Source: Polyangiaceae bacterium
GTDB lineage: Bacteria; Myxococcota_A; Polyangia; Polyangiales; Polyangiaceae
Length of the DNA stretch: 64,000 nt
Assembly (NCBI GenBank): GCA_033763455.1
Contig: JANRKO010000064.1
Coordinates: 1 to 64,000, forward strand
Direction of reading: 5' to 3'
In this document: positions 1 to 64,000 of the stretch, piece after piece
Numbering within the stretch: position 1 is the first letter of the stretch
How the letters are laid out: every line of letters starts with the position of its first letter
Program-made: the position numbers and the translations under genes
The notes under the pieces: model-generated
Told to the model about the DNA's origin: nothing
What the model saw: only the letters and a program-made list of their open reading frames with translations
The model's database searches: none

Positions 1-57
1 CTTGCACGGCACGTCGTAGTGCAACGCTGAGTCTACGATATGCTTGGACCTGATTTG

Positions 58-121
58 CGATGGCTACGCGGGATTTCTGCCGGAATCATGCGACCGCAAT
101 TGTGTATTGCCTTACGATGGC
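58..121. repeat. 7-bp direct repeat (CGATGGC at 58-64 and 115-121) bounding a 57-bp in-frame segment with two stop codons at the 3' end of the Rhs-like gene
   Basis: The minus strand reads ...AAA CTG CCA TCG TAA GGC...GCG TAG CCA TCG CAA ATC..., i.e. GCCATCG(T/C)AA repeated at a distance of 57 nt (19 codons). Confidence 0.6.
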
Positions 122-3100
122 AGTTTGGCGCGTAACATGTAGTCCACTTTTGACCAGAACTCGGGCATGCTCGTGGTGGCGTTGGTTGCACCCGAGGGAG
201 TTGCTGTCGCACGCCCTGATAGATCCGATTGAACCTCAACCAGACTGGATACCCCGTTGGCTGTCTCCGTCATGTTGCGAAGGATTTGTTTTCTGGCCGG
301 ATCGTAGTCGAAGTAGCGTTGGAGTGACGCGCCGCCCTGTTCTGTCATCGATTCAAAGCTGCCGTCGTCGCGATACGTGTAGGTTTGGTTCTGCTTAACG
401 GCGCCGCCCGGCAGCGAGCGATTCCAGCTAGAAAGGCGGTCTAGGGCATCGTACGTGAGCGCGTCGAGGGACGTTTGGGGTAACCCCGTAGGGCCGACAA
501 CCGTGCGCTGCGAGCCTCGCAGATTTCCGTTGGCGTAGTAGTCAAACTGGCGCTGATCGAGCACACGACCCAGGGGATCTTTCAAGTCAACGAAATTGAG
601 CCTTCGGCTCTTTGGATCGTACCGTCGCTGGGCAGCCAGACCGTTCCCGAACGTTTCGCGAGCCACCTGGCCGTCGACATCATACTCCAGGGCTTGATAG
701 TGGGGCGCGTAGTAAACACCCCCGCTGCCAACGAACCAGTGGCGATCATACACCGTCTGCAGGTAGCCATTCTTGTACGTATATCCTAATCCGGAGCTCA
801 ATTCGGTTTGGGTTGAAGCCTGAAGCTTGCTGTACACCCACTGATCGGAGAGGCGACCAAAACCATCGTAGGCGTACTCGGAACCGTATTCGCGCACGTC
901 ACCGGAGAGCGTCATCTTCTTCTGCTGAACCCGCCCGAACGCGTCGTACACGTAAGTTACTTTCACCTGAGGCGCGCCGTTGAGGTCTGAGGCCTGGGTG
1001 GTGCAGAGGGCGCCACTGAGACAAGTGTCGTAGGTGAAGTTTAGCAGCCTGGTTCTGTCCGTTGCGCCAGCACCAGGGCGCTCCAGTTCCGTCGCTCGAG
1101 TCACCCGGCCCACGCGGTCGTACCAGTAGTCAACGGAATCAGTGGGTGTCGAAAGGTTGCTTGTCTCGCCAAACGGAGAGTACGCGAAGGTTCGTGTTCC
1201 CGTGTTCGGGTTACTCAACAGGGTTGTGCGACCAAGGCCGTCAACGGAGATCGAAGTTAGCGTTCCCAGCGGATCTGTGAGTGTGGCTAGGACTCCGAAG
1301 GCTCCGTAGTCGTAGGTTGTGGTAACCGGCGCAGAGGGAGGACGCAGCGATACATTCTGGCGCACGCGACCTGCACTGTCGAATATCAGACGCCGCTCTT
1401 TGCCCTCTTCATCGATTTCCCGCGTCTCCATCAAGTTGGGGTATTCCCAGCGGCGGGCGGAGCCATCGGCGTTGGTTAACAGCAGCGGGCGGCCGAGCGC
1501 ATCCGCTTTGAACTTGACCTGCTCCGCCAAAGTCCCAACCTTCGCCGGGAGAGTGCGCACGGTCTCGCGGTCTTTGTCTCTGAACGTCGTGGATACCGAC
1601 ACCATCGAGCCGTCGAAGTGCTTCCATTGTTCGCCGGTAACGCGTTCGAATCCATCAAAGATTAGGGTCCGCACTTCCCCGGTGTTGGCGCTCTCCGACA
1701 CCGTGAGAGGTCCGGAAGCCGGACCCGGAAATGTTCTGATTGTCTGATAACCGTCGGGGTAAATCGTCGACGTTTGCCGCCCAAAATCGTCCAGGGTCCA
1801 CTTGGTCGTTTGGTTGTTAGGGGGCGTCGTCTCCAGCAGAACACCAAACCCAGGATCGTACTTGAGTCTGGTGACATGATTCTCAGCATTGACGATTCGG
1901 TTCGGATAAACGCCAAGTGCATCGTAGTAGACCTTGGTGGTGCGCGGAGCGAACGGCGAACCTGCAACCGGCGAACGCTCCGTCACCTCGGAAATCATCC
2001 CAAAGGCATTGCGAATGATCCCCACATCCAGTGCTTCGGCAACGGGTCCGCCTGCCTGAATATGAATAGTCTTCGGCCACGGCACCGTGCCCTCGTAATC
2101 GTAGGTCGTTTGGCGAGTGCCTACCTTAGAGCCAACGGTGCTCGTCACAGTGACGCTGCTAACACGCCCAAGGAGCCAATTCGCCGGATCCTTCGCGTAG
2201 GTCGTCGTCTCCGAGCGCACCTCCGAAATTTGGGTCGGTGAGGTTGACGCCCGCGCGACAATTCGCCCCACTGTATTACCGAAGAGGTCGTAGTAAAGGG
2301 TTTCCTGCTGCGAGAGCCCTGAACTTGGAGGGGCCCCTACCTGCTCGGTAAGCTCCTTGGACTCTACGAGCTCGGTGGTGAACGAGGCTTCCCGAAGATC
2401 CGAGCAAGTGGCCTGAGTTTCCGCGATGTTGCTCAATGCTTGTGAGTCTATGTCGCAAAAGTTCAGGGCGGGACCGCTAACGCCGGTGCCCCACGGCTCG
2501 TGGTCATAGTATTTCATTCTCCGGATTTCTTCGTCAGTGAGCCAAGTGGAAGGACGAGGAAACCCAGGCGTATAGCTAAGCGAAGAGGAGCGACGGGAAT
2601 AGTCGAGCTTACGTGCGCAGAAGCGTCGCTCGGTGCGTGTTCGGCGAGTGAGCCCCGAGGGAAGGGGAGTCTCCACGTTCGTTTCTACCGATTGACCAGC
2701 AAACGGGTAAACGTGTCCTGGACACATAGCCACAGCTAGATCATTGCGAAATCTGTCAGTAGTCACAGCCCCGCTTAGGCGATCAGTTTGATACATGCGG
2801 CCGAATCCGACAAACCCCCGACCCAGAACATCCGCCCTCGCGTCCTCGTAGCGATAGCTCAGGTCGTAGTTCGGTTCGGATGCGTTGAGTGAGGCGTACG
2901 CTCGGTGGTTCGCCACAACATCCATCCCGGTCTTCATACAACGCTGCGGGTAAAGGCAGTCGGTTCCAGGGGTGTACACAGAAGGATCGGAGATCGGCAG
3001 GTAGCTCGCGGTGTCGGTGCGGTGCCCGCCGTCAACGACCTGGGTAAGCTTGTCTGGCACTACTTTCCGCACACTGCGTAACATCTGGATCCGAGGCGTT

Positions 3101-6100
3101 TCGGTGGCGTCGCTCCAGGGATCCGCCGTCGTTGGGCGCGTCATTGGAGTACCAAAAATCCCGACTCCATGGATCTCGACCATTTGGTACGAGAACTGTT
3201 TCGGATGCACAACTTGGAAAATTTCCGGGATACCGTTGCCGTCACTGTCACCTGTAGTTGTGCCAGCGAATCCCCTACGCGTCGCTAAGATAACCCCGCC
3301 AGACACCACCTCGTTGTGCTGCAGCCGAAAGACATCGGTGCTTGGTAGGTTCACCGCTGTCCTACCCAACGACCCTCGGTTCAGAAACAATGCCGGCGGG
3401 CCACCAAACGAGGTTACCAAGCCGGTGTAGCCTCCGTATTTTGCAGCGGAATGGTAGGGGGGAATGAGAAGGTCCGCTCGGCCGTCACCATTGAAGTCAA
3501 CCAGCCGATGACTGTCTTTTGTGTCCTTGTGGATTCCCGTTACCGTGCTTGCTATTGGCCAATTGTAGGCTGGCCCAATCCCGGCGCCCGTATTAAGGTC
3601 GGCCGTTAGCAGCAGCGGTGCCTGCTCCCAAGTGCGACTAGCCGGGTCCAACAAACCATCGCCATTCAGGTCGGCGAAGCCCGCCATTTCTTTCACTGAT
3701 ATTCGCGAGGTCCGTGAGTCGAACTGTTGATGAGCCAAGGACTGTCCATGGCGTGTAAGTGAAACAAACCACCCGTACCCTTGAGATGGCATGGCGAAAA
3801 TATCCGTACGCCCGTCATTCATCAGGTCAACCCCTTGGCTTGAAACCCCGCCAACGAAGCGGGCAATGGATGGAAGCCCGCTGCTATCTCCAGGTTCGTA
3901 GTACCAATACTCGGACTGTTGGGTTTGGCTGAGCAGATTGCTAATCTCCGTCTGGCACCTAGAATCCAGCTGCTGGAAGTTGCACCCCGCTAACCGATTT
4001 TGGTGGTACTCCCACCGATCTCGATCTACGTCTGAATCAAGACGGGTGCGCATCAAGTCAGGGAGCCCGTCGGCGTTCATGTCAGCGAACGTGAAGGGCT
4101 GATGGAGTTTACCAGGAGTGCTTGGGATATCGGCAACCCTGGTCAGCCCGGAGCCATTCCAGGAGAATACGCTGAAACGATCATAACGCCCCGCATGATT
4201 CACAATGTATTCGGTGCCGTCGAACAAGGCCAACACTAACTCGTCGGCGCCATCGCCATTCAAGTCCACAGTGCGTGATCGATGAACGTTCAGACCATAC
4301 TCGCCAAAGATCGGGCTGGGGACTACGTTGCTAACATCTACGGGGGGAGCGTAGGGTGCGGGGTTCCCAGCGGGATTTGCGATCTGGACAAACAAGTGCC
4401 ACTTCTCATTCGGCGGAGGCTCCGAACCCGCATACACGAGATCCGTGCGCCCATCTCCGTTCAGATCCGTCGTGATAAGCCTTGTAAATTCAAACCATAG
4501 GGGGAAAAGAGGCATCGCGCCAAGATCCACGACTTCAAACTCGCCAACTGCGTCGTCATAGGTGAATCGAGTCGGTTCCAGACATTGGTTGTCAGAAAGG
4601 TCTGAGTCGTCAGAGTACTTCCTGCCCGTGCAGAACGCCGCAGCTTCGAGTAAGGAACGGCCGGTTGACTCGCTCTGCTTGTACAGGAGGCGATAAGACC
4701 ACAGCTTCGTCTGAGCGGGCGACTGGTCAGTCGCGTATCCCAGAGCAGAGACCTCGCGCAGTCGGTAGTCGATAGACACATTAACGCCGCCTTCGAACAT
4801 CGGAAGGCGATCCGGTTTCAGATCGTAACTGAAAGACATCGAGCCTGTTGGGTAGTTGATGCTAGAAGGAAGCCTGCTCGCCGATCCGACGCCTCCATCT
4901 CCGACTCCTCCCAAAACGTATTTGAAGTCGATCCAATTTCCTGCGCGATCTTCGATGCGGCTCACGTGCCAGCTCCTGACCACCCTTGCACCCTGGTTGA
5001 CGGAATCGGTATCGCGCAGCTTGAGGCCATTACCCTCAGCGAACGCAGCAGGGGACACGGGGCTGTCGGAGTCGTTGTCGCCCCCGAGCACTGCAGTCCC
5101 CGTTGAGTCATCGGTTCCCCCAAGCGTCAGGATGCGGCCGTCCTTTGTTTCAATACGAAAACGTCGCGGTGAGCCATCACTTCGAACACCGCCCTCCGCA
5201 CGGACCCTCGAGTAATCAGCCTGCTGCGTACGGTACTCAAGAAGATCCACCTCGTTGAGCTTTTGTCCATTCAGGCAGTAGCTGTCCGTAGAATCGTAAC
5301 GCACCCTCTCGGAAATTCCGTCGGAAGCCACAGACTTTCGGCAGCGGCTGATGCTCGGAAGCCCGTCCAAAGACCACCCCACCCCAGCGAGGCCATCCCC
5401 GCCTCTGCTGTTGTAAACCAACCGGAGATCCGGTTGCAGGTCGAGACGCCCCTTCGGAGCTCGCAGCGGGATCTCATACTGAAATGCCCCATCTTTGGAC
5501 ACAAGAGCCCGCCCGTCCAACTTGCCGGGCAATGGGATTGCGAAATTGACGTTAACCGGCGTTAGATTTGGGGGTGGGAGTGGCGGACACCCCGTGGGAG
5601 CGATGCAGGTCAGCGACCGCATGAATCCGGGCCATTGAGCGTCGGGAACGCACGCTTGCTTTCCGGACTCCACAAGCGTTCCTCCAAAATTGCAGGTTGG
5701 ATTCGACGTTCGGCAGGCTTGATCACCTAGCGGCATAGACGTGACTTCAGTGCAACCGGCGGCCCCGCAGGTACTGCAGGGCTTGATCCCTTGCGGGCAG
5801 GTCATCGGAGTGCACGTGTATTCCCGAAATAAGTTGGGATTCCCTGCCACCGCCACGCAGGACTTGGTTCCAGGGCTCACCTTTGTCCCGTCAAAGTCAC
5901 ACTTCCATGAGGGTTGAGTGCACGATAAGGGGTCGGCTGCCTTCGTTAATTTGGTTGTGCATTGGGGCTGGCCACATGTACATGTTGTGGTCGGCGGGCA
6001 ACTTGGCGTTTGTGCGGGGGCGGGCGCGCAAGTGGATTGAGTTGGCAACTCCCCGAACGAAACGGTGCGGCACGACGACGCCCCCGGGGCAAGCAAACCC

Positions 6101-6378
6101 CCTCCCGGAATAGCGCAGCGCCAGGACTTGCTCACGCAGTCGTACGTTGGTGCCAGGGATTCTTTTCGTGCACAGATATTTCCCGCACACGAGCAACTCA
6201 CACCGCTAGGTGGTGGTTGACAGAGAGGATCCCCGCCTACCGTACAACCAGCCAGGGCAAAGCTTGTGGTTCGGTCCTGCGACTTCGCCGAGCCGCCTTC
6301 CCGTTCCTTGGAATCGCACCCTCCCGCAAACAGAACAAGGACACCCACCCAGAATAGAATTCTTCTTGCTGCTAACAT
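112..6378 (-). CDS. Large YD/Rhs-repeat protein (SpvB-like N-terminal domain, FG-GAP/VCBS repeats, TcdB-midN-like region, YD repeats) with a putative lipoprotein signal and Cys-rich N-terminus; Rhs core and C-terminal toxin not in the ORF
   Basis: SpvB-like segment GAFQYEIPL..PKGR..LQPDLRLVYNS.GGDGLAGVGWSL; repeated DLNGDGxxD motifs; YRYEDARADVLGRGFVGFG; many YDxxGR repeats. Start moved to the ATG at 6378 (MLAARRILFWVGVLVLFAGG-C); the ORF track starts at 6519. Confidence 0.85.
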   Translation of the reverse strand: MLAARRILFWVGVLVLFAGGCDSKEREGGSAKSQDRTTSFALAGCTVGGDPLCQPPPSGVSCSCAGNICARKESLAPTYDCVSKSWRCAIPGGGLLAPGASSCRTVSFGELPTQSTCAPAPAQTPSCPPTTTCTCGQPQCTTKLTKAADPLSCTQPSWKCDFDGTKVSPGTKSCVAVAGNPNLFREYTCTPMTCPQGIKPCSTCGAAGCTEVTSMPLGDQACRTSNPTCNFGGTLVESGKQACVPDAQWPGFMRSLTCIAPTGCPPLPPPNLTPVNVNFAIPLPGKLDGRALVSKDGAFQYEIPLRAPKGRLDLQPDLRLVYNSRGGDGLAGVGWSLDGLPSISRCRKSVASDGISERVRYDSTDSYCLNGQKLNEVDLLEYRTQQADYSRVRAEGGVRSDGSPRRFRIETKDGRILTLGGTDDSTGTAVLGGDNDSDSPVSPAAFAEGNGLKLRDTDSVNQGARVVRSWHVSRIEDRAGNWIDFKYVLGGVGDGGVGSASRLPSSINYPTGSMSFSYDLKPDRLPMFEGGVNVSIDYRLREVSALGYATDQSPAQTKLWSYRLLYKQSESTGRSLLEAAAFCTGRKYSDDSDLSDNQCLEPTRFTYDDAVGEFEVVDLGAMPLFPLWFEFTRLITTDLNGDGRTDLVYAGSEPPPNEKWHLFVQIANPAGNPAPYAPPVDVSNVVPSPIFGEYGLNVHRSRTVDLNGDGADELVLALFDGTEYIVNHAGRYDRFSVFSWNGSGLTRVADIPSTPGKLHQPFTFADMNADGLPDLMRTRLDSDVDRDRWEYHQNRLAGCNFQQLDSRCQTEISNLLSQTQQSEYWYYEPGDSSGLPSIARFVGGVSSQGVDLMNDGRTDIFAMPSQGYGWFVSLTRHGQSLAHQQFDSRTSRISVKEMAGFADLNGDGLLDPASRTWEQAPLLLTADLNTGAGIGPAYNWPIASTVTGIHKDTKDSHRLVDFNGDGRADLLIPPYHSAAKYGGYTGLVTSFGGPPALFLNRGSLGRTAVNLPSTDVFRLQHNEVVSGGVILATRRGFAGTTTGDSDGNGIPEIFQVVHPKQFSYQMVEIHGVGIFGTPMTRPTTADPWSDATETPRIQMLRSVRKVVPDKLTQVVDGGHRTDTASYLPISDPSVYTPGTDCLYPQRCMKTGMDVVANHRAYASLNASEPNYDLSYRYEDARADVLGRGFVGFGRMYQTDRLSGAVTTDRFRNDLAVAMCPGHVYPFAGQSVETNVETPLPSGLTRRTRTERRFCARKLDYSRRSSSLSYTPGFPRPSTWLTDEEIRRMKYYDHEPWGTGVSGPALNFCDIDSQALSNIAETQATCSDLREASFTTELVESKELTEQVGAPPSSGLSQQETLYYDLFGNTVGRIVARASTSPTQISEVRSETTTYAKDPANWLLGRVSSVTVTSTVGSKVGTRQTTYDYEGTVPWPKTIHIQAGGPVAEALDVGIIRNAFGMISEVTERSPVAGSPFAPRTTKVYYDALGVYPNRIVNAENHVTRLKYDPGFGVLLETTPPNNQTTKWTLDDFGRQTSTIYPDGYQTIRTFPGPASGPLTVSESANTGEVRTLIFDGFERVTGEQWKHFDGSMVSVSTTFRDKDRETVRTLPAKVGTLAEQVKFKADALGRPLLLTNADGSARRWEYPNLMETREIDEEGKERRLIFDSAGRVRQNVSLRPPSAPVTTTYDYGAFGVLATLTDPLGTLTSISVDGLGRTTLLSNPNTGTRTFAYSPFGETSNLSTPTDSVDYWYDRVGRVTRATELERPGAGATDRTRLLNFTYDTCLSGALCTTQASDLNGAPQVKVTYVYDAFGRVQQKKMTLSGDVREYGSEYAYDGFGRLSDQWVYSKLQASTQTELSSGLGYTYKNGYLQTVYDRHWFVGSGGVYYAPHYQALEYDVDGQVARETFGNGLAAQRRYDPKSRRLNFVDLKDPLGRVLDQRQFDYYANGNLRGSQRTVVGPTGLPQTSLDALTYDALDRLSSWNRSLPGGAVKQNQTYTYRDDGSFESMTEQGGASLQRYFDYDPARKQILRNMTETANGVSSLVEVQSDLSGRATATPSGATNATTSMPEFWSKVDYMLRAKLPS

Positions 6379-6442
6379 ACGTACAAGCTCCCGCCCAAAG
6401 GCCTCACCCACTTGTTGAATATCAGATGCACAACGCGTCAAT

Positions 6443-6460
6443 GGTGACATTACGATGACT
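6443..6460 (-). promoter_or_regulatory. Putative Pho box upstream of the Rhs-like gene
   Basis: Minus strand aGTCATcgtaatGTCACc: two GTCAY half-sites 11 bp apart, about 65 bp before the ATG at 6378. Confidence 0.55.
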
Positions 6461-6812
6461 TTCGGAGGTGAGGGAAAACCAGGGAAAACCCCAGTGCCGC
6501 GATTCCACCTTTTCGCCAAACGCCTGCGAACGCCCAGGTTGGCTGAGCGAAATGGCGCCCATTGCTAGAAACGGCATATGGATGAGCCAAGCTCGATCTG
6601 ATACTGGCGCCCGCCACTGAAGGTGCCTTGTGCCGCGCCACCCGGACACGGGAAGGCCCTTGCGCACAACCTCCCTCCAGCCCATTCCACAACAACCAGC
6701 CGCTCTCCTTGCGACTGTCACGCCCGCTAGGCGCCACCCTTAATCAGGTTCGTGTTCATCGGCTCGCGTTTTCGCCCCCGCGTCCCACAGTCGGTGCCCA
6801 TGCTGGGCGCGC

Positions 6813-6843
6813 AAAAAAGGCCGGCAACTCTCGTCGCCGGCCC
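6813..6843 (-). terminator. Rho-independent terminator after the lipoprotein gene
   Basis: Minus strand GGCCGGCGAC-GAGA-GTTGCCGGCC followed by TTTTTT, about 25 bp past the stop at 6868. Confidence 0.85.
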
Positions 6844-6867
6844 TTCTTACTGGGGAGCCTTACTTCC

Positions 6868-8352
6868 TCAGTTCTTGGACCAATCTACCCATTTTCCGGT
6901 CATCCAGTTGCCGTTGGTGAATGCGCCACGGGTAGTAAAGCTGGTGACGGTCGAGGCTGGAGCTCCATCCTGAATGCACTCAGCTGCTGTGAAACCTGCG
7001 CTTGTCGTGTTATTGCCTGCTCCGGCGCCAAAGAATACTGTTTCGTCAAAACCAAAGTCGTTGTCTCCTTCGCCCGCGTTTGCGATGTCACCAAGGCGCA
7101 TACCAAACAGGCTCGCGTTGACTATGGTCACGTACGGAGCGTTCGTCGTGCCCGCGTCGTCCCTCATGTCAAAACCATAGTCGAAACCACTTGCCACCCA
7201 GCTATCAATACTCGCGGCAGTCCCTCGGCGAAACACTCCGCCGTACGTTACCTTGCCAACCTGTTCAACGCCGAAGCCGCAAAGCGTAACGTTTGAGACA
7301 ACCGGGCGTGTCCTTGGCAAGTTGGCTTGACCATCCTTGAAATTGTCCCACTCGAACCCGGTTGGGTCACCCGAAGCATTCGCAAACTTACGTCCAAACA
7401 GGTAGCTAAGCGTACCCACGTAGCCGCGGTCTATGTCGAACGCATCATCCCCATCACCGTTGCAGATCAAGTGGCTAGCATTCACGGCGCCACCGAACCA
7501 CTCGAAGCAGTCATCGAGCCCATTGCTCACTTCGATATGGTCAATAGTCGTCCCGCTACCAACAGAGCCGAAGGTCAACCCGTTCAGCTCCACGTCCTTG
7601 GCCAGTTGGTAGCCCGCAAACTCGATTCGCACGTACTTCATGGTGCCGCTGTTGTCAGTATTATCTGCCCCACCGTGCTTGTTGAGTGGGTCGTCCGCCA
7701 GGCCCTCGACAAGTACGTTTGTGCTGTTGCCATTGCTCACCTGATTGTTAATTCCATGGCCCAACAGCACCACGCCACCCCAGTCGCCCGCAGCTCGGGC
7801 ACCAGGGGCCGCAGTCGATGTGAAGAGAATTGGCTCTTCGGCAGTACCCACAGCCTGGATCTTGGAACTTCGGGCGATGATGAGTGCGCCCAGGGGCTCC
7901 TTGGTGCCTTCGATACGCGTGCACTTCTCAATAGTAAGGGTTGCGTTGTTGTGGACGCGGATCTTGTCCTTCAGCACCCACACTTTGTCTGCAGTGAAAG
8001 TGGTGTCCGCGGCTATGTCGGCTATAACGTCCACCCGCGTCTTGCCTACACCGGAGAGGTCGCACGCCACTGCTGGGGCTCCGCCCGTGCCCGTGCCGCC
8101 CGTCTGCTCCGCTCCGCCCGTACCGACACCAGCCGTTCCCCCCGCTTGAGTCGCTCCACCTGCGGCTGATGCCGCTCCACCTGCGGCTGATGCCGCTCCA
8201 CCTGAACTTGCAGCCTTACCGCCGGCAGCGGAGGCGCCACCAGTTGTCGGGTTATTGAGGGATGGTGTCTTCGCGTCATCGCTGCAGGCAATCGCTAGGA
8301 GCGGCAGGGCGGCGACGCTGGCGCCAAGGACCAACAATCTTGAAAAACGCAT
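6868..8352 (-). CDS. TBDR-associated surface lipoprotein, probable right-handed beta-helix (pectin-lyase-like) fold, Gly/Ala-rich linker
   Basis: ATG at 8352 with AGGAGA RBS; lipobox LAIA-C; motifs GDWGGVVLLG, DNSGTMKYVRIEFAG, ELNGLTFGSVGSGT, DDCFEWFGG, DDDAFDID. The fold assignment is inference. Confidence 0.7.
   Translation of the reverse strand: MRFSRLLVLGASVAALPLLAIACSDDAKTPSLNNPTTGGASAAGGKAASSGGAASAAGGAASAAGGATQAGGTAGVGTGGAEQTGGTGTGGAPAVACDLSGVGKTRVDVIADIAADTTFTADKVWVLKDKIRVHNNATLTIEKCTRIEGTKEPLGALIIARSSKIQAVGTAEEPILFTSTAAPGARAAGDWGGVVLLGHGINNQVSNGNSTNVLVEGLADDPLNKHGGADNTDNSGTMKYVRIEFAGYQLAKDVELNGLTFGSVGSGTTIDHIEVSNGLDDCFEWFGGAVNASHLICNGDGDDAFDIDRGYVGTLSYLFGRKFANASGDPTGFEWDNFKDGQANLPRTRPVVSNVTLCGFGVEQVGKVTYGGVFRRGTAASIDSWVASGFDYGFDMRDDAGTTNAPYVTIVNASLFGMRLGDIANAGEGDNDFGFDETVFFGAGAGNNTTSAGFTAAECIQDGAPASTVTSFTTRGAFTNGNWMTGKWVDWSKN
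8152..8204. repeat. 21-bp coding tandem repeat (~2.5 copies, GGAASAA linker)
   Basis: GCCGCTCCACCTGCGGCTGAT unit repeated head to tail. Confidence 0.8.
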
Positions 8353-8405
8353 TGATGAAGTTCTCCTGTTATTCAATGTCTGAAACACCCTTTTGCCGCC
8401 ACTCA

Positions 8406-8443
8406 ATGACGATCACGTGCTCAGATTGTGACTTTCGCGTAGC
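8406..8443 (-). promoter_or_regulatory. Putative Pho-box array upstream of the lipoprotein gene
   Basis: Minus strand GCTAC-gcgaaa-GTCAC-aatctg-AGCAC-gtgatc-GTCAT: four half-sites at exact 11-bp pitch, two of them perfect. Confidence 0.55.
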
Positions 8444-8506
8444 ATCCAACGAGGGGGCGCCCCACGGCCGGTTGGCGGTTTCCTCCAGGCTTACGTGTGC
8501 AGCGGC

Positions 8507-11500
8507 TCAATATGTGTACGATGCCGATATCGAGTAGTTAGCTCCCTCGGTGTATCGGTCTACCACGTTGTCGGAACGCTCCGATCGTCCCTGTGTCACG
8601 AGGAGCTCCGAGTTCAGGACGTCCTTAGCGGACACCTTGAGCTGTACTTGACGTGAGAGATCCTGAGACGCCACCAGGTCAATTCTATGCCGCGGGTGCT
8701 CATAAGCATCGGCCAGGCCGTTCGTCCCTACGTTAACGAGCCTCGCCCCCGATACGTTATAGAGGCCACGGATCGTGCTGCCGGCATGAGCGTATTCTAG
8801 TGCGAAGTTGGTCACGTATGGCGCTTGCTGTGCCATGGGACGATCCGCATTGGTTAAGACACGTGCGTCTTCTCCACCCAACACAATCTGTGAGGCTGCG
8901 AGTGTTAGATTCGCAATGGCAGTAATGTCTTGAAGATCCTTGGTTAGGAACTCAAGATTCTTACGCGCTTCGAGCTCAACGCCCACCAAATTTGCCCCTT
9001 GGGCGTTGCGAAACCCGTTTTGGTAACCATTGCCAGCCGGGAGGAGCGTGCTCTCGATCGGATCCTGAAAGCGCTTGTAGAAAAGGCTCGCCGCTAGCAC
9101 CTCGCGAAGGGTGGGAAAGAACTCTAGCCTCGCGTCTAGATTCGAAACGTAGGTGAGCTTGAGGTCCGGATTCCCGACCGTGAGCCGGCTCCCGTAGACT
9201 TCGCTGTACGCAGCCGGCGCAAGCTCCCGGAGCTGTGGCCGCGCTAGGGTTCGCGTTGCAGACACCCTGACCTTTGTCTTCTTAGAGAACTCGAACGAAC
9301 CGCTCAGGGCTGGCAGTAGATCAGTGCTCCGAATTTTGCCCTCGTTGACCTGAGGTGAAGTGCCAAACTGATCAAACGGTTGCACTGTCTGATGTGTCCG
9401 TTCGATGCGTTCACCAACCACCACCCGCAATCCTGGCAGAACGCCGAGCTCCGCCATCAGGTAGCCCGCATACACGCCCAAGGCACCCTCGTAGGAGTCG
9501 ACGGGAGAAGTCGACTCCTTCAACAGCACGTTGGTACCAATCTGATCACCACGCAGCACGTCATCAGCGCATGAATCGAAGTCGACACCAGAACAGCCGA
9601 AGCCACTACCGCCGCCAAACGCCAGCTTACGTGAACGAAACGTGCGGTCCTTCTGGCTGAGAAGCGTTCCCACCTTCACCTTGGAGTCTCGGCCGCCGAG
9701 TGGCTGGGAATAGTCCGCCTTCGCGCCTAAGGCCCGCTCGTTTTGGTAGGCCCAGAAATGACTTCCGCTGTCGTCTGCTTCGACATACGCCCATCCGGTC
9801 GCGCCTGCCTGCTGCTGAAAGGAAATGCCGCGCGTATCTGGCTGGGAGCGGCGGGCTCCGGAGATCGACCCCGTCCACGCGAGCTCACCTTTGTTGAGGC
9901 TGGGAAATGTGTGCTGACCGCGAAGTTGGGCGAAGTTGAGCGTTCTTTCCACAAACCGAAGGCTCGTATTGTTAACCTGTCCGTCAATCGATTCGTTATA
10001 GCCATTGAGGATCTGAGTAGCATCATCCGCGAGCTGGCTGTGAATGCCTATCAGAGTTAGCTTGTGATTCTTAGAGAAGGCATAACTCGCGCCACCAAAG
10101 GCTCCCCAGCTGACACTCTCTGTCCCGCTGTCGAGCTTGTAGTCGATCACGGCACGCCTGCCTCCAGGCACGAATTCTCGAAACTCGCGATCTTCGATCA
10201 CTTTGTAAGAGCGCCCGTAGTTGAAGGCTCCCAACACGCCTACCTTTCGGTCGCTGCTGAGCTTCCAACCGTCACCGATCACAACCGATAACCCTTGTTC
10301 GGGTGGCGTATACTCCCGTTTGGTGTGCATGAAGGTATTGATGCGCTGACTTGCGGCATCAATATCCCTCTGCGTGACCTGAGGAGTGCCACCACCCGCA
10401 TTGCCGACCGTAGGCTCCAGCTTGTAGCTCGGGAAATCCTTCGGCAGCGCTCGTGTACCGTCGTCCACCCCTAACCAGTCCCTGGATCCGCCCTCATAGC
10501 TAAGGCGATTCGTAAAGGTTGCTTGCGTATTGAAGCCAGCCGAGCCGCTCACCTGAAACAAGAACTTATCGGGCAGATCGCGAGTTTGAATGCGCACGGA
10601 GCCGCCGGCGAAATCAGCCGGGTAGTCCGGCGTGAACGTCTTCGCGATGGTGAGGCTGTCGATCACCATGGTTGGAAAGAGATCGAGAGGGACAGCGGCG
10701 CGATCCGGCTCAGGGCTCGGGAGCGGAGAATCATTGAGCAGTGCGTTCGAGTAACGCTCACCGAGGCCCCGAACGTACACAAAGCGATTACCGACAATAG
10801 TGGCACCCACCACGCGCTGCGCGGCCTGCGCTGCGTTCTTGTCGGGCGTTTTCGAAATTTCCACGCGCCCCACGCTATCACCTACGGCGGCAGATCGTTG
10901 GCGCGCCAAAATTTCGCCTTCGATTGTGGCGCGGTTGGCTTCGGTTTCGACTTCGATGGTGTCCACGTCGAGATCGCGAGATTCTACTTTGGTGTCGACC
11001 TTCAGCGTTTGGTCGGCGACCACGACGATACCATCCAAGCCCAGGCGTGGACCCTCAAAGAAGACCCGCAAGGAATACGTGCCCGGGCGCACTTCGATCT
11101 GAAACTTGCCGTCGAAGTCGCTCACAACTTTTTGGCCGGTTTGGAGCACCGTAACTTGGGCCTCAGGCAGCGGCTCCCCTCTATCGTCCACCACTTGGCC
11201 CCAGATAACGGCGCGGCCTTTTTTGGGGGGAACGAGCTTGAATTCGCCGCCCATGTCTTCTTCGCCGCCTTCGCCCGCGCCGCCTTCACCACCGGCACCA
11301 TCATCGCTACCCGCGGTGTCGGAAGCGCCAGGTGGAGCTGCCGGCGTACCGGAACCTGAAGTGGCGCCGGGCGTCGGCGTGCCAGGAGCCGCGGATGGAG
11401 CTACGGGAACTTCCTCGCCGCCCTCCTCCGTGCCTCCGTCGGAAGGCTCGTCAGCTGCGGCAGAAACATCACCCGCTGGAGCATCTTTGGGTGCCACGGC

Positions 11501-11656
11501 GTCTTTCGGCGCTGTATCCGTGGGAGCGGTCGCGTCCTTGGGAGCTGCTGCGTCCGGCGGTGGGGCCGCCGACTGGGCCATCAGGCGGGAAGACGTTAAG
11601 CTAAGGACAATAAGGGCACAGAGGGCTGGACGATGGAGGAGTCGCATTCTTGGCAT
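8507..11656 (-). CDS. TonB-dependent receptor with carboxypeptidase-regulatory-like N-terminal domain and a long Pro/Ala/Glu linker
   Basis: Signal peptide; IWGQVVDDRGEPLPEAQV...SDFDGKFQI; plug motif VYVRGLGERYSNALLN..PLPSPEPDRAAVPLDLFP; barrel motif GNPDLK; aromatic C-terminus ISASYTY. Start could be 11656 or 11647. Confidence 0.92.
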   Translation of the reverse strand: MPRMRLLHRPALCALIVLSLTSSRLMAQSAAPPPDAAAPKDATAPTDTAPKDAVAPKDAPAGDVSAAADEPSDGGTEEGGEEVPVAPSAAPGTPTPGATSGSGTPAAPPGASDTAGSDDGAGGEGGAGEGGEEDMGGEFKLVPPKKGRAVIWGQVVDDRGEPLPEAQVTVLQTGQKVVSDFDGKFQIEVRPGTYSLRVFFEGPRLGLDGIVVVADQTLKVDTKVESRDLDVDTIEVETEANRATIEGEILARQRSAAVGDSVGRVEISKTPDKNAAQAAQRVVGATIVGNRFVYVRGLGERYSNALLNDSPLPSPEPDRAAVPLDLFPTMVIDSLTIAKTFTPDYPADFAGGSVRIQTRDLPDKFLFQVSGSAGFNTQATFTNRLSYEGGSRDWLGVDDGTRALPKDFPSYKLEPTVGNAGGGTPQVTQRDIDAASQRINTFMHTKREYTPPEQGLSVVIGDGWKLSSDRKVGVLGAFNYGRSYKVIEDREFREFVPGGRRAVIDYKLDSGTESVSWGAFGGASYAFSKNHKLTLIGIHSQLADDATQILNGYNESIDGQVNNTSLRFVERTLNFAQLRGQHTFPSLNKGELAWTGSISGARRSQPDTRGISFQQQAGATGWAYVEADDSGSHFWAYQNERALGAKADYSQPLGGRDSKVKVGTLLSQKDRTFRSRKLAFGGGSGFGCSGVDFDSCADDVLRGDQIGTNVLLKESTSPVDSYEGALGVYAGYLMAELGVLPGLRVVVGERIERTHQTVQPFDQFGTSPQVNEGKIRSTDLLPALSGSFEFSKKTKVRVSATRTLARPQLRELAPAAYSEVYGSRLTVGNPDLKLTYVSNLDARLEFFPTLREVLAASLFYKRFQDPIESTLLPAGNGYQNGFRNAQGANLVGVELEARKNLEFLTKDLQDITAIANLTLAASQIVLGGEDARVLTNADRPMAQQAPYVTNFALEYAHAGSTIRGLYNVSGARLVNVGTNGLADAYEHPRHRIDLVASQDLSRQVQLKVSAKDVLNSELLVTQGRSERSDNVVDRYTEGANYSISASYTY

Positions 11657-11734
11657 CGCGGAGTAAGGGGTATCTAACGACAAAGGTCCGTACAGGTGTT
11701 CGTGGGAAGGAACCCTAAGGCGGTGAGTGGTCGG

Positions 11735-12172
11735 CTACTTAACGACTTTTTGCGTGAGGATGGCTATCGAGCGGGCACCGCCGCTCCTAGAGAGATCCAT
11801 CGCTTCCACTGCGACGCCGTAAGGCACGTCGTCGTGCGCGTCGAAATACAGAACTTTTTGATGTTTGGCGGCCAAAAAGCGCGGCAAACGCGACTTCAGC
11901 TCTTCTTTTTTGACCACCGTCTTGTTGATGCGGATAACGCCGCCTTTATCCACGGTAAGAACGAGCGGCTCAGCAGAGGGATTCGGCACTACTGGCTGGT
12001 TGGTGTCGTCTTGCTTGGGTAAATTGAGCCAAAATGTTTTCGTCATTAGCGGGGTAACCACCATGAAGATGATCAGAACCACTAGCGTTACGTCGACCAG
12101 CGGCGTCACATTCACCGTCGGCACGGGCCTGGGTTTCCCACCACCGCCGCCTGCGGAGATACTCATGCCCAT
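11735..12172 (-). CDS. exbD: ExbD/TolR family protein
   Basis: NVTPLVDVTLVVLIIFMV transmembrane motif with the conserved Asp. Confidence 0.92.
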   Translation of the reverse strand: MGMSISAGGGGGKPRPVPTVNVTPLVDVTLVVLIIFMVVTPLMTKTFWLNLPKQDDTNQPVVPNPSAEPLVLTVDKGGVIRINKTVVKKEELKSRLPRFLAAKHQKVLYFDAHDDVPYGVAVEAMDLSRSGGARSIAILTQKVVK

Positions 12173-12217
12173 GGGCTTACTACCTTTCGCAAGTGAATTT
12201 CGCTGACGCGAGACACT

Positions 12218-12658
12218 TTAGGAAGCACCGCCCCCAGCCTTTCGTTCCATCACCTTGAGGCTCACGCCGGGAAACCCAATCTTCTGCAGCATGGCCAAGT
12301 TCTCGCGTACCTTCTTGTAAGGGATCCGCTCGTCTGTCTTGAGCATCACGTTGCGTTCTGGATCCGCTGCGTGGAGCTTCACGAGCAATGGGCGCACGCC
12401 ACTTTCGTCCAGCACCTGCTTATCCACCAAGTACTTCCCACCATAGGCCATCGCCACGTCGATGGGATTCATGTCTTTAGGCTTGGGATCTGGCTGAAAG
12501 ATGGAAGGCAACTCGATGTGTTCGCCCTCGTTCAATGCAGGGGCAATCACCATGAAGATAATGAGCAGAACCAGAACAACGTCCACCAACGGTGTGACGT
12601 TCATTTCCGGCTCAGGCCGCTTCTTGTTCGATCGCCCGGTCGTGAGATTGACGCCCAT
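12218..12658 (-). CDS. exbD: ExbD/TolR family protein (second paralog)
   Basis: MNVTPLVDVVLVLLIIFMV motif; start set at the ATG at 12658 (MGVNL), overlapping exbB by 47 bp. Confidence 0.9.
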   Translation of the reverse strand: MGVNLTTGRSNKKRPEPEMNVTPLVDVVLVLLIIFMVIAPALNEGEHIELPSIFQPDPKPKDMNPIDVAMAYGGKYLVDKQVLDESGVRPLLVKLHAADPERNVMLKTDERIPYKKVRENLAMLQKIGFPGVSLKVMERKAGGGAS

Positions 12659-13319
12659 GATGATTCTCCAGATCGTCCAGAAGCTCGCCAACCGATCGCG
12701 CCAACGCCGTTTCAATGGAGTTAACGCGAGCGGTGAGGTAGTTAAAAAACAGCACGGCCGGGATGGCGACCATGAGACCAAACGCAGTTTCGATCAGTGC
12801 CTCGGAAATGCCTGAGGAAACAGCACCAAGTCCACCCGAGCCGGTAGATGCGATACCTTGGAAGGCCGCGATGATACCTACAACCGTGCCGAGTAGACCC
12901 ACGAACGGGGCCACCGAACCTACGGAAGCAAGAATGCCTGTCCCACGGCGCAGCTCCTCGCCGATGGCCTCCTGCCGACGTGCAGCCTCGCTGCGCGCGA
13001 GATCTACGGGGTGAACGTTGCCATTCTCTTGATCGTCTGCGGCGGAGAGGTATTTCTCAATGACTGCGCCGAAAAGCTTGGCCAGTGCAGAATGCTTGAA
13101 CTTCTCGCTCTGCAGTAAGATTTCCTCGATGTTCCACTTGTCGAGCAGGGGCGCCATCACCTTGGCAAATGCGGCAGATTCCTTCGCCGAGCGGTACATG
13201 GCGAGGCTTCGCTCCACGACCACGGCGATACTCGCGATGCCCATACACATGAGCGTAAAGGCGATGCTTTTCGCCAAAATGCTCATGGAGCCCCAAATGT
13301 GAACTAGATCAAAACTCAT
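12612..13319 (-). CDS. exbB: ExbB/TolQ/MotA proton channel protein
   Basis: APFVGLLGTVVGII and GISEALIETAFGLMVAIPA motifs; GAGGAG RBS. Confidence 0.93.
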   Translation of the reverse strand: MSFDLVHIWGSMSILAKSIAFTLMCMGIASIAVVVERSLAMYRSAKESAAFAKVMAPLLDKWNIEEILLQSEKFKHSALAKLFGAVIEKYLSAADDQENGNVHPVDLARSEAARRQEAIGEELRRGTGILASVGSVAPFVGLLGTVVGIIAAFQGIASTGSGGLGAVSSGISEALIETAFGLMVAIPAVLFFNYLTARVNSIETALARSVGELLDDLENHHGRQSHDRAIEQEAA

Positions 13320-13360
13320 AACGCTTCTCCTCGGTCTTTCGCTTAATTAGAAGGGCTCTC

Positions 13361-14107
13361 TTAGGTGGTGATGCGGAACGGGAAACGAGCAATCCTGAAC
13401 ACTGCCACGGGACGCCCCTCATACATCGCAGGCTCAAACGTCCATTGCGACACGGCATCAATGCAGGCCTGCCGCAACTCAGCGGGGCCCCGCACCACCT
13501 GCACGTTCGTGACCTTGCCAGTCTCTGTTACAACATACTTGATAATGACGGTGCCTTCGATACCCGCCTGTTTGGCTGAGCTCGGGTACGAAGGAGCGCC
13601 TTGGCTGAGGGATTTCGGGGGCGTGACGTTTTCGGTGACACGCATCGGCCCGCGAGGAACAGCTTTCGGCGGCGGAGGCGGCGCGGGCTTCTCTTCCACC
13701 TTGGGGGGAGCTCGGCGTGCCCCGGAGGACACCACACCGTTGGCGTAAGGATCCCCTTCATAGGGATTTGAATCGGTGGGCTCGGCTTCGGTGAGCGGAG
13801 CATCGGAAACCTCGGTGGGAGGCTTCAAACTGGGCATCACGCGCTGATTCACGGGCGGCGGAGGTTGATTGGCAACCGGAGGCGGTTCTGGCTCAGGCTC
13901 GGGCTCAAGTTCCGGCTCAGGCTCGGGCGCCTCAGCAAGTTTCACTTCGAGCACCTTTTCGTCTGCAGGCTCGGCCTCAACGGGCGCAGCTAGAAAGGAG
14001 ACCGCTACCACCCCAGCAATGATCGCTGCACCCAGCATTCCCCCCATTGCGAGGCGCCAGCGCCTAAGCCGATCCACTCCGTGCGTGGTCCAAACCGCGA
14101 TGTCCAT
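13361..14107 (-). CDS. tonB: TonB family energy transducer
   Basis: N-terminal TM helix, EP/Pro-rich linker, C-terminal YPSSAKQAGIEGTV...W.FEPA TonB_C domain. Confidence 0.9.
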   Translation of the reverse strand: MDIAVWTTHGVDRLRRWRLAMGGMLGAAIIAGVVAVSFLAAPVEAEPADEKVLEVKLAEAPEPEPELEPEPEPEPPPVANQPPPPVNQRVMPSLKPPTEVSDAPLTEAEPTDSNPYEGDPYANGVVSSGARRAPPKVEEKPAPPPPPKAVPRGPMRVTENVTPPKSLSQGAPSYPSSAKQAGIEGTVIIKYVVTETGKVTNVQVVRGPAELRQACIDAVSQWTFEPAMYEGRPVAVFRIARFPFRITT

Positions 14108-14133
14108 TCAGGGGCGGAGCTTGCTCAGAGTGT

Positions 14134-14171
14134 GTGACATGCGCGTGACGCCACGGGAAATTGACCGTGAA
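14134..14171 (-). promoter_or_regulatory. Putative Pho box upstream of the tonB operon
   Basis: Minus strand TTCAC-ggtcaa-TTTCC-cgtggc-GTCAC-gcgcat-GTCAC at 11-bp pitch, 26 bp before the tonB start. Confidence 0.65.
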
Positions 14172-14299
14172 GCAAGCTGGCCGCATTTTTCGCAAGGATC
14201 TTAAAGTTGTGACACACAAACGCCTCATGATCGTCATGAAACCGGGGCGCGCGTGGCGACCCGCCCCCAGAAAGCACTCACCCCACAGGTGCTACGGTG

Positions 14300-14318
14300 C
14301 TGTCACCTTGAGGTCACA
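14300..14318 (+). promoter_or_regulatory. Putative Pho box upstream of phoB (first copy)
   Basis: CTGTCACcttgagGTCACa, with GTCAC at 14302 and 14313. Confidence 0.7.
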
Positions 14319-14347
14319 CTTCAGCAGTATGCCGTCATTCGTAAGTG

Positions 14348-15043
14348 ATGACCCAGATCCTGGTCGTGGAGGACGAACGCGATATCGCGGATGTCCTAGA
14401 CTACAATTTGACTAATGCCGGCTACGAAGTCTTGGCGGCAGCATGCGGTCAAGATGGGCTCAAATTAGCTCGTGCAAGAAAGCCTGATTTGGTGCTGCTC
14501 GATCTGATGTTGCCTGATATTTCAGGGACGGAAGTTTGTCGCGCACTCAAGGACGATCCGAACACGCGCGGTTTACCTGTTATCATGGTCTCGGCGCGCG
14601 GGGAGGAGATAGACCGCGTAGTTGGCTTCGAGCTCGGCGTGGAAGATTACGTCACCAAGCCGTTTAGTATGCGCGAGCTGCTGTTGCGCATTAAGGCCGT
14701 CCTCCGCCGGCAGAGCCCAAAGGGGGAAGTCTCTGGTCAGTTTCTGGAGTTCGGGGAGTTACGCATCGATCTGGGCGCCCATCGAGTTTGGGTCCGGGAG
14801 GTTGAGGTGGAGCTCACCGCGATTGAGTTCAAGCTTCTCACCACCCTCCACGATCGCCAAAACCGCGTTCAGTCGAGGGCGGCCCTGCTCGACCACGTTT
14901 GGGGGATGGATACCAAGGTCACCACCCGGACGGTGGACGCACACGTCAAGCGCCTCCGCCAGAAGCTGGGGGCTGCCCGTGACTATGTGGAGACGGTTCG
15001 GGGGGTGGGGTATCGATTCGCCGAAGCCCCCCTGGCTTCCTGA
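14348..15043 (+). CDS. phoB: OmpR/PhoB family response regulator heading the pst operon
   Basis: VEDE, LLDLMLP, KPF receiver motifs; RTVDAHVKRLRQKL and ETVRGVGY winged helix; adjacent to pstS. Confidence 0.9.
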   Translation: MTQILVVEDERDIADVLDYNLTNAGYEVLAAACGQDGLKLARARKPDLVLLDLMLPDISGTEVCRALKDDPNTRGLPVIMVSARGEEIDRVVGFELGVEDYVTKPFSMRELLLRIKAVLRRQSPKGEVSGQFLEFGELRIDLGAHRVWVREVEVELTAIEFKLLTTLHDRQNRVQSRAALLDHVWGMDTKVTTRTVDAHVKRLRQKLGAARDYVETVRGVGYRFAEAPLAS

Positions 15044-15101
15044 CAGCCATGGCCGTGCATAAAATCTGCGCATTTTTCCCGAACTTTGCGGGATTAGCCC
15101 G

Positions 15102-15131
15102 TTGTCACAGAAACGTCACACAGGTGTTGCA
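15102..15131 (+). promoter_or_regulatory. Putative Pho box upstream of pstS
   Basis: ttGTCACAgaaacGTCACAcaggtGTTGCA, half-sites at 15104, 15115 and 15126. Confidence 0.8.
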
Positions 15132-15175
15132 GCCTGGCCTTCCTGGCTCGGCCGGGGGTTGGTAGGAGCACCCGC

Positions 15176-16270
15176 ATGATTCGACGAACCCTTCTGGCGA
15201 CATTGGCTACGGCCCTATTGGCGGTTGTTGGCTGCTCTAAATCTGAGGCTCCGGGCGGTACCGGTCCCGGGGCACCCCCTCCGGCCCCAGCCGGCCCAGT
15301 CAAGCTCACGGGGGCCGGGGCTACCTTCCCCTATCCCCTCTACTCGAAGTGGATGGATGAGTACCGGAAGCTTAAGCCGGGCGTTCAAATCAACTATCAG
15401 TCGATCGGTTCGGGCGGTGGCATCCGCCAAGTGATCGCCGGCACCGTCGACTTCGGCGCCACCGACGCGCCTATGAATGATGAGGAGGCGAAGAAAGCTC
15501 CTCACAAGTTGTTCCACCTACCGATGACGCTCGGAGCCGTAGCGGTCGTGTACAACGTGGCAGAGCTCAAAGCACCTCTCAAGCTGACACCCGATGTTCT
15601 CGTCGACATCTACCTCGGCAAGATCACCAAGTGGAACGACGCTCGCCTCAAGGCTTTGAATGAAGGCGCCGCGCTTCCTGCCGCAGACATTCGTGTCGTT
15701 TCACGCAGCGACGGCAGCGGAACCACGGCAGTATTCACTGATTATTTGGGCACCGTAAGCCCTGAATGGAAAGAGAAAGTTGGCGTCGGCAAGAGCGTGA
15801 AGTGGCCTGTTGGCCTTTCTGCCAAAGGCAATGAGGGCGTTTCCGGCAGCGTTAGCACCACGCCCGGTTCTATTGGCTACGCCGAGCTTGCGTACGCGCT
15901 CCAGACTGGGCTTTCGATGGCAGCGCTGAAGAGCGTCGTTGGCGAATTTGTTACCCCAAGCATCGAAGCCGTCACCGCTGCTGCTGAAGGCGTCGAACTT
16001 CCCGATTCACTGCACGTTTCGATCGTGAATTCTGCCGCACCTAAGGCCTATCCGATCAGCTCGTACACGTACCTTCTGGTCTACGAAGATATGCCGGACG
16101 CCGCCAAGGCGCAGGCACTCAGCGAATTTTTGTGGTGGGCCATCCACGACGGCCAAAAACTGTCAGGAACGCTGCACTACGCTCCGCTCCCCGCAAAGGC
16201 CATCGGCAAGATCGAGGCTCGGCTGAAAGAGCTCAAATCAGGAGGAAAATCTCTACTTGGGAGCCCTTGA
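15176..16270 (+). CDS. pstS: Phosphate ABC transporter substrate-binding lipoprotein
   Basis: GAGATFPYPLY, YQSIGSGGG, RSDGSGTT, GNEGV motifs; lipobox VVG-C; AGGAG RBS. Confidence 0.97.
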   Translation: MIRRTLLATLATALLAVVGCSKSEAPGGTGPGAPPPAPAGPVKLTGAGATFPYPLYSKWMDEYRKLKPGVQINYQSIGSGGGIRQVIAGTVDFGATDAPMNDEEAKKAPHKLFHLPMTLGAVAVVYNVAELKAPLKLTPDVLVDIYLGKITKWNDARLKALNEGAALPAADIRVVSRSDGSGTTAVFTDYLGTVSPEWKEKVGVGKSVKWPVGLSAKGNEGVSGSVSTTPGSIGYAELAYALQTGLSMAALKSVVGEFVTPSIEAVTAAAEGVELPDSLHVSIVNSAAPKAYPISSYTYLLVYEDMPDAAKAQALSEFLWWAIHDGQKLSGTLHYAPLPAKAIGKIEARLKELKSGGKSLLGSP

Positions 16271-16296
16271 CGGGCGACTGAGCTAGACAGCGGCCC

Positions 16297-17280
16297 ATGG
16301 CCACGCACCACGAAAGTCTCGTCCGTCCCCGTCCTAAGTGGCTCAAGCCATTTGGGAGTGAGGTGAATTGGGGCGATGCGATCTTTCGCACGCTGACACT
16401 GCTATTTGCTCTGGTCGTGGTGGCCGCCCTCGCAGGCATGGCTGTGCAGATGTTGAAGGCCTCCAAGCTGAGCCTGGCGACGTTTGGCCTTGGCTTCATC
16501 ACATCCACGTCGTGGGATCCTGTACAAGATCAGTTCGGTGCGCTCCCGTTCATTTTTGGGACGGTTGTCTCTTCGCTGTTGGCGCTGGTGCTGGCCGTCC
16601 CAGTCTCTTTGGGGATCGCCGTCTTCCTGACCGAGATGTGCCCGGCCTGGCTCAAGAACCCGGTGGCCTTCTTGATTGAGCTGCTTGCTGCCGTGCCGAG
16701 CGTTGTGTACGGGCTCTGGGGCATTTTTGCATTGGCTCCTTTCATGCGCGAGGTGGTGGAACCCGCACTCGAAGCAACTCTGGGCTTTTTGCCCTTTTTC
16801 CAAGGGCCGGCACAAGGGTTTGGAATGCTGACCGGAGCGGTGATTTTGGCCATTATGATCACCCCTACCGTCTCTTCCGTGAGCCGCGAGGTATTGAATG
16901 CAGTGCCCAGCACCTTACGGGAGGGTTCCTACGCCCTCGGGGCTACGCGCTGGGAAACGCTGCGCACCGTCATTCTGCCCTTCGCGCGTTCGGGGTTGGT
17001 GGGCGCCACTATCTTGGGGCTCGGGCGTGCCCTCGGGGAAACCATGGCTATCACCATGGTGATCGGCAACCGTCCGCAGATGAGCGCGTCGCTTTTTGCG
17101 CCGTCGTATACGATGGCAAGCGTGATCGCGAACGAGTTCACGGAGGCAACGGGCGACCTCTACCTTTCAGCCCTCGCCGAAATTGGATTCTTGCTGTTTG
17201 CCGTCACGCTTATCTTAAATATTGTTGCCCGCGCCTTGGTCTGGCGGGTAGCACGCCTGCCTGCGGGGGGTAGGTTATGA
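16297..17280 (+). CDS. pstC: Phosphate ABC transporter permease
   Basis: ELLAAVPSVVYGLWG, ALGATRWE and GRALGETMA motifs. Confidence 0.97.
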   Translation: MATHHESLVRPRPKWLKPFGSEVNWGDAIFRTLTLLFALVVVAALAGMAVQMLKASKLSLATFGLGFITSTSWDPVQDQFGALPFIFGTVVSSLLALVLAVPVSLGIAVFLTEMCPAWLKNPVAFLIELLAAVPSVVYGLWGIFALAPFMREVVEPALEATLGFLPFFQGPAQGFGMLTGAVILAIMITPTVSSVSREVLNAVPSTLREGSYALGATRWETLRTVILPFARSGLVGATILGLGRALGETMAITMVIGNRPQMSASLFAPSYTMASVIANEFTEATGDLYLSALAEIGFLLFAVTLILNIVARALVWRVARLPAGGRL

Positions 17281-18134
17281 GCCGCATTACCGGCGAACAC
17301 CACGCTCTCAGGAAGTTTACGAATGCAGCCTTCAGCGCCGCATGCGTGGTTGCCACAGTGATCGCTGTAGTTCCGCTATTTGGCATTCTCTATTACGTGG
17401 CAGCACGGGGCATGCAAGGCATCAACTGGGATTTCTTCACCCAATTGCCCAAGCCCGTGGGGGAAACCGGCGGCGGCATGGCCAACGGCATCTTGGGCAC
17501 GCTCAAGCTCGTGGGGTTGGCCTCGGTGATGGGCATTCCCCCAGGGGTACTCGCCGGAGTGTACCTAGCGGAGTTTGGTCAAACCCGTATGGGCTCGGTG
17601 GTGCGGTTTTCGGCGGACGTATTGTCGGGCATTCCCTCCATCACGGTAGGTATCTTCATTTATTCGCTGGTGGTGCTCACCACGAAAACCTTCTCCACCA
17701 TTGCCGGAGCTCTTGCGCTTGCCGTGATCATGTTGCCGACGGTCACCCGCACGACCGAGGAACTCCTACGCCTGGTGCCAGAGTCCCTGCGAGAAGCGGC
17801 CCTCGGGCTCGGCGTCCCCAAGTGGCGCGCCACACTGCGAGTCATGCTCCGCACTGCTGCTCCTGGAATTGCCGTGGGCATCATGTTGGCCGTGGCTCGC
17901 GTGGCCGGAGAAACAGCTCCGCTGCTCTTCACGGCCTTCAGCAATCGGTTCTGGTCGGATAGCCTGCTCGAACCTACCGCCTCGTTGCCAGTGCAAATCT
18001 ACACCTATGCCGTTTCGCCCTTCGAAGATTGGCACCGCCAGGCCTGGGCTGCGGCACTCGTTCTCGTTAGCCTGGTGTTGATTCTCAACATCTCGGCGCG
18101 TCTCCTCGTTCGAAACCGTGTGAGAAAGCAATGA
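17277..18134 (+). CDS. pstA: Phosphate ABC transporter permease
   Basis: [14 protein letters not shown] and [13 protein letters not shown] motifs; ATGA overlap with pstC. Confidence 0.97.
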
Positions 18135-19024
18135 GCTTTTCCCTAGAATCCGAATCCTCATCCGCCATGCTTGCGGCGCGCACCGTACCCGAGGGCAAAT
18201 CGAGCCCGAGTGCTTCGGATGCCGAGGCTTCCAATCCGCTCGCTGCCGAGTTCCAATTGAACACCAAGGCGAATTCCAAGATGCAGGCCGAAGACCTGCA
18301 TGCGTATTTCGGCAACACCCATGTGCTGAAGGGCATCACGCTGCCGATCCTAGAAAAGAAGGTCACAGCCATTATCGGCCCTTCAGGTTGCGGAAAATCC
18401 ACCTTTATCCGCTGCTTGAACCGCATGCACGAAGTCGTTCCCAACGCGAAGGCCAAGGGCAAGGTTACACTTGAAGGTTTAGATATTTACGGCCGCGACG
18501 TGGATCCGGTCCGCGTGCGGCGCCGAGTCGGCATGGTCTTCCAAAAGCCCAACCCCTTTCCCACGATGTCGATTCGCGACAACGTCTTGGCGGGCCTGCG
18601 GCTCAATGGCATCCGAGTGAGCGACCCAGATACCCGCGTGGAGCGCGCACTTTGCCAGGTTGCCCTGTGGGATGAAGTGAAAGACCGCCTAGATCGCGCG
18701 GGCACCAGCCTCTCGGGCGGCCAGCAGCAGCGGCTCTGTATCGCAAGGTCCTTGGCCATGGAGCCCGAGGTGATCCTCATGGATGAGCCGTGTTCTGCGC
18801 TGGATCCTATCGCTACAGCACGAGTGGAAGAGCTCATTCACGAGCTCCGCGAGGACTACACCATCGTAATTGTGACCCACAACATGCAGCAGGCCGCCCG
18901 CGTCGCCAACTACACCGCCTTTTTCTATCTCGGAGAAGTTGTCGAGTTCGACAAGACGGATGCTATATTTACCCACCCTAAGCAACGCCGGACGGAAGAC
19001 TACATCACCGGCCGTTTTGGATGA
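18131..19024 (+). CDS. pstB: Phosphate ABC transporter ATP-binding protein
   Basis: [53 protein letters not shown]. Confidence 0.98.
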
Positions 19025-19037
19025 AAGCCGAGGCTCT

Positions 19038-19730
19038 TTGGACCGTAAGCATACCGACCGCGAATACGACCGAGAGCTGGACACCCTACGCGAGCAGGTG
19101 TTGCTCATGGGCGCGCGTGTTGAAGAAATGATCAATAACGCGCTTGCCGCGTTCGAAACAAGAAACATCGATCTCGCACGTCAAACCATCGCGATGGATC
19201 GGCAAATTGATCTCCTAGAGATTGATATCGATCAGATGTGCATCAAAGTCTTGGCTCGGCGTCAACCAGTGGCCTCGGATCTTCGATTTGTGATGATGAC
19301 GTTCAAACACGTTACAGATCTCGAACGCATTGGAGATCTCGGCGTGAACATTTGTGAGCGCGTTCTAGACCTCGGAGATCGGGTAGTGCTTCGGGAGGCG
19401 GCCGGCTCCGTGGTGCGTATGGGCCATGTTGCGCAGCAGATGCTCCATGATGCCCTTGATGCGTTTGTGGCGGCTGACCCCCATAAAGCGCAAGAAGTGA
19501 TACGGCGCGATCAGCAGGTGGATACCTATTACGCGCAGCTATTTCCCGAGCTAGTTACCGCGATGATGCAAGACCCAAGCTTGGTGGTGAGGGCAACCCA
19601 GTTGCAGTCGATCAGCAAGAACATTGAGCGCATCGCCGATCATGCAACAAACCTCGCCGAGATGGTGGTGTACATGGTGAAGGGGCAAGATGTGCGCCAC
19701 CACGTTGCAGATGCCAACCGCGAAAACTGA
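19038..19730 (+). CDS. phoU: Phosphate signalling protein PhoU
   Basis: QPVASDLR, DLERIGD and IERIADHATN motifs. TTG start at 19038 after GAGG; the TTG at 19017 is an alternative. Confidence 0.95.
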   Translation: MDRKHTDREYDRELDTLREQVLLMGARVEEMINNALAAFETRNIDLARQTIAMDRQIDLLEIDIDQMCIKVLARRQPVASDLRFVMMTFKHVTDLERIGDLGVNICERVLDLGDRVVLREAAGSVVRMGHVAQQMLHDALDAFVAADPHKAQEVIRRDQQVDTYYAQLFPELVTAMMQDPSLVVRATQLQSISKNIERIADHATNLAEMVVYMVKGQDVRHHVADANREN

Positions 19731-19764
19731 TAGCTGAAAGCCCAAAGGTGGCGTGGTTGCAACG

Positions 19765-21657
19765 TCAGCCCGACACATCGGCTTCGGCATCCACTGGCGC
19801 AACCGCTACGGCGATTCTGGTGGAGCTGCCAGTGCGCTCTTCAGGCGCATTTCGTAAGGCCACCGTAAAAGTGGTGCCGACTCCCTCGGTGGACTGGACC
19901 GAAACCGTACCCTTCATCGCCTCCGTCATGTGTTTCACTATGGCGAGGCCCAAGCCCGTTCCCCCGAGTTCGCGAGACCTGCCAGCGTCTACCCGGTAGA
20001 AACGCTCAAATAGGCGCGGCAGGTGCTTACTCGCAATGCCCGGGCCGGAATTCTCAACCATAAGCTTGGTAAAGCCTTCTGATACCTCCACGTGAGTTCG
20101 AATCGTGCCACCAAGGCTCGAATATTTGACAGCGTTGTCGATTAGGTTGGTGAGTACGTGTTCAAGCGCGCGCCTATCACCGGTGACCCAATACTTGTTG
20201 GGCTCCACATCCTGATGAATCGTTAAATTCCTCTTTTCAGCGCGCTCCAGGAAGAGCGCGACGGCATGCTCCACCGCCATGGCCAGATCAATCGATTCGA
20301 GGTTGAGCTTAAGCTCGCGCGACTCGATCCGTGAAAGCTCCAACAGATCTTCAACGAGTTGGCCCAGCCGTTCCGCGTTGCGTGCGATGATGGGCAAGAA
20401 ACGCTTGCGGGCTTTGGCATCTTGGTCGGGCGCTCCTTCCAGCGTTTCAGTCGCGGAAAGAATCGCGGCCACTGGTGTTCGTAGCTCGTGCGAAACGTTC
20501 GCCACGAAATCGCGCCGCAAAGATTCCAAGCGGCGCATCTCCGTGACGTCGACAAAAACGGCGAAAACACCCCCTTCTTCGGTGCGCAGCCGCGCGGCCC
20601 GTGCCAGCAAAACTCTCGGCTTTAGCCCACCCACCTCAAGCACGGTGGAGACGGCTTCCGTCGCTGTTCCAGCTCGATCTAGAAGCTCCTTGAGCTCCGT
20701 GTGGCGGAGCACCTCCAACACCATTTTTCCTATCGCATCTTGCCCGAGGAGCAGCATTTCTCGGAGCGCAGGGTTGGTGAGAGTAACATATCCGTTCACG
20801 TCCAGCACCAGCACGCCCTCTTGCATCCCCCGCAAGATGGCACCCAACCGATCACGCTCTTCGCTCAGCTGCTCCACCGTACTCGAGAGCCCCTGCGCGA
20901 GCTGATCGAGTGCAAGGCTCAATTGGGCAAATTCATCGGTGCCCGACATGCGAATGCGGACGTCCAGATCCCCGCGTGCCATTCGCCCGGCCGCTTCAAC
21001 GAGCGTGCGAATCCCGCGAGACGCAAGCTGAGCAGCCAAGGAAGACAACAGCACCGCCAGCATCAACGCCAACGCAGTCGCAAAGCCCAGCGCGCGTCGC
21101 AGATCAGAGATCGCGGCCTCCACCTCACGCAGGGGCGTCGACACTCTGACCACACCTGTAAACGGAGTTGCCTGCCCGTTGCCCTTCTGAGCAACCGAAG
21201 GAAAATTCCCCCGAGCGTCAGAGCCTACTCGCACGGCCACGTACGCCATCGGTTCCCTGACCGTGGCAGAGAGTCGCTCGGCGTGGCCCTGCCCTGTCTG
21301 CATTGCGTCTAGAACTTCGGGGCGCTGTGCGTGATTCTCCACCTGGGAGAGCGCGCTCCGTGCCACGTCTGAGTCCCCCACCACCACGCCATCGCGCCGA
21401 ATCAAGGTGACGCGCACCGAGCCCATTTTTCCGATGCTATCTGCCAGCGCGTCCCACGAATTCAGGTCGTCAGGTGCGAGCCTTACCGAACGAACTTGGT
21501 CCGCCACGATCTCGGCATGGGTTACTAAGCTTTTCTGAATGCGCGCCGACACCCCACTTTCCAGCTGGGTGCGCATAAAAATGTAAGCTACCCCGATGCA
21601 CGCCGCGATCAAACTCAGAAAAACGGTAAAGAGTTTGCCGCGGATGCCAAGCTTCAA
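19765..21657 (-). CDS. phoR: PhoR-type sensor histidine kinase (HAMP, PAS, HisKA, HATPase)
   Basis: DFVANVSHELRTP, NLIDNAVKY, FERFYRVDAGRSRELGGTGLGLAIVKH; two TM helices; start overlaps the phoB stop. Confidence 0.92.
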   Translation of the reverse strand: MKLGIRGKLFTVFLSLIAACIGVAYIFMRTQLESGVSARIQKSLVTHAEIVADQVRSVRLAPDDLNSWDALADSIGKMGSVRVTLIRRDGVVVGDSDVARSALSQVENHAQRPEVLDAMQTGQGHAERLSATVREPMAYVAVRVGSDARGNFPSVAQKGNGQATPFTGVVRVSTPLREVEAAISDLRRALGFATALALMLAVLLSSLAAQLASRGIRTLVEAAGRMARGDLDVRIRMSGTDEFAQLSLALDQLAQGLSSTVEQLSEERDRLGAILRGMQEGVLVLDVNGYVTLTNPALREMLLLGQDAIGKMVLEVLRHTELKELLDRAGTATEAVSTVLEVGGLKPRVLLARAARLRTEEGGVFAVFVDVTEMRRLESLRRDFVANVSHELRTPVAAILSATETLEGAPDQDAKARKRFLPIIARNAERLGQLVEDLLELSRIESRELKLNLESIDLAMAVEHAVALFLERAEKRNLTIHQDVEPNKYWVTGDRRALEHVLTNLIDNAVKYSSLGGTIRTHVEVSEGFTKLMVENSGPGIASKHLPRLFERFYRVDAGRSRELGGTGLGLAIVKHMTEAMKGTVSVQSTEGVGTTFTVALRNAPEERTGSSTRIAVAVAPVDAEADVSG

Positions 21658-22358
21658 GGCACGGCCTCTTCAGGCGAAGCAACAAAGCGGTATCCAACGC
21701 CACGCACGGTCTCAACGTAGATCCGAGCGGCTTCTAGCTTCTCGCGCAGCCGCTTGACGTGGGTATCCACCGTGCGAGTGGTGATGTCAGCCTGGATGCC
21801 CCACACGTCGTCGAGCAGTGTGGTCCGTGTTTGGACGCGGTTTTTCCGGTCAAATAACGTCAGCAGGAGCTTAAATTCTAACGCTGTAAGCTCCACCTCA
21901 AGGGATTCCACCCACACCCGGTGCGCTTCTCGATCGATCTTCAAGCAACCGAACTGCACCTCGTCTTTATCTCGCTCAGCTTGTGGCCCGGTTGATCGGC
22001 GCAATACCGCGCTCACGCGGAGCAGAAGCTCACGCACACTGAACGGTTTTACGACGTAATCATCGGCACCTAGTTCAAAGCCCACCACACGATCAATCTC
22101 CTCGCCGCGCGCCGTAAGCATCATGATCGGGATCCCGCGAGTTCGCTGGTTCTCCTTCAAGATCTTGCACACCTCAGTACCGGAGATATCCGGCAGCATC
22201 AAATCTAGAAGCACAAGATTAGGCTCGGCTTTCTGAACTAGGCTGAGCGCTTCATTGCCCGTTCCAGCTGTTCGCACCTCGTAGCCAGATTGGCTCAAGT
22301 TGTATTCGAGAACCTCGCGCAGGTCCGGCTCGTCTTCGACTACAAGAATGCTCACCAT
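21654..22358 (-). CDS. phoB: OmpR/PhoB family response regulator (second copy, paired with phoR)
   Basis: Same motifs as the 14348 copy, with long identical blocks (LDLMLPDISGTEVC, ARGEEIDRVVGFELG). Confidence 0.9.
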   Translation of the reverse strand: MVSILVVEDEPDLREVLEYNLSQSGYEVRTAGTGNEALSLVQKAEPNLVLLDLMLPDISGTEVCKILKENQRTRGIPIMMLTARGEEIDRVVGFELGADDYVVKPFSVRELLLRVSAVLRRSTGPQAERDKDEVQFGCLKIDREAHRVWVESLEVELTALEFKLLLTLFDRKNRVQTRTTLLDDVWGIQADITTRTVDTHVKRLREKLEAARIYVETVRGVGYRFVASPEEAVP

Positions 22359-22382
22359 TTCTTTGATCAGGTAGCCTTAACC

Positions 22383-22400
22383 TGTGACAGCGAAGTGACA
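22383..22400 (-). promoter_or_regulatory. Putative Pho box upstream of phoB-phoR
   Basis: Minus strand TGTCACttcgcTGTCACa, 11-bp pitch, about 25 bp before the ATG at 22358. Confidence 0.78.
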
Positions 22401-22596
22401 ACCGGTCCTTTCAAACGTCCTTTTTTTAAGCCAAATCACATTTGCCGCGCCCACGCGCCTGACGCTCAACTCCTTGCCCACTGCCGGCCCACCAAAAACC
22501 CAAACCAATTCAGATAGTTACCGTCGAACCGCAGCCCTGTTACCCTTGACACGGCCATCGTTTCAGCGACTTATTCCAGCCAAAGGACGTCCCCCT

Positions 22597-23439
22597 ATGA
22601 AACGCCAACTCCTCGCTATCCTCGTATCACTTTGGGCCCTCAGCGGCTGCGGCTATTCAGAAGATGAATGGCAAGCACAGCTCGCCAAATACGGTCAGTT
22701 AAACGGACAATACCAAGCGGAACAGAAATCCCACAGAGAAGCCCAAGCCGAGCTCGATAAGGCGAAGGAACGTGTAGCCCAACTGCAGCAGCAGCTTGAA
22801 AAAATGGGCGTGAATCTAGATACGCTCAACACCCAGCTTCAGCAAGCCGGCAGCGAGAAGCAAGAGCTTGCTTCGAGCTTGGATCAACTAAAGCAAGCGC
22901 TGGAGGAATACAAAAAGCGAGCGGCTCAGCTTGAGCAAGTGAAGGCGCGCTTCGAGGCACTGCGGAGCAAGCTGCAGAAGCTGGTCAATTTGGGGCTGAA
23001 GGTTGAAATCCGGAAGAACCGCATGGTCATTCGCCTCCCGGGCGACGTGCTATTTGCTTCGGGTCAAGACAAGCTCCGCGACGACGGCATCAAGGTTCTG
23101 GATGCCGTCGCCGACGTGATTCGCAACGATCAGCAATTGAGCAAGCGCTACTTCCAGGTTGCCGGCCACACGGACAACAAGGCACTCAAGGGCGGACACT
23201 TCAAGGACAATTGGGGCCTATCCGTGATGCGCGCACGCGAAGTGCTCGTACACTTGGTGAGCACCGTGGAAGAGAAGGGTGGCGGCCTGAGCCCCGAGCG
23301 GCTCCACGCTGCTGGCTTTGGCGAAACTGATCCGGTTGCACCGAACACCACCGATGATGGTCGAAAACAGAACCGCCGGGTGGAGCTTGTGCTCATGCCT
23401 GACGTCGAAGAAATGCTGGATCTGAAGTCCCTGATCTAG
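22597..23439 (+). CDS. OmpA/MotB C-terminal-domain lipoprotein with coiled coil
   Basis: MKRQLL...LSG-C lipobox; heptad-rich segment; GHTDN, DNWGLSVMRA and NRRVE peptidoglycan-binding motifs; AAGGA RBS. Confidence 0.85.
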   Translation: MKRQLLAILVSLWALSGCGYSEDEWQAQLAKYGQLNGQYQAEQKSHREAQAELDKAKERVAQLQQQLEKMGVNLDTLNTQLQQAGSEKQELASSLDQLKQALEEYKKRAAQLEQVKARFEALRSKLQKLVNLGLKVEIRKNRMVIRLPGDVLFASGQDKLRDDGIKVLDAVADVIRNDQQLSKRYFQVAGHTDNKALKGGHFKDNWGLSVMRAREVLVHLVSTVEEKGGGLSPERLHAAGFGETDPVAPNTTDDGRKQNRRVELVLMPDVEEMLDLKSLI

Positions 23440-24125
23440 GGCCGCGCCGCGGCAGCACCGGCAGCACCGAGCACCTCTGATGGATTGGTGCTGCCGTCAT
23501 CTGGCCTGCGTTGGCTAATCTTCCACCCAGCGCCCTCTCGAACTACTTTAACGAGAGTGCGAGCGGGTTCCGCGCCCCGCGTGTACACACGCACGAGGGC
23601 CTCTTGCCCAGCTGCTTCAAGTAGATCCGCGGTTGTTACTACGCTCGCCTTCAAGGCCTGTGCTTCTGCCGCACACGCGGCCCCCCGGGCCAAACACGCT
23701 TTTTCTTCCGCCTCGATCTGCCGAAGCACGGCCCCCGTGGCAACCTGAGCGGCTCCGCGGAAATCATGCGTAGCCCAGCGTTGCACCGCTTCGATGGCAG
23801 CATTCTTCGGATCAGCTGTGAGCTCTGCGAGCGTCACCGCGCGCGCACGGCGACTCTCGTGGGGCGGATGATAGTTGCAGGCGGCGCGAGCAGCACCCCA
23901 CATGATCAAGGTTGCCACGCAGACCGTTCCGAGCATCAAGAGCGTTTGGGGTTCGGGCCTATTGAGCTCCGCTTCCGTCCGAGGCAGCTCAGCACGGCGC
24001 TTCTTTGCCTTACCTGCCGTCACTGGCCGTGAAGGCTTCTCGGGCTGCGCTGGCGCGCTGGGGCTGCTGGCCGAGGCGTCGGGGGTTGAACTCTTGCTCT
24101 CTTCTTCGGCAGAGGGGTCAGCCAT
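23436..24125 (-). CDS. Hypothetical single-pass membrane protein
   Basis: Low-complexity N-terminus, one hydrophobic helix, Ala-rich C-terminal domain; fills the gap and overlaps the convergent stop at CTAG. Confidence 0.6.
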   Translation of the reverse strand: MADPSAEEESKSSTPDASASSPSAPAQPEKPSRPVTAGKAKKRRAELPRTEAELNRPEPQTLLMLGTVCVATLIMWGAARAACNYHPPHESRRARAVTLAELTADPKNAAIEAVQRWATHDFRGAAQVATGAVLRQIEAEEKACLARGAACAAEAQALKASVVTTADLLEAAGQEALVRVYTRGAEPARTLVKVVREGAGWKISQRRPDDGSTNPSEVLGAAGAAAARP

Positions 24126-24300
24126 GGGCGCGGAACATTGCCAGACCCGGGCCAGCTTTCAAGCCCAGCACCGGATTTCTTCGCTACGCCACACGGGCGG
24201 CCTCGTTCAGCTCGTAAAACCGGCCAAGTCGTCGCCAACACACCCTCAACCCTAAGAGACATTGGGTGGGCATGGAACCTGACGCTACACTGCCTGCGAA

Positions 24301-25005
24301 GTGATAGGGAACCACCAGCCGAGCTCCGCACCCTTTGAGGGCCTGCTCGCGCCTTCGCCAAGAAGCACCCACTGGCTAACGCCTGGGCGTCCGTATGCTC
24401 GGCTGCTCGCACAAGCCTGGACCGTGAAATTCGCGCGCGTCGTTGTCTACCTAATGGGCATATCCGCGCTGATTACACTCTTGGTGGTCCACCAATTGGA
24501 TCCACTCCTCACCTCAGCCATCTTCGTGCAAAGCCTGGTGTGGCTCAGCTGGGGGCAAATTCTGCTTGCCTTCTCGTGTTCGGGGGCGCCCGCGCGCCTC
24601 GCTGATATCGACGGCATTCGGACGCTGTGGCACCTCCGCGGTTTGCCCGCCAACGCCAGCCCCTCTGCAGTCTTCGTGGGTTATTTCCAATTGCTGCTTT
24701 GGCCCTTGTTGGCGCTCGGCGGAGGCCTCGCTTTAGCTCACGCTGCGCTTTCAGATAGCCTTCACCAGTTCTCGCTTAGAGTCATTCAGGTGCCGTTCAC
24801 CCTGGCTTACTTCACGCTACTCGGAGCGGTACTCGCACGTCTCTGCCAGTTGGCTCAGGTACGGGGCGGGAGGCACGGGCGCTTGCTATTTCTGGGAGGC
24901 ATTCTGCTGCCATATTTAGCTTCGCTTTTTTGGCCACATTTCCCCAGCGTTCCCAGCGTCTTCGGTTGGCTGCTCGATACTGAGCTATTGCGAGCGGGCG
25001 CCTAA
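24301..25005 (+). CDS. Multi-pass membrane protein, ABC-2 permease-like
   Basis: About 5-6 hydrophobic segments; stop 3 bp before the ABC-like gene. Start uncertain. Confidence 0.55.
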   Translation: MIGNHQPSSAPFEGLLAPSPRSTHWLTPGRPYARLLAQAWTVKFARVVVYLMGISALITLLVVHQLDPLLTSAIFVQSLVWLSWGQILLAFSCSGAPARLADIDGIRTLWHLRGLPANASPSAVFVGYFQLLLWPLLALGGGLALAHAALSDSLHQFSLRVIQVPFTLAYFTLLGAVLARLCQLAQVRGGRHGRLLFLGGILLPYLASLFWPHFPSVPSVFGWLLDTELLRAGA

Positions 25006-25008
25006 AGC

Positions 25009-25908
25009 GTGGCATCCTTCGAACTTTCCGGAGTCACCGCGCGCGGCATTTCGGGCGTAAGTCTAAAGGGGCAGGCCGGGTGCTTCTCGGTGGTTTACGC
25101 CTCGGAACGGAGCGGCGAAATGCTGATTCGCTTATTGGCAGGGCTCACTTGCCCCACTCGGGGCTCCCTGCGCATTCTGGGCAAGGCCCCGCATCAATCA
25201 CCCGCCCTTCGGCGACACCTTGGCACGCTCGTGGCACACGAGGAAACACTACCGGGCGCGACGCTGAGCTTAGCTTTAAAGCAAATACTTGCGGCGCAGG
25301 GCAACGAACACACACGCGTTGCAAGTATCCTTTCGGCAGCCCACCTCAGTGAATCGAGAGAGCTTGCTCCCGAAAGCCTGAGCCAGGAAGAGCGGCGGAG
25401 GCTCGCCCTGCAGATAGCGCTCAACACTCCCGCGCCCAAGCTGCTGGCTCTCTTCGAGCCATTAATGTTTTACGATGCCGCATTTCGCGGGCAAGTCTTG
25501 GCCAACATTCATGCACTTGCACGCGATGTGCCGGTCGTGTGCGTTACCTCAAGCCTTACGGATGCGAACACTATCGGGGGCGCGGTGTTCTATCTGGACG
25601 CGCAAGGGGTGCTGAGCGGTGGCCTCTCAGCGGACGAATCACGGCGTTTTCAAGTCAATCCCTCGGTGCTGCTCGAATGTGGACGCCCGGAAGTCTTGGC
25701 CAAGGCTCTTTCCGGCAGGCCGGGCGTGAATGAGGTTCGTTGGTTGGAGCAGCAAGGGGAAGGCTTGGTGGAGGTTTTTGGGGAGGATACGTTGGCACTC
25801 GCTAGTGCTGTAGCTGGGGCCGCGGCTGATGCGGCCCATGACATAAAGAGCCTCCGCTTTACGTCCGGTACTTCACGCCTTCGGTCAAGCGAGGTTCACC
25901 GGCCATGA
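25009..25908 (+). CDS. ABC ATP-binding-fold protein with degenerate catalytic motifs
   Basis: ABC framework (LLAGL..PTRGSLRILG, LSQEERRRLAL..AL, LLALFEP, VVCVTSSL) but no Walker A GKT, no LSGGQ, no Walker B Asp and no H-loop His. Confidence 0.7.
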   Translation: MASFELSGVTARGISGVSLKGQAGCFSVVYASERSGEMLIRLLAGLTCPTRGSLRILGKAPHQSPALRRHLGTLVAHEETLPGATLSLALKQILAAQGNEHTRVASILSAAHLSESRELAPESLSQEERRRLALQIALNTPAPKLLALFEPLMFYDAAFRGQVLANIHALARDVPVVCVTSSLTDANTIGGAVFYLDAQGVLSGGLSADESRRFQVNPSVLLECGRPEVLAKALSGRPGVNEVRWLEQQGEGLVEVFGEDTLALASAVAGAAADAAHDIKSLRFTSGTSRLRSSEVHRP

Positions 25909-26591
25909 ATTCCTACCTATTGGGGGCCCGGCTAGCGCAAGCTCCACTCCGCTCCTACCGCGTCGGAGCGTACGTGGGAGTGATGCTCACGCTCCTTTCA
26001 ACGGTGAGTATGCTCGAGCGCGGCAGGAGCCCAGCTGCAAGCTTCGATCATGTCTTGTTCCGTTTCGTGCTCACTTGGGCTTTGCCGCTCACAAGCTTCT
26101 TTGCCGTTTCTGACGTCTGTTACAAGAGCCGCTTGGGGCAAGGGTTCAACCCAATCGGCCGCTACGGCCACTCTAAACGTGAACTTACGCTTGGCTCCCT
26201 CTGCACGGCGGGGGCATTTTCGGTGGCGGTAAACCTGCTCTTTGTATGGGTCGCTCTTGGCCTAACCCAGCAGAGCTTCAACCGCACAGTGCTGGTGGAC
26301 GGACTCACAACAAGCTGGGTGGTGAGCCTCGGCGCGCTCACCTACGTGGTCTGGTTTGCCTTTTGGTCTACTTTGGGGGAACACGGCGGCGGTAGGATCT
26401 TTGGGCTCCTACTCGATTGGGGTTTAGGCCTCGGGGGAAGCTTGGCCAGTTGGTTCTCACCGCAAGCACATCTTAGAAATCTACTGGGAGGTCCAGCGCC
26501 AGGCGGATTGCTGCAGTCTTATTCAACTATTTCGCTCGCGGGTATCTTGGTGTTGTGCCTAGCACTCGCGCTCCGCCGTACCGATCCTTAG
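25905..26591 (+). CDS. Multi-pass membrane protein, ABC-2 permease-like
   Basis: About 6 TM segments; ATGA overlap with the upstream gene. Confidence 0.6.
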   Translation: MNSYLLGARLAQAPLRSYRVGAYVGVMLTLLSTVSMLERGRSPAASFDHVLFRFVLTWALPLTSFFAVSDVCYKSRLGQGFNPIGRYGHSKRELTLGSLCTAGAFSVAVNLLFVWVALGLTQQSFNRTVLVDGLTTSWVVSLGALTYVVWFAFWSTLGEHGGGRIFGLLLDWGLGLGGSLASWFSPQAHLRNLLGGPAPGGLLQSYSTISLAGILVLCLALALRRTDP

Positions 26592-26698
26592 CTTCGAGCT
26601 GGAAATGTGACCCGGGGCGGCCTAACCTGCGATCCCACGCCGCAAAAGCCTACCACAACGGTCCTCCCTTCCGAAGTACACCCCCCCACCCTCGTACC

Positions 26699-27868
26699 AT
26701 GCGACATTTCCGTCTCCTTTCCGCGCTTCTGCTCTGCTCCTGTAGCAACTCGGCCACCGGCGCAAGCCCCGCATCCGGCGGCGCACCGAGCAACTCTGGC
26801 GGTGCACCTGGAGCGGCAAGCGGCGGGAGAATTTCCAACACCGGGGGCTCGGCATCCGGCGGAGCTTCCACGCTCGGCGGTGGTGGCTCGCTGCCGAGCA
26901 GCGGGGGTTCAAGCTCTGCAGCGGGTGGCTCTGCAGCGGGTGGCTCTGCAACGGGCGGGTCTGCAACGGGCGGGTCTGCAACGGGTGGGTCGGCTGCGGG
27001 CGGCTCTGGCACGATCTGCCCAAACGGTCCATTTCCCCAAAGTCCGTTGCCTAGCGCTCAGCCAACAGCCCAGCCCGTGTGTCAAAACCTAACCTTCACC
27101 GAGGGGCCAGTATGGCTTTCGGCTGAGCAAGCTTTGTTCTTTTCGGACTTCCAAGCCGGGAATTCGGCCGAGAATTTTACGGGGAACATTCTCAGATTTG
27201 CGCCCGGTGGCGTTTGTGAGGCGCATGTGATGGCGGTGGGCACCAACGGGCTCGCCACTACAGCTGGGGGGGAGATTCTGGGCGCTTCGCATCTGATTCA
27301 AGACATCGTGAGCATCAACCCTACCTCCACACAGAGCACTTCACTCAATCTCACGTATCAAGGCAAACACTTTAGCTCGCCGAATGATCTCGCCGTTCAC
27401 ACAAACGGGACGATCTACTTTAGCGATCCTGCGTGGCAGGTGGGGAACCGCAACCAAGACTTGCCACAAGCTGCGTACCGCCGTGACCCCGCGGGAAACA
27501 TCACCGTCATCGAGGAACTCAGCCGACCCAATGGCGTCACCCTCTCGCCCGATCAATCCCGGCTTTACGTATCCATCCCCAACGCCATCCGCGTCTACGA
27601 CCTGGATGCCGCCGGTGTTCCCTCAAATGCCCGCGATTTTACGAGCGAAACGGGTTCCGATGGCATGACGGTAGACTGTGCCGGCAACCTCTACGTAACC
27701 GCAGGCAACGTGGCCGTCTACAGGCCAAACGGCGAGTTTTTAGGAAGCATTAACTCAAATAATTCCACCAATGTGGCCTTCGGTGGCGCTGATCGAAAAA
27801 CCCTGTTTATCACTGGGGGTACACGCCTCACTTCGATCGATCTCAACATCCCCGGGTTTCCCTACTAA
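26699..27868 (+). CDS. SMP-30/gluconolactonase family lipoprotein with Gly/Ser linker
   Basis: FTEGPVW, SPNDL, PNGVTLSPD, SDGMTVDCAGNLYV, TNVAFGGAD; signal MRHFRLLSALLLCS-C. Confidence 0.9.
   Translation: MRHFRLLSALLLCSCSNSATGASPASGGAPSNSGGAPGAASGGRISNTGGSASGGASTLGGGGSLPSSGGSSSAAGGSAAGGSATGGSATGGSATGGSAAGGSGTICPNGPFPQSPLPSAQPTAQPVCQNLTFTEGPVWLSAEQALFFSDFQAGNSAENFTGNILRFAPGGVCEAHVMAVGTNGLATTAGGEILGASHLIQDIVSINPTSTQSTSLNLTYQGKHFSSPNDLAVHTNGTIYFSDPAWQVGNRNQDLPQAAYRRDPAGNITVIEELSRPNGVTLSPDQSRLYVSIPNAIRVYDLDAAGVPSNARDFTSETGSDGMTVDCAGNLYVTAGNVAVYRPNGEFLGSINSNNSTNVAFGGADRKTLFITGGTRLTSIDLNIPGFPY
26914..27010. repeat. 15-bp coding tandem repeat (GGSAA/GGSAT, ~6 copies)
   Basis: GGGTGGCTCTGCAGC / GGGCGGGTCTGCAAC units in tandem. 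Confidence 0.8.
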
Positions 27869-27869
27869 G

Positions 27870-28979
27870 GTGAGCGCGTTCGCAGTAGCCAAACCGAACG
27901 CTGTCAGCCTGCAGCATTGGCTTTTCGAGTTCTTGCTCACGGGTGGCTCAACGCCGCTTTTGGCTGGTCTACTTTTCTGCCTTCGGGAAACGCTCGGATT
28001 GGATAGCGCGGAGCTTGCCGTTGGGTTTCTGATGTTTCACGCCGCCCATGTGATCAACGATCCGCACTTCTCGGTGACCTACCTGCTGTTCTACCGGAAC
28101 GTACGGGATAGATTGGGCAACAAAGCACCAAAGTGGCAACGCTTTCGCTATGTTTTTGCGGGCTATGTGGTGCCAACCGTGCTGTGCGCTTGGGCAGCAA
28201 GCGCGCTCCTCACAGGCTCCGCGAAGTCCCTTGGCTGGATGATCCAGGGAATGTTCTTCCTCGTTGGGTGGCACTACGTGAAGCAGGGCTTTGGGGTTCT
28301 CTCTGTACTCTCCCTTCGCCGAGGGGTTCACTTCACCCTCTTCGAACGGCGAGCTGTGCTTAGCCACTGCATCTTGGGTTGGCTCTATGCGCGCGCACGC
28401 AACTTCGATCCGGGCAGAGAATCGGAGGAGAAGGGCGTTGTCTACACGTCCTTCGCGCACCCCACATGGCTTTACGGGTTAACTCTAGCTGGTTTCGCGC
28501 TGAGCACTTGTTGGCTGCTCTTGGTGTTGGGGCGAAAGTGGAAACGCGAGCAACGTTTGCCTTGGGCACCGCTCACGGGGTTCTTGATCACCGTTTGGGT
28601 TTGGGTTGTATTTTCCAACGTTGACCCGTTGCTCATTTACGTGATCCCGGCGCTGCATTCGCTCCAATACCTCTACTTTGTGTACCTATTGCGCTCGAAT
28701 CAGGCGCGGGAGGAGCACGGAGCCCCGCTTTTTCGGAGCTCTCCCAAAGAGCGCTTGTTCCGGCTAGCGCTGCTCGCGCTGGGCCTCGGCTGGCTGCTGT
28801 TTCATGGGTTGCCGGGCCTGTTGGATGCTGCACTCGTAACCAAAAACGACGCCCAGCTGCCCCTCGGCGCTACGCCCTATTTCGCGGCGCTCTTCACCAT
28901 CGTAAATCTGCACCACTACTTCATGGACAGCGTGATCTGGCGCCGGGACAACCCAGAGACGCGTTACCTTACCCTCTAG
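27870..28979 (+). CDS. Uncharacterised multi-pass membrane protein with His motifs
   Basis: About 9-10 TM segments; HVINDPHF, GWHYVKQGFG, HSLQY and HHYFMDSVIW; GTG start 1 bp after the upstream stop. Confidence 0.7.
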   Translation: MSAFAVAKPNAVSLQHWLFEFLLTGGSTPLLAGLLFCLRETLGLDSAELAVGFLMFHAAHVINDPHFSVTYLLFYRNVRDRLGNKAPKWQRFRYVFAGYVVPTVLCAWAASALLTGSAKSLGWMIQGMFFLVGWHYVKQGFGVLSVLSLRRGVHFTLFERRAVLSHCILGWLYARARNFDPGRESEEKGVVYTSFAHPTWLYGLTLAGFALSTCWLLLVLGRKWKREQRLPWAPLTGFLITVWVWVVFSNVDPLLIYVIPALHSLQYLYFVYLLRSNQAREEHGAPLFRSSPKERLFRLALLALGLGWLLFHGLPGLLDAALVTKNDAQLPLGATPYFAALFTIVNLHHYFMDSVIWRRDNPETRYLTL

Positions 28980-29066
28980 AGGCGTCGGCGGGACAACCCG
29001 TTCCCTCACCCTCTAAAGGCGTCGGCAGGACAACCCGTTCCCTCACCCTCTAAAGGCGTCGGCGGG
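28971..29066. repeat. 37-bp tandem repeat (~2.6 copies) between convergent genes
   Basis: ACCCTCTA(G/A)AGGCGTCGGC(G/A)GGACAACCCGTTCCCTC starting at 28971, 29008 and 29045, with no spacers. Confidence 0.92.
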
Positions 29067-30659
29067 TCGCAAGCGAGCGGCATATACCGCAGGCCAGAGC
29101 GTTGCCATCACACACACTAAAATCGCAAAAACGCTCACCATTGCAAAATCCCAAGGTTCAATTTGCACGGGGAGCTTGGAGATAAAGTAAACCTTAGGGT
29201 CGAGCGGGAAGCCGTAGATCAGTAGGCCGCGACACACAAAGAACCCCGCGCTGATACCGATAGCCGTGCCAATCACGCCGATAATGGCGCCCTGATACAA
29301 AAAGCCCCGAAGCAGCATGCTGTTGGAAGCGCCCATGGCCTTCAGCACGGCTATTTCCTTCTTCTTATCCAGCACCACCATGATGAGCGTGGCAATCACA
29401 GTGAAAGCCGCCACTACGATAATGAGCGCTAGCACCAAGCTCATCAGAATTTGCTGGATCCGGAGCGCGGTGAAAAGGCCGTGGTTGAGCTCTTCCCAAT
29501 CCATGGTGTGGTAGATGCCGTTGGCAAGCTTGGCATCTATCAGCTGCGCCACATCTTTGGCGTGGTCGATATCGCTCACCTTCATCTCAATCCCGGTGAC
29601 ACTGTCGCCAGTGTCGTAGAAGTTCTGCGCTTCAAACAGGTCCGTGTAGACCAGCTTCGAATCGTACTGATCGAAACCCGCATTAAATACGGCCACCACT
29701 CTGAATTGACGGGCCACCGGTGCCCGCATCGCCCCGCGCGAATAGCTGAACCCAATCGTCGGCGAAGTCACTTGAACGCAGCCGCCAACGTTGACTCCCA
29801 AATTCCTCCGAAGGGCACTTCCAATCACAATGCCCGGCATACTGGCGACCTTCTTAGGGTCCGAACACGGGTCGGTAACGAGCTCAGGCGGCAACAGATC
29901 TTCATCCGGCAGGACGCTCTCGTAGCCACCTTCGGGGACTGCACTTTCTGATCCATCGGCAGTATCTGGCAGGGAGAGTTCTTCGGTGTCTTCCGTTTTG
30001 GGCTCTTTCGCTGCCCGCTTCCCGCTCCCCGTGGAAGCAGCGGCTTCGGCAACGCCACCCCCCGCGCCGTTTTTCCCCTCATCATCTATGACGCTCTTCA
30101 GCTGATCTAAGAACGGTTGCTTCGGCTGGAGCTCATCTTTATCGCTCGTTTTTGTTGGGCTACTCAACACTTTGGAACGCCGACGTTCGGGCGGCTTGGC
30201 CCCCTCGACGCGCAACCCTTCCACCGATCCGTTGCAACCTGTAGCCGTAGGATGGAGGCATTCAACGATGTGTCGCGGCAGGTCGAGCACCTGCCCCATC
30301 AAGTTGGGATCCACACCCTTTACCAGAACGCCGGTAACCGTGCGTTGCTTGTGCGTGACCATCATCGGATTGATCACAAAGGGCGCAACGCCGGTAATCC
30401 CGGGGATCGTGCGCACCGATTTCATGACTTTTCGGTACTCACGAAAATCGCTCGAGTACTTCAGTATGAGTACGTGAGCGTTCACACCCAGCACCTTCTG
30501 CCTAAATTCGGTGCGGAAGCCTCCGGTCACGCTCATCACGGTCGCTAAGGCAGCCACCCCTAGCGCCACCCCCAAAATGGCAAACATGGTGCCCACAGAA
30601 ACGAACGCGCGCCGCCTGGAGCGCATGTAACGGAGTGCTAGTTCGAGCGAGAAACCCAT
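29043..30659 (-). CDS. lolE: LolC/LolE-family (MacB/FtsX-type) ABC permease with a large periplasmic insertion
   Basis: LALRYMRSRRR, GVALGVAAL..VMSV..GF, DWEELN..LF.AL, KKKEIAVLKAMGA, VYFISKLP. Confidence 0.85.
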   Translation of the reverse strand: MGFSLELALRYMRSRRRAFVSVGTMFAILGVALGVAALATVMSVTGGFRTEFRQKVLGVNAHVLILKYSSDFREYRKVMKSVRTIPGITGVAPFVINPMMVTHKQRTVTGVLVKGVDPNLMGQVLDLPRHIVECLHPTATGCNGSVEGLRVEGAKPPERRRSKVLSSPTKTSDKDELQPKQPFLDQLKSVIDDEGKNGAGGGVAEAAASTGSGKRAAKEPKTEDTEELSLPDTADGSESAVPEGGYESVLPDEDLLPPELVTDPCSDPKKVASMPGIVIGSALRRNLGVNVGGCVQVTSPTIGFSYSRGAMRAPVARQFRVVAVFNAGFDQYDSKLVYTDLFEAQNFYDTGDSVTGIEMKVSDIDHAKDVAQLIDAKLANGIYHTMDWEELNHGLFTALRIQQILMSLVLALIIVVAAFTVIATLIMVVLDKKKEIAVLKAMGASNSMLLRGFLYQGAIIGVIGTAIGISAGFFVCRGLLIYGFPLDPKVYFISKLPVQIEPWDFAMVSVFAILVCVMATLWPAVYAARLRPADAFRG

Positions 30660-30885
30660 GAGATCTTGGTTGTGAGTGGCGCATGCGCCCCGGCCGAGAG
30701 GGGCCCCCTATGCCGATCTGAGCCAAAGCTGAGGCCGGCTATGCAACGTTTGCATAGCGCCTGTCCACGGGCTTGGCACAGTCGCCCTTAAATCCCTGTA
30801 GAATTCGTCGCTAGGGTGCTGAGGCCCACGGGCGCGCGTTTTGCAGCGAACGGAACCCCGACTAGATCGATCCCGGAAAAGTTTC

Positions 30886-32598
30886 ATGAGCGAACCGCAA
30901 ACTCCCCCTGGCACCACTACCCCAGAGATGGGCGTAGACGGCACAAGCGCGGAGGGTGAGTGGGCGAGCGACGAGTATGAGAGCTCACCCGGACAAACCT
31001 TGCCGGCCCCAGACAAAGGCCCCGAAGGCCTCAAGCTAGTGAGCCTTGCCCCCGCAGGCTCGATACCGGACGTCGAAAATGAAGCCATCCCGCTGACGAA
31101 GCACGACCCATACATCGGCTGCATCGTGGACCAGCGTTACAAGGTTGAAAAGGTGCTGGGTGAAGGTGGCATGGGTGTCGTGTACCAATGCCGACACACG
31201 ATCATCGGCAAGCTGGTCGCCATGAAAGTACTGCGCGCCGATCTGGCGCGCGATTCGGAAGTTACCGAGCGGTTCCTGAATGAAGCGAAATCAGCTTCGG
31301 GCATTGGCAACCCACACATCATAGACATCAGCGATTTCGGTCGCCTGCCGGATGGCTCCACTTACTTCATCATGGAGTTTTTGGATGGCGTGCCTCTTTC
31401 TTCGGCATTCTCGGAAGGCCAGCCCACGCCCATTGCTCGCCTGCTCAACATTGCCCGTCAGCTCGCCGAAGGGCTGAGCGCCGCTCACAACGCCAATATC
31501 GTTCACCGCGATCTCAAGCCCGATAACATCTTCTTACTCACCCGAGGTAAGCAGAAAGATTTTGTCAAGATCTTAGATTTTGGGATTGCCAAGGTATCGA
31601 GCGCTGGCCAGGGCAAGCTCACGCGAGCTGGAACGGTTTTTGGTACTCCGCACTACATGTCGCCCGAGCAGGCCGCCGGCGCACCCGTAGATCACCGGGG
31701 GGACATCTACTCTTTCGGGGTGATTTTGTACGAGATGGCCAGCGGCAAGGTGCCGTTCGACGCCGACAACTTCATGGGGATCTTGACCCAGCACATGTAC
31801 AAGTCGCCGGTGCCAATCCGAGCGCTTGTGCCGCAACCGCAGGATGTGCCGCCAGGCCTCGAAGCCATCATTCTCAAGTGTCTCTCCAAGCGCCCCGAGC
31901 AACGCTACAATTCTATGGACGAGCTCGTGGAGGAGTTCGATCGAGTGCGCGACGGCTTGGTGCCCGAAGCCGTCCCCGAAATGATGTCCAGAAGCGGCGG
32001 CTTCAACGTCCCCGGTGACTACCTGATGACGAAGGGCGAAATGCCAGCTCCCATGCCAGCGACGCCCAGTGGACATCTCAGAAAAACGTCTGGACCCTTG
32101 TATGTTGGAATCGCCTTGGTGTGTGCAGCCATTGGTATCGTGATCGCTATGTACGCGAAGAACGGTTCAAGGGTTGCGAGCACCCCATCGGAAGCGAAAG
32201 CGTCACCGCTCCACGCGCAGCCTGCGCTCGCGATGCCTTCCTCCACCCCAGAGCCAGCTTCAGCTAACAGTTCTGAAGCCCCACCGACGCCGGCCGTTCG
32301 CCAAGTTTTGCTGGCAGTTGATCCGTTAGAGGCCCACGTTTTTGAGGGTGAACACGACCTTGGCACCAGCCCTGTGTCGATCAGCGTGACCGAGGGGCAC
32401 CCGAAGACCGTCCGCGCCGAGCGTCCAGGGTTCGCAACAAAGGAGCTTGTTTTAGACGGCTCCATCGCCAAGGCATCGCTCAAGCTGGAGCGGGTTAAAG
32501 CTGCCCGGCCCGCGCCAAAACCGGCGGCGCCCCCCGCGAAAGCGGCCAAGAAAAAGCCGAGCATTGGCGGCGGTGAAATCGTCAATCCCTGGGATTGA
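30886..32598 (+). CDS. Hanks-type Ser/Thr protein kinase with TM helix and C-terminal PEGA-like domain
   Basis: LGEGGMGVVY, VAMK, HRDLKPDN, DFG, GTPHYMSPEQ. Confidence 0.95.
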   Translation: MSEPQTPPGTTTPEMGVDGTSAEGEWASDEYESSPGQTLPAPDKGPEGLKLVSLAPAGSIPDVENEAIPLTKHDPYIGCIVDQRYKVEKVLGEGGMGVVYQCRHTIIGKLVAMKVLRADLARDSEVTERFLNEAKSASGIGNPHIIDISDFGRLPDGSTYFIMEFLDGVPLSSAFSEGQPTPIARLLNIARQLAEGLSAAHNANIVHRDLKPDNIFLLTRGKQKDFVKILDFGIAKVSSAGQGKLTRAGTVFGTPHYMSPEQAAGAPVDHRGDIYSFGVILYEMASGKVPFDADNFMGILTQHMYKSPVPIRALVPQPQDVPPGLEAIILKCLSKRPEQRYNSMDELVEEFDRVRDGLVPEAVPEMMSRSGGFNVPGDYLMTKGEMPAPMPATPSGHLRKTSGPLYVGIALVCAAIGIVIAMYAKNGSRVASTPSEAKASPLHAQPALAMPSSTPEPASANSSEAPPTPAVRQVLLAVDPLEAHVFEGEHDLGTSPVSISVTEGHPKTVRAERPGFATKELVLDGSIAKASLKLERVKAARPAPKPAAPPAKAAKKKPSIGGGEIVNPWD

Positions 32599-32651
32599 TA
32601 CCGGCCGAGCTGAGTTGCAGCGACGGCCTGTTTGCCCCTACATGTTCGGTG

Positions 32652-34067
32652 ATGAGCGCGACAGATCCACGTCGACTTGAGATGAACATTCCCGGGCCGG
32701 TGCGTGCGCTTTGCCAGCGCCTGCGGGAACGTGGTTTTCGTGGCTGGGTCGTGGGCGGGTCCGTGCGTGATGCACTACTCAGCGAGGGAACAGCCGGGGC
32801 TCGCGCAGAGAACGATTGGGACGTTGCGACTGATGCTCTCCCAGAGCAGGTACAAGCTATATTCAATCGCGTGATCCCGACGGGCATCGAGCATGGAACG
32901 GTTACCGTGCTTTTGGACGGAACGGGGTACGAAGTCACCACTCTCCGTGGCGAAACCACGTACACCGATGGGCGGCGGCCGGATTCCGTGCATTTCGTGG
33001 ATGACATCGTCGCGGATTTGGCGCGCCGAGATTTTACGATCAATGCGATAGCCTACGACCCACTCACTTCACAGTTGATCGACCCCTTCAATGGCCAAGC
33101 GGATCTCGACCAGCGCATCCTGCGAGCTGTTGGTGAACCGCTGGAGCGTTTTAACGAAGATGGGCTCCGCGTGCTTCGGGCGGCACGCTTCGTAGCAACA
33201 CTCGAAGTTGAGCTAGAGCCGAAAACGGCTCAAGCCATTTCGCTTTCTTTGGCAACTTTTCGCAAGGTAAGCGCGGAGCGCGTGCGCGACGAATGGGTAA
33301 AGGCCATGAAGGCGCGGCGCCCGAGCCGGGCCTTTGAGATCATGCGCGAACACGGGCTACTCGGCATCACAGCGCCCGAACTTCTGGATTCAGTTGGCTG
33401 CGAGCAGAACCGCTACCACGCCTTCGACGTGTGGGGGCACGCGATGGCCTGCCTCGATGCCTGCCCGCGTTCGGCAACGTTACGTATGGCGGGCCTCCTG
33501 CACGATGTGGGTAAGCCAAAAAGCCGCGGTGTGAACGAAAAAACTGGGGAATTCACGTTTTACGAACATGAGCGCATCGGAGCCGAGATGGCCGCACCCA
33601 TGCTTTCGCGACTGCGCTTTTCGAACGACGAACGCGAACGCATCGTGGCGCTGATCCGCCACCATTTGATTTGCTACGAGAGCACCTGGTCAGATGCCGC
33701 CGTCCGGCGCTGGGTTCGCCGCGTGTCGCCAGAATTGCTTGAGGATCTCTACGCCCTCGGCGCCGCTGACGCAGACGGCAAAGGCCGAGATGCGAGCGCG
33801 GACCGAGAGAACTTGCGCGAGCTTGAAGAACGGGTGAAGGCGCTTAGAGCCCAAGGGGCTGCTTTTACAACGCGTGATCTGAAGCTCGATGGGCGGGTGC
33901 TAATGAGCGCCCTTGGGCTCTCGCCCGGACCCAAGCTGGGGGAGATCCTACGCACACTTCTCGACCGGGTGGTGGACGACCCCGCGCTCAATGACCGCGA
34001 AACACTGTTGCGCTTGGCACAGGAATACCTCGGCTCACCGCCGCCGCCGCCGAGCAAGGCCGAGTAG
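32652..34067 (+). CDS. cca: Class II tRNA nucleotidyltransferase (CCA-adding) with HD domain
   Basis: GGSVRD, DWDVAT, RRDFTINA, EDGLRVLRAARF, LLHDVGK; lacks the poly(A) polymerase G[RK][RK]F signature. Start uncertain (32595-32682). Confidence 0.85.
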   Translation: MSATDPRRLEMNIPGPVRALCQRLRERGFRGWVVGGSVRDALLSEGTAGARAENDWDVATDALPEQVQAIFNRVIPTGIEHGTVTVLLDGTGYEVTTLRGETTYTDGRRPDSVHFVDDIVADLARRDFTINAIAYDPLTSQLIDPFNGQADLDQRILRAVGEPLERFNEDGLRVLRAARFVATLEVELEPKTAQAISLSLATFRKVSAERVRDEWVKAMKARRPSRAFEIMREHGLLGITAPELLDSVGCEQNRYHAFDVWGHAMACLDACPRSATLRMAGLLHDVGKPKSRGVNEKTGEFTFYEHERIGAEMAAPMLSRLRFSNDERERIVALIRHHLICYESTWSDAAVRRWVRRVSPELLEDLYALGAADADGKGRDASADRENLRELEERVKALRAQGAAFTTRDLKLDGRVLMSALGLSPGPKLGEILRTLLDRVVDDPALNDRETLLRLAQEYLGSPPPPPSKAE

Positions 34068-34261
34068 CGACGAAAGCCGTGTAGGTTTGCCACCGTCCAC
34101 TCAAGCGGTACTCATCGTTCCCCGCGATCGCGATGCGCCCTTCCTGCTGGCTTGGAATAGCCGCCCCGACCCAGTCCGCCGAGCTAGCTAAACTTTGACC
34201 AGGGCGGACCGAAGCTAGCTCCGGTGATGGGGTGCACATCAGCTGCGGCAGGTTCGAGCGA

Positions 34262-36202
34262 CTAGCTGCTCGCCGCAGGTTTCGGTGCGCCGAATATGCT
34301 CGCTGGGCGCTTCTTCTCAGTGCGGGCTTTTTGCTTGTCGCTCCAGGTGGGAATGACAACCTTTTCGCGCGCTGGCATCTCGCGGTTATCGAGAGCTGCT
34401 TGGATCTCTTCGGTATCTAGCGTTTCGCGCTCCAGGAGCGCTTCGGCCAAGCGATTCAGCTTGTCGCGATTTTCCCGAATCAGCGTTTGGGCCCGCTCGT
34501 ATTGCTGTTCGACAATTAGGCGCACCTCCTGATCGATCTCACGCGCCGTTTCCTCGGAATAATCCTCGCGGCGTGAGGCCATCTCTCGACCGAGAAACAC
34601 GCTTTCTTCGTTCTCGCCGTAAGCCACCGGCCCTAGCTTGGCGCTCATGCCGAGCTCACACACCATGGAGCGAGCCAAACGCGTAGCGCGCTTGATGTCG
34701 TCCTGAGCACCCGTAGTTGTCTCGTTGAAGGCCTCTTCTTCAGCGACGCGTCCGCCGAGCGCCATCGAGATGCGCGCCAACGTTTGTGTCTTGGTCATGA
34801 GGTGGCGATCTTCGCTCGGCAGGAACATGGTTACGCCGAGTGCGGCGCCCCTGGGGATGATGGAGACCTTGTGCACCGGGTCATTTCCGGGAGTCAGCAT
34901 ACCAACAATCGTGTGGCCTGCCTCGTGCCACGCTGCGGTGCGCCGTTCTTGATCACTCATGACCATGCTGCGGCGTTCGGTACCCATGAGCACCTTGTCT
35001 TTGGCGAGCTCAAAATCCGCCATACCAACGGCTTCTTTGTCCTGGCGAGCAGCCAAAAGCGCCGCCTCATTAACAAGATTTTCGAGATCCGCACCGACAA
35101 ACCCAGGTGTACCGGAAGCAATTACGCGCAGATCGACGTCACCGGAGAGCGGAACCTTCTTGGTGTGAACTCCCAAGATCCCTTCGCGGCCCCGGATATC
35201 TGGACGTGGCACCGTGATGCGCCGATCAAAACGACCAGGCCGCAAGATCGCAGGATCGAGGACGTCTGGACGGTTGGTGGCGGCTACGATGATCACGCCT
35301 TCGTTAGACTCGAAGCCATCCATCTCCACGAGCAGCTGGTTGAGCGTTTGTTCGCGCTCATCGTGCCCGCCGCCAAGCCCGGCACCGCGATGGCGACCCA
35401 CGGCGTCAATCTCATCAATGAAGATAATGCACGGAGCGTGCTTTTTGCCCTGCTCAAACAGATCACGTACGCGGCTCGCGCCTACGCCCACAAACATCTC
35501 AACGAAATCGGAACCTGAGATGCTGAAGAACGGCACGCCTGCCTCGCCAGCGATCGCTCGGGCAAGCAGCGTCTTTCCGGTGCCCGGAGGGCCCATCATG
35601 AGCACGCCCTTTGGGATGTGGCCGCCAAGCTTCTGAAACTTCTTGGGGTCCTTTAGAAATGCGATAATTTCTTCAACTTCGTCCTTGGCTTCATCAATGC
35701 CCGCGACGTCCGCAAACGTGATCTTATTCTGTGCTTCATTCAACAAGCGCGCGCGACTCTTTCCAAAGCTCATCGCCTTGCCGCCGCCCGACTGTAGCTG
35801 ACGCATGAAGAGATAGAAGATAACGAGAAAGAAAAGCATTGGGAGCACGACCCAGAGCCCCGCGGCGAGTGGGCTACTTTGATCGTCTACATGCGTGACC
35901 TTAAGGCCTCGCTCTTTCATCATCTGATCGAGCCAAGCCTCTTCTTGCTCGGGCGGACCAACCGTAGAAGCCTTCGAATTCCCTTTGGCTTTAGGATCTT
36001 CGACCGTGAAGAGGTAATTCCTACCTTTGATCTCGACCTGCCGAACGTGTGGCTGTTCCTTCGGCGCCGCCACCAGCGACTTAAACTCGCTGTAGTCCAC
36101 CTGAGCCCGTCGCGGATTTTCATCCGCAAGGAACTTCCAAACGGCGATAAACGCGACGACGATGACGACCCAGAACAGCAGGGTCTTTTGCGGTTGCTTC
36201 AC
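34262..36202 (-). CDS. ftsH: ATP-dependent zinc metalloprotease FtsH
   Basis: Two TM helices, [39 protein letters not shown]. Confidence 0.98.
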
Positions 36203-36334
36203 AGAGGAACCTCGGAAGATGAGTCGTTAAGTTGAAGGACCCCCCGAAGGGCCGGGGGGAAACCACTATAACCGGCCTTCATCAAGAAAACCGGCCTTCT
36301 GACATATGTAGGACGACCACTCGTGCCTGCCAGT

Positions 36335-37237
36335 TCAGTGGCGCTCGCTTTTCTTGTTTTTTCGCGGGGTCAGGCGAGCTCCAACGGATTCCAGCCGGCC
36401 GGAGGCCGCCTCCAGCCGGACTTCCAGGCCCCCCGCGACCCTCAAGGTCAGGGACTTTCGCCCCAGCTTGCGAGCCCGCTGGAGCTGGTCAATCTGCGCC
36501 CTCCCGAGGGCGATGGCGCCCCCCCGAGCATCATGCACCACCGGCACATCCCCTGAACTGAGCTGATCGGCGAGGGAATTGAGGTGAAGGACGATGCCCG
36601 GGGAAAGTTCTGCGAGGAGGGGCAGGAGCTCGTGCCGAATGCGCACGCGCAGAAACCGAGGGTCAAGATTCGAAGGATCCGTGCTGAACGGCACCCGGTG
36701 CCGAGCAAGGTGTGCGAGCACGGCGGACTTCCCTGCTCGAATCATGGGTCGAATCAAGGACCCATCCCGAGGGGGCAGGACCGAAAGGCCCCGCGGGCCC
36801 GCTCCTCGCAGCAGCCGTTCCAGCACGGTCTCCGCGCGATCCTCGGCGTGGTGAGCCGTGGCAAGAAATGCGGCCCCACTTTCGGCAGCAACCCTGCGAA
36901 GTGCGCCGTAGCGGGCGTCGCGAGCTCTAGCTTGAAGGTTGGAACCGCGGGCCACTGAGAGGTTCACTCGCGTAAATGGAATGCCAAGACTGGAGGCAAA
37001 GCTCGCGGCGAGATCGAGCTCTTGATGTGCCTCAGCACGAAGCCCGTGATCTACCCCACAGGTTATCAATTCAAATTTCAGCTTCTGCCTCAAGAGCGCC
37101 AAGGTGTGCAAAAGCGCCATCGAATCCCCTCCGCCAGAAACAGCGAGCAAGACTTTTGCACCGGGTCCAATTGCACATTCTTCGCGCAGTGTCCGCGAAA
37201 CGAGGGTTAGCAGCGTTGGGGGATGCGAGCGCGGCAT
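36335..37237 (-). CDS. tilS: tRNA(Ile)-lysidine synthase (short form)
   Basis: SGGGDS, DHGLR, ARDARY, TAHHAEDRAET, DPSN; directly upstream of ftsH. Confidence 0.95.
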   Translation of the reverse strand: MPRSHPPTLLTLVSRTLREECAIGPGAKVLLAVSGGGDSMALLHTLALLRQKLKFELITCGVDHGLRAEAHQELDLAASFASSLGIPFTRVNLSVARGSNLQARARDARYGALRRVAAESGAAFLATAHHAEDRAETVLERLLRGAGPRGLSVLPPRDGSLIRPMIRAGKSAVLAHLARHRVPFSTDPSNLDPRFLRVRIRHELLPLLAELSPGIVLHLNSLADQLSSGDVPVVHDARGGAIALGRAQIDQLQRARKLGRKSLTLRVAGGLEVRLEAASGRLESVGARLTPRKNKKSERH

Positions 37238-37247
37238 ATCCTGACGC

Positions 37248-37442
37248 TCAACCTAATTCGAACTCTTTGCAGAACACGACATGCGGGGCGCTTTCGAGTT
37301 CAGCGTTTCTGTGTTCTACATTGGGATAGCCATTGCCACACCCACCGGTCCCCTCGTCAAAGTACGCACAGGCTTCGCACGAGAACTTCAGCGCAAAAGC
37401 GCGAGCTTCGACCAAAAAACGCGGATCGACGGGCGTGATCAC
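37248..37442 (-). CDS. Small four-cysteine protein (64 aa)
   Basis: CEAC-x9-C-x22-C; fits exactly between two co-oriented genes (gaps of 8 and 10 bp). Confidence 0.65.
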   Translation of the reverse strand: MITPVDPRFLVEARAFALKFSCEACAYFDEGTGGCGNGYPNVEHRNAELESAPHVVFCKEFELG

Positions 37443-37450
37443 GGGGGCCT

Positions 37451-38107
37451 TCAGGGAAAGGGCTGAGCGGGCTGTCCACGTTGAAAAAAGAATTCGAAGC
37501 GCCCACGTACCGAGCTTATGCGGGCGCCCGCCGATTCAGGATCAGCCACGAGCTCACGTGGATCCGCGAAATCGGCCACGAAAGAGCCCGCCGTGAGGCG
37601 CTCATCGGCATCCTTCTCATTCGGATCGCCACTAAAGAGCTTGGTGAACTGAACGCTGCCCGAGATAGAATAGACAGCGCCGTTGCTGCCCCGACAACTA
37701 CTGTGAAGAGACAAAGCAAGGCTCACAAGCGGCGTTTCCCCCAGCATACGGGCAGCTCCGGGCGGGGTAACACCATTGGGCAGGCCCACGGGCAAATCCT
37801 GCCCCAGAGCCGCACGCGCACGCGGCAGATCGTACACCACGAGCTGCAGGCCGTCGGAAAATTCGGCGATGTCGTCACCGCGCTGCACGCGGATCATCAA
37901 TGATTTTTCGTCAAAACCTTGAGCGGAGAAAAATGTAGGCTCAAGGTCAAAAGGGCCGTTCCAACAGCCTGTCATCAACAGCTGATCGCTGTGTACCTCG
38001 CCCTCGCCCTGCCCTGTGGTACAGCCGATGGCTAACGCCGCTACCACGACGCCCATGGTTCTAAAGCACATGCTCAAAAGCAGCCCCGAACGATGCGCAC
38101 TCCTCAT
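37451..38107 (-). CDS. Hypothetical lipoprotein
   Basis: Lipobox LAIG-C; ATGA overlap with the mnmA stop. Confidence 0.7.
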   Translation of the reverse strand: MRSAHRSGLLLSMCFRTMGVVVAALAIGCTTGQGEGEVHSDQLLMTGCWNGPFDLEPTFFSAQGFDEKSLMIRVQRGDDIAEFSDGLQLVVYDLPRARAALGQDLPVGLPNGVTPPGAARMLGETPLVSLALSLHSSCRGSNGAVYSISGSVQFTKLFSGDPNEKDADERLTAGSFVADFADPRELVADPESAGARISSVRGRFEFFFQRGQPAQPFP

Positions 38108-39210
38108 GCCGACACCTCCAGTGAGTCCTTGGCCCTCACCTGCGGCAGGGCTTCAACAATCAAGCCGCCCCCGAGCACGCGGTCCCCACGGTAGAACACC
38201 GCATATTGTCCGGGCACCACGGAAGCCACCGGGGAATCGAACAGCACTTGCAAGGAGCCATCTCCCGCACGAAGAACTTGGCAGGGTTCCGTATGTTGGG
38301 AATAGCGCACCGCGACTTCTGCACGCGCCGGCAGCAGAAAGTCATCGAACAGGACGGCTTCTGCTACCTTCGCGCCGCCGGCCAAGAGCTGTTCCCGGCG
38401 CCCGAGCCGCACAATTCCGTGCTCCGGCTCCACGGCAACGACGTACGCCTTATATCCTAGCGCCACGCCGAGGTTCCTGCGCTGGCCTACTGTGTACCCG
38501 TGGATGCCGGCATGTTCGCCCACAGCTTGCCCGGCTTCATCTACGAGCGTTCCCGGGCGCAAGCGATCTTCTGCCCGCTCGGCAACGAAGGCGTCGTAGC
38601 GACCTGTGGGGACAAAACACAATTCCTGGCTCTCACCCTTATGAGCGCCAGGTAGATTGAGGGCTGCGGCCTCCTCTCGCACTTCGCTTTTCGTGGCTTC
38701 ACCCAGCGGAAATACAAGTCGATCAAGGATTGCCTGGGGCAACATGTGCAGGAAATAACTCTGATCTTTGGAGCGATCTCGCCCTCGGTGCAGCCGCATT
38801 ACACCCACTTCAGGTACCAGACGCGCGTAGTGACCAGTGGCGATTTGCTGCGCCCCCAGGCGGTCGGCGAGCCCTAAAAGCTCGTGCATTTTCACGCCGC
38901 GGTTGCAACGGACGCAAGGGCTCGGAGTAACGCCGGAAAGGTAGCTTTCGACGAATGGCTGAACGACTTCCGCGTTGAAAAGCTCACGTCGATCAAACGC
39001 GAAGTGAGGGAACCCGAGAACATCCGCGACGCGACGCGCGTCGTGCACATCTTCGGGGGCGCAGCACCTACCCTTGACGGAATCGTCATCCGGGTAGTCC
39101 CAAAGATGCAGAGTGACCCCCACCACGTCGAACCCCTGACGCATCAAGCGAGCTGCAGCCACGGAGGAATCGACACCCCCGCTCATGGCGACCAAAACAC
39201 GCGTTGACAC
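38104..39210 (-). CDS. mnmA: tRNA 2-thiouridine(34) synthase
   Basis: AMSGGVDSS, TPSPCVRCN, ATGHYAR, KDQSYFL, SQELCF, TVGQRR, PGQ. Confidence 0.97.
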   Translation of the reverse strand: MSTRVLVAMSGGVDSSVAAARLMRQGFDVVGVTLHLWDYPDDDSVKGRCCAPEDVHDARRVADVLGFPHFAFDRRELFNAEVVQPFVESYLSGVTPSPCVRCNRGVKMHELLGLADRLGAQQIATGHYARLVPEVGVMRLHRGRDRSKDQSYFLHMLPQAILDRLVFPLGEATKSEVREEAAALNLPGAHKGESQELCFVPTGRYDAFVAERAEDRLRPGTLVDEAGQAVGEHAGIHGYTVGQRRNLGVALGYKAYVVAVEPEHGIVRLGRREQLLAGGAKVAEAVLFDDFLLPARAEVAVRYSQHTEPCQVLRAGDGSLQVLFDSPVASVVPGQYAVFYRGDRVLGGGLIVEALPQVRAKDSLEVSA

Positions 39211-39303
39211 GAGGCTGAGCTTAGTCGGGGTGTTAAAACAAATCGACCGCGAGTTCGCCGAACGTGCCCAGAGCTAGCTCCATTTTCCTACACAAACCGA
39301 GCT

Positions 39304-40014
39304 TTATGCCGCGTGAGAGCGCAGCCGCTTAGTGAGGCGCTCCAAGGCGCGCGAATGCAGCCGGCTCGCCCAAGACTTGCTCAAGCCGAGGTCGTCCGCC
39401 ACGTGATCAAAGCGCTCGCCACCCAGATAGTGCCGGCGAACCAGCTCCGCTTCCTGCTCGGGCAGCTCCTGAATAGCGTCCCTTACAAGGTGGAGCAGCT
39501 GAGCTCTGCCGAGCGCTTCCTCTGGAGATTCCTCCGGCGCCAACGAAACGCGCTCACCCTCTTCCCCCCGTACGGTTTCGCTCAGAAACCCTGTGGCCAT
39601 GGCGGTAGCCATCGCGGCCAAGTGCGTACCCAAAGCCTCATGTGCCTGCTGAGCGGTGCTCCCGGGCGCAGCCTCCACCTGCGCGTCTTCAGCTTTGCCC
39701 TCGCTGTATTGGCTGGCTGCTTGGAGCGCAAAGAGCCTCGCGTGTACGCGTCGCGGCAGGCGCCCCGTCGCGCGCACTCCGTCGATCACGGCCCCCTTCA
39801 CTCGGAAATTGGCGTAAGCCTTGAACGGCACCCCGCGCTCGGGATCAAAACGCCGAGCAGCCTCCCACAGCCCCTCTCGACCGAAACTTCTGAGGTCGTC
39901 AAGCTCCATGCTGGGCCCCACCGAACGCGCAAGCTGCCGGACAATGATCTCAACCAACTCAAGCTGCTGCTCGAAGCGTTCGAGAACCTCTGGCGAATCA
40001 ACAGCTTTAGCCAC
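39304..40014 (-). CDS. Sigma-70 family factor, FliA/WhiG-like
   Basis: DDLRSFGREGL.EAARRFDPERGVPFKAYA.FRVKGAVID and region 4 LPEQE...LGLSKSWASRLH. GTG start at 40014 chosen to avoid overlap with the divergent gene. Confidence 0.88.
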   Translation of the reverse strand: MAKAVDSPEVLERFEQQLELVEIIVRQLARSVGPSMELDDLRSFGREGLWEAARRFDPERGVPFKAYANFRVKGAVIDGVRATGRLPRRVHARLFALQAASQYSEGKAEDAQVEAAPGSTAQQAHEALGTHLAAMATAMATGFLSETVRGEEGERVSLAPEESPEEALGRAQLLHLVRDAIQELPEQEAELVRRHYLGGERFDHVADDLGLSKSWASRLHSRALERLTKRLRSHAA

Positions 40015-40141
40015 GGCGTGCGAAGACCCTATCCCAGCTCGGCCGCCCTGTGCATGGCTTTTTGCCTCCCGAGCGCTCGGCCCAGTTGGACAGATGGTCC
40101 CGAGTGCCTTCTGCTGAGGAACGTGCAATAGTAGTTCACCT

Positions 40142-40735
40142 ATGGCGCGCTGGGGCCGTGTTGCGGCCATGTACACGTTAATTGCCATCCCGACGTGCGT
40201 GCTTTTGGCGATTCTGCGTGAAGGGTCACCGCTGCTCATGAGCGGCGCCTGGCTTACCTTACCGCCAGCCGCGAGCCACACTTGCAGCTTGTTGCTCGGC
40301 TTAGCCTTCGGGAGCCTGGTGGCGGCCATCACTCGGCCCATGGTGCTGCGGCTAGGTTGGGCCAAAGAGCTGCACTCCACGCTGCGCCCGTTTGCGCGGG
40401 GGCTCTCCCGCGGAGCGGTGGTGTGCTTGGCTATCTTGAGTGCTATCTGCGAGGAGCTGTTGTTCCGTGGGCTGCTGCAGCCGTGGCTCGGCCTACTGCC
40501 TCAGGCAGTCCTGTTCGGCTTGGTTCACCAGGTGCCTGGCAAGAGCCGCTGGGTCTGGGTGGCCTGGGCGACGCTGATGGGGGCCTTGTTGGGGAGTATT
40601 TTTCAGCTCACCGGGTCGCTCGTCGGAGCGGTCGCGGCCCACGCACTGATCAACGGATTTAACCTGTCTTTCCTTAAGCACCACGATACCCGCGAGCCCC
40701 GTCGACGGCTGGGTGGCCTGTTAGGGCAGATGTAG
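40142..40735 (+). CDS. CPBP family (CAAX/Abi) intramembrane metalloprotease
   Basis: EELLFRG, FGLVH and HALIN motifs; several TM helices. Confidence 0.88.
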   Translation: MARWGRVAAMYTLIAIPTCVLLAILREGSPLLMSGAWLTLPPAASHTCSLLLGLAFGSLVAAITRPMVLRLGWAKELHSTLRPFARGLSRGAVVCLAILSAICEELLFRGLLQPWLGLLPQAVLFGLVHQVPGKSRWVWVAWATLMGALLGSIFQLTGSLVGAVAAHALINGFNLSFLKHHDTREPRRRLGGLLGQM

Positions 40736-40765
40736 GACGGTCGCACTTGCGAGTCCCGTGGTAGG

Positions 40766-42322
40766 GTGGGCTTGACGCACTTGTCCTCCTCGCCTTCCCT
40801 CGAAGACTTGACCGCCCCGCTCATTGCCCTGCCCTCGGCGTTGCCGCGCGAGGAGCGGCCCCGCGTGCTCGTGGTGGACGACGAGAAGTTTATCCGCGAC
40901 ATCTTGGCGGACTTCTTGGGAATGGAGGGCTACACGGTACGCACCGCGGAGGACGGCCAAAGTGCCATGCGTGAGCTCGAAAGGGCTAAATACGATCTGG
41001 TGATTACGGATCTCAAGATGCCAAAAATGGGCGGCATCGAATTGCTGAAAGAACTCTCAACACACTACCCCGACACGCTGGCCATCATCATGACCGGCTT
41101 TGGCACGGTTGAGACAGCCATCGATGCTATGAAAAAGGGTGCGTACGATTACGTGCTGAAGCCCTTCAAAGTCCAAGAGATCTTGCACATCGCCGAGCGC
41201 GGCCTGGAAAAGCAACGCCTGGCCGCAGAGAATCTCAAGCTGCGCGAGGCCCTCTCGCTCTACAAAGTGTCCGAAGCCATAGCTTCGAGCCTTTCGCTCG
41301 ACGAAGTAGTGGCAACCCTGGAAGCAAGCGCCCTTGAGGAGCTCCGAGCAGATCTCGTAATGACGTGGCTCGATGACGGGCGTGGTGGTTTTTTTGAACG
41401 CGCAGCCAAATGCACGGCGGACTATCCGAGCGAAGAAATCCTCGGAAAGCTGGAGGGCAATGAGGTAGTACGGCGCCTCAAAGAGGGAGAAATCGTTCTC
41501 GTAAATGGTCAGAAAGCGGCAGTGCTCTTTGAGGCTCAACCGCCCCGTGGTGCGCACAGCGTGCTCATCGTTCCGCTCAAGATGCAGCAGCGATTGCTAG
41601 GCTTTATTGCAGTCGTATCGGTGACACCGAGTAAGCGTTTTGAAGAAGGCCAGCGCAAGCTCCTCAGCATTACGGCTTCGCGCGCAGCAGCCGCCATCGA
41701 AAATGCTCGGCTCTATGGAGATTTGCAAGCCACCTTCCAGCAAACGATCCAAAGCCTCGCCAACACCATCGACAAGATGGATCGCTACACTGCCGGGCAT
41801 TCGCAGCGCGTGGCGCGTTACGCCGTAAAGCTTGCCGGCTGGATTGGCCTCTCGCCCGAAGAAGTGGAAACGGTGCGGCAGGCCGCGCTCATGCACGACA
41901 TCGGCAAGATAGGCTGCGTGATGAACCTTAACAAGCCAGGCAAGCTCACCCAAGATGAGTATGAAGTGTTCAAGAAACATCCGGCGCACGGCCGGGAGAT
42001 CCTCGATCCAATTCGTTTCTTGGAGCCGGTAATCCCTGGGGTGCACCTGCACCACGAACGTTGGGACGGCCGAGGCTATCCGCTCGGCCTTTCAGGGAAG
42101 AACATCCCCTTGATAGCCCGCATCATCTCCGTGGCAGATACCTACGACGCCATGACTAGCGATCGCGCCTACCGCCGCGCATTGCCTCACGAAGTGACCA
42201 TCAACGAAATCGAACGCTGCTCGACCCTGCAGTTTGATCCGGACATGGTGGGCATTTTTACGGAGAACATCGATACGCTGCGCGAGCAGCTGCGTGCGAC
42301 GGGCGTCGAGATCCCTGAGTAG
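40766..42322 (+). CDS. Response regulator with receiver, GAF and HD-GYP phosphodiesterase domains
   Basis: VVDDE/ITDLKMP/KPF receiver; GAF ending AIENARLY; HDIGK and HHERWDGRGYP. Confidence 0.92.
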   Translation: MGLTHLSSSPSLEDLTAPLIALPSALPREERPRVLVVDDEKFIRDILADFLGMEGYTVRTAEDGQSAMRELERAKYDLVITDLKMPKMGGIELLKELSTHYPDTLAIIMTGFGTVETAIDAMKKGAYDYVLKPFKVQEILHIAERGLEKQRLAAENLKLREALSLYKVSEAIASSLSLDEVVATLEASALEELRADLVMTWLDDGRGGFFERAAKCTADYPSEEILGKLEGNEVVRRLKEGEIVLVNGQKAAVLFEAQPPRGAHSVLIVPLKMQQRLLGFIAVVSVTPSKRFEEGQRKLLSITASRAAAAIENARLYGDLQATFQQTIQSLANTIDKMDRYTAGHSQRVARYAVKLAGWIGLSPEEVETVRQAALMHDIGKIGCVMNLNKPGKLTQDEYEVFKKHPAHGREILDPIRFLEPVIPGVHLHHERWDGRGYPLGLSGKNIPLIARIISVADTYDAMTSDRAYRRALPHEVTINEIERCSTLQFDPDMVGIFTENIDTLREQLRATGVEIPE

Positions 42323-42340
42323 CCAAAAGCATTCTTGTTG

Positions 42341-43099
42341 ATGAGCACACGAACGATTTTAGGCTACTGGCTCGGGCAGAGGAGCTACGCCGAATCGCTC
42401 CTATTGCAGGAGTATCTACATGCCTTGCGCCGAGAGCAGCGCATCCCAGATACCGTGCTTTTTCTCGAGCACGAGCCCGTCATCACTCTAGGAAGAGGGG
42501 CGAAAGCAGAACACCTCTTGGCGTCAGAGGCCGAACTCGGGGAGCGTCGGGTTGCTCTCGTCAAAACGGGGCGAGGGGGAGATGTCACCTTGCACGCGCC
42601 TGGGCAGTTGGTGTGTTATCCAATTTTTGATCTTGCGCCAGATCGCCAAGACGTGCGCGCGTACGTGAATCGGCTGACCGAAGTGATGCAGGGGATCGTG
42701 GCAACCTATGGGATTTCGGCCGGTAACATACCCGGGTACGTCGGGTTATGGGTGGACGCCGATTCGCCGAGCGTTTGGCCTGGACGTGAATCTGCGCTCA
42801 CACCCAAGAAGCTGGGCGCAATTGGGGTTCGGATTTCACGCTGGGTCACCATGCATGGGTTCGCCCTCAACTTGTCGATCGATCTATCGCAGTTCAGCCT
42901 TATCGTTCCGTGCGGCATCCGAGAGTACGGAGTGACCTCGCTCAGCGCTCTTACGGGTTCAGCACCCAGTGCCTTCGAAGCCGCCGAGCTTGCGTTCGGT
43001 TTGTTCGGGCGTACCTTCCGCGCCACCATCGGGCCACTCTTCTCGCTCGAAGGGGAGGACCCACAACGGCATTTCGAGAGAACTCTAGAAGCGAGCTAG
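42341..43099 (+). CDS. lipB: Lipoyl(octanoyl) transferase
   Basis: EHEPVITLG, RGGDVTLHAPGQLVCYP, KLGAIG, HGFALN, IVPCG. Confidence 0.96.
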   Translation: MSTRTILGYWLGQRSYAESLLLQEYLHALRREQRIPDTVLFLEHEPVITLGRGAKAEHLLASEAELGERRVALVKTGRGGDVTLHAPGQLVCYPIFDLAPDRQDVRAYVNRLTEVMQGIVATYGISAGNIPGYVGLWVDADSPSVWPGRESALTPKKLGAIGVRISRWVTMHGFALNLSIDLSQFSLIVPCGIREYGVTSLSALTGSAPSAFEAAELAFGLFGRTFRATIGPLFSLEGEDPQRHFERTLEAS

Positions 43100-43103
43100 G
43101 GCT

Positions 43104-43817
43104 TCAGAAGCGCGGAGAGGCTTCGGCAATCTTCGTTGTACGTAGGTACATCTGCGCGATTTTATGGTTTGGCGAGATCTGAAGCACTTCTTCGAGCTCT
43201 CTTCTTGCCTGCGCAGCTTGGCCCTCTTGCAGCAAGATGCTGGCAAAAGCGACGCGAGCTTGCACAAACTTCGGGTCGGTTTCCTTGGCGATTCTAAGGT
43301 GTTCCTTGGCTCGGTTGAGATCACCCGAATCGCGGTAGAGCACGGCCAGCTTGGTTCGAAGATCTAAAAATGTCGGCCGCAGAGCAACCGCCAATTCAAG
43401 CTCACGCGTCGCGTCCCCGACGCGGCCGATATCCGAATAGGCTTGCGCAATCTCTGCGTGCATGTTGGCAATCCGCCCCATGGCGAAAGTATCCGGTGCG
43501 TGGCCGGCACCAGTGTCGCGCAGCGCCGCGTAAAGGCCACGAGCAGCGTCGTAACGGCCAAGATCATTGTAAACCACCATGAGGTTCAAGCGCGCTTCGG
43601 TGTAGCTGGGGCTAAGCTCAACTGCTCGCTCGAAGTGCTTCTGGGCCCGCTCGAAGTCACCATTGCTGTGAGCGATCACGCCCAGCATGTTGTAGACATC
43701 GGCAAAGCGATCGTTCTGTTCCACCACCTGCCGCAGCAAATACTCGGCCTTGTCGTACTCGTTCTGCTCAAAATGTTGGCGAGCGAGAGCAAGCAGTTGC
43801 TTCAGATGTTCGTCCAT
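43104..43817 (-). CDS. Tetratricopeptide repeat protein
   Basis: Repeated TPR pattern (YNMLGVI..GDFERA..FERAVELSP); ATG at 43817. Confidence 0.85.
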   Translation of the reverse strand: MDEHLKQLLALARQHFEQNEYDKAEYLLRQVVEQNDRFADVYNMLGVIAHSNGDFERAQKHFERAVELSPSYTEARLNLMVVYNDLGRYDAARGLYAALRDTGAGHAPDTFAMGRIANMHAEIAQAYSDIGRVGDATRELELAVALRPTFLDLRTKLAVLYRDSGDLNRAKEHLRIAKETDPKFVQARVAFASILLQEGQAAQARRELEEVLQISPNHKIAQMYLRTTKIAEASPRF

Positions 43818-43926
43818 GGCGCGCGCGACTGTGCCGCCAAATCCCCGCTTCGCCAAGGCGAAGAAGTCCCGGAAGCACCAACCTCTCCCCAGCCAGTGAA
43901 CACTTGCTCACCCTCCGCTCATCGCT

Positions 43927-45864
43927 TTGGGTTGCTCGGCCGTCTTCTCGCTGCTACCAGGCTGGCCAGTGCCAACGTCACCGGAATCGGGTGGCCCGAC
44001 GCATCTGGGCCGGATCGTAGATCCGCTGGCTGCCGAGGACCTAGAAGATGTGGCCGATTTGCCGCAAGGCTCGGTTCACCCGGTACGGGAGCGCATGCTC
44101 GAGCGATCTCGGGCCGCCGCCGAGGCTCGCCCGCGGGAAGATTTCCCCAAAGCACGCGCCATTCGAACCACGTCGGGCCCTATTGGTCGACGTCGTCGCG
44201 GTGGCCTCTCCCCGTGGCTCCGCATCGTCTTCGGCAGTCTGATGGCGCTTGCCGTGGTGGCAACCCTCATCGCCGTAGTGATGAACCTGAACCTCGATCA
44301 GAATCTGAGCTTGCTTGGGAAAACAACACCAAGCCCCCCATCCAGTGCGACGAGCGCTGCAGCCTCGCCAGCACCCGCGCCCACTCGTGCTCCACCATTG
44401 CCTCCACCACCGGGCCCCTGGCGAATTGAGGACGCGAGAAACGATCCCGGCGTCAGAATATTGCGCGGCACATTCAAGGATCAGCCATTCTTGAAAGCGC
44501 TTCAAGCAGCCGGGCTCGATTTGAAGCAAGCGTATCGCGCGATGGTGGCATTGAAGGGGCAAAGGGATCTCAATCGCTGCGGCCCGCGGCACGAATTCTT
44601 GGCGCTCGTTGAACGCGGGTCGGGAACCCTCAAAGCCTTCGAATACATCGAAAACAAGGAGACCGTCTTCCAGGCAAAAACCGCACAGAACGGCTTCCTA
44701 GTAGGCACCAAGCTCGACCTTCTGGTGCGTCGCGAGCAAACAACAGGAGCCTTGCTCCTTGGATCGGATTTCGCTGCCGCCGCGAAAGCGGGCGGATTTG
44801 ATCCGAGCGTGCGGTCGGTGTTGGCGGACGCCTTGATGGGGCACGAAAGCCTTGAAGAGCTTACCGTTCCGGCCACACTCCGAATCGTGGCCCAACAAGT
44901 AACCGTGGCGGGAGCTTTCTCTCGCTACGCGGGCATCGAAGCGCTCGAACTCAAGCAACCGAACGCAGAACCCCTGCGCCTCTATTATTTCCGAGGCGCG
45001 CGCGTCAAAGGCTACTTTGACGCAAAGGGCCGTTCGTTCCACGAGGGCGGCTGGCGCAAACCGATACCCGGGGCATTGGTCTCTTCTCCCTTCAATCCCA
45101 AGCGGATGCACCCAGTGTTGCACAAGATCATGCCCCACAACGGGACGGACTTCGGCGCCCCAATGGGGGAGCCCGTCTACGCTTCGGCGCCCGGAACGGT
45201 CAAATCTCTTGGCCCTGCTGGGCCGAGCGGGAACCTCGTTGTTCTTGCGCATCCGGGCAACATCGAAACCGGTTACGCACACCTCTCGCGTTTTGCCGAC
45301 GGGCTGAAGGTCGGGGACAAAGTGAAACGCCTGCAATTGGTCGGATATGTGGGCTCTACAGGACGCTCCACCGGGCCTCACCTCCATTTTAGTGTGAAGA
45401 AGAATGGCGTCTTCGTGGACTCTGCCACGCTTAACCTTGACGGATTAACGACTCTTCCGAGCGACGAGAAGGCGGCGTTCGAGGAACTTCGCCAAAAGTA
45501 CGATGCCCAGCTCAACGCTATTCCTGTTCCGGAATTGCCCAAACCTGCGGCTCCCCCTAAAGGCGAGGCAGGTATGCCAAAGGCGGCCTCAGGCAGCGAA
45601 ATTACGGCGAGTTTCGACGAGAGTGACCTCGGTTCGGGAGACACAACACCGAACGCCCCGGGGCCACCACCCGCCGCGGCGCCCCCTGCCAACAGTACGC
45701 CCCCAAGGCCTGTTGCCACCGCCACAACTCCACCGCTTCCGGCGCCAGCTCTACCATCCCCCACCGCCACCAGCCGAACTACGGGGGCGAGTGTGATCTA
45801 CCTTGATGACTCTGAACTTCAGAAGCTGCAAGCGCCCAGCGACGACGGCCTCGTCGCGCCCTAG
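43927..45864 (+). CDS. M23 family metallopeptidase, membrane-anchored, Pro-rich tail
   Basis: HNGTDF, YAHLS, GRSTGPHLHF zinc motifs; one TM helix. Start uncertain and probably somewhat downstream. Confidence 0.88.
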   Translation: MGCSAVFSLLPGWPVPTSPESGGPTHLGRIVDPLAAEDLEDVADLPQGSVHPVRERMLERSRAAAEARPREDFPKARAIRTTSGPIGRRRRGGLSPWLRIVFGSLMALAVVATLIAVVMNLNLDQNLSLLGKTTPSPPSSATSAAASPAPAPTRAPPLPPPPGPWRIEDARNDPGVRILRGTFKDQPFLKALQAAGLDLKQAYRAMVALKGQRDLNRCGPRHEFLALVERGSGTLKAFEYIENKETVFQAKTAQNGFLVGTKLDLLVRREQTTGALLLGSDFAAAAKAGGFDPSVRSVLADALMGHESLEELTVPATLRIVAQQVTVAGAFSRYAGIEALELKQPNAEPLRLYYFRGARVKGYFDAKGRSFHEGGWRKPIPGALVSSPFNPKRMHPVLHKIMPHNGTDFGAPMGEPVYASAPGTVKSLGPAGPSGNLVVLAHPGNIETGYAHLSRFADGLKVGDKVKRLQLVGYVGSTGRSTGPHLHFSVKKNGVFVDSATLNLDGLTTLPSDEKAAFEELRQKYDAQLNAIPVPELPKPAAPPKGEAGMPKAASGSEITASFDESDLGSGDTTPNAPGPPPAAAPPANSTPPRPVATATTPPLPAPALPSPTATSRTTGASVIYLDDSELQKLQAPSDDGLVAP

Positions 45865-47453
45865 GAAGCCGGCGCCACGTTGGGTGGAGTCCGCGTTTCT
45901 CCACGGAGCCTGGCGGAGAGCGTGAAGCAAAACACACTGCCTGAGGGAGCGGCTTCTTCCACCCAAGCTTTGCCGCCGTGAGCTTCAGCGATGTGTTTCA
46001 CCAACGCAAGCCCAATCCCACTGCCGCGCGTGCGTCTTTCGGAGGCGTCTTTGCCACGGACAAAGCGATCGAAGATCCGCTTGCGCTCATCTGGCAAAAT
46101 CCCGCGCCCTCGGTCCTTAACGCGCACCTCGATGAAGGCCCCGACCTCGCGCACGCTCACCGTCACCTTCTTTCCCGCCGCCGCGTATTTCAACGCGTTG
46201 TCGATTAGGTTGATAACTGCGATCTCAATGGCTCGTTCATCGAGCTCCACCAGCGGCAAACCTTCCGGAATATCGAGCTCGATGACTACTGATTCCTGCT
46301 CGGCGCGCAAGCGGCACGCATCCACAGCCCGCAAGACTGCGTCCGCTGGGGCGCACGGAGTAAAATCATAAGCAGCTTTCCCGCGCTCTACCTTAGCAAA
46401 ATCCAACACATTCTCGATGAGTGCCCCAAGGCGTTCGCTTTCGTTCACAATGATGCGCAAATATTGGTCGCGCTTTTCGTCGCTCTCAACGCGCCCGCTT
46501 TGCAGAAGCTCCCCAAACATTCGAACCAGAGAGAGTGGCGTTTTGAGTTCATGCGAAACGTTAGCCACAAAATCGCTCTTGAGATTCGAAAGATTCCGTT
46601 CGCGCGCGGCCGCCACCAAGATCACAATCACCCCGGCAATCACCACCAAACCAGAAAGCGAGAGGAGCGCTACCTCCACGATACGCCGACGAGCCACCGC
46701 TGCCCCCAACTCTTCGGCGGAGTTCATGGTGACATTGAGACGCCACTTGTAGAGTGTGGTTTCGAACTGACGCCCGAGTGTGAGGCCCCCACGGCTGAGT
46801 GGTGGGCCGTAGATGATGCGGCCATCAGCATCGACGACATTGACGCGGCTCTGCTGATCTGACTCAGGATAAAGGCTAGGGAAAAGTTCGTGGATGACAC
46901 GTGGAACGTCGTGCCACAAGACCACCATGTACCGTCGCCCGTTGATCGACCGCTCCCAGTGGCTCACAAGATAACTCTGACCTTCGTAGCTCTTGTGCAA
47001 ATGCCGAAGCTCATCCCCGTTGGGCTCACCGAGCTTCATGTCACCCAGCATGCTTCCCACGAGCAAACGCCTGAAATGCTCGTCCTCTAGCCCGGGGGCA
47101 CGCGACGCGAATGCCACCACCTCGCGCCCCGGTGCCGTGAGATCAACTAGTAGCACCGCACGAATCGTTGGCGTCTGGATGTCCGCAACTTCAAGCCAAG
47201 AGTCACCCAAATCCTGGCGCCGGGAGACATCAATCAGTGATTTTACCGCGTTATCTTGCTCGATAATGCGTTTGTCGAGCCTGTCTGCGCGCTCGTTTGC
47301 TAAAGCGAGCGTCGCCTCCAGCACCGACTGTGAGCGCAATTTTTCGAGCTGAAAACTGCTGCGGAACATAACGCCCATCAGCACCAGCTCAGCCAAAACG
47401 ATGACGGGGAGCAAAAAGAACGTGAGCAGCCGTTCCTGAGTTCGTTCCGCCAC
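45861..47453 (-). CDS. Membrane sensor histidine kinase
   Basis: DFVANVSHELKTP, NLIDNALKY, DRGRGI, GSGIGLALVKH; two TM helices. Confidence 0.93.
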   Translation of the reverse strand: MAERTQERLLTFFLLPVIVLAELVLMGVMFRSSFQLEKLRSQSVLEATLALANERADRLDKRIIEQDNAVKSLIDVSRRQDLGDSWLEVADIQTPTIRAVLLVDLTAPGREVVAFASRAPGLEDEHFRRLLVGSMLGDMKLGEPNGDELRHLHKSYEGQSYLVSHWERSINGRRYMVVLWHDVPRVIHELFPSLYPESDQQSRVNVVDADGRIIYGPPLSRGGLTLGRQFETTLYKWRLNVTMNSAEELGAAVARRRIVEVALLSLSGLVVIAGVIVILVAAARERNLSNLKSDFVANVSHELKTPLSLVRMFGELLQSGRVESDEKRDQYLRIIVNESERLGALIENVLDFAKVERGKAAYDFTPCAPADAVLRAVDACRLRAEQESVVIELDIPEGLPLVELDERAIEIAVINLIDNALKYAAAGKKVTVSVREVGAFIEVRVKDRGRGILPDERKRIFDRFVRGKDASERRTRGSGIGLALVKHIAEAHGGKAWVEEAAPSGSVFCFTLSARLRGETRTPPNVAPAS

Positions 47454-47574
47454 GCCCGGAAGACTAGCGAAGCACTCGGCTCAGCGCACCCTCCCCGCGA
47501 CACCCCCAATGGCGATCCCCTGGGTGAGCCCCGCTGGCAGCCACCGAGGCCGGGGCGACCACCGGGCTACGACC

Positions 47575-48840
47575 CTAGCGCTTCGGAGGAGGCTGACTCA
47601 GCACGACTTCGGCATCGAGCACAATGGGCCTGTCGGCAAGGAATTGCGCGAAGCGCTCCCCGATATACGAAAGGGCATTCAGCTCGTTCTCAAAGAACTC
47701 GCCGCCATCTGCTGGATCGGCCAGCTCCAAAAGCCCGAGGTACCGACCCCCAAGGCGAACGGGCACCAGCACAACCTTGGACGGAGCGAACTCCAAAACC
47801 TGCCAGCGCGCTTGCCCCCCCGCATCCGTCAACAGGGTGGGAGCATCCCGGCGCATAGCACCCACGACCCAAGGCTCCCGATCCGATATGCGCGACAAAA
47901 GCGCGCGTTCGTGCCTTTCCCCGCTGGCGCGAACCAACACGAACTCGTTCGCGTTGATATCGAACACGTGCACGAGACAATACTTCACCGGGATGAGCTT
48001 CGATGTGACACCCAGCACGAACTCAGCCCCTTCGGTGACACCCCGTTGATACGAAAGCTCGTGCATCGTGTCGAAAAGATCCGACACCAAATCCGCGACG
48101 GGATCACGAGGTTGGGCGTGAATCACCGGAGCCAGAGCTTGGGCGTGAATCACCGGAGCCGCGACGGCAACTCCCGGAACAGGGGCCTCGGTGGCCGCCG
48201 GCCCCTCCACTTTAGGCAGCCGGCTCGCGGGGGGAACCGAAACCGCTGGCACACTGACCGCACCGAACGGCCACTGGCTAACGCGCGACGGCTCAGAAGG
48301 AAACGCCAACGTAGGTGCGCCTCTCCAATCCTTCCAGATTAACACCGCCAACGGTGCCCGTTCGGGGGCGTCCGTGAACGAGTGATCGAACGCCGCCAAC
48401 TGAATGAACTTTCGCCCCGGGGTAGACTCAAGCGCCGCGATGATTTCGCGCGACTTACCCCAGAGCAGCCGCTCTACCTGCGCAAGGTCCAAACCAGGCG
48501 CCACAGCATACGCGTACTCTTGGTAACAGAAGGCCACCTCTTCGGTGGGCTGAAGTTCGCGCTTGGCCACAAGCGTGTGGTTCGGCAGCGGGTCGACAAC
48601 ATCCGGGGAGATTGTTCCGGGCTCTTCAGAAGGGAAAGCCGACGGAGCGCCCACCGAGGGAGCTGGAGCTGAGGCCGAACGTTCACGCATGGGGGTGCGT
48701 GGCGATAATGGCCCGCGGTCCGCGCTTTGCAACCCCGCGCTTTCGGATTCGAACACAATCCCGGGCTGGGACGGTGGCCCGGATGAGATTTTTTTGTGGC
48801 CCTGAGGTGGCACAGATAGAGTTTCCGAATTGCTTTGCAT
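47575..48840 (-). CDS. GAF-domain protein with an unidentified middle domain
   Basis: C-terminal VVLVPVRLGGRYLGLLELAD...F.ENELNALSYI GAF pattern; Pro-rich linkers. Start uncertain. Confidence 0.7.
   Translation of the reverse strand: MQSNSETLSVPPQGHKKISSGPPSQPGIVFESESAGLQSADRGPLSPRTPMRERSASAPAPSVGAPSAFPSEEPGTISPDVVDPLPNHTLVAKRELQPTEEVAFCYQEYAYAVAPGLDLAQVERLLWGKSREIIAALESTPGRKFIQLAAFDHSFTDAPERAPLAVLIWKDWRGAPTLAFPSEPSRVSQWPFGAVSVPAVSVPPASRLPKVEGPAATEAPVPGVAVAAPVIHAQALAPVIHAQPRDPVADLVSDLFDTMHELSYQRGVTEGAEFVLGVTSKLIPVKYCLVHVFDINANEFVLVRASGERHERALLSRISDREPWVVGAMRRDAPTLLTDAGGQARWQVLEFAPSKVVLVPVRLGGRYLGLLELADPADGGEFFENELNALSYIGERFAQFLADRPIVLDAEVVLSQPPPKR
48112..48160. repeat. 27-bp-period coding duplication (APVIHAQ twice)
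   Basis: TTGGGCGTGAATCACCGGAGCC at 48112 and 48139. Confidence 0.85.
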
Positions 48841-49019
48841 CGAAGAAGGTACCCAACGGGGAGGCTAGCCGTTGACTTAGGTAGTTGCCCAACACAAAGC
48901 AAACAGCTCATGCAAAAAAACGTGCATTTATCGAGTACACATTGCCGAAACATCCCGTGCTCAGGGCGCTGGCCGAGCTGTTGTGGAAGCCACCGGCATG
49001 GTACACGGGCGTGCTTTTC

Positions 49020-51194
49020 ATGAAGCAACAGTTAACCAGCGCATTGCGCTTGACGCGGCAAACATTAAAAAACGCGCGAGTTGAGCCCTACATCTATGCA
49101 TTGTTCGCGGGAACCTGCGTCCTTCTGGCCGCCTGCTGGTTCTACTCTTCAATGAGACTGCAAACGCTCTACTCCATAGCCTGGGACGACCCGCGTTTTT
49201 CGAGCTGGATAGAAGGAGGCCGGGAACCCCGCATGGGGCCGTGGTCGGCCCCGCTGGACGACGTATTTATTCACTTCGATTTTGCGCGCTCCATTGCACG
49301 CGGGCATCCCTTTGAGTGGTCCGTGGGGAATGGCTATTCGAGTGGTGACACGAGCCTACTCTATCCGTTCGTACTGGCTATAGGTTACCTACTCGGCTTT
49401 CACGGCAACCTCATGTATTTTGCTGCGCTCGTTGCCTGTGTGAGCGTCTTTGCGGGGCTTCTGGCCGCACGCCAAATGTATCTCTCACTGCCGCGCTACA
49501 CATCTTATGTGGCGCCCATTGTGCTCCTCAGCGTAGGGGCGCTGAATTGGTCTTTTTTTAGCGGGATGGAAGTCGCTTTTTTCTTAGGGCTCTGGGGCGC
49601 AGCGTTCACCATCTGGGATCACGCTTGCCGGAGTAGTCGGGAGTCGGGCGTACCTTGGGGGGCCCTTTTTGCACTCGGGCTTGCAAATGCGTTGCTCGTG
49701 GGCACTCGCCCCGAGGCGGTTACCTGCGTAGCCGTGCTCAGCATCAGCGTTACCTTGGCGCTCTGGAACAAGCTGAACGTATCCCGTGGGCTCGGCGTGT
49801 TGGCATGCGCAGTCCTTCCCGGGGCCATCGTGGTTCTAGGCCAGAGCCTTGCTAACTACATCTTCACTGGAGAAACGGCAGCGGCGGGCGCGATCGCCAA
49901 GCTGGAGATCCACCACCCTTACCTAACGCTGAGAGAGGTGTGGGATTCGTGGCAGTTCCACCTCGTTTACCAATTCAACCGGGTCACTAACTACCACTTC
50001 TCTGAAGCACCACGGGTGGGCTTCATTGTTTGGATACTGGCAGCGATTCCGCTCATCCTGCCGGGCACGCGCCGCGTAGCGCTCATGCTGTGGGTCAACA
50101 TCGTGCTATGGGGCTCGGTTGTGGCTCTCAATGGCCAAGTGCGGTGGCAAAACGAGCGCTACGCTATGCCCGCTGTTGCATGGCTCTTGCTGTTGGCGGC
50201 GCTTGGCCTTGCGATCCTGCTTGATCTCGGCGTGCGCGGTATTGTTGAGCAAAGGGCGAGCGCGGTTGCTGCCGGTGTGCTCGGAGTTGCCGCCGTCGGG
50301 GTTTTCGCCACCTTTCAGGCGGCCCGCTTTCGGGACCAAGTGTGGTTTTTCGGGCGCGCATCGCGCAACATTTGGGACCAACATGTCGCGGTAGGGCGCC
50401 TCTTGAGAGATCAGCTCAAGCCCGAACGCGTGCTGGTGGGGGATGCCGGCGCGATTCCCTATGTCGCTGACCTTCCTGCGCTCGACATCATTGGGCTCGG
50501 GGGCTACTCAGATTTGCCGTTCGCTCGCGCCACGCGTTTAGGAGTTGCCGCGGCTATCGAATTGTTGGAGCGCTTGCCCAACGAAGAAAGGCCAGATCTT
50601 CTGGCCATCTACCCCTCCTGGTGGGGGGATTTTCCGTTGTGGTTCGGCAATGAAATTGCCGAGGTTCCGGTGCGCGGGAACGTCATCGCAGGCGGCGCGA
50701 GCAAAGTTATCTACTCTCCCGATTGGTCACCGCTCTGGCTCAGTGATCAGCCTCACAGGTTAGCATCTGGTGAGGTTGTGGATTCGCTGGATTTCGCTGA
50801 TCTGGTGAATGAACGCGCCCACGCTTATCGAAAGCCGGAGAGGAAAGCCGGCTACGTGAGCATGAAGATCCTCACCTACGCCGATAGCCCCCACGCCCCA
50901 GTTTGGGATGCGGGGCGGGTCGCCACCCCCCTTGAGTCTCTGCAATTTTCGCTAAAGCCGCTCCACACGGGCAAGCCTGCTCGGTTAGTGCTGCGGGCAG
51001 CCCCTATACACCCTGAAACGTTTGAGCTGCGCGTGAATGGGCAGCCCATTCCAACCCCTACCCTCTCCCCGTCAGATGCCTGGCAAGACATTGAGGTGCC
51101 GCTCGCTCAAGATGTTGTAGCGCCAACATTGGAAATTGAGTTGAAATCACGCACGCATACCATCACGTGGTACCACCTTTGGCTTGTGCAGTGA
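49020..51194 (+). CDS. Multi-pass membrane protein, GT-C glycosyltransferase-like
   Basis: First-loop LDDVFIHFDFAR..GH...SSGDTSLLY, SGME, RPE; about 12 TM segments plus a soluble C-terminal domain. Confidence 0.65.
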   Translation: MKQQLTSALRLTRQTLKNARVEPYIYALFAGTCVLLAACWFYSSMRLQTLYSIAWDDPRFSSWIEGGREPRMGPWSAPLDDVFIHFDFARSIARGHPFEWSVGNGYSSGDTSLLYPFVLAIGYLLGFHGNLMYFAALVACVSVFAGLLAARQMYLSLPRYTSYVAPIVLLSVGALNWSFFSGMEVAFFLGLWGAAFTIWDHACRSSRESGVPWGALFALGLANALLVGTRPEAVTCVAVLSISVTLALWNKLNVSRGLGVLACAVLPGAIVVLGQSLANYIFTGETAAAGAIAKLEIHHPYLTLREVWDSWQFHLVYQFNRVTNYHFSEAPRVGFIVWILAAIPLILPGTRRVALMLWVNIVLWGSVVALNGQVRWQNERYAMPAVAWLLLLAALGLAILLDLGVRGIVEQRASAVAAGVLGVAAVGVFATFQAARFRDQVWFFGRASRNIWDQHVAVGRLLRDQLKPERVLVGDAGAIPYVADLPALDIIGLGGYSDLPFARATRLGVAAAIELLERLPNEERPDLLAIYPSWWGDFPLWFGNEIAEVPVRGNVIAGGASKVIYSPDWSPLWLSDQPHRLASGEVVDSLDFADLVNERAHAYRKPERKAGYVSMKILTYADSPHAPVWDAGRVATPLESLQFSLKPLHTGKPARLVLRAAPIHPETFELRVNGQPIPTPTLSPSDAWQDIEVPLAQDVVAPTLEIELKSRTHTITWYHLWLVQ

Positions 51195-51248
51195 GTTCAG
51201 TGTGAGTGCGCGCCTGAGGCTGGCTCTGGATCGTTCGGTGAGGACAAG

Positions 51249-53276
51249 GTGAGCACGCCTTTTAGCCCCTTGGGGTTGCCCGAAAATGCAGCAGCATGGG
51301 TGTTAGTTGTTTCCGCACTAGCCCTCGCGATCCTTTGGACCAAACTTTCCAAGGTCACCGCGTTCTTAGCAGCACGGCCACGCCTCAGCGTGACAGTGCT
51401 CAGCGTAACCGCGGGCATACTCTCGCTTCTCTATGTTGCCCACTACCTACGCGGTGGCCCACGCATTGTGGACGCCACAAGCTATTTCCTGGAGGCGCGC
51501 ACCTTCGCAAGTGGCCATTTCTCGCTCAATTTGCCCGAGCCGAGCGGCTCATTTCGAGGGCGCTTCCTGTTGCCTGGTCTCGACGGCAAGACGCAGGCCG
51601 TCATTTTTCCACCCGGCTACCCGGCGGTCTTAGCGGTAGGGTTCTTGGCGCACGCGCCAATGTTCGTGGGGCCCATCCTAGCGTGTGGGCTCGTGCTCGC
51701 GACCTACCTCTTAAGTCGCGAGATTTTTGCTGACTCGAACGTTGCGCTGACAGCGGCGTTGCTATCTGTGTTGTGTGCCGCGCTCCGTTACCACACCGCG
51801 GATACAATGTCGCACGGGCTCTCGGCGCTGCTCTTCACCCTGAGCCTGCTGGGTAGCTTCAAGGGCAAGCAGATCGGAGCCTGCATCAGTGGGCTTGCAC
51901 TCGGCTGGTTGCTCGCCACACGGCCCGTCACCGGCTTAGTGGGCGTGCTCATCTGCACACCCTGGTTAATCCGAAACCGAGCGTGGCTAGCGCTGCCCGC
52001 ACTCTTGCCGGGGCTAACGCTGCTAAGTGCATACCAGGCGAGCGCCACGGGTTCGGCCTTCAACTCACCCCAGCTAGCCTACTACGCACTCTCCGACGGG
52101 CCTGAAAACTGCTTTCGCCTCGGCTTCGGTCAAGGCATCGGTTGTCGCTTTGAGCACGGAGAGTTCGTGCAACGAGAACTGCGAAACGGTTACGGATTGC
52201 TACAAGCTGGGTTCGTTACCGCACGCCGTCTTGGCTGGCATTTAGGGGACATTACAAATTTTGTTCCCGCTGCACTCCTGTTACCCTGGGCAGGCAAAGC
52301 CACCTTCGCGAATCCCCAAGCGCGCACGCTCCTTGCCGCAGTTATCCTACAGATGTGTGCCTACGCACTCTTCTACTACGATGGAAACTACCCAGGCGGC
52401 GGCGCCCGCCTGTTCGCGGACATCCTTCCCTTGGAGCACATTCTCTTGGCCTACGCCTTCACCACGCTAGGGCTCACGCGTTGGCTCGCCCCCACAGCGT
52501 TCCTTGGTTTTGCGCTACATGTTGGGCACGGCCATGCGGCGCTGAGAGAGCGAGAAGGCGGGCGGCCCATGTACGAACCAGAAGTGCTACGGCAAGCCAA
52601 GGTAACGAACGGGCTCGTATTCGTGAGAACAGACCACGGCTTTAACCTGGGGCACGATCCGGGCCTTCATTCGGCCACCTCCGGTGTTTTCGTAGCAAGG
52701 CGCACCGACGACGACCGCGAATACGCACTCTTCGAAAGCCTGGGCAGGCCACCAACGTACCGCTACGAGTTCGACGCCTGGCACCCCAACACTACCCCTG
52801 TGTTGCGCCCGTTTGTTCCCACTCGCAAATCTACCCAGATTAACACCTTAACAACGTTCTACGAGTTGGAGCGCGAGTGGCCACCGTTAGAACGGAGTGC
52901 TGGCTGGGCGAAGCCGTCCTTCTCGGGAGCGCCCTGTGTATCCGGCGGCCGAGGCCTACGCCTCATGCCCTCAAGTGAGGGGAACGCTGCCGTACAGGTG
53001 GCCTTGCCCGCTCACGTCCGAGCCAGCGTGGACGCCGAGCTCACTTACTGGGTGAAGGCCCGAGGAGCCGCGTTTCGGGTACACCTGGCATCCAACGCCC
53101 AGCGCCAACTCCTGGTTGACCGAACCGTAGCGGAGCCTGGCCCCTGTCAGAGCGTCCGGTTCTCGCTGGATTTGGCACGCCGGCCAGGGAGCCCCGGGGC
53201 CCCGCGACTTGAGATCGAGACAACCGGCGGGGAAGTACTCTTCGACAGCCTTCGCATCACCGAGGCACACCACTAA
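51249..53276 (+). CDS. Multi-pass membrane protein, ArnT/PMT-like GT-C glycosyltransferase
   Basis: First-loop IVDATSY..EARTFASG, FPPGYPAVLA, TRP; many TM segments and a C-terminal soluble domain. Confidence 0.65.
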   Translation: MSTPFSPLGLPENAAAWVLVVSALALAILWTKLSKVTAFLAARPRLSVTVLSVTAGILSLLYVAHYLRGGPRIVDATSYFLEARTFASGHFSLNLPEPSGSFRGRFLLPGLDGKTQAVIFPPGYPAVLAVGFLAHAPMFVGPILACGLVLATYLLSREIFADSNVALTAALLSVLCAALRYHTADTMSHGLSALLFTLSLLGSFKGKQIGACISGLALGWLLATRPVTGLVGVLICTPWLIRNRAWLALPALLPGLTLLSAYQASATGSAFNSPQLAYYALSDGPENCFRLGFGQGIGCRFEHGEFVQRELRNGYGLLQAGFVTARRLGWHLGDITNFVPAALLLPWAGKATFANPQARTLLAAVILQMCAYALFYYDGNYPGGGARLFADILPLEHILLAYAFTTLGLTRWLAPTAFLGFALHVGHGHAALREREGGRPMYEPEVLRQAKVTNGLVFVRTDHGFNLGHDPGLHSATSGVFVARRTDDDREYALFESLGRPPTYRYEFDAWHPNTTPVLRPFVPTRKSTQINTLTTFYELEREWPPLERSAGWAKPSFSGAPCVSGGRGLRLMPSSEGNAAVQVALPAHVRASVDAELTYWVKARGAAFRVHLASNAQRQLLVDRTVAEPGPCQSVRFSLDLARRPGSPGAPRLEIETTGGEVLFDSLRITEAHH

Positions 53277-53322
53277 AGCACCAGCAAAGGTGAGCCAGGG
53301 CGTTAACCGTGGCTAAAAGTCG

Positions 53323-53352
53323 TTGACAATCGAGGCCTTAACCCTGGACGAT
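53323..53352 (+). promoter_or_regulatory. Putative housekeeping-sigma promoter for ihfB
   Basis: TTGACA-18 bp-GACGAT, followed by a GGAGG RBS. Confidence 0.5.
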
Positions 53353-53387
53353 GTGGGTGGAAGTCTTCGAGGGAGGCTTTTTTCCTG

Positions 53388-53726
53388 ATGACCAAGAGTG
53401 AGCTCATTGAGGTTATCTCTGCCAACGGCGAGCTTACCAAGGCACGCGCCGAGATGGTGGTGAACTGCATCTTCGACACCATGGTGCACGCGCTGCAGGC
53501 GGGCGAAGGCATTGAAATTCGCGGTTTTGGCAGTTTCTCGGTGCGGCCCTACAAGCCCTACGATGGGCGTAACCCACGTACGGGGGAGCCAGTTCCTGTG
53601 GCAGCCAAACGCTTGCCGTTTTTTAAGGTCGGCAAGGAGCTCAAGGAGCTGGTCAACGAATCACCAGCGCGCGGCGGGCGCCCGGAGCCTGCGAATCCGG
53701 GCGAACACGGCACGTCCACCAAGTAA
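53388..53726 (+). CDS. ihfB: Integration host factor beta / HU family protein
   Basis: MTKSELIE, IEIRGFGSFSVR, GRNPRTGE, PFFKVGKELKE. Confidence 0.9.
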   Translation: MTKSELIEVISANGELTKARAEMVVNCIFDTMVHALQAGEGIEIRGFGSFSVRPYKPYDGRNPRTGEPVPVAAKRLPFFKVGKELKELVNESPARGGRPEPANPGEHGTSTK

Positions 53727-53823
53727 TGGGGCGAGCCGGCTGATTCGTTGGACTGAGCCAGCTCCGCGCATCGCGACCTGTCCTGCGGGGACAGCGATCC
53801 CGCATTTACCGCGCGGGTTTGCT

Positions 53824-54849
53824 GTGGCTGTCTTGGCCTGGTTGGCGCTGGTGCCTGCCGGCTGCTCGCCGCACGCTGCCCCTCCCCCCGTAGCACCAGC
53901 TAGCAGAGTGGCTCCTCTATTTTTGGGCCAAGCCGAAGACTACGTCCCAGCCGCGGGCCTACGTTGGCTCATTTCGATTGATGTCGCGCGGTTAGCAAAG
54001 AATGGCGATTTACTCACCATGGTTTCCGCTTTGGTGCCGAAAGAGCGCATGGATCACTTTGGAAACGTGAGCGGCTTCAAGCTCGAACAAGTGCAGCGTT
54101 TGGTCATCGCCGGTTTCGATTATTCGACGCTCTACGTCGTACAGGTGCGTGGAGACAATTCTAGAATTGAACAGCGGTTCATCGAACGTCTGCGCCACGA
54201 TCCAATCGTTACCCACCCGCGCCCGGCGCTCACCACAACCACGGGCATGGCCGGCGGCGCGCCGCAGCGCATGGTGCGCATTTCAAATCACTTGGTTGCC
54301 ATTGCCGTGGGAGATCCAACACCCGCCCGCGCAGTGGAGGCGTATGCATTGGGGCGCTTGAAGAAGTCTCCCTCGGCGTTTAAAGGCGCGGCGTTTAGCA
54401 CACTGCCAACCGAATTGGCTGATGCGGATCTACTCTTCTTTGCGCCGGGCCCCTTCAAAGACGAGTGGGCAGAAGGCGTGCGTGGGCTGTTGCAAGGAGC
54501 ACTTGCCGTCGGAGCAACGGGCAAGATCCTGAAAGACGCCAACATTCGGTTATCGCTCTGGCTCTCAGGCGGCTTTGCCGAAACACCAGGCGCTTCAGAC
54601 CAACTGCTTGAGGGTTGGAACGCCGTCGTGCAAAGCCCGTTTGGCCACCTGCTTGGAGCCCACGAACCCGTCGAGGCCCCACGCATCAGCGAACGCTCCG
54701 ATGCCCTGCGTCTCGACGTCAGCCTGCGGCTCTCGGCAGCTGTGTCCGGCTTGCACGCAGCAGTCAGCGCCGAAGCGTGGCAGTTTTTGGGTCTGGGGCA
54801 GAACAGCGCGTTGGAACACACAGGGTCACAAGAAGCCCTGCCGGATTAA
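53824..54849 (+). CDS. Hypothetical lipoprotein
   Basis: Hydrophobic stretch ending VPAG-C followed by a Pro-rich linker. No in-frame ATG, so the start is uncertain (53740-53824). Confidence 0.55.
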   Translation: MAVLAWLALVPAGCSPHAAPPPVAPASRVAPLFLGQAEDYVPAAGLRWLISIDVARLAKNGDLLTMVSALVPKERMDHFGNVSGFKLEQVQRLVIAGFDYSTLYVVQVRGDNSRIEQRFIERLRHDPIVTHPRPALTTTTGMAGGAPQRMVRISNHLVAIAVGDPTPARAVEAYALGRLKKSPSAFKGAAFSTLPTELADADLLFFAPGPFKDEWAEGVRGLLQGALAVGATGKILKDANIRLSLWLSGGFAETPGASDQLLEGWNAVVQSPFGHLLGAHEPVEAPRISERSDALRLDVSLRLSAAVSGLHAAVSAEAWQFLGLGQNSALEHTGSQEALPD

Positions 54850-54913
54850 CGCGGCGAGTTTCAACGGAGGGGAAAGCAGCCGGCTCGGGATCGTGGTATC
54901 GCTCGGGGCCTTG

Positions 54914-55762
54914 ATGAGCGCCCTTGATTGCGAAGTTGTTGTCACGCGCCTGGGAGCAATCGCCGTCCGCGATCGTGTGAGCGGCGAGACCATGCATCCG
55001 ATGGGGCCCTCGGTCGAGGCACGCGAGGTTTACGTCGGGCCTTCCCGCTTGGAGGCTCGGCTTCGCGAGGGCGGGGCTCCTCTTTTGGTGCTCGACGTTG
55101 GACTTGGGGCAGCATCGAACGCGATCGCGGCTTGGCGGGTCTCCGAGGCCCTGCCTGAAACGGCGCGGCGACTAGAGATCGTGAGCTTCGAGCACGATCT
55201 CGGCGCCCTCCGGCTCGCGCTTGAGCCCGCTCACGCCGAGGCCTTCGGATTCTCGAACAGGGCGTCCCCCGAACATCGTGCAGCGAATGCGATCGCTCGT
55301 TACGGAGCGTACGAGACTCCGCGCACATCGTGGCGCCTCAGCTTTGGGGACTTTCTGCCGGCACTTGCTAAAGAGCCAGCGTCTTCGGCAGACATTGTCT
55401 TCTGGGACATGTTCTCTCGCGGCGTGAACCCGGAACTCTGGACGGCGTCCACGTTCGCGGCGCTGCGGCGGGTATGTCGCGAAGGCGCTACGGTGCACAC
55501 CTACAATGCCGCGACGTCCACGCGCTCAGCGATGCTGTTGGGCGGCTTCGCCGTAGGCGTGGGCGGTGGAACGGGCGATCGCAGCCAGACGACAATCGCG
55601 GCAGTCAATCACCGGGATCTCACTTTGCCGCTGGACGCGCGGTGGCTCAAGCGGCTCGAACGTTCTTCCGCTCCTTTTCCTCCAGACGTGGAGAACGACA
55701 CCGAGGCTCGCGTCGCAGCGTTAGCGCGGATCCGGAGTCAGCCGCAGTTTTCCGCAATCTGA
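54914..55762 (+). CDS. Stand-alone MnmC-like SAM-dependent methyltransferase domain
   Basis: GETMHP, LDVGLGAASN, VSFE, DIVFWDMFS..NPELW, TY pattern as in the MnmC methyltransferase domain. Confidence 0.75.
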   Translation: MSALDCEVVVTRLGAIAVRDRVSGETMHPMGPSVEAREVYVGPSRLEARLREGGAPLLVLDVGLGAASNAIAAWRVSEALPETARRLEIVSFEHDLGALRLALEPAHAEAFGFSNRASPEHRAANAIARYGAYETPRTSWRLSFGDFLPALAKEPASSADIVFWDMFSRGVNPELWTASTFAALRRVCREGATVHTYNAATSTRSAMLLGGFAVGVGGGTGDRSQTTIAAVNHRDLTLPLDARWLKRLERSSAPFPPDVENDTEARVAALARIRSQPQFSAI

Positions 55763-55809
55763 GGAGTGCGATCATACAAAGCGCAACTCCCCCCAGAGCC
55801 TCCGCAAGG

Positions 55810-55839
55810 TTGACGTGGGCAGCCCCCATGCGGTATAAG
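55810..55839 (+). promoter_or_regulatory. Putative housekeeping-sigma promoter for cdnL
   Basis: TTGACG-18 bp-TATAAG. Confidence 0.6.
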
Positions 55840-55955
55840 GAAGGGCTAAGTGTCGCTCGGTTCGCTCAAAAGAAGCGGGGTTCGAGAAGGTGGGAGCAGC
55901 CATCGTGTGCAGTGCCTGCGATGGCTGTGAATTTGTAAGGAAGAACGGAGGCGGA

Positions 55956-56483
55956 ATGGAATCAGTAGCATCACCCTTGGCGGCCAATAACGATAACCCA
56001 GCGTTCGAGGTGGGAGATAAGGCCGTGCACCCAGCACACGGAGTCGGCGAGGTTGCCGCGCTTGAAGAGAAGGAAGTCGGGGGCAGCCGCCACACCTGCT
56101 ACGTGCTGAAAATGCTGGACACTGGTTTAAAGGTGATGGTGCCTACCAGCGCTGCTTCACGAGTCGGGCTCCGGCCGGTGATGAAGAAGCGAGCAGCAGA
56201 AGGCATTTTGGATATCCTGCGAGCGTCTGAAGTAGCGGTGGACTTGCAGCCGTGGAACCGCCGGTTTCGCGCGTACACGGAGATGTTGAAAAGCGGCGCA
56301 CCGGAACAAATCGCACGTGTACTGCGGGACATGTATCGGTTGAAGTTCGACAAAGCCCTCTCGTTCGGAGAACGCAGGCTTCTGGACCAGGCAAGAAGCC
56401 TGCTGGTTCACGAGCTCGCTCTTGCCAAGAGCGTCGAACGCTCAGCCATCGAGGCGGAAATCCGCGAAATCTTCGCGGCCTAA
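55956..56483 (+). CDS. cdnL: CarD/CdnL family RNA polymerase-binding regulator (no HMGA tail)
   Basis: FEVGDKAVHPAHGVG, KVMVP, WNRRFR, LSFGERRLL; GGAGG RBS. Confidence 0.9.
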   Translation: MESVASPLAANNDNPAFEVGDKAVHPAHGVGEVAALEEKEVGGSRHTCYVLKMLDTGLKVMVPTSAASRVGLRPVMKKRAAEGILDILRASEVAVDLQPWNRRFRAYTEMLKSGAPEQIARVLRDMYRLKFDKALSFGERRLLDQARSLLVHELALAKSVERSAIEAEIREIFAA

Positions 56484-56536
56484 GGCGCCCCCTTCAGTGG
56501 GGCCAGAATTGGCCGTTGCTGTACTAGGTCCCCGCC

Positions 56537-57637
56537 ATGCATCAAGAACGCCCCGCCCTGGCCCTTGGAAGCTTCACTCCTGAAGACGAAGCCAGGCTCG
56601 TAGAAGCAGCACAGGCTTCAGCCTTTGTTCTCCACACCTCGCACACCGCGGGCGATGCCACGCGGTGGCTCTCGGAGCACCAACCTCATGCCATGTTGGT
56701 GGATACGGCCTCTATTCAACCTGAATCGATCGCTATGCGCGCGCGCGCCGAAGCGAGGCATGCGCAGGTCCCCGTCTTGGCCTTGAGTCGAGAGATAACA
56801 GACCTCGATTTTGCCACAGCATTCGCCTGGGGTGCAGATGATCTAGTTTTGACCACAGACGCGACAGCGCTCGTCGGAAGAATGCGCAGGCTTCCGCGAG
56901 AAGCCCCCGCGGCACCGGTTGCAAGCCGCGGAGTAGCGCTCGTTGCTGAAACTGATCCCGTGCGGCGGCTGCTGCTCGGGCGTGTCTTGCGCAACGCCGG
57001 CTATGAGATCACCTTCGCCGTTACTCGCGAAGACATGTGTGCGTTTTCAACGGCTAAAGAGCTCCAGGTCATCGTCACTAACTCCGAGCTTTGCGGAGAT
57101 GCCGCACAGTTCGTGGCAGACTTGAGGGCTGCTGGCTCCGTAGCAGAATGCGTGATCCATACCGCGCCCCGGCACTTGAAGGAGCTCCACCAAGCGGTGG
57201 ATGAGCTCGAAGGGGTGGCGGCCGCCGACGGTTTTGCGCCGCCCGAGAATATCTTGTTCATCTCAAACGAACTCAAGAACGGGCATCGGTTCAATCAGCG
57301 CGGCAGCGCTCGAATTCTCTACGGCACCACCGTGGCATTTCGTGGTGCGGGTAGGCACAACGACGATTTCGGCTACAGCTACAACATCAGTGACGGTGGG
57401 CTTTACGTGCGCACCCTATTCCCACCAGAAGACAACACTGTCTGGGTGGAGCTTTGCCCCCCTCGCACCGAGCGCCGAGTGCGCTTAGAGGGCACGGTCG
57501 CATGGCGCCGGCTCTTGGGCCCTCAGCAGCAAGCCACTGTTCCGCCAGGGTTTGGCGTAAAGATCACGGACGCGGCACGTGCAGACCTCGCAGCCTGGCA
57601 AGAAGGCTACGAAACGATCCGGCAAGCGTTGAGCTGA
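56537..57637 (+). CDS. Two degenerate receiver-like domains plus a PilZ domain
   Basis: PilZ RGSAR (RxxxR) and NISDGG; receiver-like segments lack the full phosphorylation set. Confidence 0.75.
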   Translation: MHQERPALALGSFTPEDEARLVEAAQASAFVLHTSHTAGDATRWLSEHQPHAMLVDTASIQPESIAMRARAEARHAQVPVLALSREITDLDFATAFAWGADDLVLTTDATALVGRMRRLPREAPAAPVASRGVALVAETDPVRRLLLGRVLRNAGYEITFAVTREDMCAFSTAKELQVIVTNSELCGDAAQFVADLRAAGSVAECVIHTAPRHLKELHQAVDELEGVAAADGFAPPENILFISNELKNGHRFNQRGSARILYGTTVAFRGAGRHNDDFGYSYNISDGGLYVRTLFPPEDNTVWVELCPPRTERRVRLEGTVAWRRLLGPQQQATVPPGFGVKITDAARADLAAWQEGYETIRQALS

Positions 57638-57674
57638 TACTTCAGCTAGGCTCGCCGCACCTCGGCGGTATTTG

Positions 57675-59336
57675 ATGGCACTAGCTCCCGGTGATTTGAT
57701 CGCTCAGAAATATCGCATCGTGCGAAAGCTCGGTGAGGGAGCGATGGGCGTTGTGTATGCGGGCGTGCACGAGCTCCTAAAGACTCAGGTTGCGCTCAAA
57801 TTCCTGCACAAAGATCTAGCGGAGCGGCCAGGCTTGGGCGTGCGATTTCTACAGGAAGCCCAAGTGGCGGCACGCATCCGTAGTCCACATGTTGCGGCCG
57901 TATGGGACGCCGACACGTGGCATGGAATGCCTTTTTTGGTGATGGAGTTTCTGCCGGGCGAAACCTTGCGCAAGCTGCTCGATCGTGAGCGAAAGCTAAG
58001 CCTAGCAAACACGGTAGACTTTGCCGCTCAAATCCTGCTCGGGTTGGAAGCGGCACACGCGTTGTCTGTCGTGCATCGAGATCTCAAGCCAGATAACGTA
58101 TTCGTGACCCAGGAACGCGAAGGCGTTGTGCTCAAGCTGATCGACTTTGGGATCGCCAAGCTCCGCCAACCCGATCAGGGTTCCCCAGGCCTCACCGAAG
58201 CTGGCATGATCCTCGGAACGCCCGAATATATGGCGCCTGAACAAGTTGTCGAAGCCGCCAAGGTGGACCATCGAGCGGACGTTTATTCGGTTGGTGCCAT
58301 GCTCTACGAAATGTTGAGTGGGCACACGGTGGTCGAGCGGAGCAGCTTGGAAGCGACGCTCATAGCCGTTCAAATGGGGCAAATTCGTCCCCTTTCTGAG
58401 CTAGACCCAAGTTTGCCGAAGAGCTTGGAGGCCATCGTAATGCGTGCGCTCAGCCGCGATCGCGAACAGCGTTTCCCAAGTGCTTTTGCCTTTCGGCAGG
58501 CATTGGCGCCGTTCGCAGCGGACCAAAGCTATGCGGGGGAACGAGCCTTGGCAGCACCAGCTATCGCCCTCGGCACTCAACCGATGAAGGCTGTCAGCGT
58601 GGGCGACGCGCCCTTCGCTGATCCGGTTGCGCCCGCACCGGGTGCCACCGTGCGGGTGGCCCCAACGGTCATTGAGGAACAGATCGCGCGAGCTAGCACC
58701 TTTCCAGCACCTCGGGTGGCGCTACCAGATGCTCCGCCAGCTCCGGGGTACCCATCTCCTCCTTTTGTTCAGCAGGCAGAAGTGCCCGGGTATGCGCCCG
58801 CACGCACGGAGCGCAATCCAAAACGCTCCAAAGCTCCCGTGATCATCCTTGGCACCCTTGCCCTCGCGCTCGGTGTAGCTATAGGCGTTGTCATCTTCAT
58901 TCAAAGTGGTTCGAGCTCCGACTCGACCATTTCCCTGCCTCAGAGCTCCGAAGCAACCACAAGTTTCCCTGAAGTCGTTCACCCCGAGCTCACCAAGCCC
59001 GAGGCGCCAACGCCCTCCCCCACCTATCCTGCGCCCTACCCTGGGCCGGGCCGGCCGCGGCCAACAACGCCCCCGTCCGCCGGACCCACCGGCGCCAAGC
59101 CGGACGCTTCCCCGCCACTCGCTGACGCTGGGGATGGGCAATCCACATCCGACGCGGGCACGCCGCCCCTTACCTTCCCACTTCCGAGCGGATTGCCAAG
59201 CGGTTTCCCTACGGCGATCACCATTCCTACGGCCTTACCTTCGAGCTTCCCCACCGCGCTCCCACCTTTTCCGGGCTTTCCACAACCAGCTCCCCAGTCG
59301 CCCCCCGCTGACGCGGGACAACCGCTTGCGCCCTAA
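57675..59336 (+). CDS. Hanks-type Ser/Thr protein kinase with TM helix and Pro-rich tail
   Basis: LGEGAMGVVY, VALK, HRDLKPDN, DFG, GTPEYMAPEQ. Confidence 0.95.
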   Translation: MALAPGDLIAQKYRIVRKLGEGAMGVVYAGVHELLKTQVALKFLHKDLAERPGLGVRFLQEAQVAARIRSPHVAAVWDADTWHGMPFLVMEFLPGETLRKLLDRERKLSLANTVDFAAQILLGLEAAHALSVVHRDLKPDNVFVTQEREGVVLKLIDFGIAKLRQPDQGSPGLTEAGMILGTPEYMAPEQVVEAAKVDHRADVYSVGAMLYEMLSGHTVVERSSLEATLIAVQMGQIRPLSELDPSLPKSLEAIVMRALSRDREQRFPSAFAFRQALAPFAADQSYAGERALAAPAIALGTQPMKAVSVGDAPFADPVAPAPGATVRVAPTVIEEQIARASTFPAPRVALPDAPPAPGYPSPPFVQQAEVPGYAPARTERNPKRSKAPVIILGTLALALGVAIGVVIFIQSGSSSDSTISLPQSSEATTSFPEVVHPELTKPEAPTPSPTYPAPYPGPGRPRPTTPPSAGPTGAKPDASPPLADAGDGQSTSDAGTPPLTFPLPSGLPSGFPTAITIPTALPSSFPTALPPFPGFPQPAPQSPPADAGQPLAP

Positions 59337-59400
59337 TGACGCGGGCGACGCCCAGCCGAAACCTTCTCGAATCTCAACCCAGCGAAGCTAGACTGGCGCC

Positions 59401-60120
59401 GTGGATCAAAACCTTGAGGACCCTTTCGTCAGAACGATGCCAGCGGCCTACGTAAAGAAGGTCGCGCCCGCTCTGCAATTGTTGCACTCAAGGATTGCCG
59501 CGCTCCGCGACGGCGCTCTGGTCAGCGTTGGTGCATTTCCAAGTGACAAGCCCGAATCTATCGGATTGTGTGTGGTCGCGGAAGACAGGCCAGGCTTACT
59601 GGCAACGTTCAGCGCGGGCCTTTTTTCGCAGGGCTTCAACGTCATCGACGCCGAAGCTTACACCCGCGCGCGTCCCGACGGCATCAAAGAAGCGGTGGAT
59701 CTTTTCTGGGTGCGTCGCGTATCGGCCAATGCGCAGCATCTGCCTATTCTTCCGGGCGAAATTTTAGCGCTTAAGGCAAAGCTTGTAGAGCTTCTAGAAG
59801 GGCGCGCCGCGCCCATTGCACCACCGAAACCCGCAGGAGTAGGTGGTGAAACTCGCGTACGCTTTCTGGAGAGCGACGATGGCAGCTTCTCTACATTAGA
59901 AGTGCAGAGTACGGACAGGCCCGGCTTGCTTTTGGCTCTCACCCAGGCTTTGTTCGACAAGCAGGTACAGATTGTTGGCTGCCAAGTTAAAACCATCGGT
60001 GATAAAGTCTCAGATAGGTTTGAGCTCTCTGAGCAAAATGGTCACCCGATTCGTCCCGAGCGCCAGCTTGAAATCCAAGTCGCCATCCTCTCTGTCATTG
60101 GCGATTCGCTTTTGAACTAA
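59401..60120 (+). CDS. Tandem ACT-domain protein resembling the GlnD C-terminus
   Basis: Two DRPGLL motifs, AVDLFWV and TIGDKVSDRF; no nucleotidyltransferase or HD domain. Confidence 0.8.
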   Translation: MDQNLEDPFVRTMPAAYVKKVAPALQLLHSRIAALRDGALVSVGAFPSDKPESIGLCVVAEDRPGLLATFSAGLFSQGFNVIDAEAYTRARPDGIKEAVDLFWVRRVSANAQHLPILPGEILALKAKLVELLEGRAAPIAPPKPAGVGGETRVRFLESDDGSFSTLEVQSTDRPGLLLALTQALFDKQVQIVGCQVKTIGDKVSDRFELSEQNGHPIRPERQLEIQVAILSVIGDSLLN

Positions 60121-60132
60121 TCTGCCTAAAGC

Positions 60133-63100
60133 TCACTTCGCCGCTTGGAATTGCTGCTTCAAAACCTTGGCCGTGGCCGTTTTTGTGCGTGAAACTTCCT
60201 TGGGTGTGCCGGCCGCCACCACTGTTCCGCCCCCTTCTCCGCCCTCTGGGCCAAGCTCGACCAAATAGTCGGCACCGGCCAACACTTGGGGATGGTGCTC
60301 GATGACAACGAGTGTGTCTCCGCGTTCCACGAGTCGATCGAGCACCACTATCAGCTTGCTGACGTCGGTTAGATGAAGGCCGGTGGTGGGCTCGTCGAGC
60401 ACATACAGTGTGGGTTCGTGACGTCGCGTTGCCGTAAGCTCCGCCGCCAACTTTAGGCGCTGGGCTTCCCCGCCCGAAAGCGTATGCGAGCCCTGGCCGA
60501 GTGCGATGTAGCCGGCGCCTAGGTCCCGAAGAGTGCAGAGAGGTTGGGATATTTCCGGATGATTGGCAAAGGTAATAGCCGCTTGTTCAGCGGTTAACTT
60601 CAAAACCTCCCCGATGGTAAGGCCTCCCCAACGGATCTCAAGCGTGCGCGCTTCGAACCGATTGCCCTCACAAGCCACGCACGGGGTTACCACATCCGGC
60701 AGGAAGCTCATCTCGTGCGTGATGAACCCCTGACCTTCACAAGTCTCACAACGCCCACCAGCGTTGCTGTTGAAGGAAAAACGCGCCGCCGAAAACCCGG
60801 CCACTTTGGCCTCGGGGGCAGCCGCATAGAGGGCCCGAATGGCGTCAAAAATACCTAGAAACGTGGCTGGCGTGGAACGCGGCGTGCGGCCAATTGGGGC
60901 TTGGTCGACTTCGACAGCCCGCACAATTCCCTCAATTCCACGAAGCGCTTTGAAAGCTCCCGCCGGCTCCGCCTCAAGGCCAAGCTTCTTGCGCAGTGCC
61001 GGCAATAGAACCTGACGGATCAGTGTGCTCTTCCCCGATCCGCTGACACCCGCCACCGCATTAAAGCGCCCTTTAGCAAAACGCACATCCACAGATTTAA
61101 GGTTGTGTTCGCTGGCACCCACTAATTCCACCCAACCCGCTGCCTTGAGCGACCGTGGAGCACGATGGCTTACGGGCTCCGCAAGCGCTCGCCCCGTTGG
61201 AGAATCGGGATTGGCTAAGACTAACTTCGCGGGCCCCGCGGCCATGATTCGGCCGCCTTCCGCACCGCCTTTCGGCCCTACATCAATGAGATAGTCCGCA
61301 GCACGAATGGTTTCTTCGTCGTGCTCCACCAGGAGCACCGTTGAGCCCAGAGCGACCAAGCTGCGCAGATTCGCGAGCAGGCGCCCCGTGTCCCGAGGGT
61401 GCAGCCCAATGGTAGGCTCGTCCAAGACGTAAAGCGCTCCGGTAAGGCCTGCCCCGAGCTGAGCCGCGAGCCTAAGCCGCTGCAATTCGCCTCCAGAAAG
61501 CGTCAAGGCGGGGCGATCGAGGGAGAGATAGTCGAGGCCCACGTCGCCAAGAAACTGGAGCCGACGTTCGAGCTCAGCTTTGATAGGTTGCAAGATAAGA
61601 GCGTGGTCCCCGGTTGCCTTCAATGAGGCCACGAGCTTTCGCGCCTTACCGACCGGCATGCTGCAGAATTCACTAAAACGGTGGCCGTTTAAGCGAACAG
61701 CACGCGGGATCGGTGCCAAGCGGCTACCGCCGCAGTCGGGGCAAACACGAGAGAGCGGGCGTACGCTCTTTTTGCGACTCGTCGTCTCAAGCACACCGTC
61801 CCCATCGCAGGTGGCGCACTTTCCCTGAGCCGCATTGAAGGAAAACCAACGAGGGTCGAGCTTTGGTATGGCAAAGCCGCAGACCGGGCACGCCATCTTA
61901 GTGGATAGGAGCTCCTGACTTTTGCCACTTGTAAGCTTGATGCTGCCCCTGCCCCAAACGCTAGCGCGTTCGAGCTCAGCCCGTGAAATGGTGCTGGCTT
62001 GAACGTCTTCGGCAAACACCAAATCAATGGCGTGTTCTGCATTTCTGGCCAAACGCGGGGGAGATTCGGTTTGAACGCGCAACCCGTCGCACACGGCATA
62101 GGCCACTCCCGCACGTGCAGCAGCCGCGAAGACATCCAAGTAGGTTCCCTTTCGATCTTCTACCACCGGCGCGAACAGCGACACCTTGCCCCGCCGCCCC
62201 AGGATCCTTCGGTACACCGAATCGAGACTACTTTCTTCGATCGATTCGTCGTGCACGGGGCAATGCGGAGTTCCCAACTTCGCGTACAATAGGCGCAGGT
62301 AGTGGCCCACTTCAGTGACAGTAGCCACGGTAGATTTCTTGCCGCTGCGGGTGGTTCTTTGCTCAAGCGCAATCGACGGCGGAACTCCAACGACTCGATC
62401 TACATCTGGCCGCGGCATGCTGGGCAAAAATTGGCGCGCGTAGGGCGTGAGTGTTTCCAAAAACCTGCGTTGCCCCTCAGCAAACACAACGTCAAACGCC
62501 AAGGTACTTTTCCCGGAGCCGCTCGGACCGGTAACAACGGTGAGGGCGTCATGGGGGATCTTTACAGAAACGCCCTTTAAGTTGTGTTCCCGCGCCTGCA
62601 CTACTTCGAGCACTCGCTCTTTGGATGTGGCGCGCACTCTTGCTGATTTCTTGGGCAAAGCTTGGGAATTTTTGGCAATCTTGAGCGCTCTGCCGGTCGG
62701 GCAATCAACGACTTCTAACTCTTCGGGCGTACCGCTTGCTAGAAGCCGCCCTCCCCGCGCTCCGCCGCTCGGCCCAAGCTCGATGAGAAAATCTGCGTTG
62801 CGAATAATGCCAAGGTCGTGCTCCACCAAAACCACGCTCGCGCCGGCGTCAAGCAAAGCATCAATACCCTTTAAGACGTGGCCCACCTCGTCCGCGTGCA
62901 GGCCTGCGCTCGGTTCATCCAAGACAAAGAGCGTCCCCGGCTTCACTTCAGAGAGCGCCCGGGAAAGCTTCAAGCGTTGCGCCTCACCTCCGGAAAGCGT
63001 CGAAAGCGCTTGCCCGAGCGGTAGGTAACCCAACCCCAAGTAAGCAAGCGGCCCAAGCCGGCGCTGCACCTGGCGTTCCTCCTCAAACAAGGCGAGTGTG

Positions 63101-64000
63101 GACGCAACGGTTTCGGACAAGAGCTCAGCTACGCTCTTGCCTTTGAGCTTCACGCCCAGCACGGCTAAAGAGAAGCGCTTGCCCTGGCACACGGGGCAAA
63201 GCAGCCGAACATCCGCCAAAAACTGCATCTCCACCGTCTCAAAGCCTTCACCCGAACACGCTTCGCACCTTCCCCCGCTCACATTGAACGAAAAATCCGA
63301 CGCGGATAGCCCACCAAGGGTCGCCTCGGGCTGCGCCGCGAGGCGCGCGCGAATAAACTCCCAGGCTTTGGTGTACGTAGCGGCGTTACCTCGCGACGTT
63401 CTTCCTAGCGGGGATTGATCCACCAAAACCACGCTTTTGATCCCCTTCGGAACGTCGATTCCAGAGCAGGTACCCGCAGGCTCCACGTCGGTATCGCCGA
63501 AGGTTCGCGCCAGCGTTCGATACAAAATATCCACCGCCAACGTGCTTTTGCCCGACCCGCTCGGCCCGGTAATCACCGTGAGCACGCCGGTAGGGATCTC
63601 CACGTCAAACTCTTTGAGATTATTAGCGCCAGCGCCCTTCACGCGAATAGCTGTTGCCGCCTCACGCAAAGGGCGAGTGCGCCCGGCAATGCTGTTCACG
63701 GCGCGAGCTGTGGCCGTGGGTTGCGCTACCACTTCGGCGGAAGTTCCGTCCGCCACCACCTTGCCGCCCCGCGGCCCCGCCTCCGGGCCAAGCTCGATCA
63801 CCCGATCTGCTGCCAAAATAACCGCGGGATCATGCTCGATCACCAGCACGGTGTTCCCACGATCAGCAAGCTCCCGAAACATCTCCGAGAGCGGGGCAAT
63901 GTCCTGCGCGTGCAGCCCAACCGTCGGCTCATCCAAGACGAAGAGCGCGTTGTGAAGAGAGGTACCAAGCGCCGCCGTGAGCGTCACCCGCTGCGCCTCT
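60133..64000 (-). CDS. uvrA: Excinuclease ABC subunit A, tandem double-length form; 5' end outside the window
   Basis: Four LDEP Walker B and three G.SGSGKS Walker A motifs in the visible part, CxxC zinc fingers, FSFN..GRC; the frame is open to the window edge (EAQRVTL). Confidence 0.95.
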   Translation of the reverse strand, partial: EAQRVTLTAALGTSLHNALFVLDEPTVGLHAQDIAPLSEMFRELADRGNTVLVIEHDPAVILAADRVIELGPEAGPRGGKVVADGTSAEVVAQPTATARAVNSIAGRTRPLREAATAIRVKGAGANNLKEFDVEIPTGVLTVITGPSGSGKSTLAVDILYRTLARTFGDTDVEPAGTCSGIDVPKGIKSVVLVDQSPLGRTSRGNAATYTKAWEFIRARLAAQPEATLGGLSASDFSFNVSGGRCEACSGEGFETVEMQFLADVRLLCPVCQGKRFSLAVLGVKLKGKSVAELLSETVASTLALFEEERQVQRRLGPLAYLGLGYLPLGQALSTLSGGEAQRLKLSRALSEVKPGTLFVLDEPSAGLHADEVGHVLKGIDALLDAGASVVLVEHDLGIIRNADFLIELGPSGGARGGRLLASGTPEELEVVDCPTGRALKIAKNSQALPKKSARVRATSKERVLEVVQAREHNLKGVSVKIPHDALTVVTGPSGSGKSTLAFDVVFAEGQRRFLETLTPYARQFLPSMPRPDVDRVVGVPPSIALEQRTTRSGKKSTVATVTEVGHYLRLLYAKLGTPHCPVHDESIEESSLDSVYRRILGRRGKVSLFAPVVEDRKGTYLDVFAAAARAGVAYAVCDGLRVQTESPPRLARNAEHAIDLVFAEDVQASTISRAELERASVWGRGSIKLTSGKSQELLSTKMACPVCGFAIPKLDPRWFSFNAAQGKCATCDGDGVLETTSRKKSVRPLSRVCPDCGGSRLAPIPRAVRLNGHRFSEFCSMPVGKARKLVASLKATGDHALILQPIKAELERRLQFLGDVGLDYLSLDRPALTLSGGELQRLRLAAQLGAGLTGALYVLDEPTIGLHPRDTGRLLANLRSLVALGSTVLLVEHDEETIRAADYLIDVGPKGGAEGGRIMAAGPAKLVLANPDSPTGRALAEPVSHRAPRSLKAAGWVELVGASEHNLKSVDVRFAKGRFNAVAGVSGSGKSTLIRQVLLPALRKKLGLEAEPAGAFKALRGIEGIVRAVEVDQAPIGRTPRSTPATFLGIFDAIRALYAAAPEAKVAGFSAARFSFNSNAGGRCETCEGQGFITHEMSFLPDVVTPCVACEGNRFEARTLEIRWGGLTIGEVLKLTAEQAAITFANHPEISQPLCTLRDLGAGYIALGQGSHTLSGGEAQRLKLAAELTATRRHEPTLYVLDEPTTGLHLTDVSKLIVVLDRLVERGDTLVVIEHHPQVLAGADYLVELGPEGGEGGGTVVAAGTPKEVSRTKTATAKVLKQQFQAAK

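Follow-up and report, generated by a model that had tools for sequence, protein, structure and literature searches.

The stretch from 6868 to 22400 of the window (the whole 64,000 nucleotides of DNA analysed) is probably a Pho-regulon cluster on the chromosome of a myxobacterium resembling Polyangia, and the Rhs-like gene beside it a lineage-specific neighbour without a toxin; we give this reading a probability of about 0.65. We read this stretch as a conserved Pho-regulon cluster because a direct repeat, GTCAY-N6-GTCAY, precedes pstS, phoB, and tonB in Myxococcota relatives. An earlier note on this DNA had proposed an "attack and scavenge" island in which the Rhs-like protein attacks neighbours or releases phosphate. 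The evidence does not support such an Rhs weapon under phosphate control, because the gene has no toxin end and related loci do not have it at this place.

Phosphate uptake and regulatory genes

The Pst and regulatory genes in the window are the following.

14345..15043, plus strand: phoB1, OmpR-family response regulator with the PhoB model as best match
15176..19730, plus strand: pstS-pstC-pstA-pstB-phoU, PstS above the TIGR00975 cut-off and the others assigned by Pfam
19765-21657, minus strand: phoR (Pfam and NCBIfam)
21654-22358, minus strand: phoB2 (Pfam and NCBIfam)

PstS scored 378.3 bits against TIGR00975, over the cut-off of 205. The two PhoB proteins, which are 65% identical to each other, reached 261.8 bits (PhoB1, TIGR02154) and 258.3 bits (PhoB2), under the PhoB cut-off of 296.2, and PhoR reached 291.2 bits against a cut-off of 334.2 (NCBIfam); the PhoB or PhoR model was the best or near-best match in each case. 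The genes remaining in the window, apart from those described here, are housekeeping genes, and no Rfam family was found at threshold across the whole window.

A TonB-dependent import operon with a beta-helix lipoprotein

Divergent from phoB1 lies an operon for outer-membrane import, which ends in a surface lipoprotein gene and a terminator-like hairpin.

13361..14107, minus strand: tonB (Pfam TonB_C; TIGR01352)
12612-13319, minus strand: exbB (Pfam MotA_ExbB)
12218-12781, minus strand: exbD open reading frame (Pfam ExbD; domain from residue 53)
11735-12172, minus strand: second exbD (Pfam ExbD)
8507..11683, minus strand: TonB-dependent transporter (TBDT, also TBDR) with a CarboxypepD_reg domain, plug, and barrel (Pfam PF13620/PF13715, PF07715, PF00593, and PF14905)
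6868..8352, minus strand: beta-helix surface lipoprotein P0002, 494 aa (PF28492, Beta_helix_4; lipobox LLAIAC in the translation)
about 6811-6850, minus strand: intrinsic-terminator-like G+C-rich hairpin and U-run 3' of the lipoprotein gene, from folding

The transporter scored 193.5 bits against TIGR01782, under its cut-off of 310. PF28492 was assigned to P0002 and to all 120 matches listed, and a literature search on this family found no paper. The AF2 model of P0002 (pLDDT 83.9) is a right-handed beta-helix of the pectin-lyase-like kind; the fold search against PDB returned weak matches to pectate-lyase-like folds (best E = 1.5e-3), with nothing at E <= 0.001 and no functional lead. From the fold, the Pfam family, the lipoprotein signal, the adjacency to the TBDT, the phoBR context, and statements in the papers cited below, we infer that P0002 is a TBDT partner ("lid") of the ElpS / Fjoh_0546 / BT4056 type.

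The terminator that had been placed between the Rhs-like gene and the operon upstream was recovered as a hairpin with a U-run: the 71-nt stretch 6800-6870 (minus strand) has a folding energy of -36.3 kcal/mol (z = -4.45); none of 200 shuffles was as stable. The simple terminator scan did not flag the hairpin at about 6811-6850.

Gene order in related loci

We compared 79 related loci around the lipoprotein gene. The TBDT gene lies directly upstream of it in 63, and nine of the 16 loci without this adjacency have less than 3 kb of upstream sequence. The order phoB, tonB-exbB-exbD-exbD-TBDT-lipoprotein is also present in L002, L003, L019, and L027, and in L005 the order is the same but no phoB was matched; pst genes adjoin in L002, L010, L042, and L068. 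A PhoB-like regulator is encoded in the flanks of 21 of the 79 loci. In 18 regulator stretches from 16 loci, hand-picked mainly out of these 21, the PhoB model was the best match every time, and six of the 18 scored over the NF053854 cut-off.

Conserved synteny of Rhs, TBDT, and pst genes in relatives, which the earlier note had put forward as a check, was not found: no Rhs homologue lies closer than 10 kb to the lipoprotein gene in any of the 79 related loci, and in L002 the gene that comes next after the lipoprotein is an OmpA-like gene (at 22474 in the window). This absence tells little about close kin, since the closest available relative of the locus is just 45% identical at the lipoprotein. 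The nearest relatives of the lipoprotein itself, P0003-P0009, come from metagenomes and are 56-60% identical.

The GTCAY-N6-GTCAY repeat as a predicted Pho box

The following sites of the repeat are relevant to the cluster and its neighbour.

15104-15119, plus strand: Pho box of pstS, exact, 56 nt 5' of the pstS ATG
14302-14317, plus strand: Pho box of phoB1, exact, 27-30 nt 5' of phoB1
22384-22399, minus strand: Pho box of phoB2, exact, 25 nt 5' of the ATG
14134-14149, minus strand: Pho box of the tonB operon, exact, 26 nt 5' of the tonB ATG
6444-6459, minus strand: Pho-box-like match of the Rhs-like gene, exact GTCAT-N6-GTCAC, 65 nt 5' of the ATG at 6378 and oriented toward the gene
8406-8432, minus strand: possible split Pho site, GTCAC-N6-AGCAC-N6-GTCAT, 53 nt 5' of the lipoprotein ATG

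On both strands of the 64-kb window, six exact matches were found against 0.30 expected, and at least six were reached in none of 100 shuffles. Five of the six are intergenic and each is oriented toward the downstream gene (pstS, phoB1, phoB2, tonB, and the Rhs-like gene), so that the earlier note was right about the repeat at all five places. It had also seen a box before the beta-helix lipoprotein gene, where there is no exact copy; the sixth match lies at 32015-32030, inside a Ser/Thr kinase open reading frame. With one mismatch allowed, the window holds 11 matches against 9.4 expected, which is background level.

The split site at 8406-8432 is the sole GTCAY-N17-GTCAY match in the window (0.34 expected), and at least one such match arose in 28 of 100 shuffles. 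An internal Pho promoter before the lipoprotein gene was considered on this basis and counts as no more than possible: the site is a split GTCAC-N17-GTCAT, and a comparable one was found in one of ten Myxococcota loci (L024). As a separate observation made by eye, a TA-starting hexamer lies about 11 nt past the box in several phoB promoters and is not seen past the Rhs box.

In Myxococcota loci, a box with at most one mismatch lies no more than about 120 nt before the start of pstS in two of two cases, of phoB in four of four, and of tonB in four of five. The background per 280 nt is 0.009 matches that are exact and 0.034 with one mismatch. The pstS boxes are exact in L002 and L010; the tonB box is kept exactly in L002 and L019 and with one mismatch in L027 and L005. 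These comparisons support GTCAY-N6-GTCAY as a predicted Pho box of this Myxococcota clade, one that would tie the tonB-exbBD-TBDT-lipoprotein operon to pst and phoB.

The classical Pho regulon of E. coli has direct repeats of 11-bp pitch, bound by PhoB, upstream of pstS and of the autoregulated phoB. The window shares the 11-bp-pitch direct repeats before pstS and phoB, and differs in its half-site, GTCAY, and in its two phoB paralogues. The phoB and tonB boxes of the window lie 25-30 nt from the start codons, and this short distance suggests that the transcripts may be leaderless or have very short leaders.

The Rhs-like protein ends before its core and toxin

Beyond the terminator, the Rhs-like gene reads in the same direction as the import operon.

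112..6378, minus strand: Rhs-like / TcB-TcC-type shell lipoprotein P0001, 2088 aa (Pfam SpvB, FG-GAP, TcdB_midN, and RHS/YD repeats)

The translated N-terminus carries a lipoprotein-type signal with a lipobox-like LFAGGC and then a Cys-rich region; for this 270-residue region the atlas search gave no usable match. The nearest relative of P0001 is 27% identical, and identity to homologues is at most 27-31%. Residues 1101-2088 were modelled by AF2 at a pLDDT of 80.1, and the best PDB matches of the model in Foldseek were to TcdB2-TccC3 (TMq 0.63-0.69; E = 4e-29 at TMq 0.67).

An Rhs-like shell with a C-terminal cargo had been suggested for this gene. The shell domains are real by Pfam, but the open reading frame holds neither core nor cargo. 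The Rhs-associated core TIGR03696 was not matched in P0001 even at E <= 1, while five of six homologues tested match it; the PxxxxDPxG autoproteolysis motif, which 31 of the first 40 listed homologues have, is absent; and P0001 has no C-terminal variable toxin domain. The open reading frame ends 63 residues past the last aligned shell segment, whereas the chains of the homologues run on for a median of 237 residues until the core motif ends and for a further 296.5 (median) after it (medians over the 24 of 37 aligned homologues that carry the motif). Judged from its translation, P0001 is C-terminally truncated, stopping about 237 residues before the Rhs core motif, without core or toxin domain. 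No RHS-like continuation was found past the stop or in the other frames of the last 330 nt.

The short end could also be explained if P0001 were the TcB-like half of a BC toxin divided over two genes, with a small TcC-like gene (for the remaining shell, the core, and the toxin) and an immunity gene just past the left edge of the window, which lies 111 nt beyond the P0001 stop codon. In natural Tc systems TcB and TcC do each form part of the shell, TcdB2-TccC3 fusions are matched by the model, and the open reading frame ends cleanly inside the shell with no obvious out-of-frame sequence. We nevertheless consider a split toxin unlikely: the 111 nt past the stop show no clear start codon preceded by a ribosome-binding site, the 24 homologues with the motif, out of 37 aligned, each form one fused chain, and the sole similarly short close homologue (P0123) ends in apparently frameshifted sequence. 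The more specific version, in which PhoB would control a lipid-anchored BC-type Rhs shell whose core and toxin come from a separate gene just outside the window, we regard as improbable.

We also weighed whether a shortage of phosphate could induce, along with the TBDT and Pst, a working Rhs/Tc-like toxin at the surface or an encapsulated phosphorus-releasing enzyme, so that neighbours are killed and their phosphorus scavenged. P0001 is predicted to fold as a TcB-TcC-type shell, its family relatives have nuclease-type toxin domains at their C-terminus (such as WHH/Colicin-DNase in P0193), and an exact core box lies 65 nt 5' of the gene in the correct orientation, downstream of a terminator that forces the gene to have a promoter of its own. 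The missing core, motif, and C-terminal domain (about 237 plus 296 residues in homologues) speak against it, and no TcA, T6SS (VgrG/PAAR), or immunity gene was found in the 64-kb window, whose side downstream of P0001 spans 111 nt. The absence of Rhs beside the lipoprotein gene in all related loci, the background score of the Rhs box with flank-inclusive matrices (see below), and a literature search whose listed papers include none linking PhoB and Rhs argue in the same direction, and we hold this reading to be very unlikely.

The Rhs-like gene has a GC3 of 0.64 against 0.62-0.71 in its neighbours. A compositional island was considered and rejected, as GC and GC3 of the gene agree with those of its neighbours.

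Putative PhoB control of the Rhs-like gene

Within the favoured reading of a Pho-regulon cluster with a toxin-less neighbour, PhoB control of the Rhs-like gene is putative, and we would put the odds at even or slightly better. The weight-matrix check proposed earlier gave a divided answer: the core pattern is well above expectation, and the relatives-only, flank-inclusive matrix places 6444-6459 at background. With a matrix of 13 sites, 6444-6459 ranks 7th of 127,954 positions, and the intragenic positions 32015 and 14979 score higher. With a matrix of nine sites from relatives only, it scores 7.8 bits, and 19 window positions are as high against 13.6 +/- 4.3 in simulations. We give the matrices little weight because noisy spacer and flank columns dominate both and because the relatives-only matrix left the phoB1 site of the window outside its top 15; they are weak evidence against the site and not decisive. 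The consensus promoter scan found no sigma-70-like promoter in 6200-8600.

It is possible, though in our judgement not the probable case, that 6444-6459 is a chance, relic, or inert site and the Rhs-like gene a decaying remnant unrelated to phosphate that was juxtaposed by rearrangement. Exact matches do occur by chance, as the intragenic one at 32015 illustrates, the relatives-only matrix scores the Rhs site at background, and the gene is truncated. The OmpA-like gene after the lipoprotein in L002 implies that the junction is lineage-specific, and most E. coli PhoB sites, albeit intragenic ones, are reported as inert (PMC10294691). Yet only about 0.001 exact matches are expected on one strand of the 490-bp intergenic stretch (from 0.30 per 128,000 strand-bases), and the orientation of the site and its spacing of 65 nt resemble those at pstS (56 nt). 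The site also closely resembles the tonB box of L002, with AGTCAT-N6-GTCACC in common, and the gene is intact across 2088 codons with a normal GC3.

Proposed mechanism

On the E. coli and Caulobacter paradigm, the favoured reading of a Pho-regulon cluster would work as follows. At low phosphate, PhoR would phosphorylate PhoB, of which the window encodes two paralogues, and PhoB~P would bind the direct GTCAY repeats of 11-bp pitch, overlapping the -35 region. Binding would turn on pstSCAB-phoU and both phoB genes, and also the outer-membrane import unit made up of tonB-exbB-exbD-exbD, the TBDT, and the beta-helix lipoprotein. The lipoprotein would serve as partner or lid of the TBDT, and the substrate may be some phosphorus-containing compound. 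The Rhs-like gene (112-6378) would be a neighbour specific to this lineage, set apart from the operon by the terminator and encoding a lipoprotein-type, TcB/TcC-like shell without a toxin.

Known systems and significance

The earlier note knew of no described system with this layout, but a TBDT with a beta-helix lipoprotein under phosphate-starvation control, in or beside phoBR, has been published (PMC8115612; PMC2996285; bioRxiv 10.1101/2023.03.17.533168). In Flavobacterium johnsoniae, the TBDT Fjoh_0545 and the lipoprotein Fjoh_0546 ("PUSIV", lipoprotein FII; Lidbury et al., ISME J, PMC8115612) are reported to belong to the phoBR operon and to be strongly induced by Pi depletion. This TBDT has the same PF07715, PF13715, and PF14905 domains, an outer-membrane lipoprotein of pectin-lyase fold directly follows it, and the pair adjoins phoB/phoR (PMC8115612). 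Induction by Pi depletion, demonstrated for Fjoh_0545/0546 (PMC8115612), is suggested for the window by its boxes. The operon of the window differs in being headed by a dedicated tonB-exbB-exbD-exbD set, in the adjoining pstSCAB-phoU, and in coming from another phylum.

In Caulobacter crescentus, ElpS is reported to be made on phosphate starvation and to be encoded beside the TBDR cc0171 (PMC2996285). ElpS (CC0170) and CC0171 (Le Blastier et al., PLoS One, PMC2996285) are likewise a surface lipoprotein beside a TBDR, with genes that co-occur across genomes. The Caulobacter pair lies beside type II secretion genes and its TBDR is reported as constitutive (PMC2996285), whereas the window has no T2SS genes. 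The PhoB regulon of Caulobacter includes TonB-dependent receptors (PMC11208175).

The BT4055/BT4056 pair of Bacteroides thetaiotaomicron, a non-SusC TBDT with a lipoprotein, is described as conserved in 621 genera (Price and Arkin, bioRxiv 10.1101/2023.03.17.533168); the same kind of pair is kept in 63 of the 79 loci compared here. The preprint, which also proposed the lid role, reports homology of the lipoprotein to both ElpS and Fjoh_0546 (bioRxiv 10.1101/2023.03.17.533168).

P0001 has the same domain order (SpvB, FG-GAP, TcdB_midN, RHS repeats) as fused polymorphic toxins of Myxococcota and Actinobacteria (such as P0127 and P0193), many of which also carry a secretion or lipoprotein-like signal, and has its shell fold in common with the Photorhabdus TcdB2-TccC3 cocoon (TMq 0.63-0.69). 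Unlike these, it lacks the core, the autoproteolysis motif, the toxin, and a TcA partner, and has the additional Cys-rich N-terminal region.

If the improbable PhoB-controlled shell with a toxin gene just outside the window were real, phosphate starvation would arm a myxobacterial surface toxin beside an ElpS-type phosphorus importer and link scavenging to antagonism or predation, a regulatory link for which the literature search found no precedent. PhoB control of the Rhs-like gene by itself, if true, would extend the known Pho regulons in a modest way. For the cluster as a whole, our results extend the widespread and functionally unsolved module of a TBDT and an ElpS-type beta-helix lipoprotein to Myxococcota, with its own TonB-ExbBD set and conserved Pho boxes. 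GTCAY-N6-GTCAY may be used for predicting the Pho regulon in this clade, and the locus offers a further system in which to seek the phosphorus substrate of the transporter.

Gene content and chromosomal setting

The region is best read as a conserved Pho cluster with a truncated BC-type Rhs shell gene, specific to this lineage, beside it. On this reading the cluster encodes Pst, PhoU, PhoR, two PhoB proteins and an importer that is energised by TonB, preceded by a PhoB box and equipped with an ElpS-type lipoprotein. The genes concerned are the following.

112-6378, - strand: Rhs-like gene (protein P0001)
6868-8352, - strand: beta-helix lipoprotein gene (protein P0002)
8507-11683, - strand: TonB-dependent transporter (TBDT, also TBDR) with CarboxypepD_reg, plug and barrel
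11735-14107, - strand: two exbD, exbB and tonB (tonB at 13361-14107)
14345-15043, + strand: phoB1
15176-19730, + strand: pstS-pstC-pstA-pstB-phoU
19765-22358, - strand: phoR and phoB2 (phoB2 at 21654-22358)

PstS scored above its curated model cut-off (378 bits vs 205), and for the PhoB and PhoR proteins the models of these names ranked first or close to first, with scores under the curated cut-offs. PhoB1 and PhoB2 are 65% identical, and their C-terminal DNA-binding segments are almost alike when the alignment is read by eye. Each phoB paralogue has its own box and phoR is paired only with phoB2; the corresponding locus in L002, a related Myxococcota locus, has a single phoB, 75% identical to PhoB2 and 68% to PhoB1.

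A compositional island was considered and rejected in favour of a chromosomal setting, since G+C is flat (57-62% across the window), the GC3 of the Rhs-like gene (0.64) matches that of its neighbours (0.62-0.71) and the surroundings are housekeeping. The other 40 kb encode FtsH, TilS, MnmA, a sigma factor, the CCA-adding enzyme, kinases and a UvrA-like protein, and the best protein matches are to Polyangiaceae/Myxococcota.

A direct repeat behaves as the Pho box

The exact repeat GTCAY-N6-GTCAY was found six times across the two strands of the window against 0.30 expected (100 dinucleotide-preserving shuffles, 0/100 reaching six), while one-mismatch copies are at background (11 vs 9.4 expected). 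Five exact copies lie in the 112-22400 region, all intergenic and oriented to the downstream gene.

15104-15119: box of pstS, 56 nt to ATG
14302-14317: box of phoB1, 27-30 nt to start
22384-22399: box of phoB2, 25 nt to start
14134-14149: box of tonB, 26 nt to start
6444-6459, - strand: box of the Rhs-like gene, 65 nt to ATG at 6378
32015-32030, - strand: sixth exact box, within a Ser/Thr protein kinase ORF (30841-32598)

The earlier note had placed the box before six genes. This holds for pstS, phoB1, phoB2, tonB and the Rhs-like gene but not for the beta-helix lipoprotein, the sixth exact match being the one in the kinase ORF, a site that probably arose by chance or is inert. What precedes the lipoprotein gene is just GTCAC-N6-AGCAC-N6-GTCAT (8406-8432), the sole GTCAY-N17-GTCAY in the window (0.34 expected).

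For comparison, 79 related loci with 10-kb flanks were fetched from species-representative genomes and searched by tblastn with the window proteins; the nearest has a lipoprotein merely 45% identical to P0002, and the nearer relatives P0003-P0009 (56-60% identical), from metagenome sources, lie outside this set. The lipoprotein was also aligned with 39 homologues (A1). The order phoB, tonB-exbB-exbD-exbD-TBDR-lipoprotein was detected in four Myxococcota loci (L002, L003, L019 and L027), and L005 keeps the same order from tonB onwards with the phoB match absent. The pst genes adjoin the module in L002, L010, L042 and L068. Among ten Myxococcota loci, a correctly oriented box, exact or with one mismatch, is present upstream of pstS in 2/2, phoB in 4/4 and tonB in 4/5 cases, against a background of 0.009 exact and 0.034 one-mismatch copies per 280 nt. 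The distance to the start is 56-73 nt for pstS, 21-32 nt for phoB in three loci (116 nt in L003) and 26-31 nt for exact tonB boxes (up to 57 nt with one mismatch). Because placement and spacing before pstS, phoB and tonB are conserved, the repeat behaves as the Pho box of the clade, to which PhoB would bind, and the tonB-TBDT-lipoprotein operon is a predicted member of the Pho regulon.

Only 25-30 nt separate the box ends from the start codons of tonB, phoB1 and phoB2 (14107-14149, 14317-14348 and 22358-22384), and in L002, L019 and L027 the corresponding gap for tonB and phoB is 21-46 nt. Such short gaps suggest that the transcripts may be leaderless or have very short leaders. In two Gemmatimonadaceae loci (L034, 9880-9895; L042, 9777-9792), an exact box lies in the TBDR-lipoprotein spacer on the strand opposite to the genes.

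The Rhs-like gene is truncated and lineage-specific

P0001, read from the ATG at 6378, is 2088 aa long and carries a lipoprotein-type signal at its N-terminus. The public gene call P0122 (1874 aa) begins at P0001 residue 215 and therefore leaves out the signal peptide/lipobox and most of a Cys-rich region (the difference concerns 5737-6378). This region of ~270 residues (P0001 22-290; 5509-6315, - strand), which appears to hold three or so alike Cys-spaced segments, gave no usable match in the Atlas search and is uncovered by the homologue alignments, which begin near residue 240. It is followed by SpvB, FG-GAP, TcdB_midN and RHS repeats. An AF2 model of residues 1101-2088 (pLDDT 80.1, final 29 residues disordered) matches TcdB2-TccC3 cocoons (E = 4e-29, TMq 0.63-0.69).

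The relatives of P0001, the best merely 27% identical, are fused SpvB/FG-GAP/RHS polymorphic toxins of ~2100-2300 aa, common in Myxococcota and Actinobacteria. These end in a C-terminal toxin, whereas P0001 does not. The earlier proposal of an Rhs shell with C-terminal cargo is not supported: besides the toxin, P0001 lacks the Rhs-associated core TIGR03696 even at E <= 1 (present in 5/6 homologues tested) and the PxxxxDPxG motif (present in 31/40 homologues, the first 40 listed). Alignment A2 contains 37 homologues, 24 of them with the motif. In these 24, the stretch from the equivalent of P0001 residue 2025 to the motif end spans a median of 237 residues (range 221-247) and is followed by a further 296.5 (median), whereas P0001 stops 63 residues past residue 2025. 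No RHS-like sequence was seen in other frames of the last 330 nt, and the window ends 111 nt past the Rhs stop. Judged from these comparisons, the Rhs-like ORF is truncated. The sole close homologue of similar shortness, P0123, has an end that looks frameshifted.

In all 79 loci the 10-kb flanks of the lipoprotein gene lack an Rhs homologue. Of the two features whose conservation the earlier note had asked to be checked, the box is kept before pstS, phoB and tonB, and Rhs-TBDR-pst synteny was not seen in these loci. In L002 the gene after the lipoprotein gene is instead OmpA-like, the counterpart of the window gene at 22474. OmpA-like and 229-aa hypothetical genes flank phoB2 in the window (22474-24125) and directly follow the lipoprotein gene in L002 (11766-14712); this difference in placement indicates that the locus was rearranged and that the Rhs junction is lineage-specific. 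TcA, T6SS and immunity genes are likewise absent from the 64-kb window. With a truncated ORF and no Rhs gene in related loci, an attack function is unsupported.

PhoB control of the Rhs-like gene

Whether PhoB controls the Rhs-like gene stands at roughly even odds, and the literature listings screened showed no report that connects PhoB or the Pho regulon with an Rhs/Tc gene. The Rhs box is an exact core match where ~0.001 is expected on one strand of the 490-bp spacer, is correctly oriented at a distance resembling that of pstS, and is close in sequence to the tonB box of L002. The gene also needs its own promoter because of the upstream terminator, which the earlier note had described and which we confirmed as a hairpin with U-run (~6811-6850, -36.3 kcal/mol, z = -4.45). 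As an A-run precedes it, this hairpin may act as a bidirectional terminator; it went undetected in a simple terminator scan.

Against PhoB control, the Rhs box scores 11.2 bits with a 13-site matrix (21.4-25.0 for the four window training sites) and is outscored by two intragenic sites. With a matrix from nine relatives' sites only it scores 7.8 bits, and 19 window positions score at least as high (simulations 13.6 +/- 4.3); this matrix leaves the true phoB1 site outside the top 15 and is therefore under-powered. The intragenic box at 32015-32030 scores above the Rhs box in both. No sigma-70-like promoter was found in 6200-8600, and the Rhs box is not followed by the TA-starting hexamer that can be seen by eye ~11 nt past the boxes of several phoB promoters. 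In E. coli most PhoB sites are reported to be transcriptionally inert, but these lie inside genes (PMC10294691).

A perfect tandem 10-nt duplication (GGTTTTCCCT twice, 6471-6490, - strand) lies ~11 nt upstream of the Rhs box; it may be a site for a different regulator or have arisen by slippage.

The transporter-lipoprotein pair

P0002 carries a lipobox, belongs to Pfam PF28492 (Beta_helix_4) and is modelled by AF2 as a right-handed beta-helix (pLDDT 83.9); a PDB fold search gave weak pectate-lyase-like matches only. A TBDR lies directly upstream of the lipoprotein homologue in 63 of the 79 loci, which span Myxococcota, Bacteroidota, Gemmatimonadota and others, and 9 of the remaining 16 have <3 kb of upstream sequence. 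PhoB-like regulators were found within the flanks of 21/79 loci. For 18 regulator stretches hand-picked from 16 loci, mainly among these 21, a PhoB model was the best match in every case, with six scoring above the curated threshold for Bacteroidota PhoB. The lipoprotein gene occurs as two tandem copies in eight loci (L025, L029, L043, L050, L058, L068, L070 and L075), the pair following one TBDR in L029, L043, L058, L068 and L070, where upstream sequence is present, an arrangement that implies that a single transporter has paralogous lids.

The TBDT-lipoprotein pair is of an already known kind. In Flavobacterium johnsoniae, the TBDT Fjoh_0545, which has the same three Pfam families as the window TBDT, and the lipoprotein Fjoh_0546 are reported to lie in the phoBR operon and to be strongly induced on Pi depletion, and the same study describes such lipoproteins as relatives of Caulobacter ElpS (PMC8115612). 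ElpS is described as a surface lipoprotein produced on phosphate starvation, whose gene adjoins TBDR cc0171 and which stimulates extracellular phosphatase activity, itself being no phosphatase (PMC2996285). The Caulobacter PhoB regulon is reported to include TonB-dependent receptors (PMC11208175). The Bacteroides homologue BT4056 is proposed as the lid of TBDT BT4055, a pair reported in 621 genera (bioRxiv 10.1101/2023.03.17.533168, preprint). We infer that P0002 belongs to this ElpS/Fjoh_0546/BT4056 group from family, fold, signal and context. By analogy with these published systems, the importer would be induced at low Pi, its lipoprotein would be exposed at the cell surface, and it may import phosphorus compounds.
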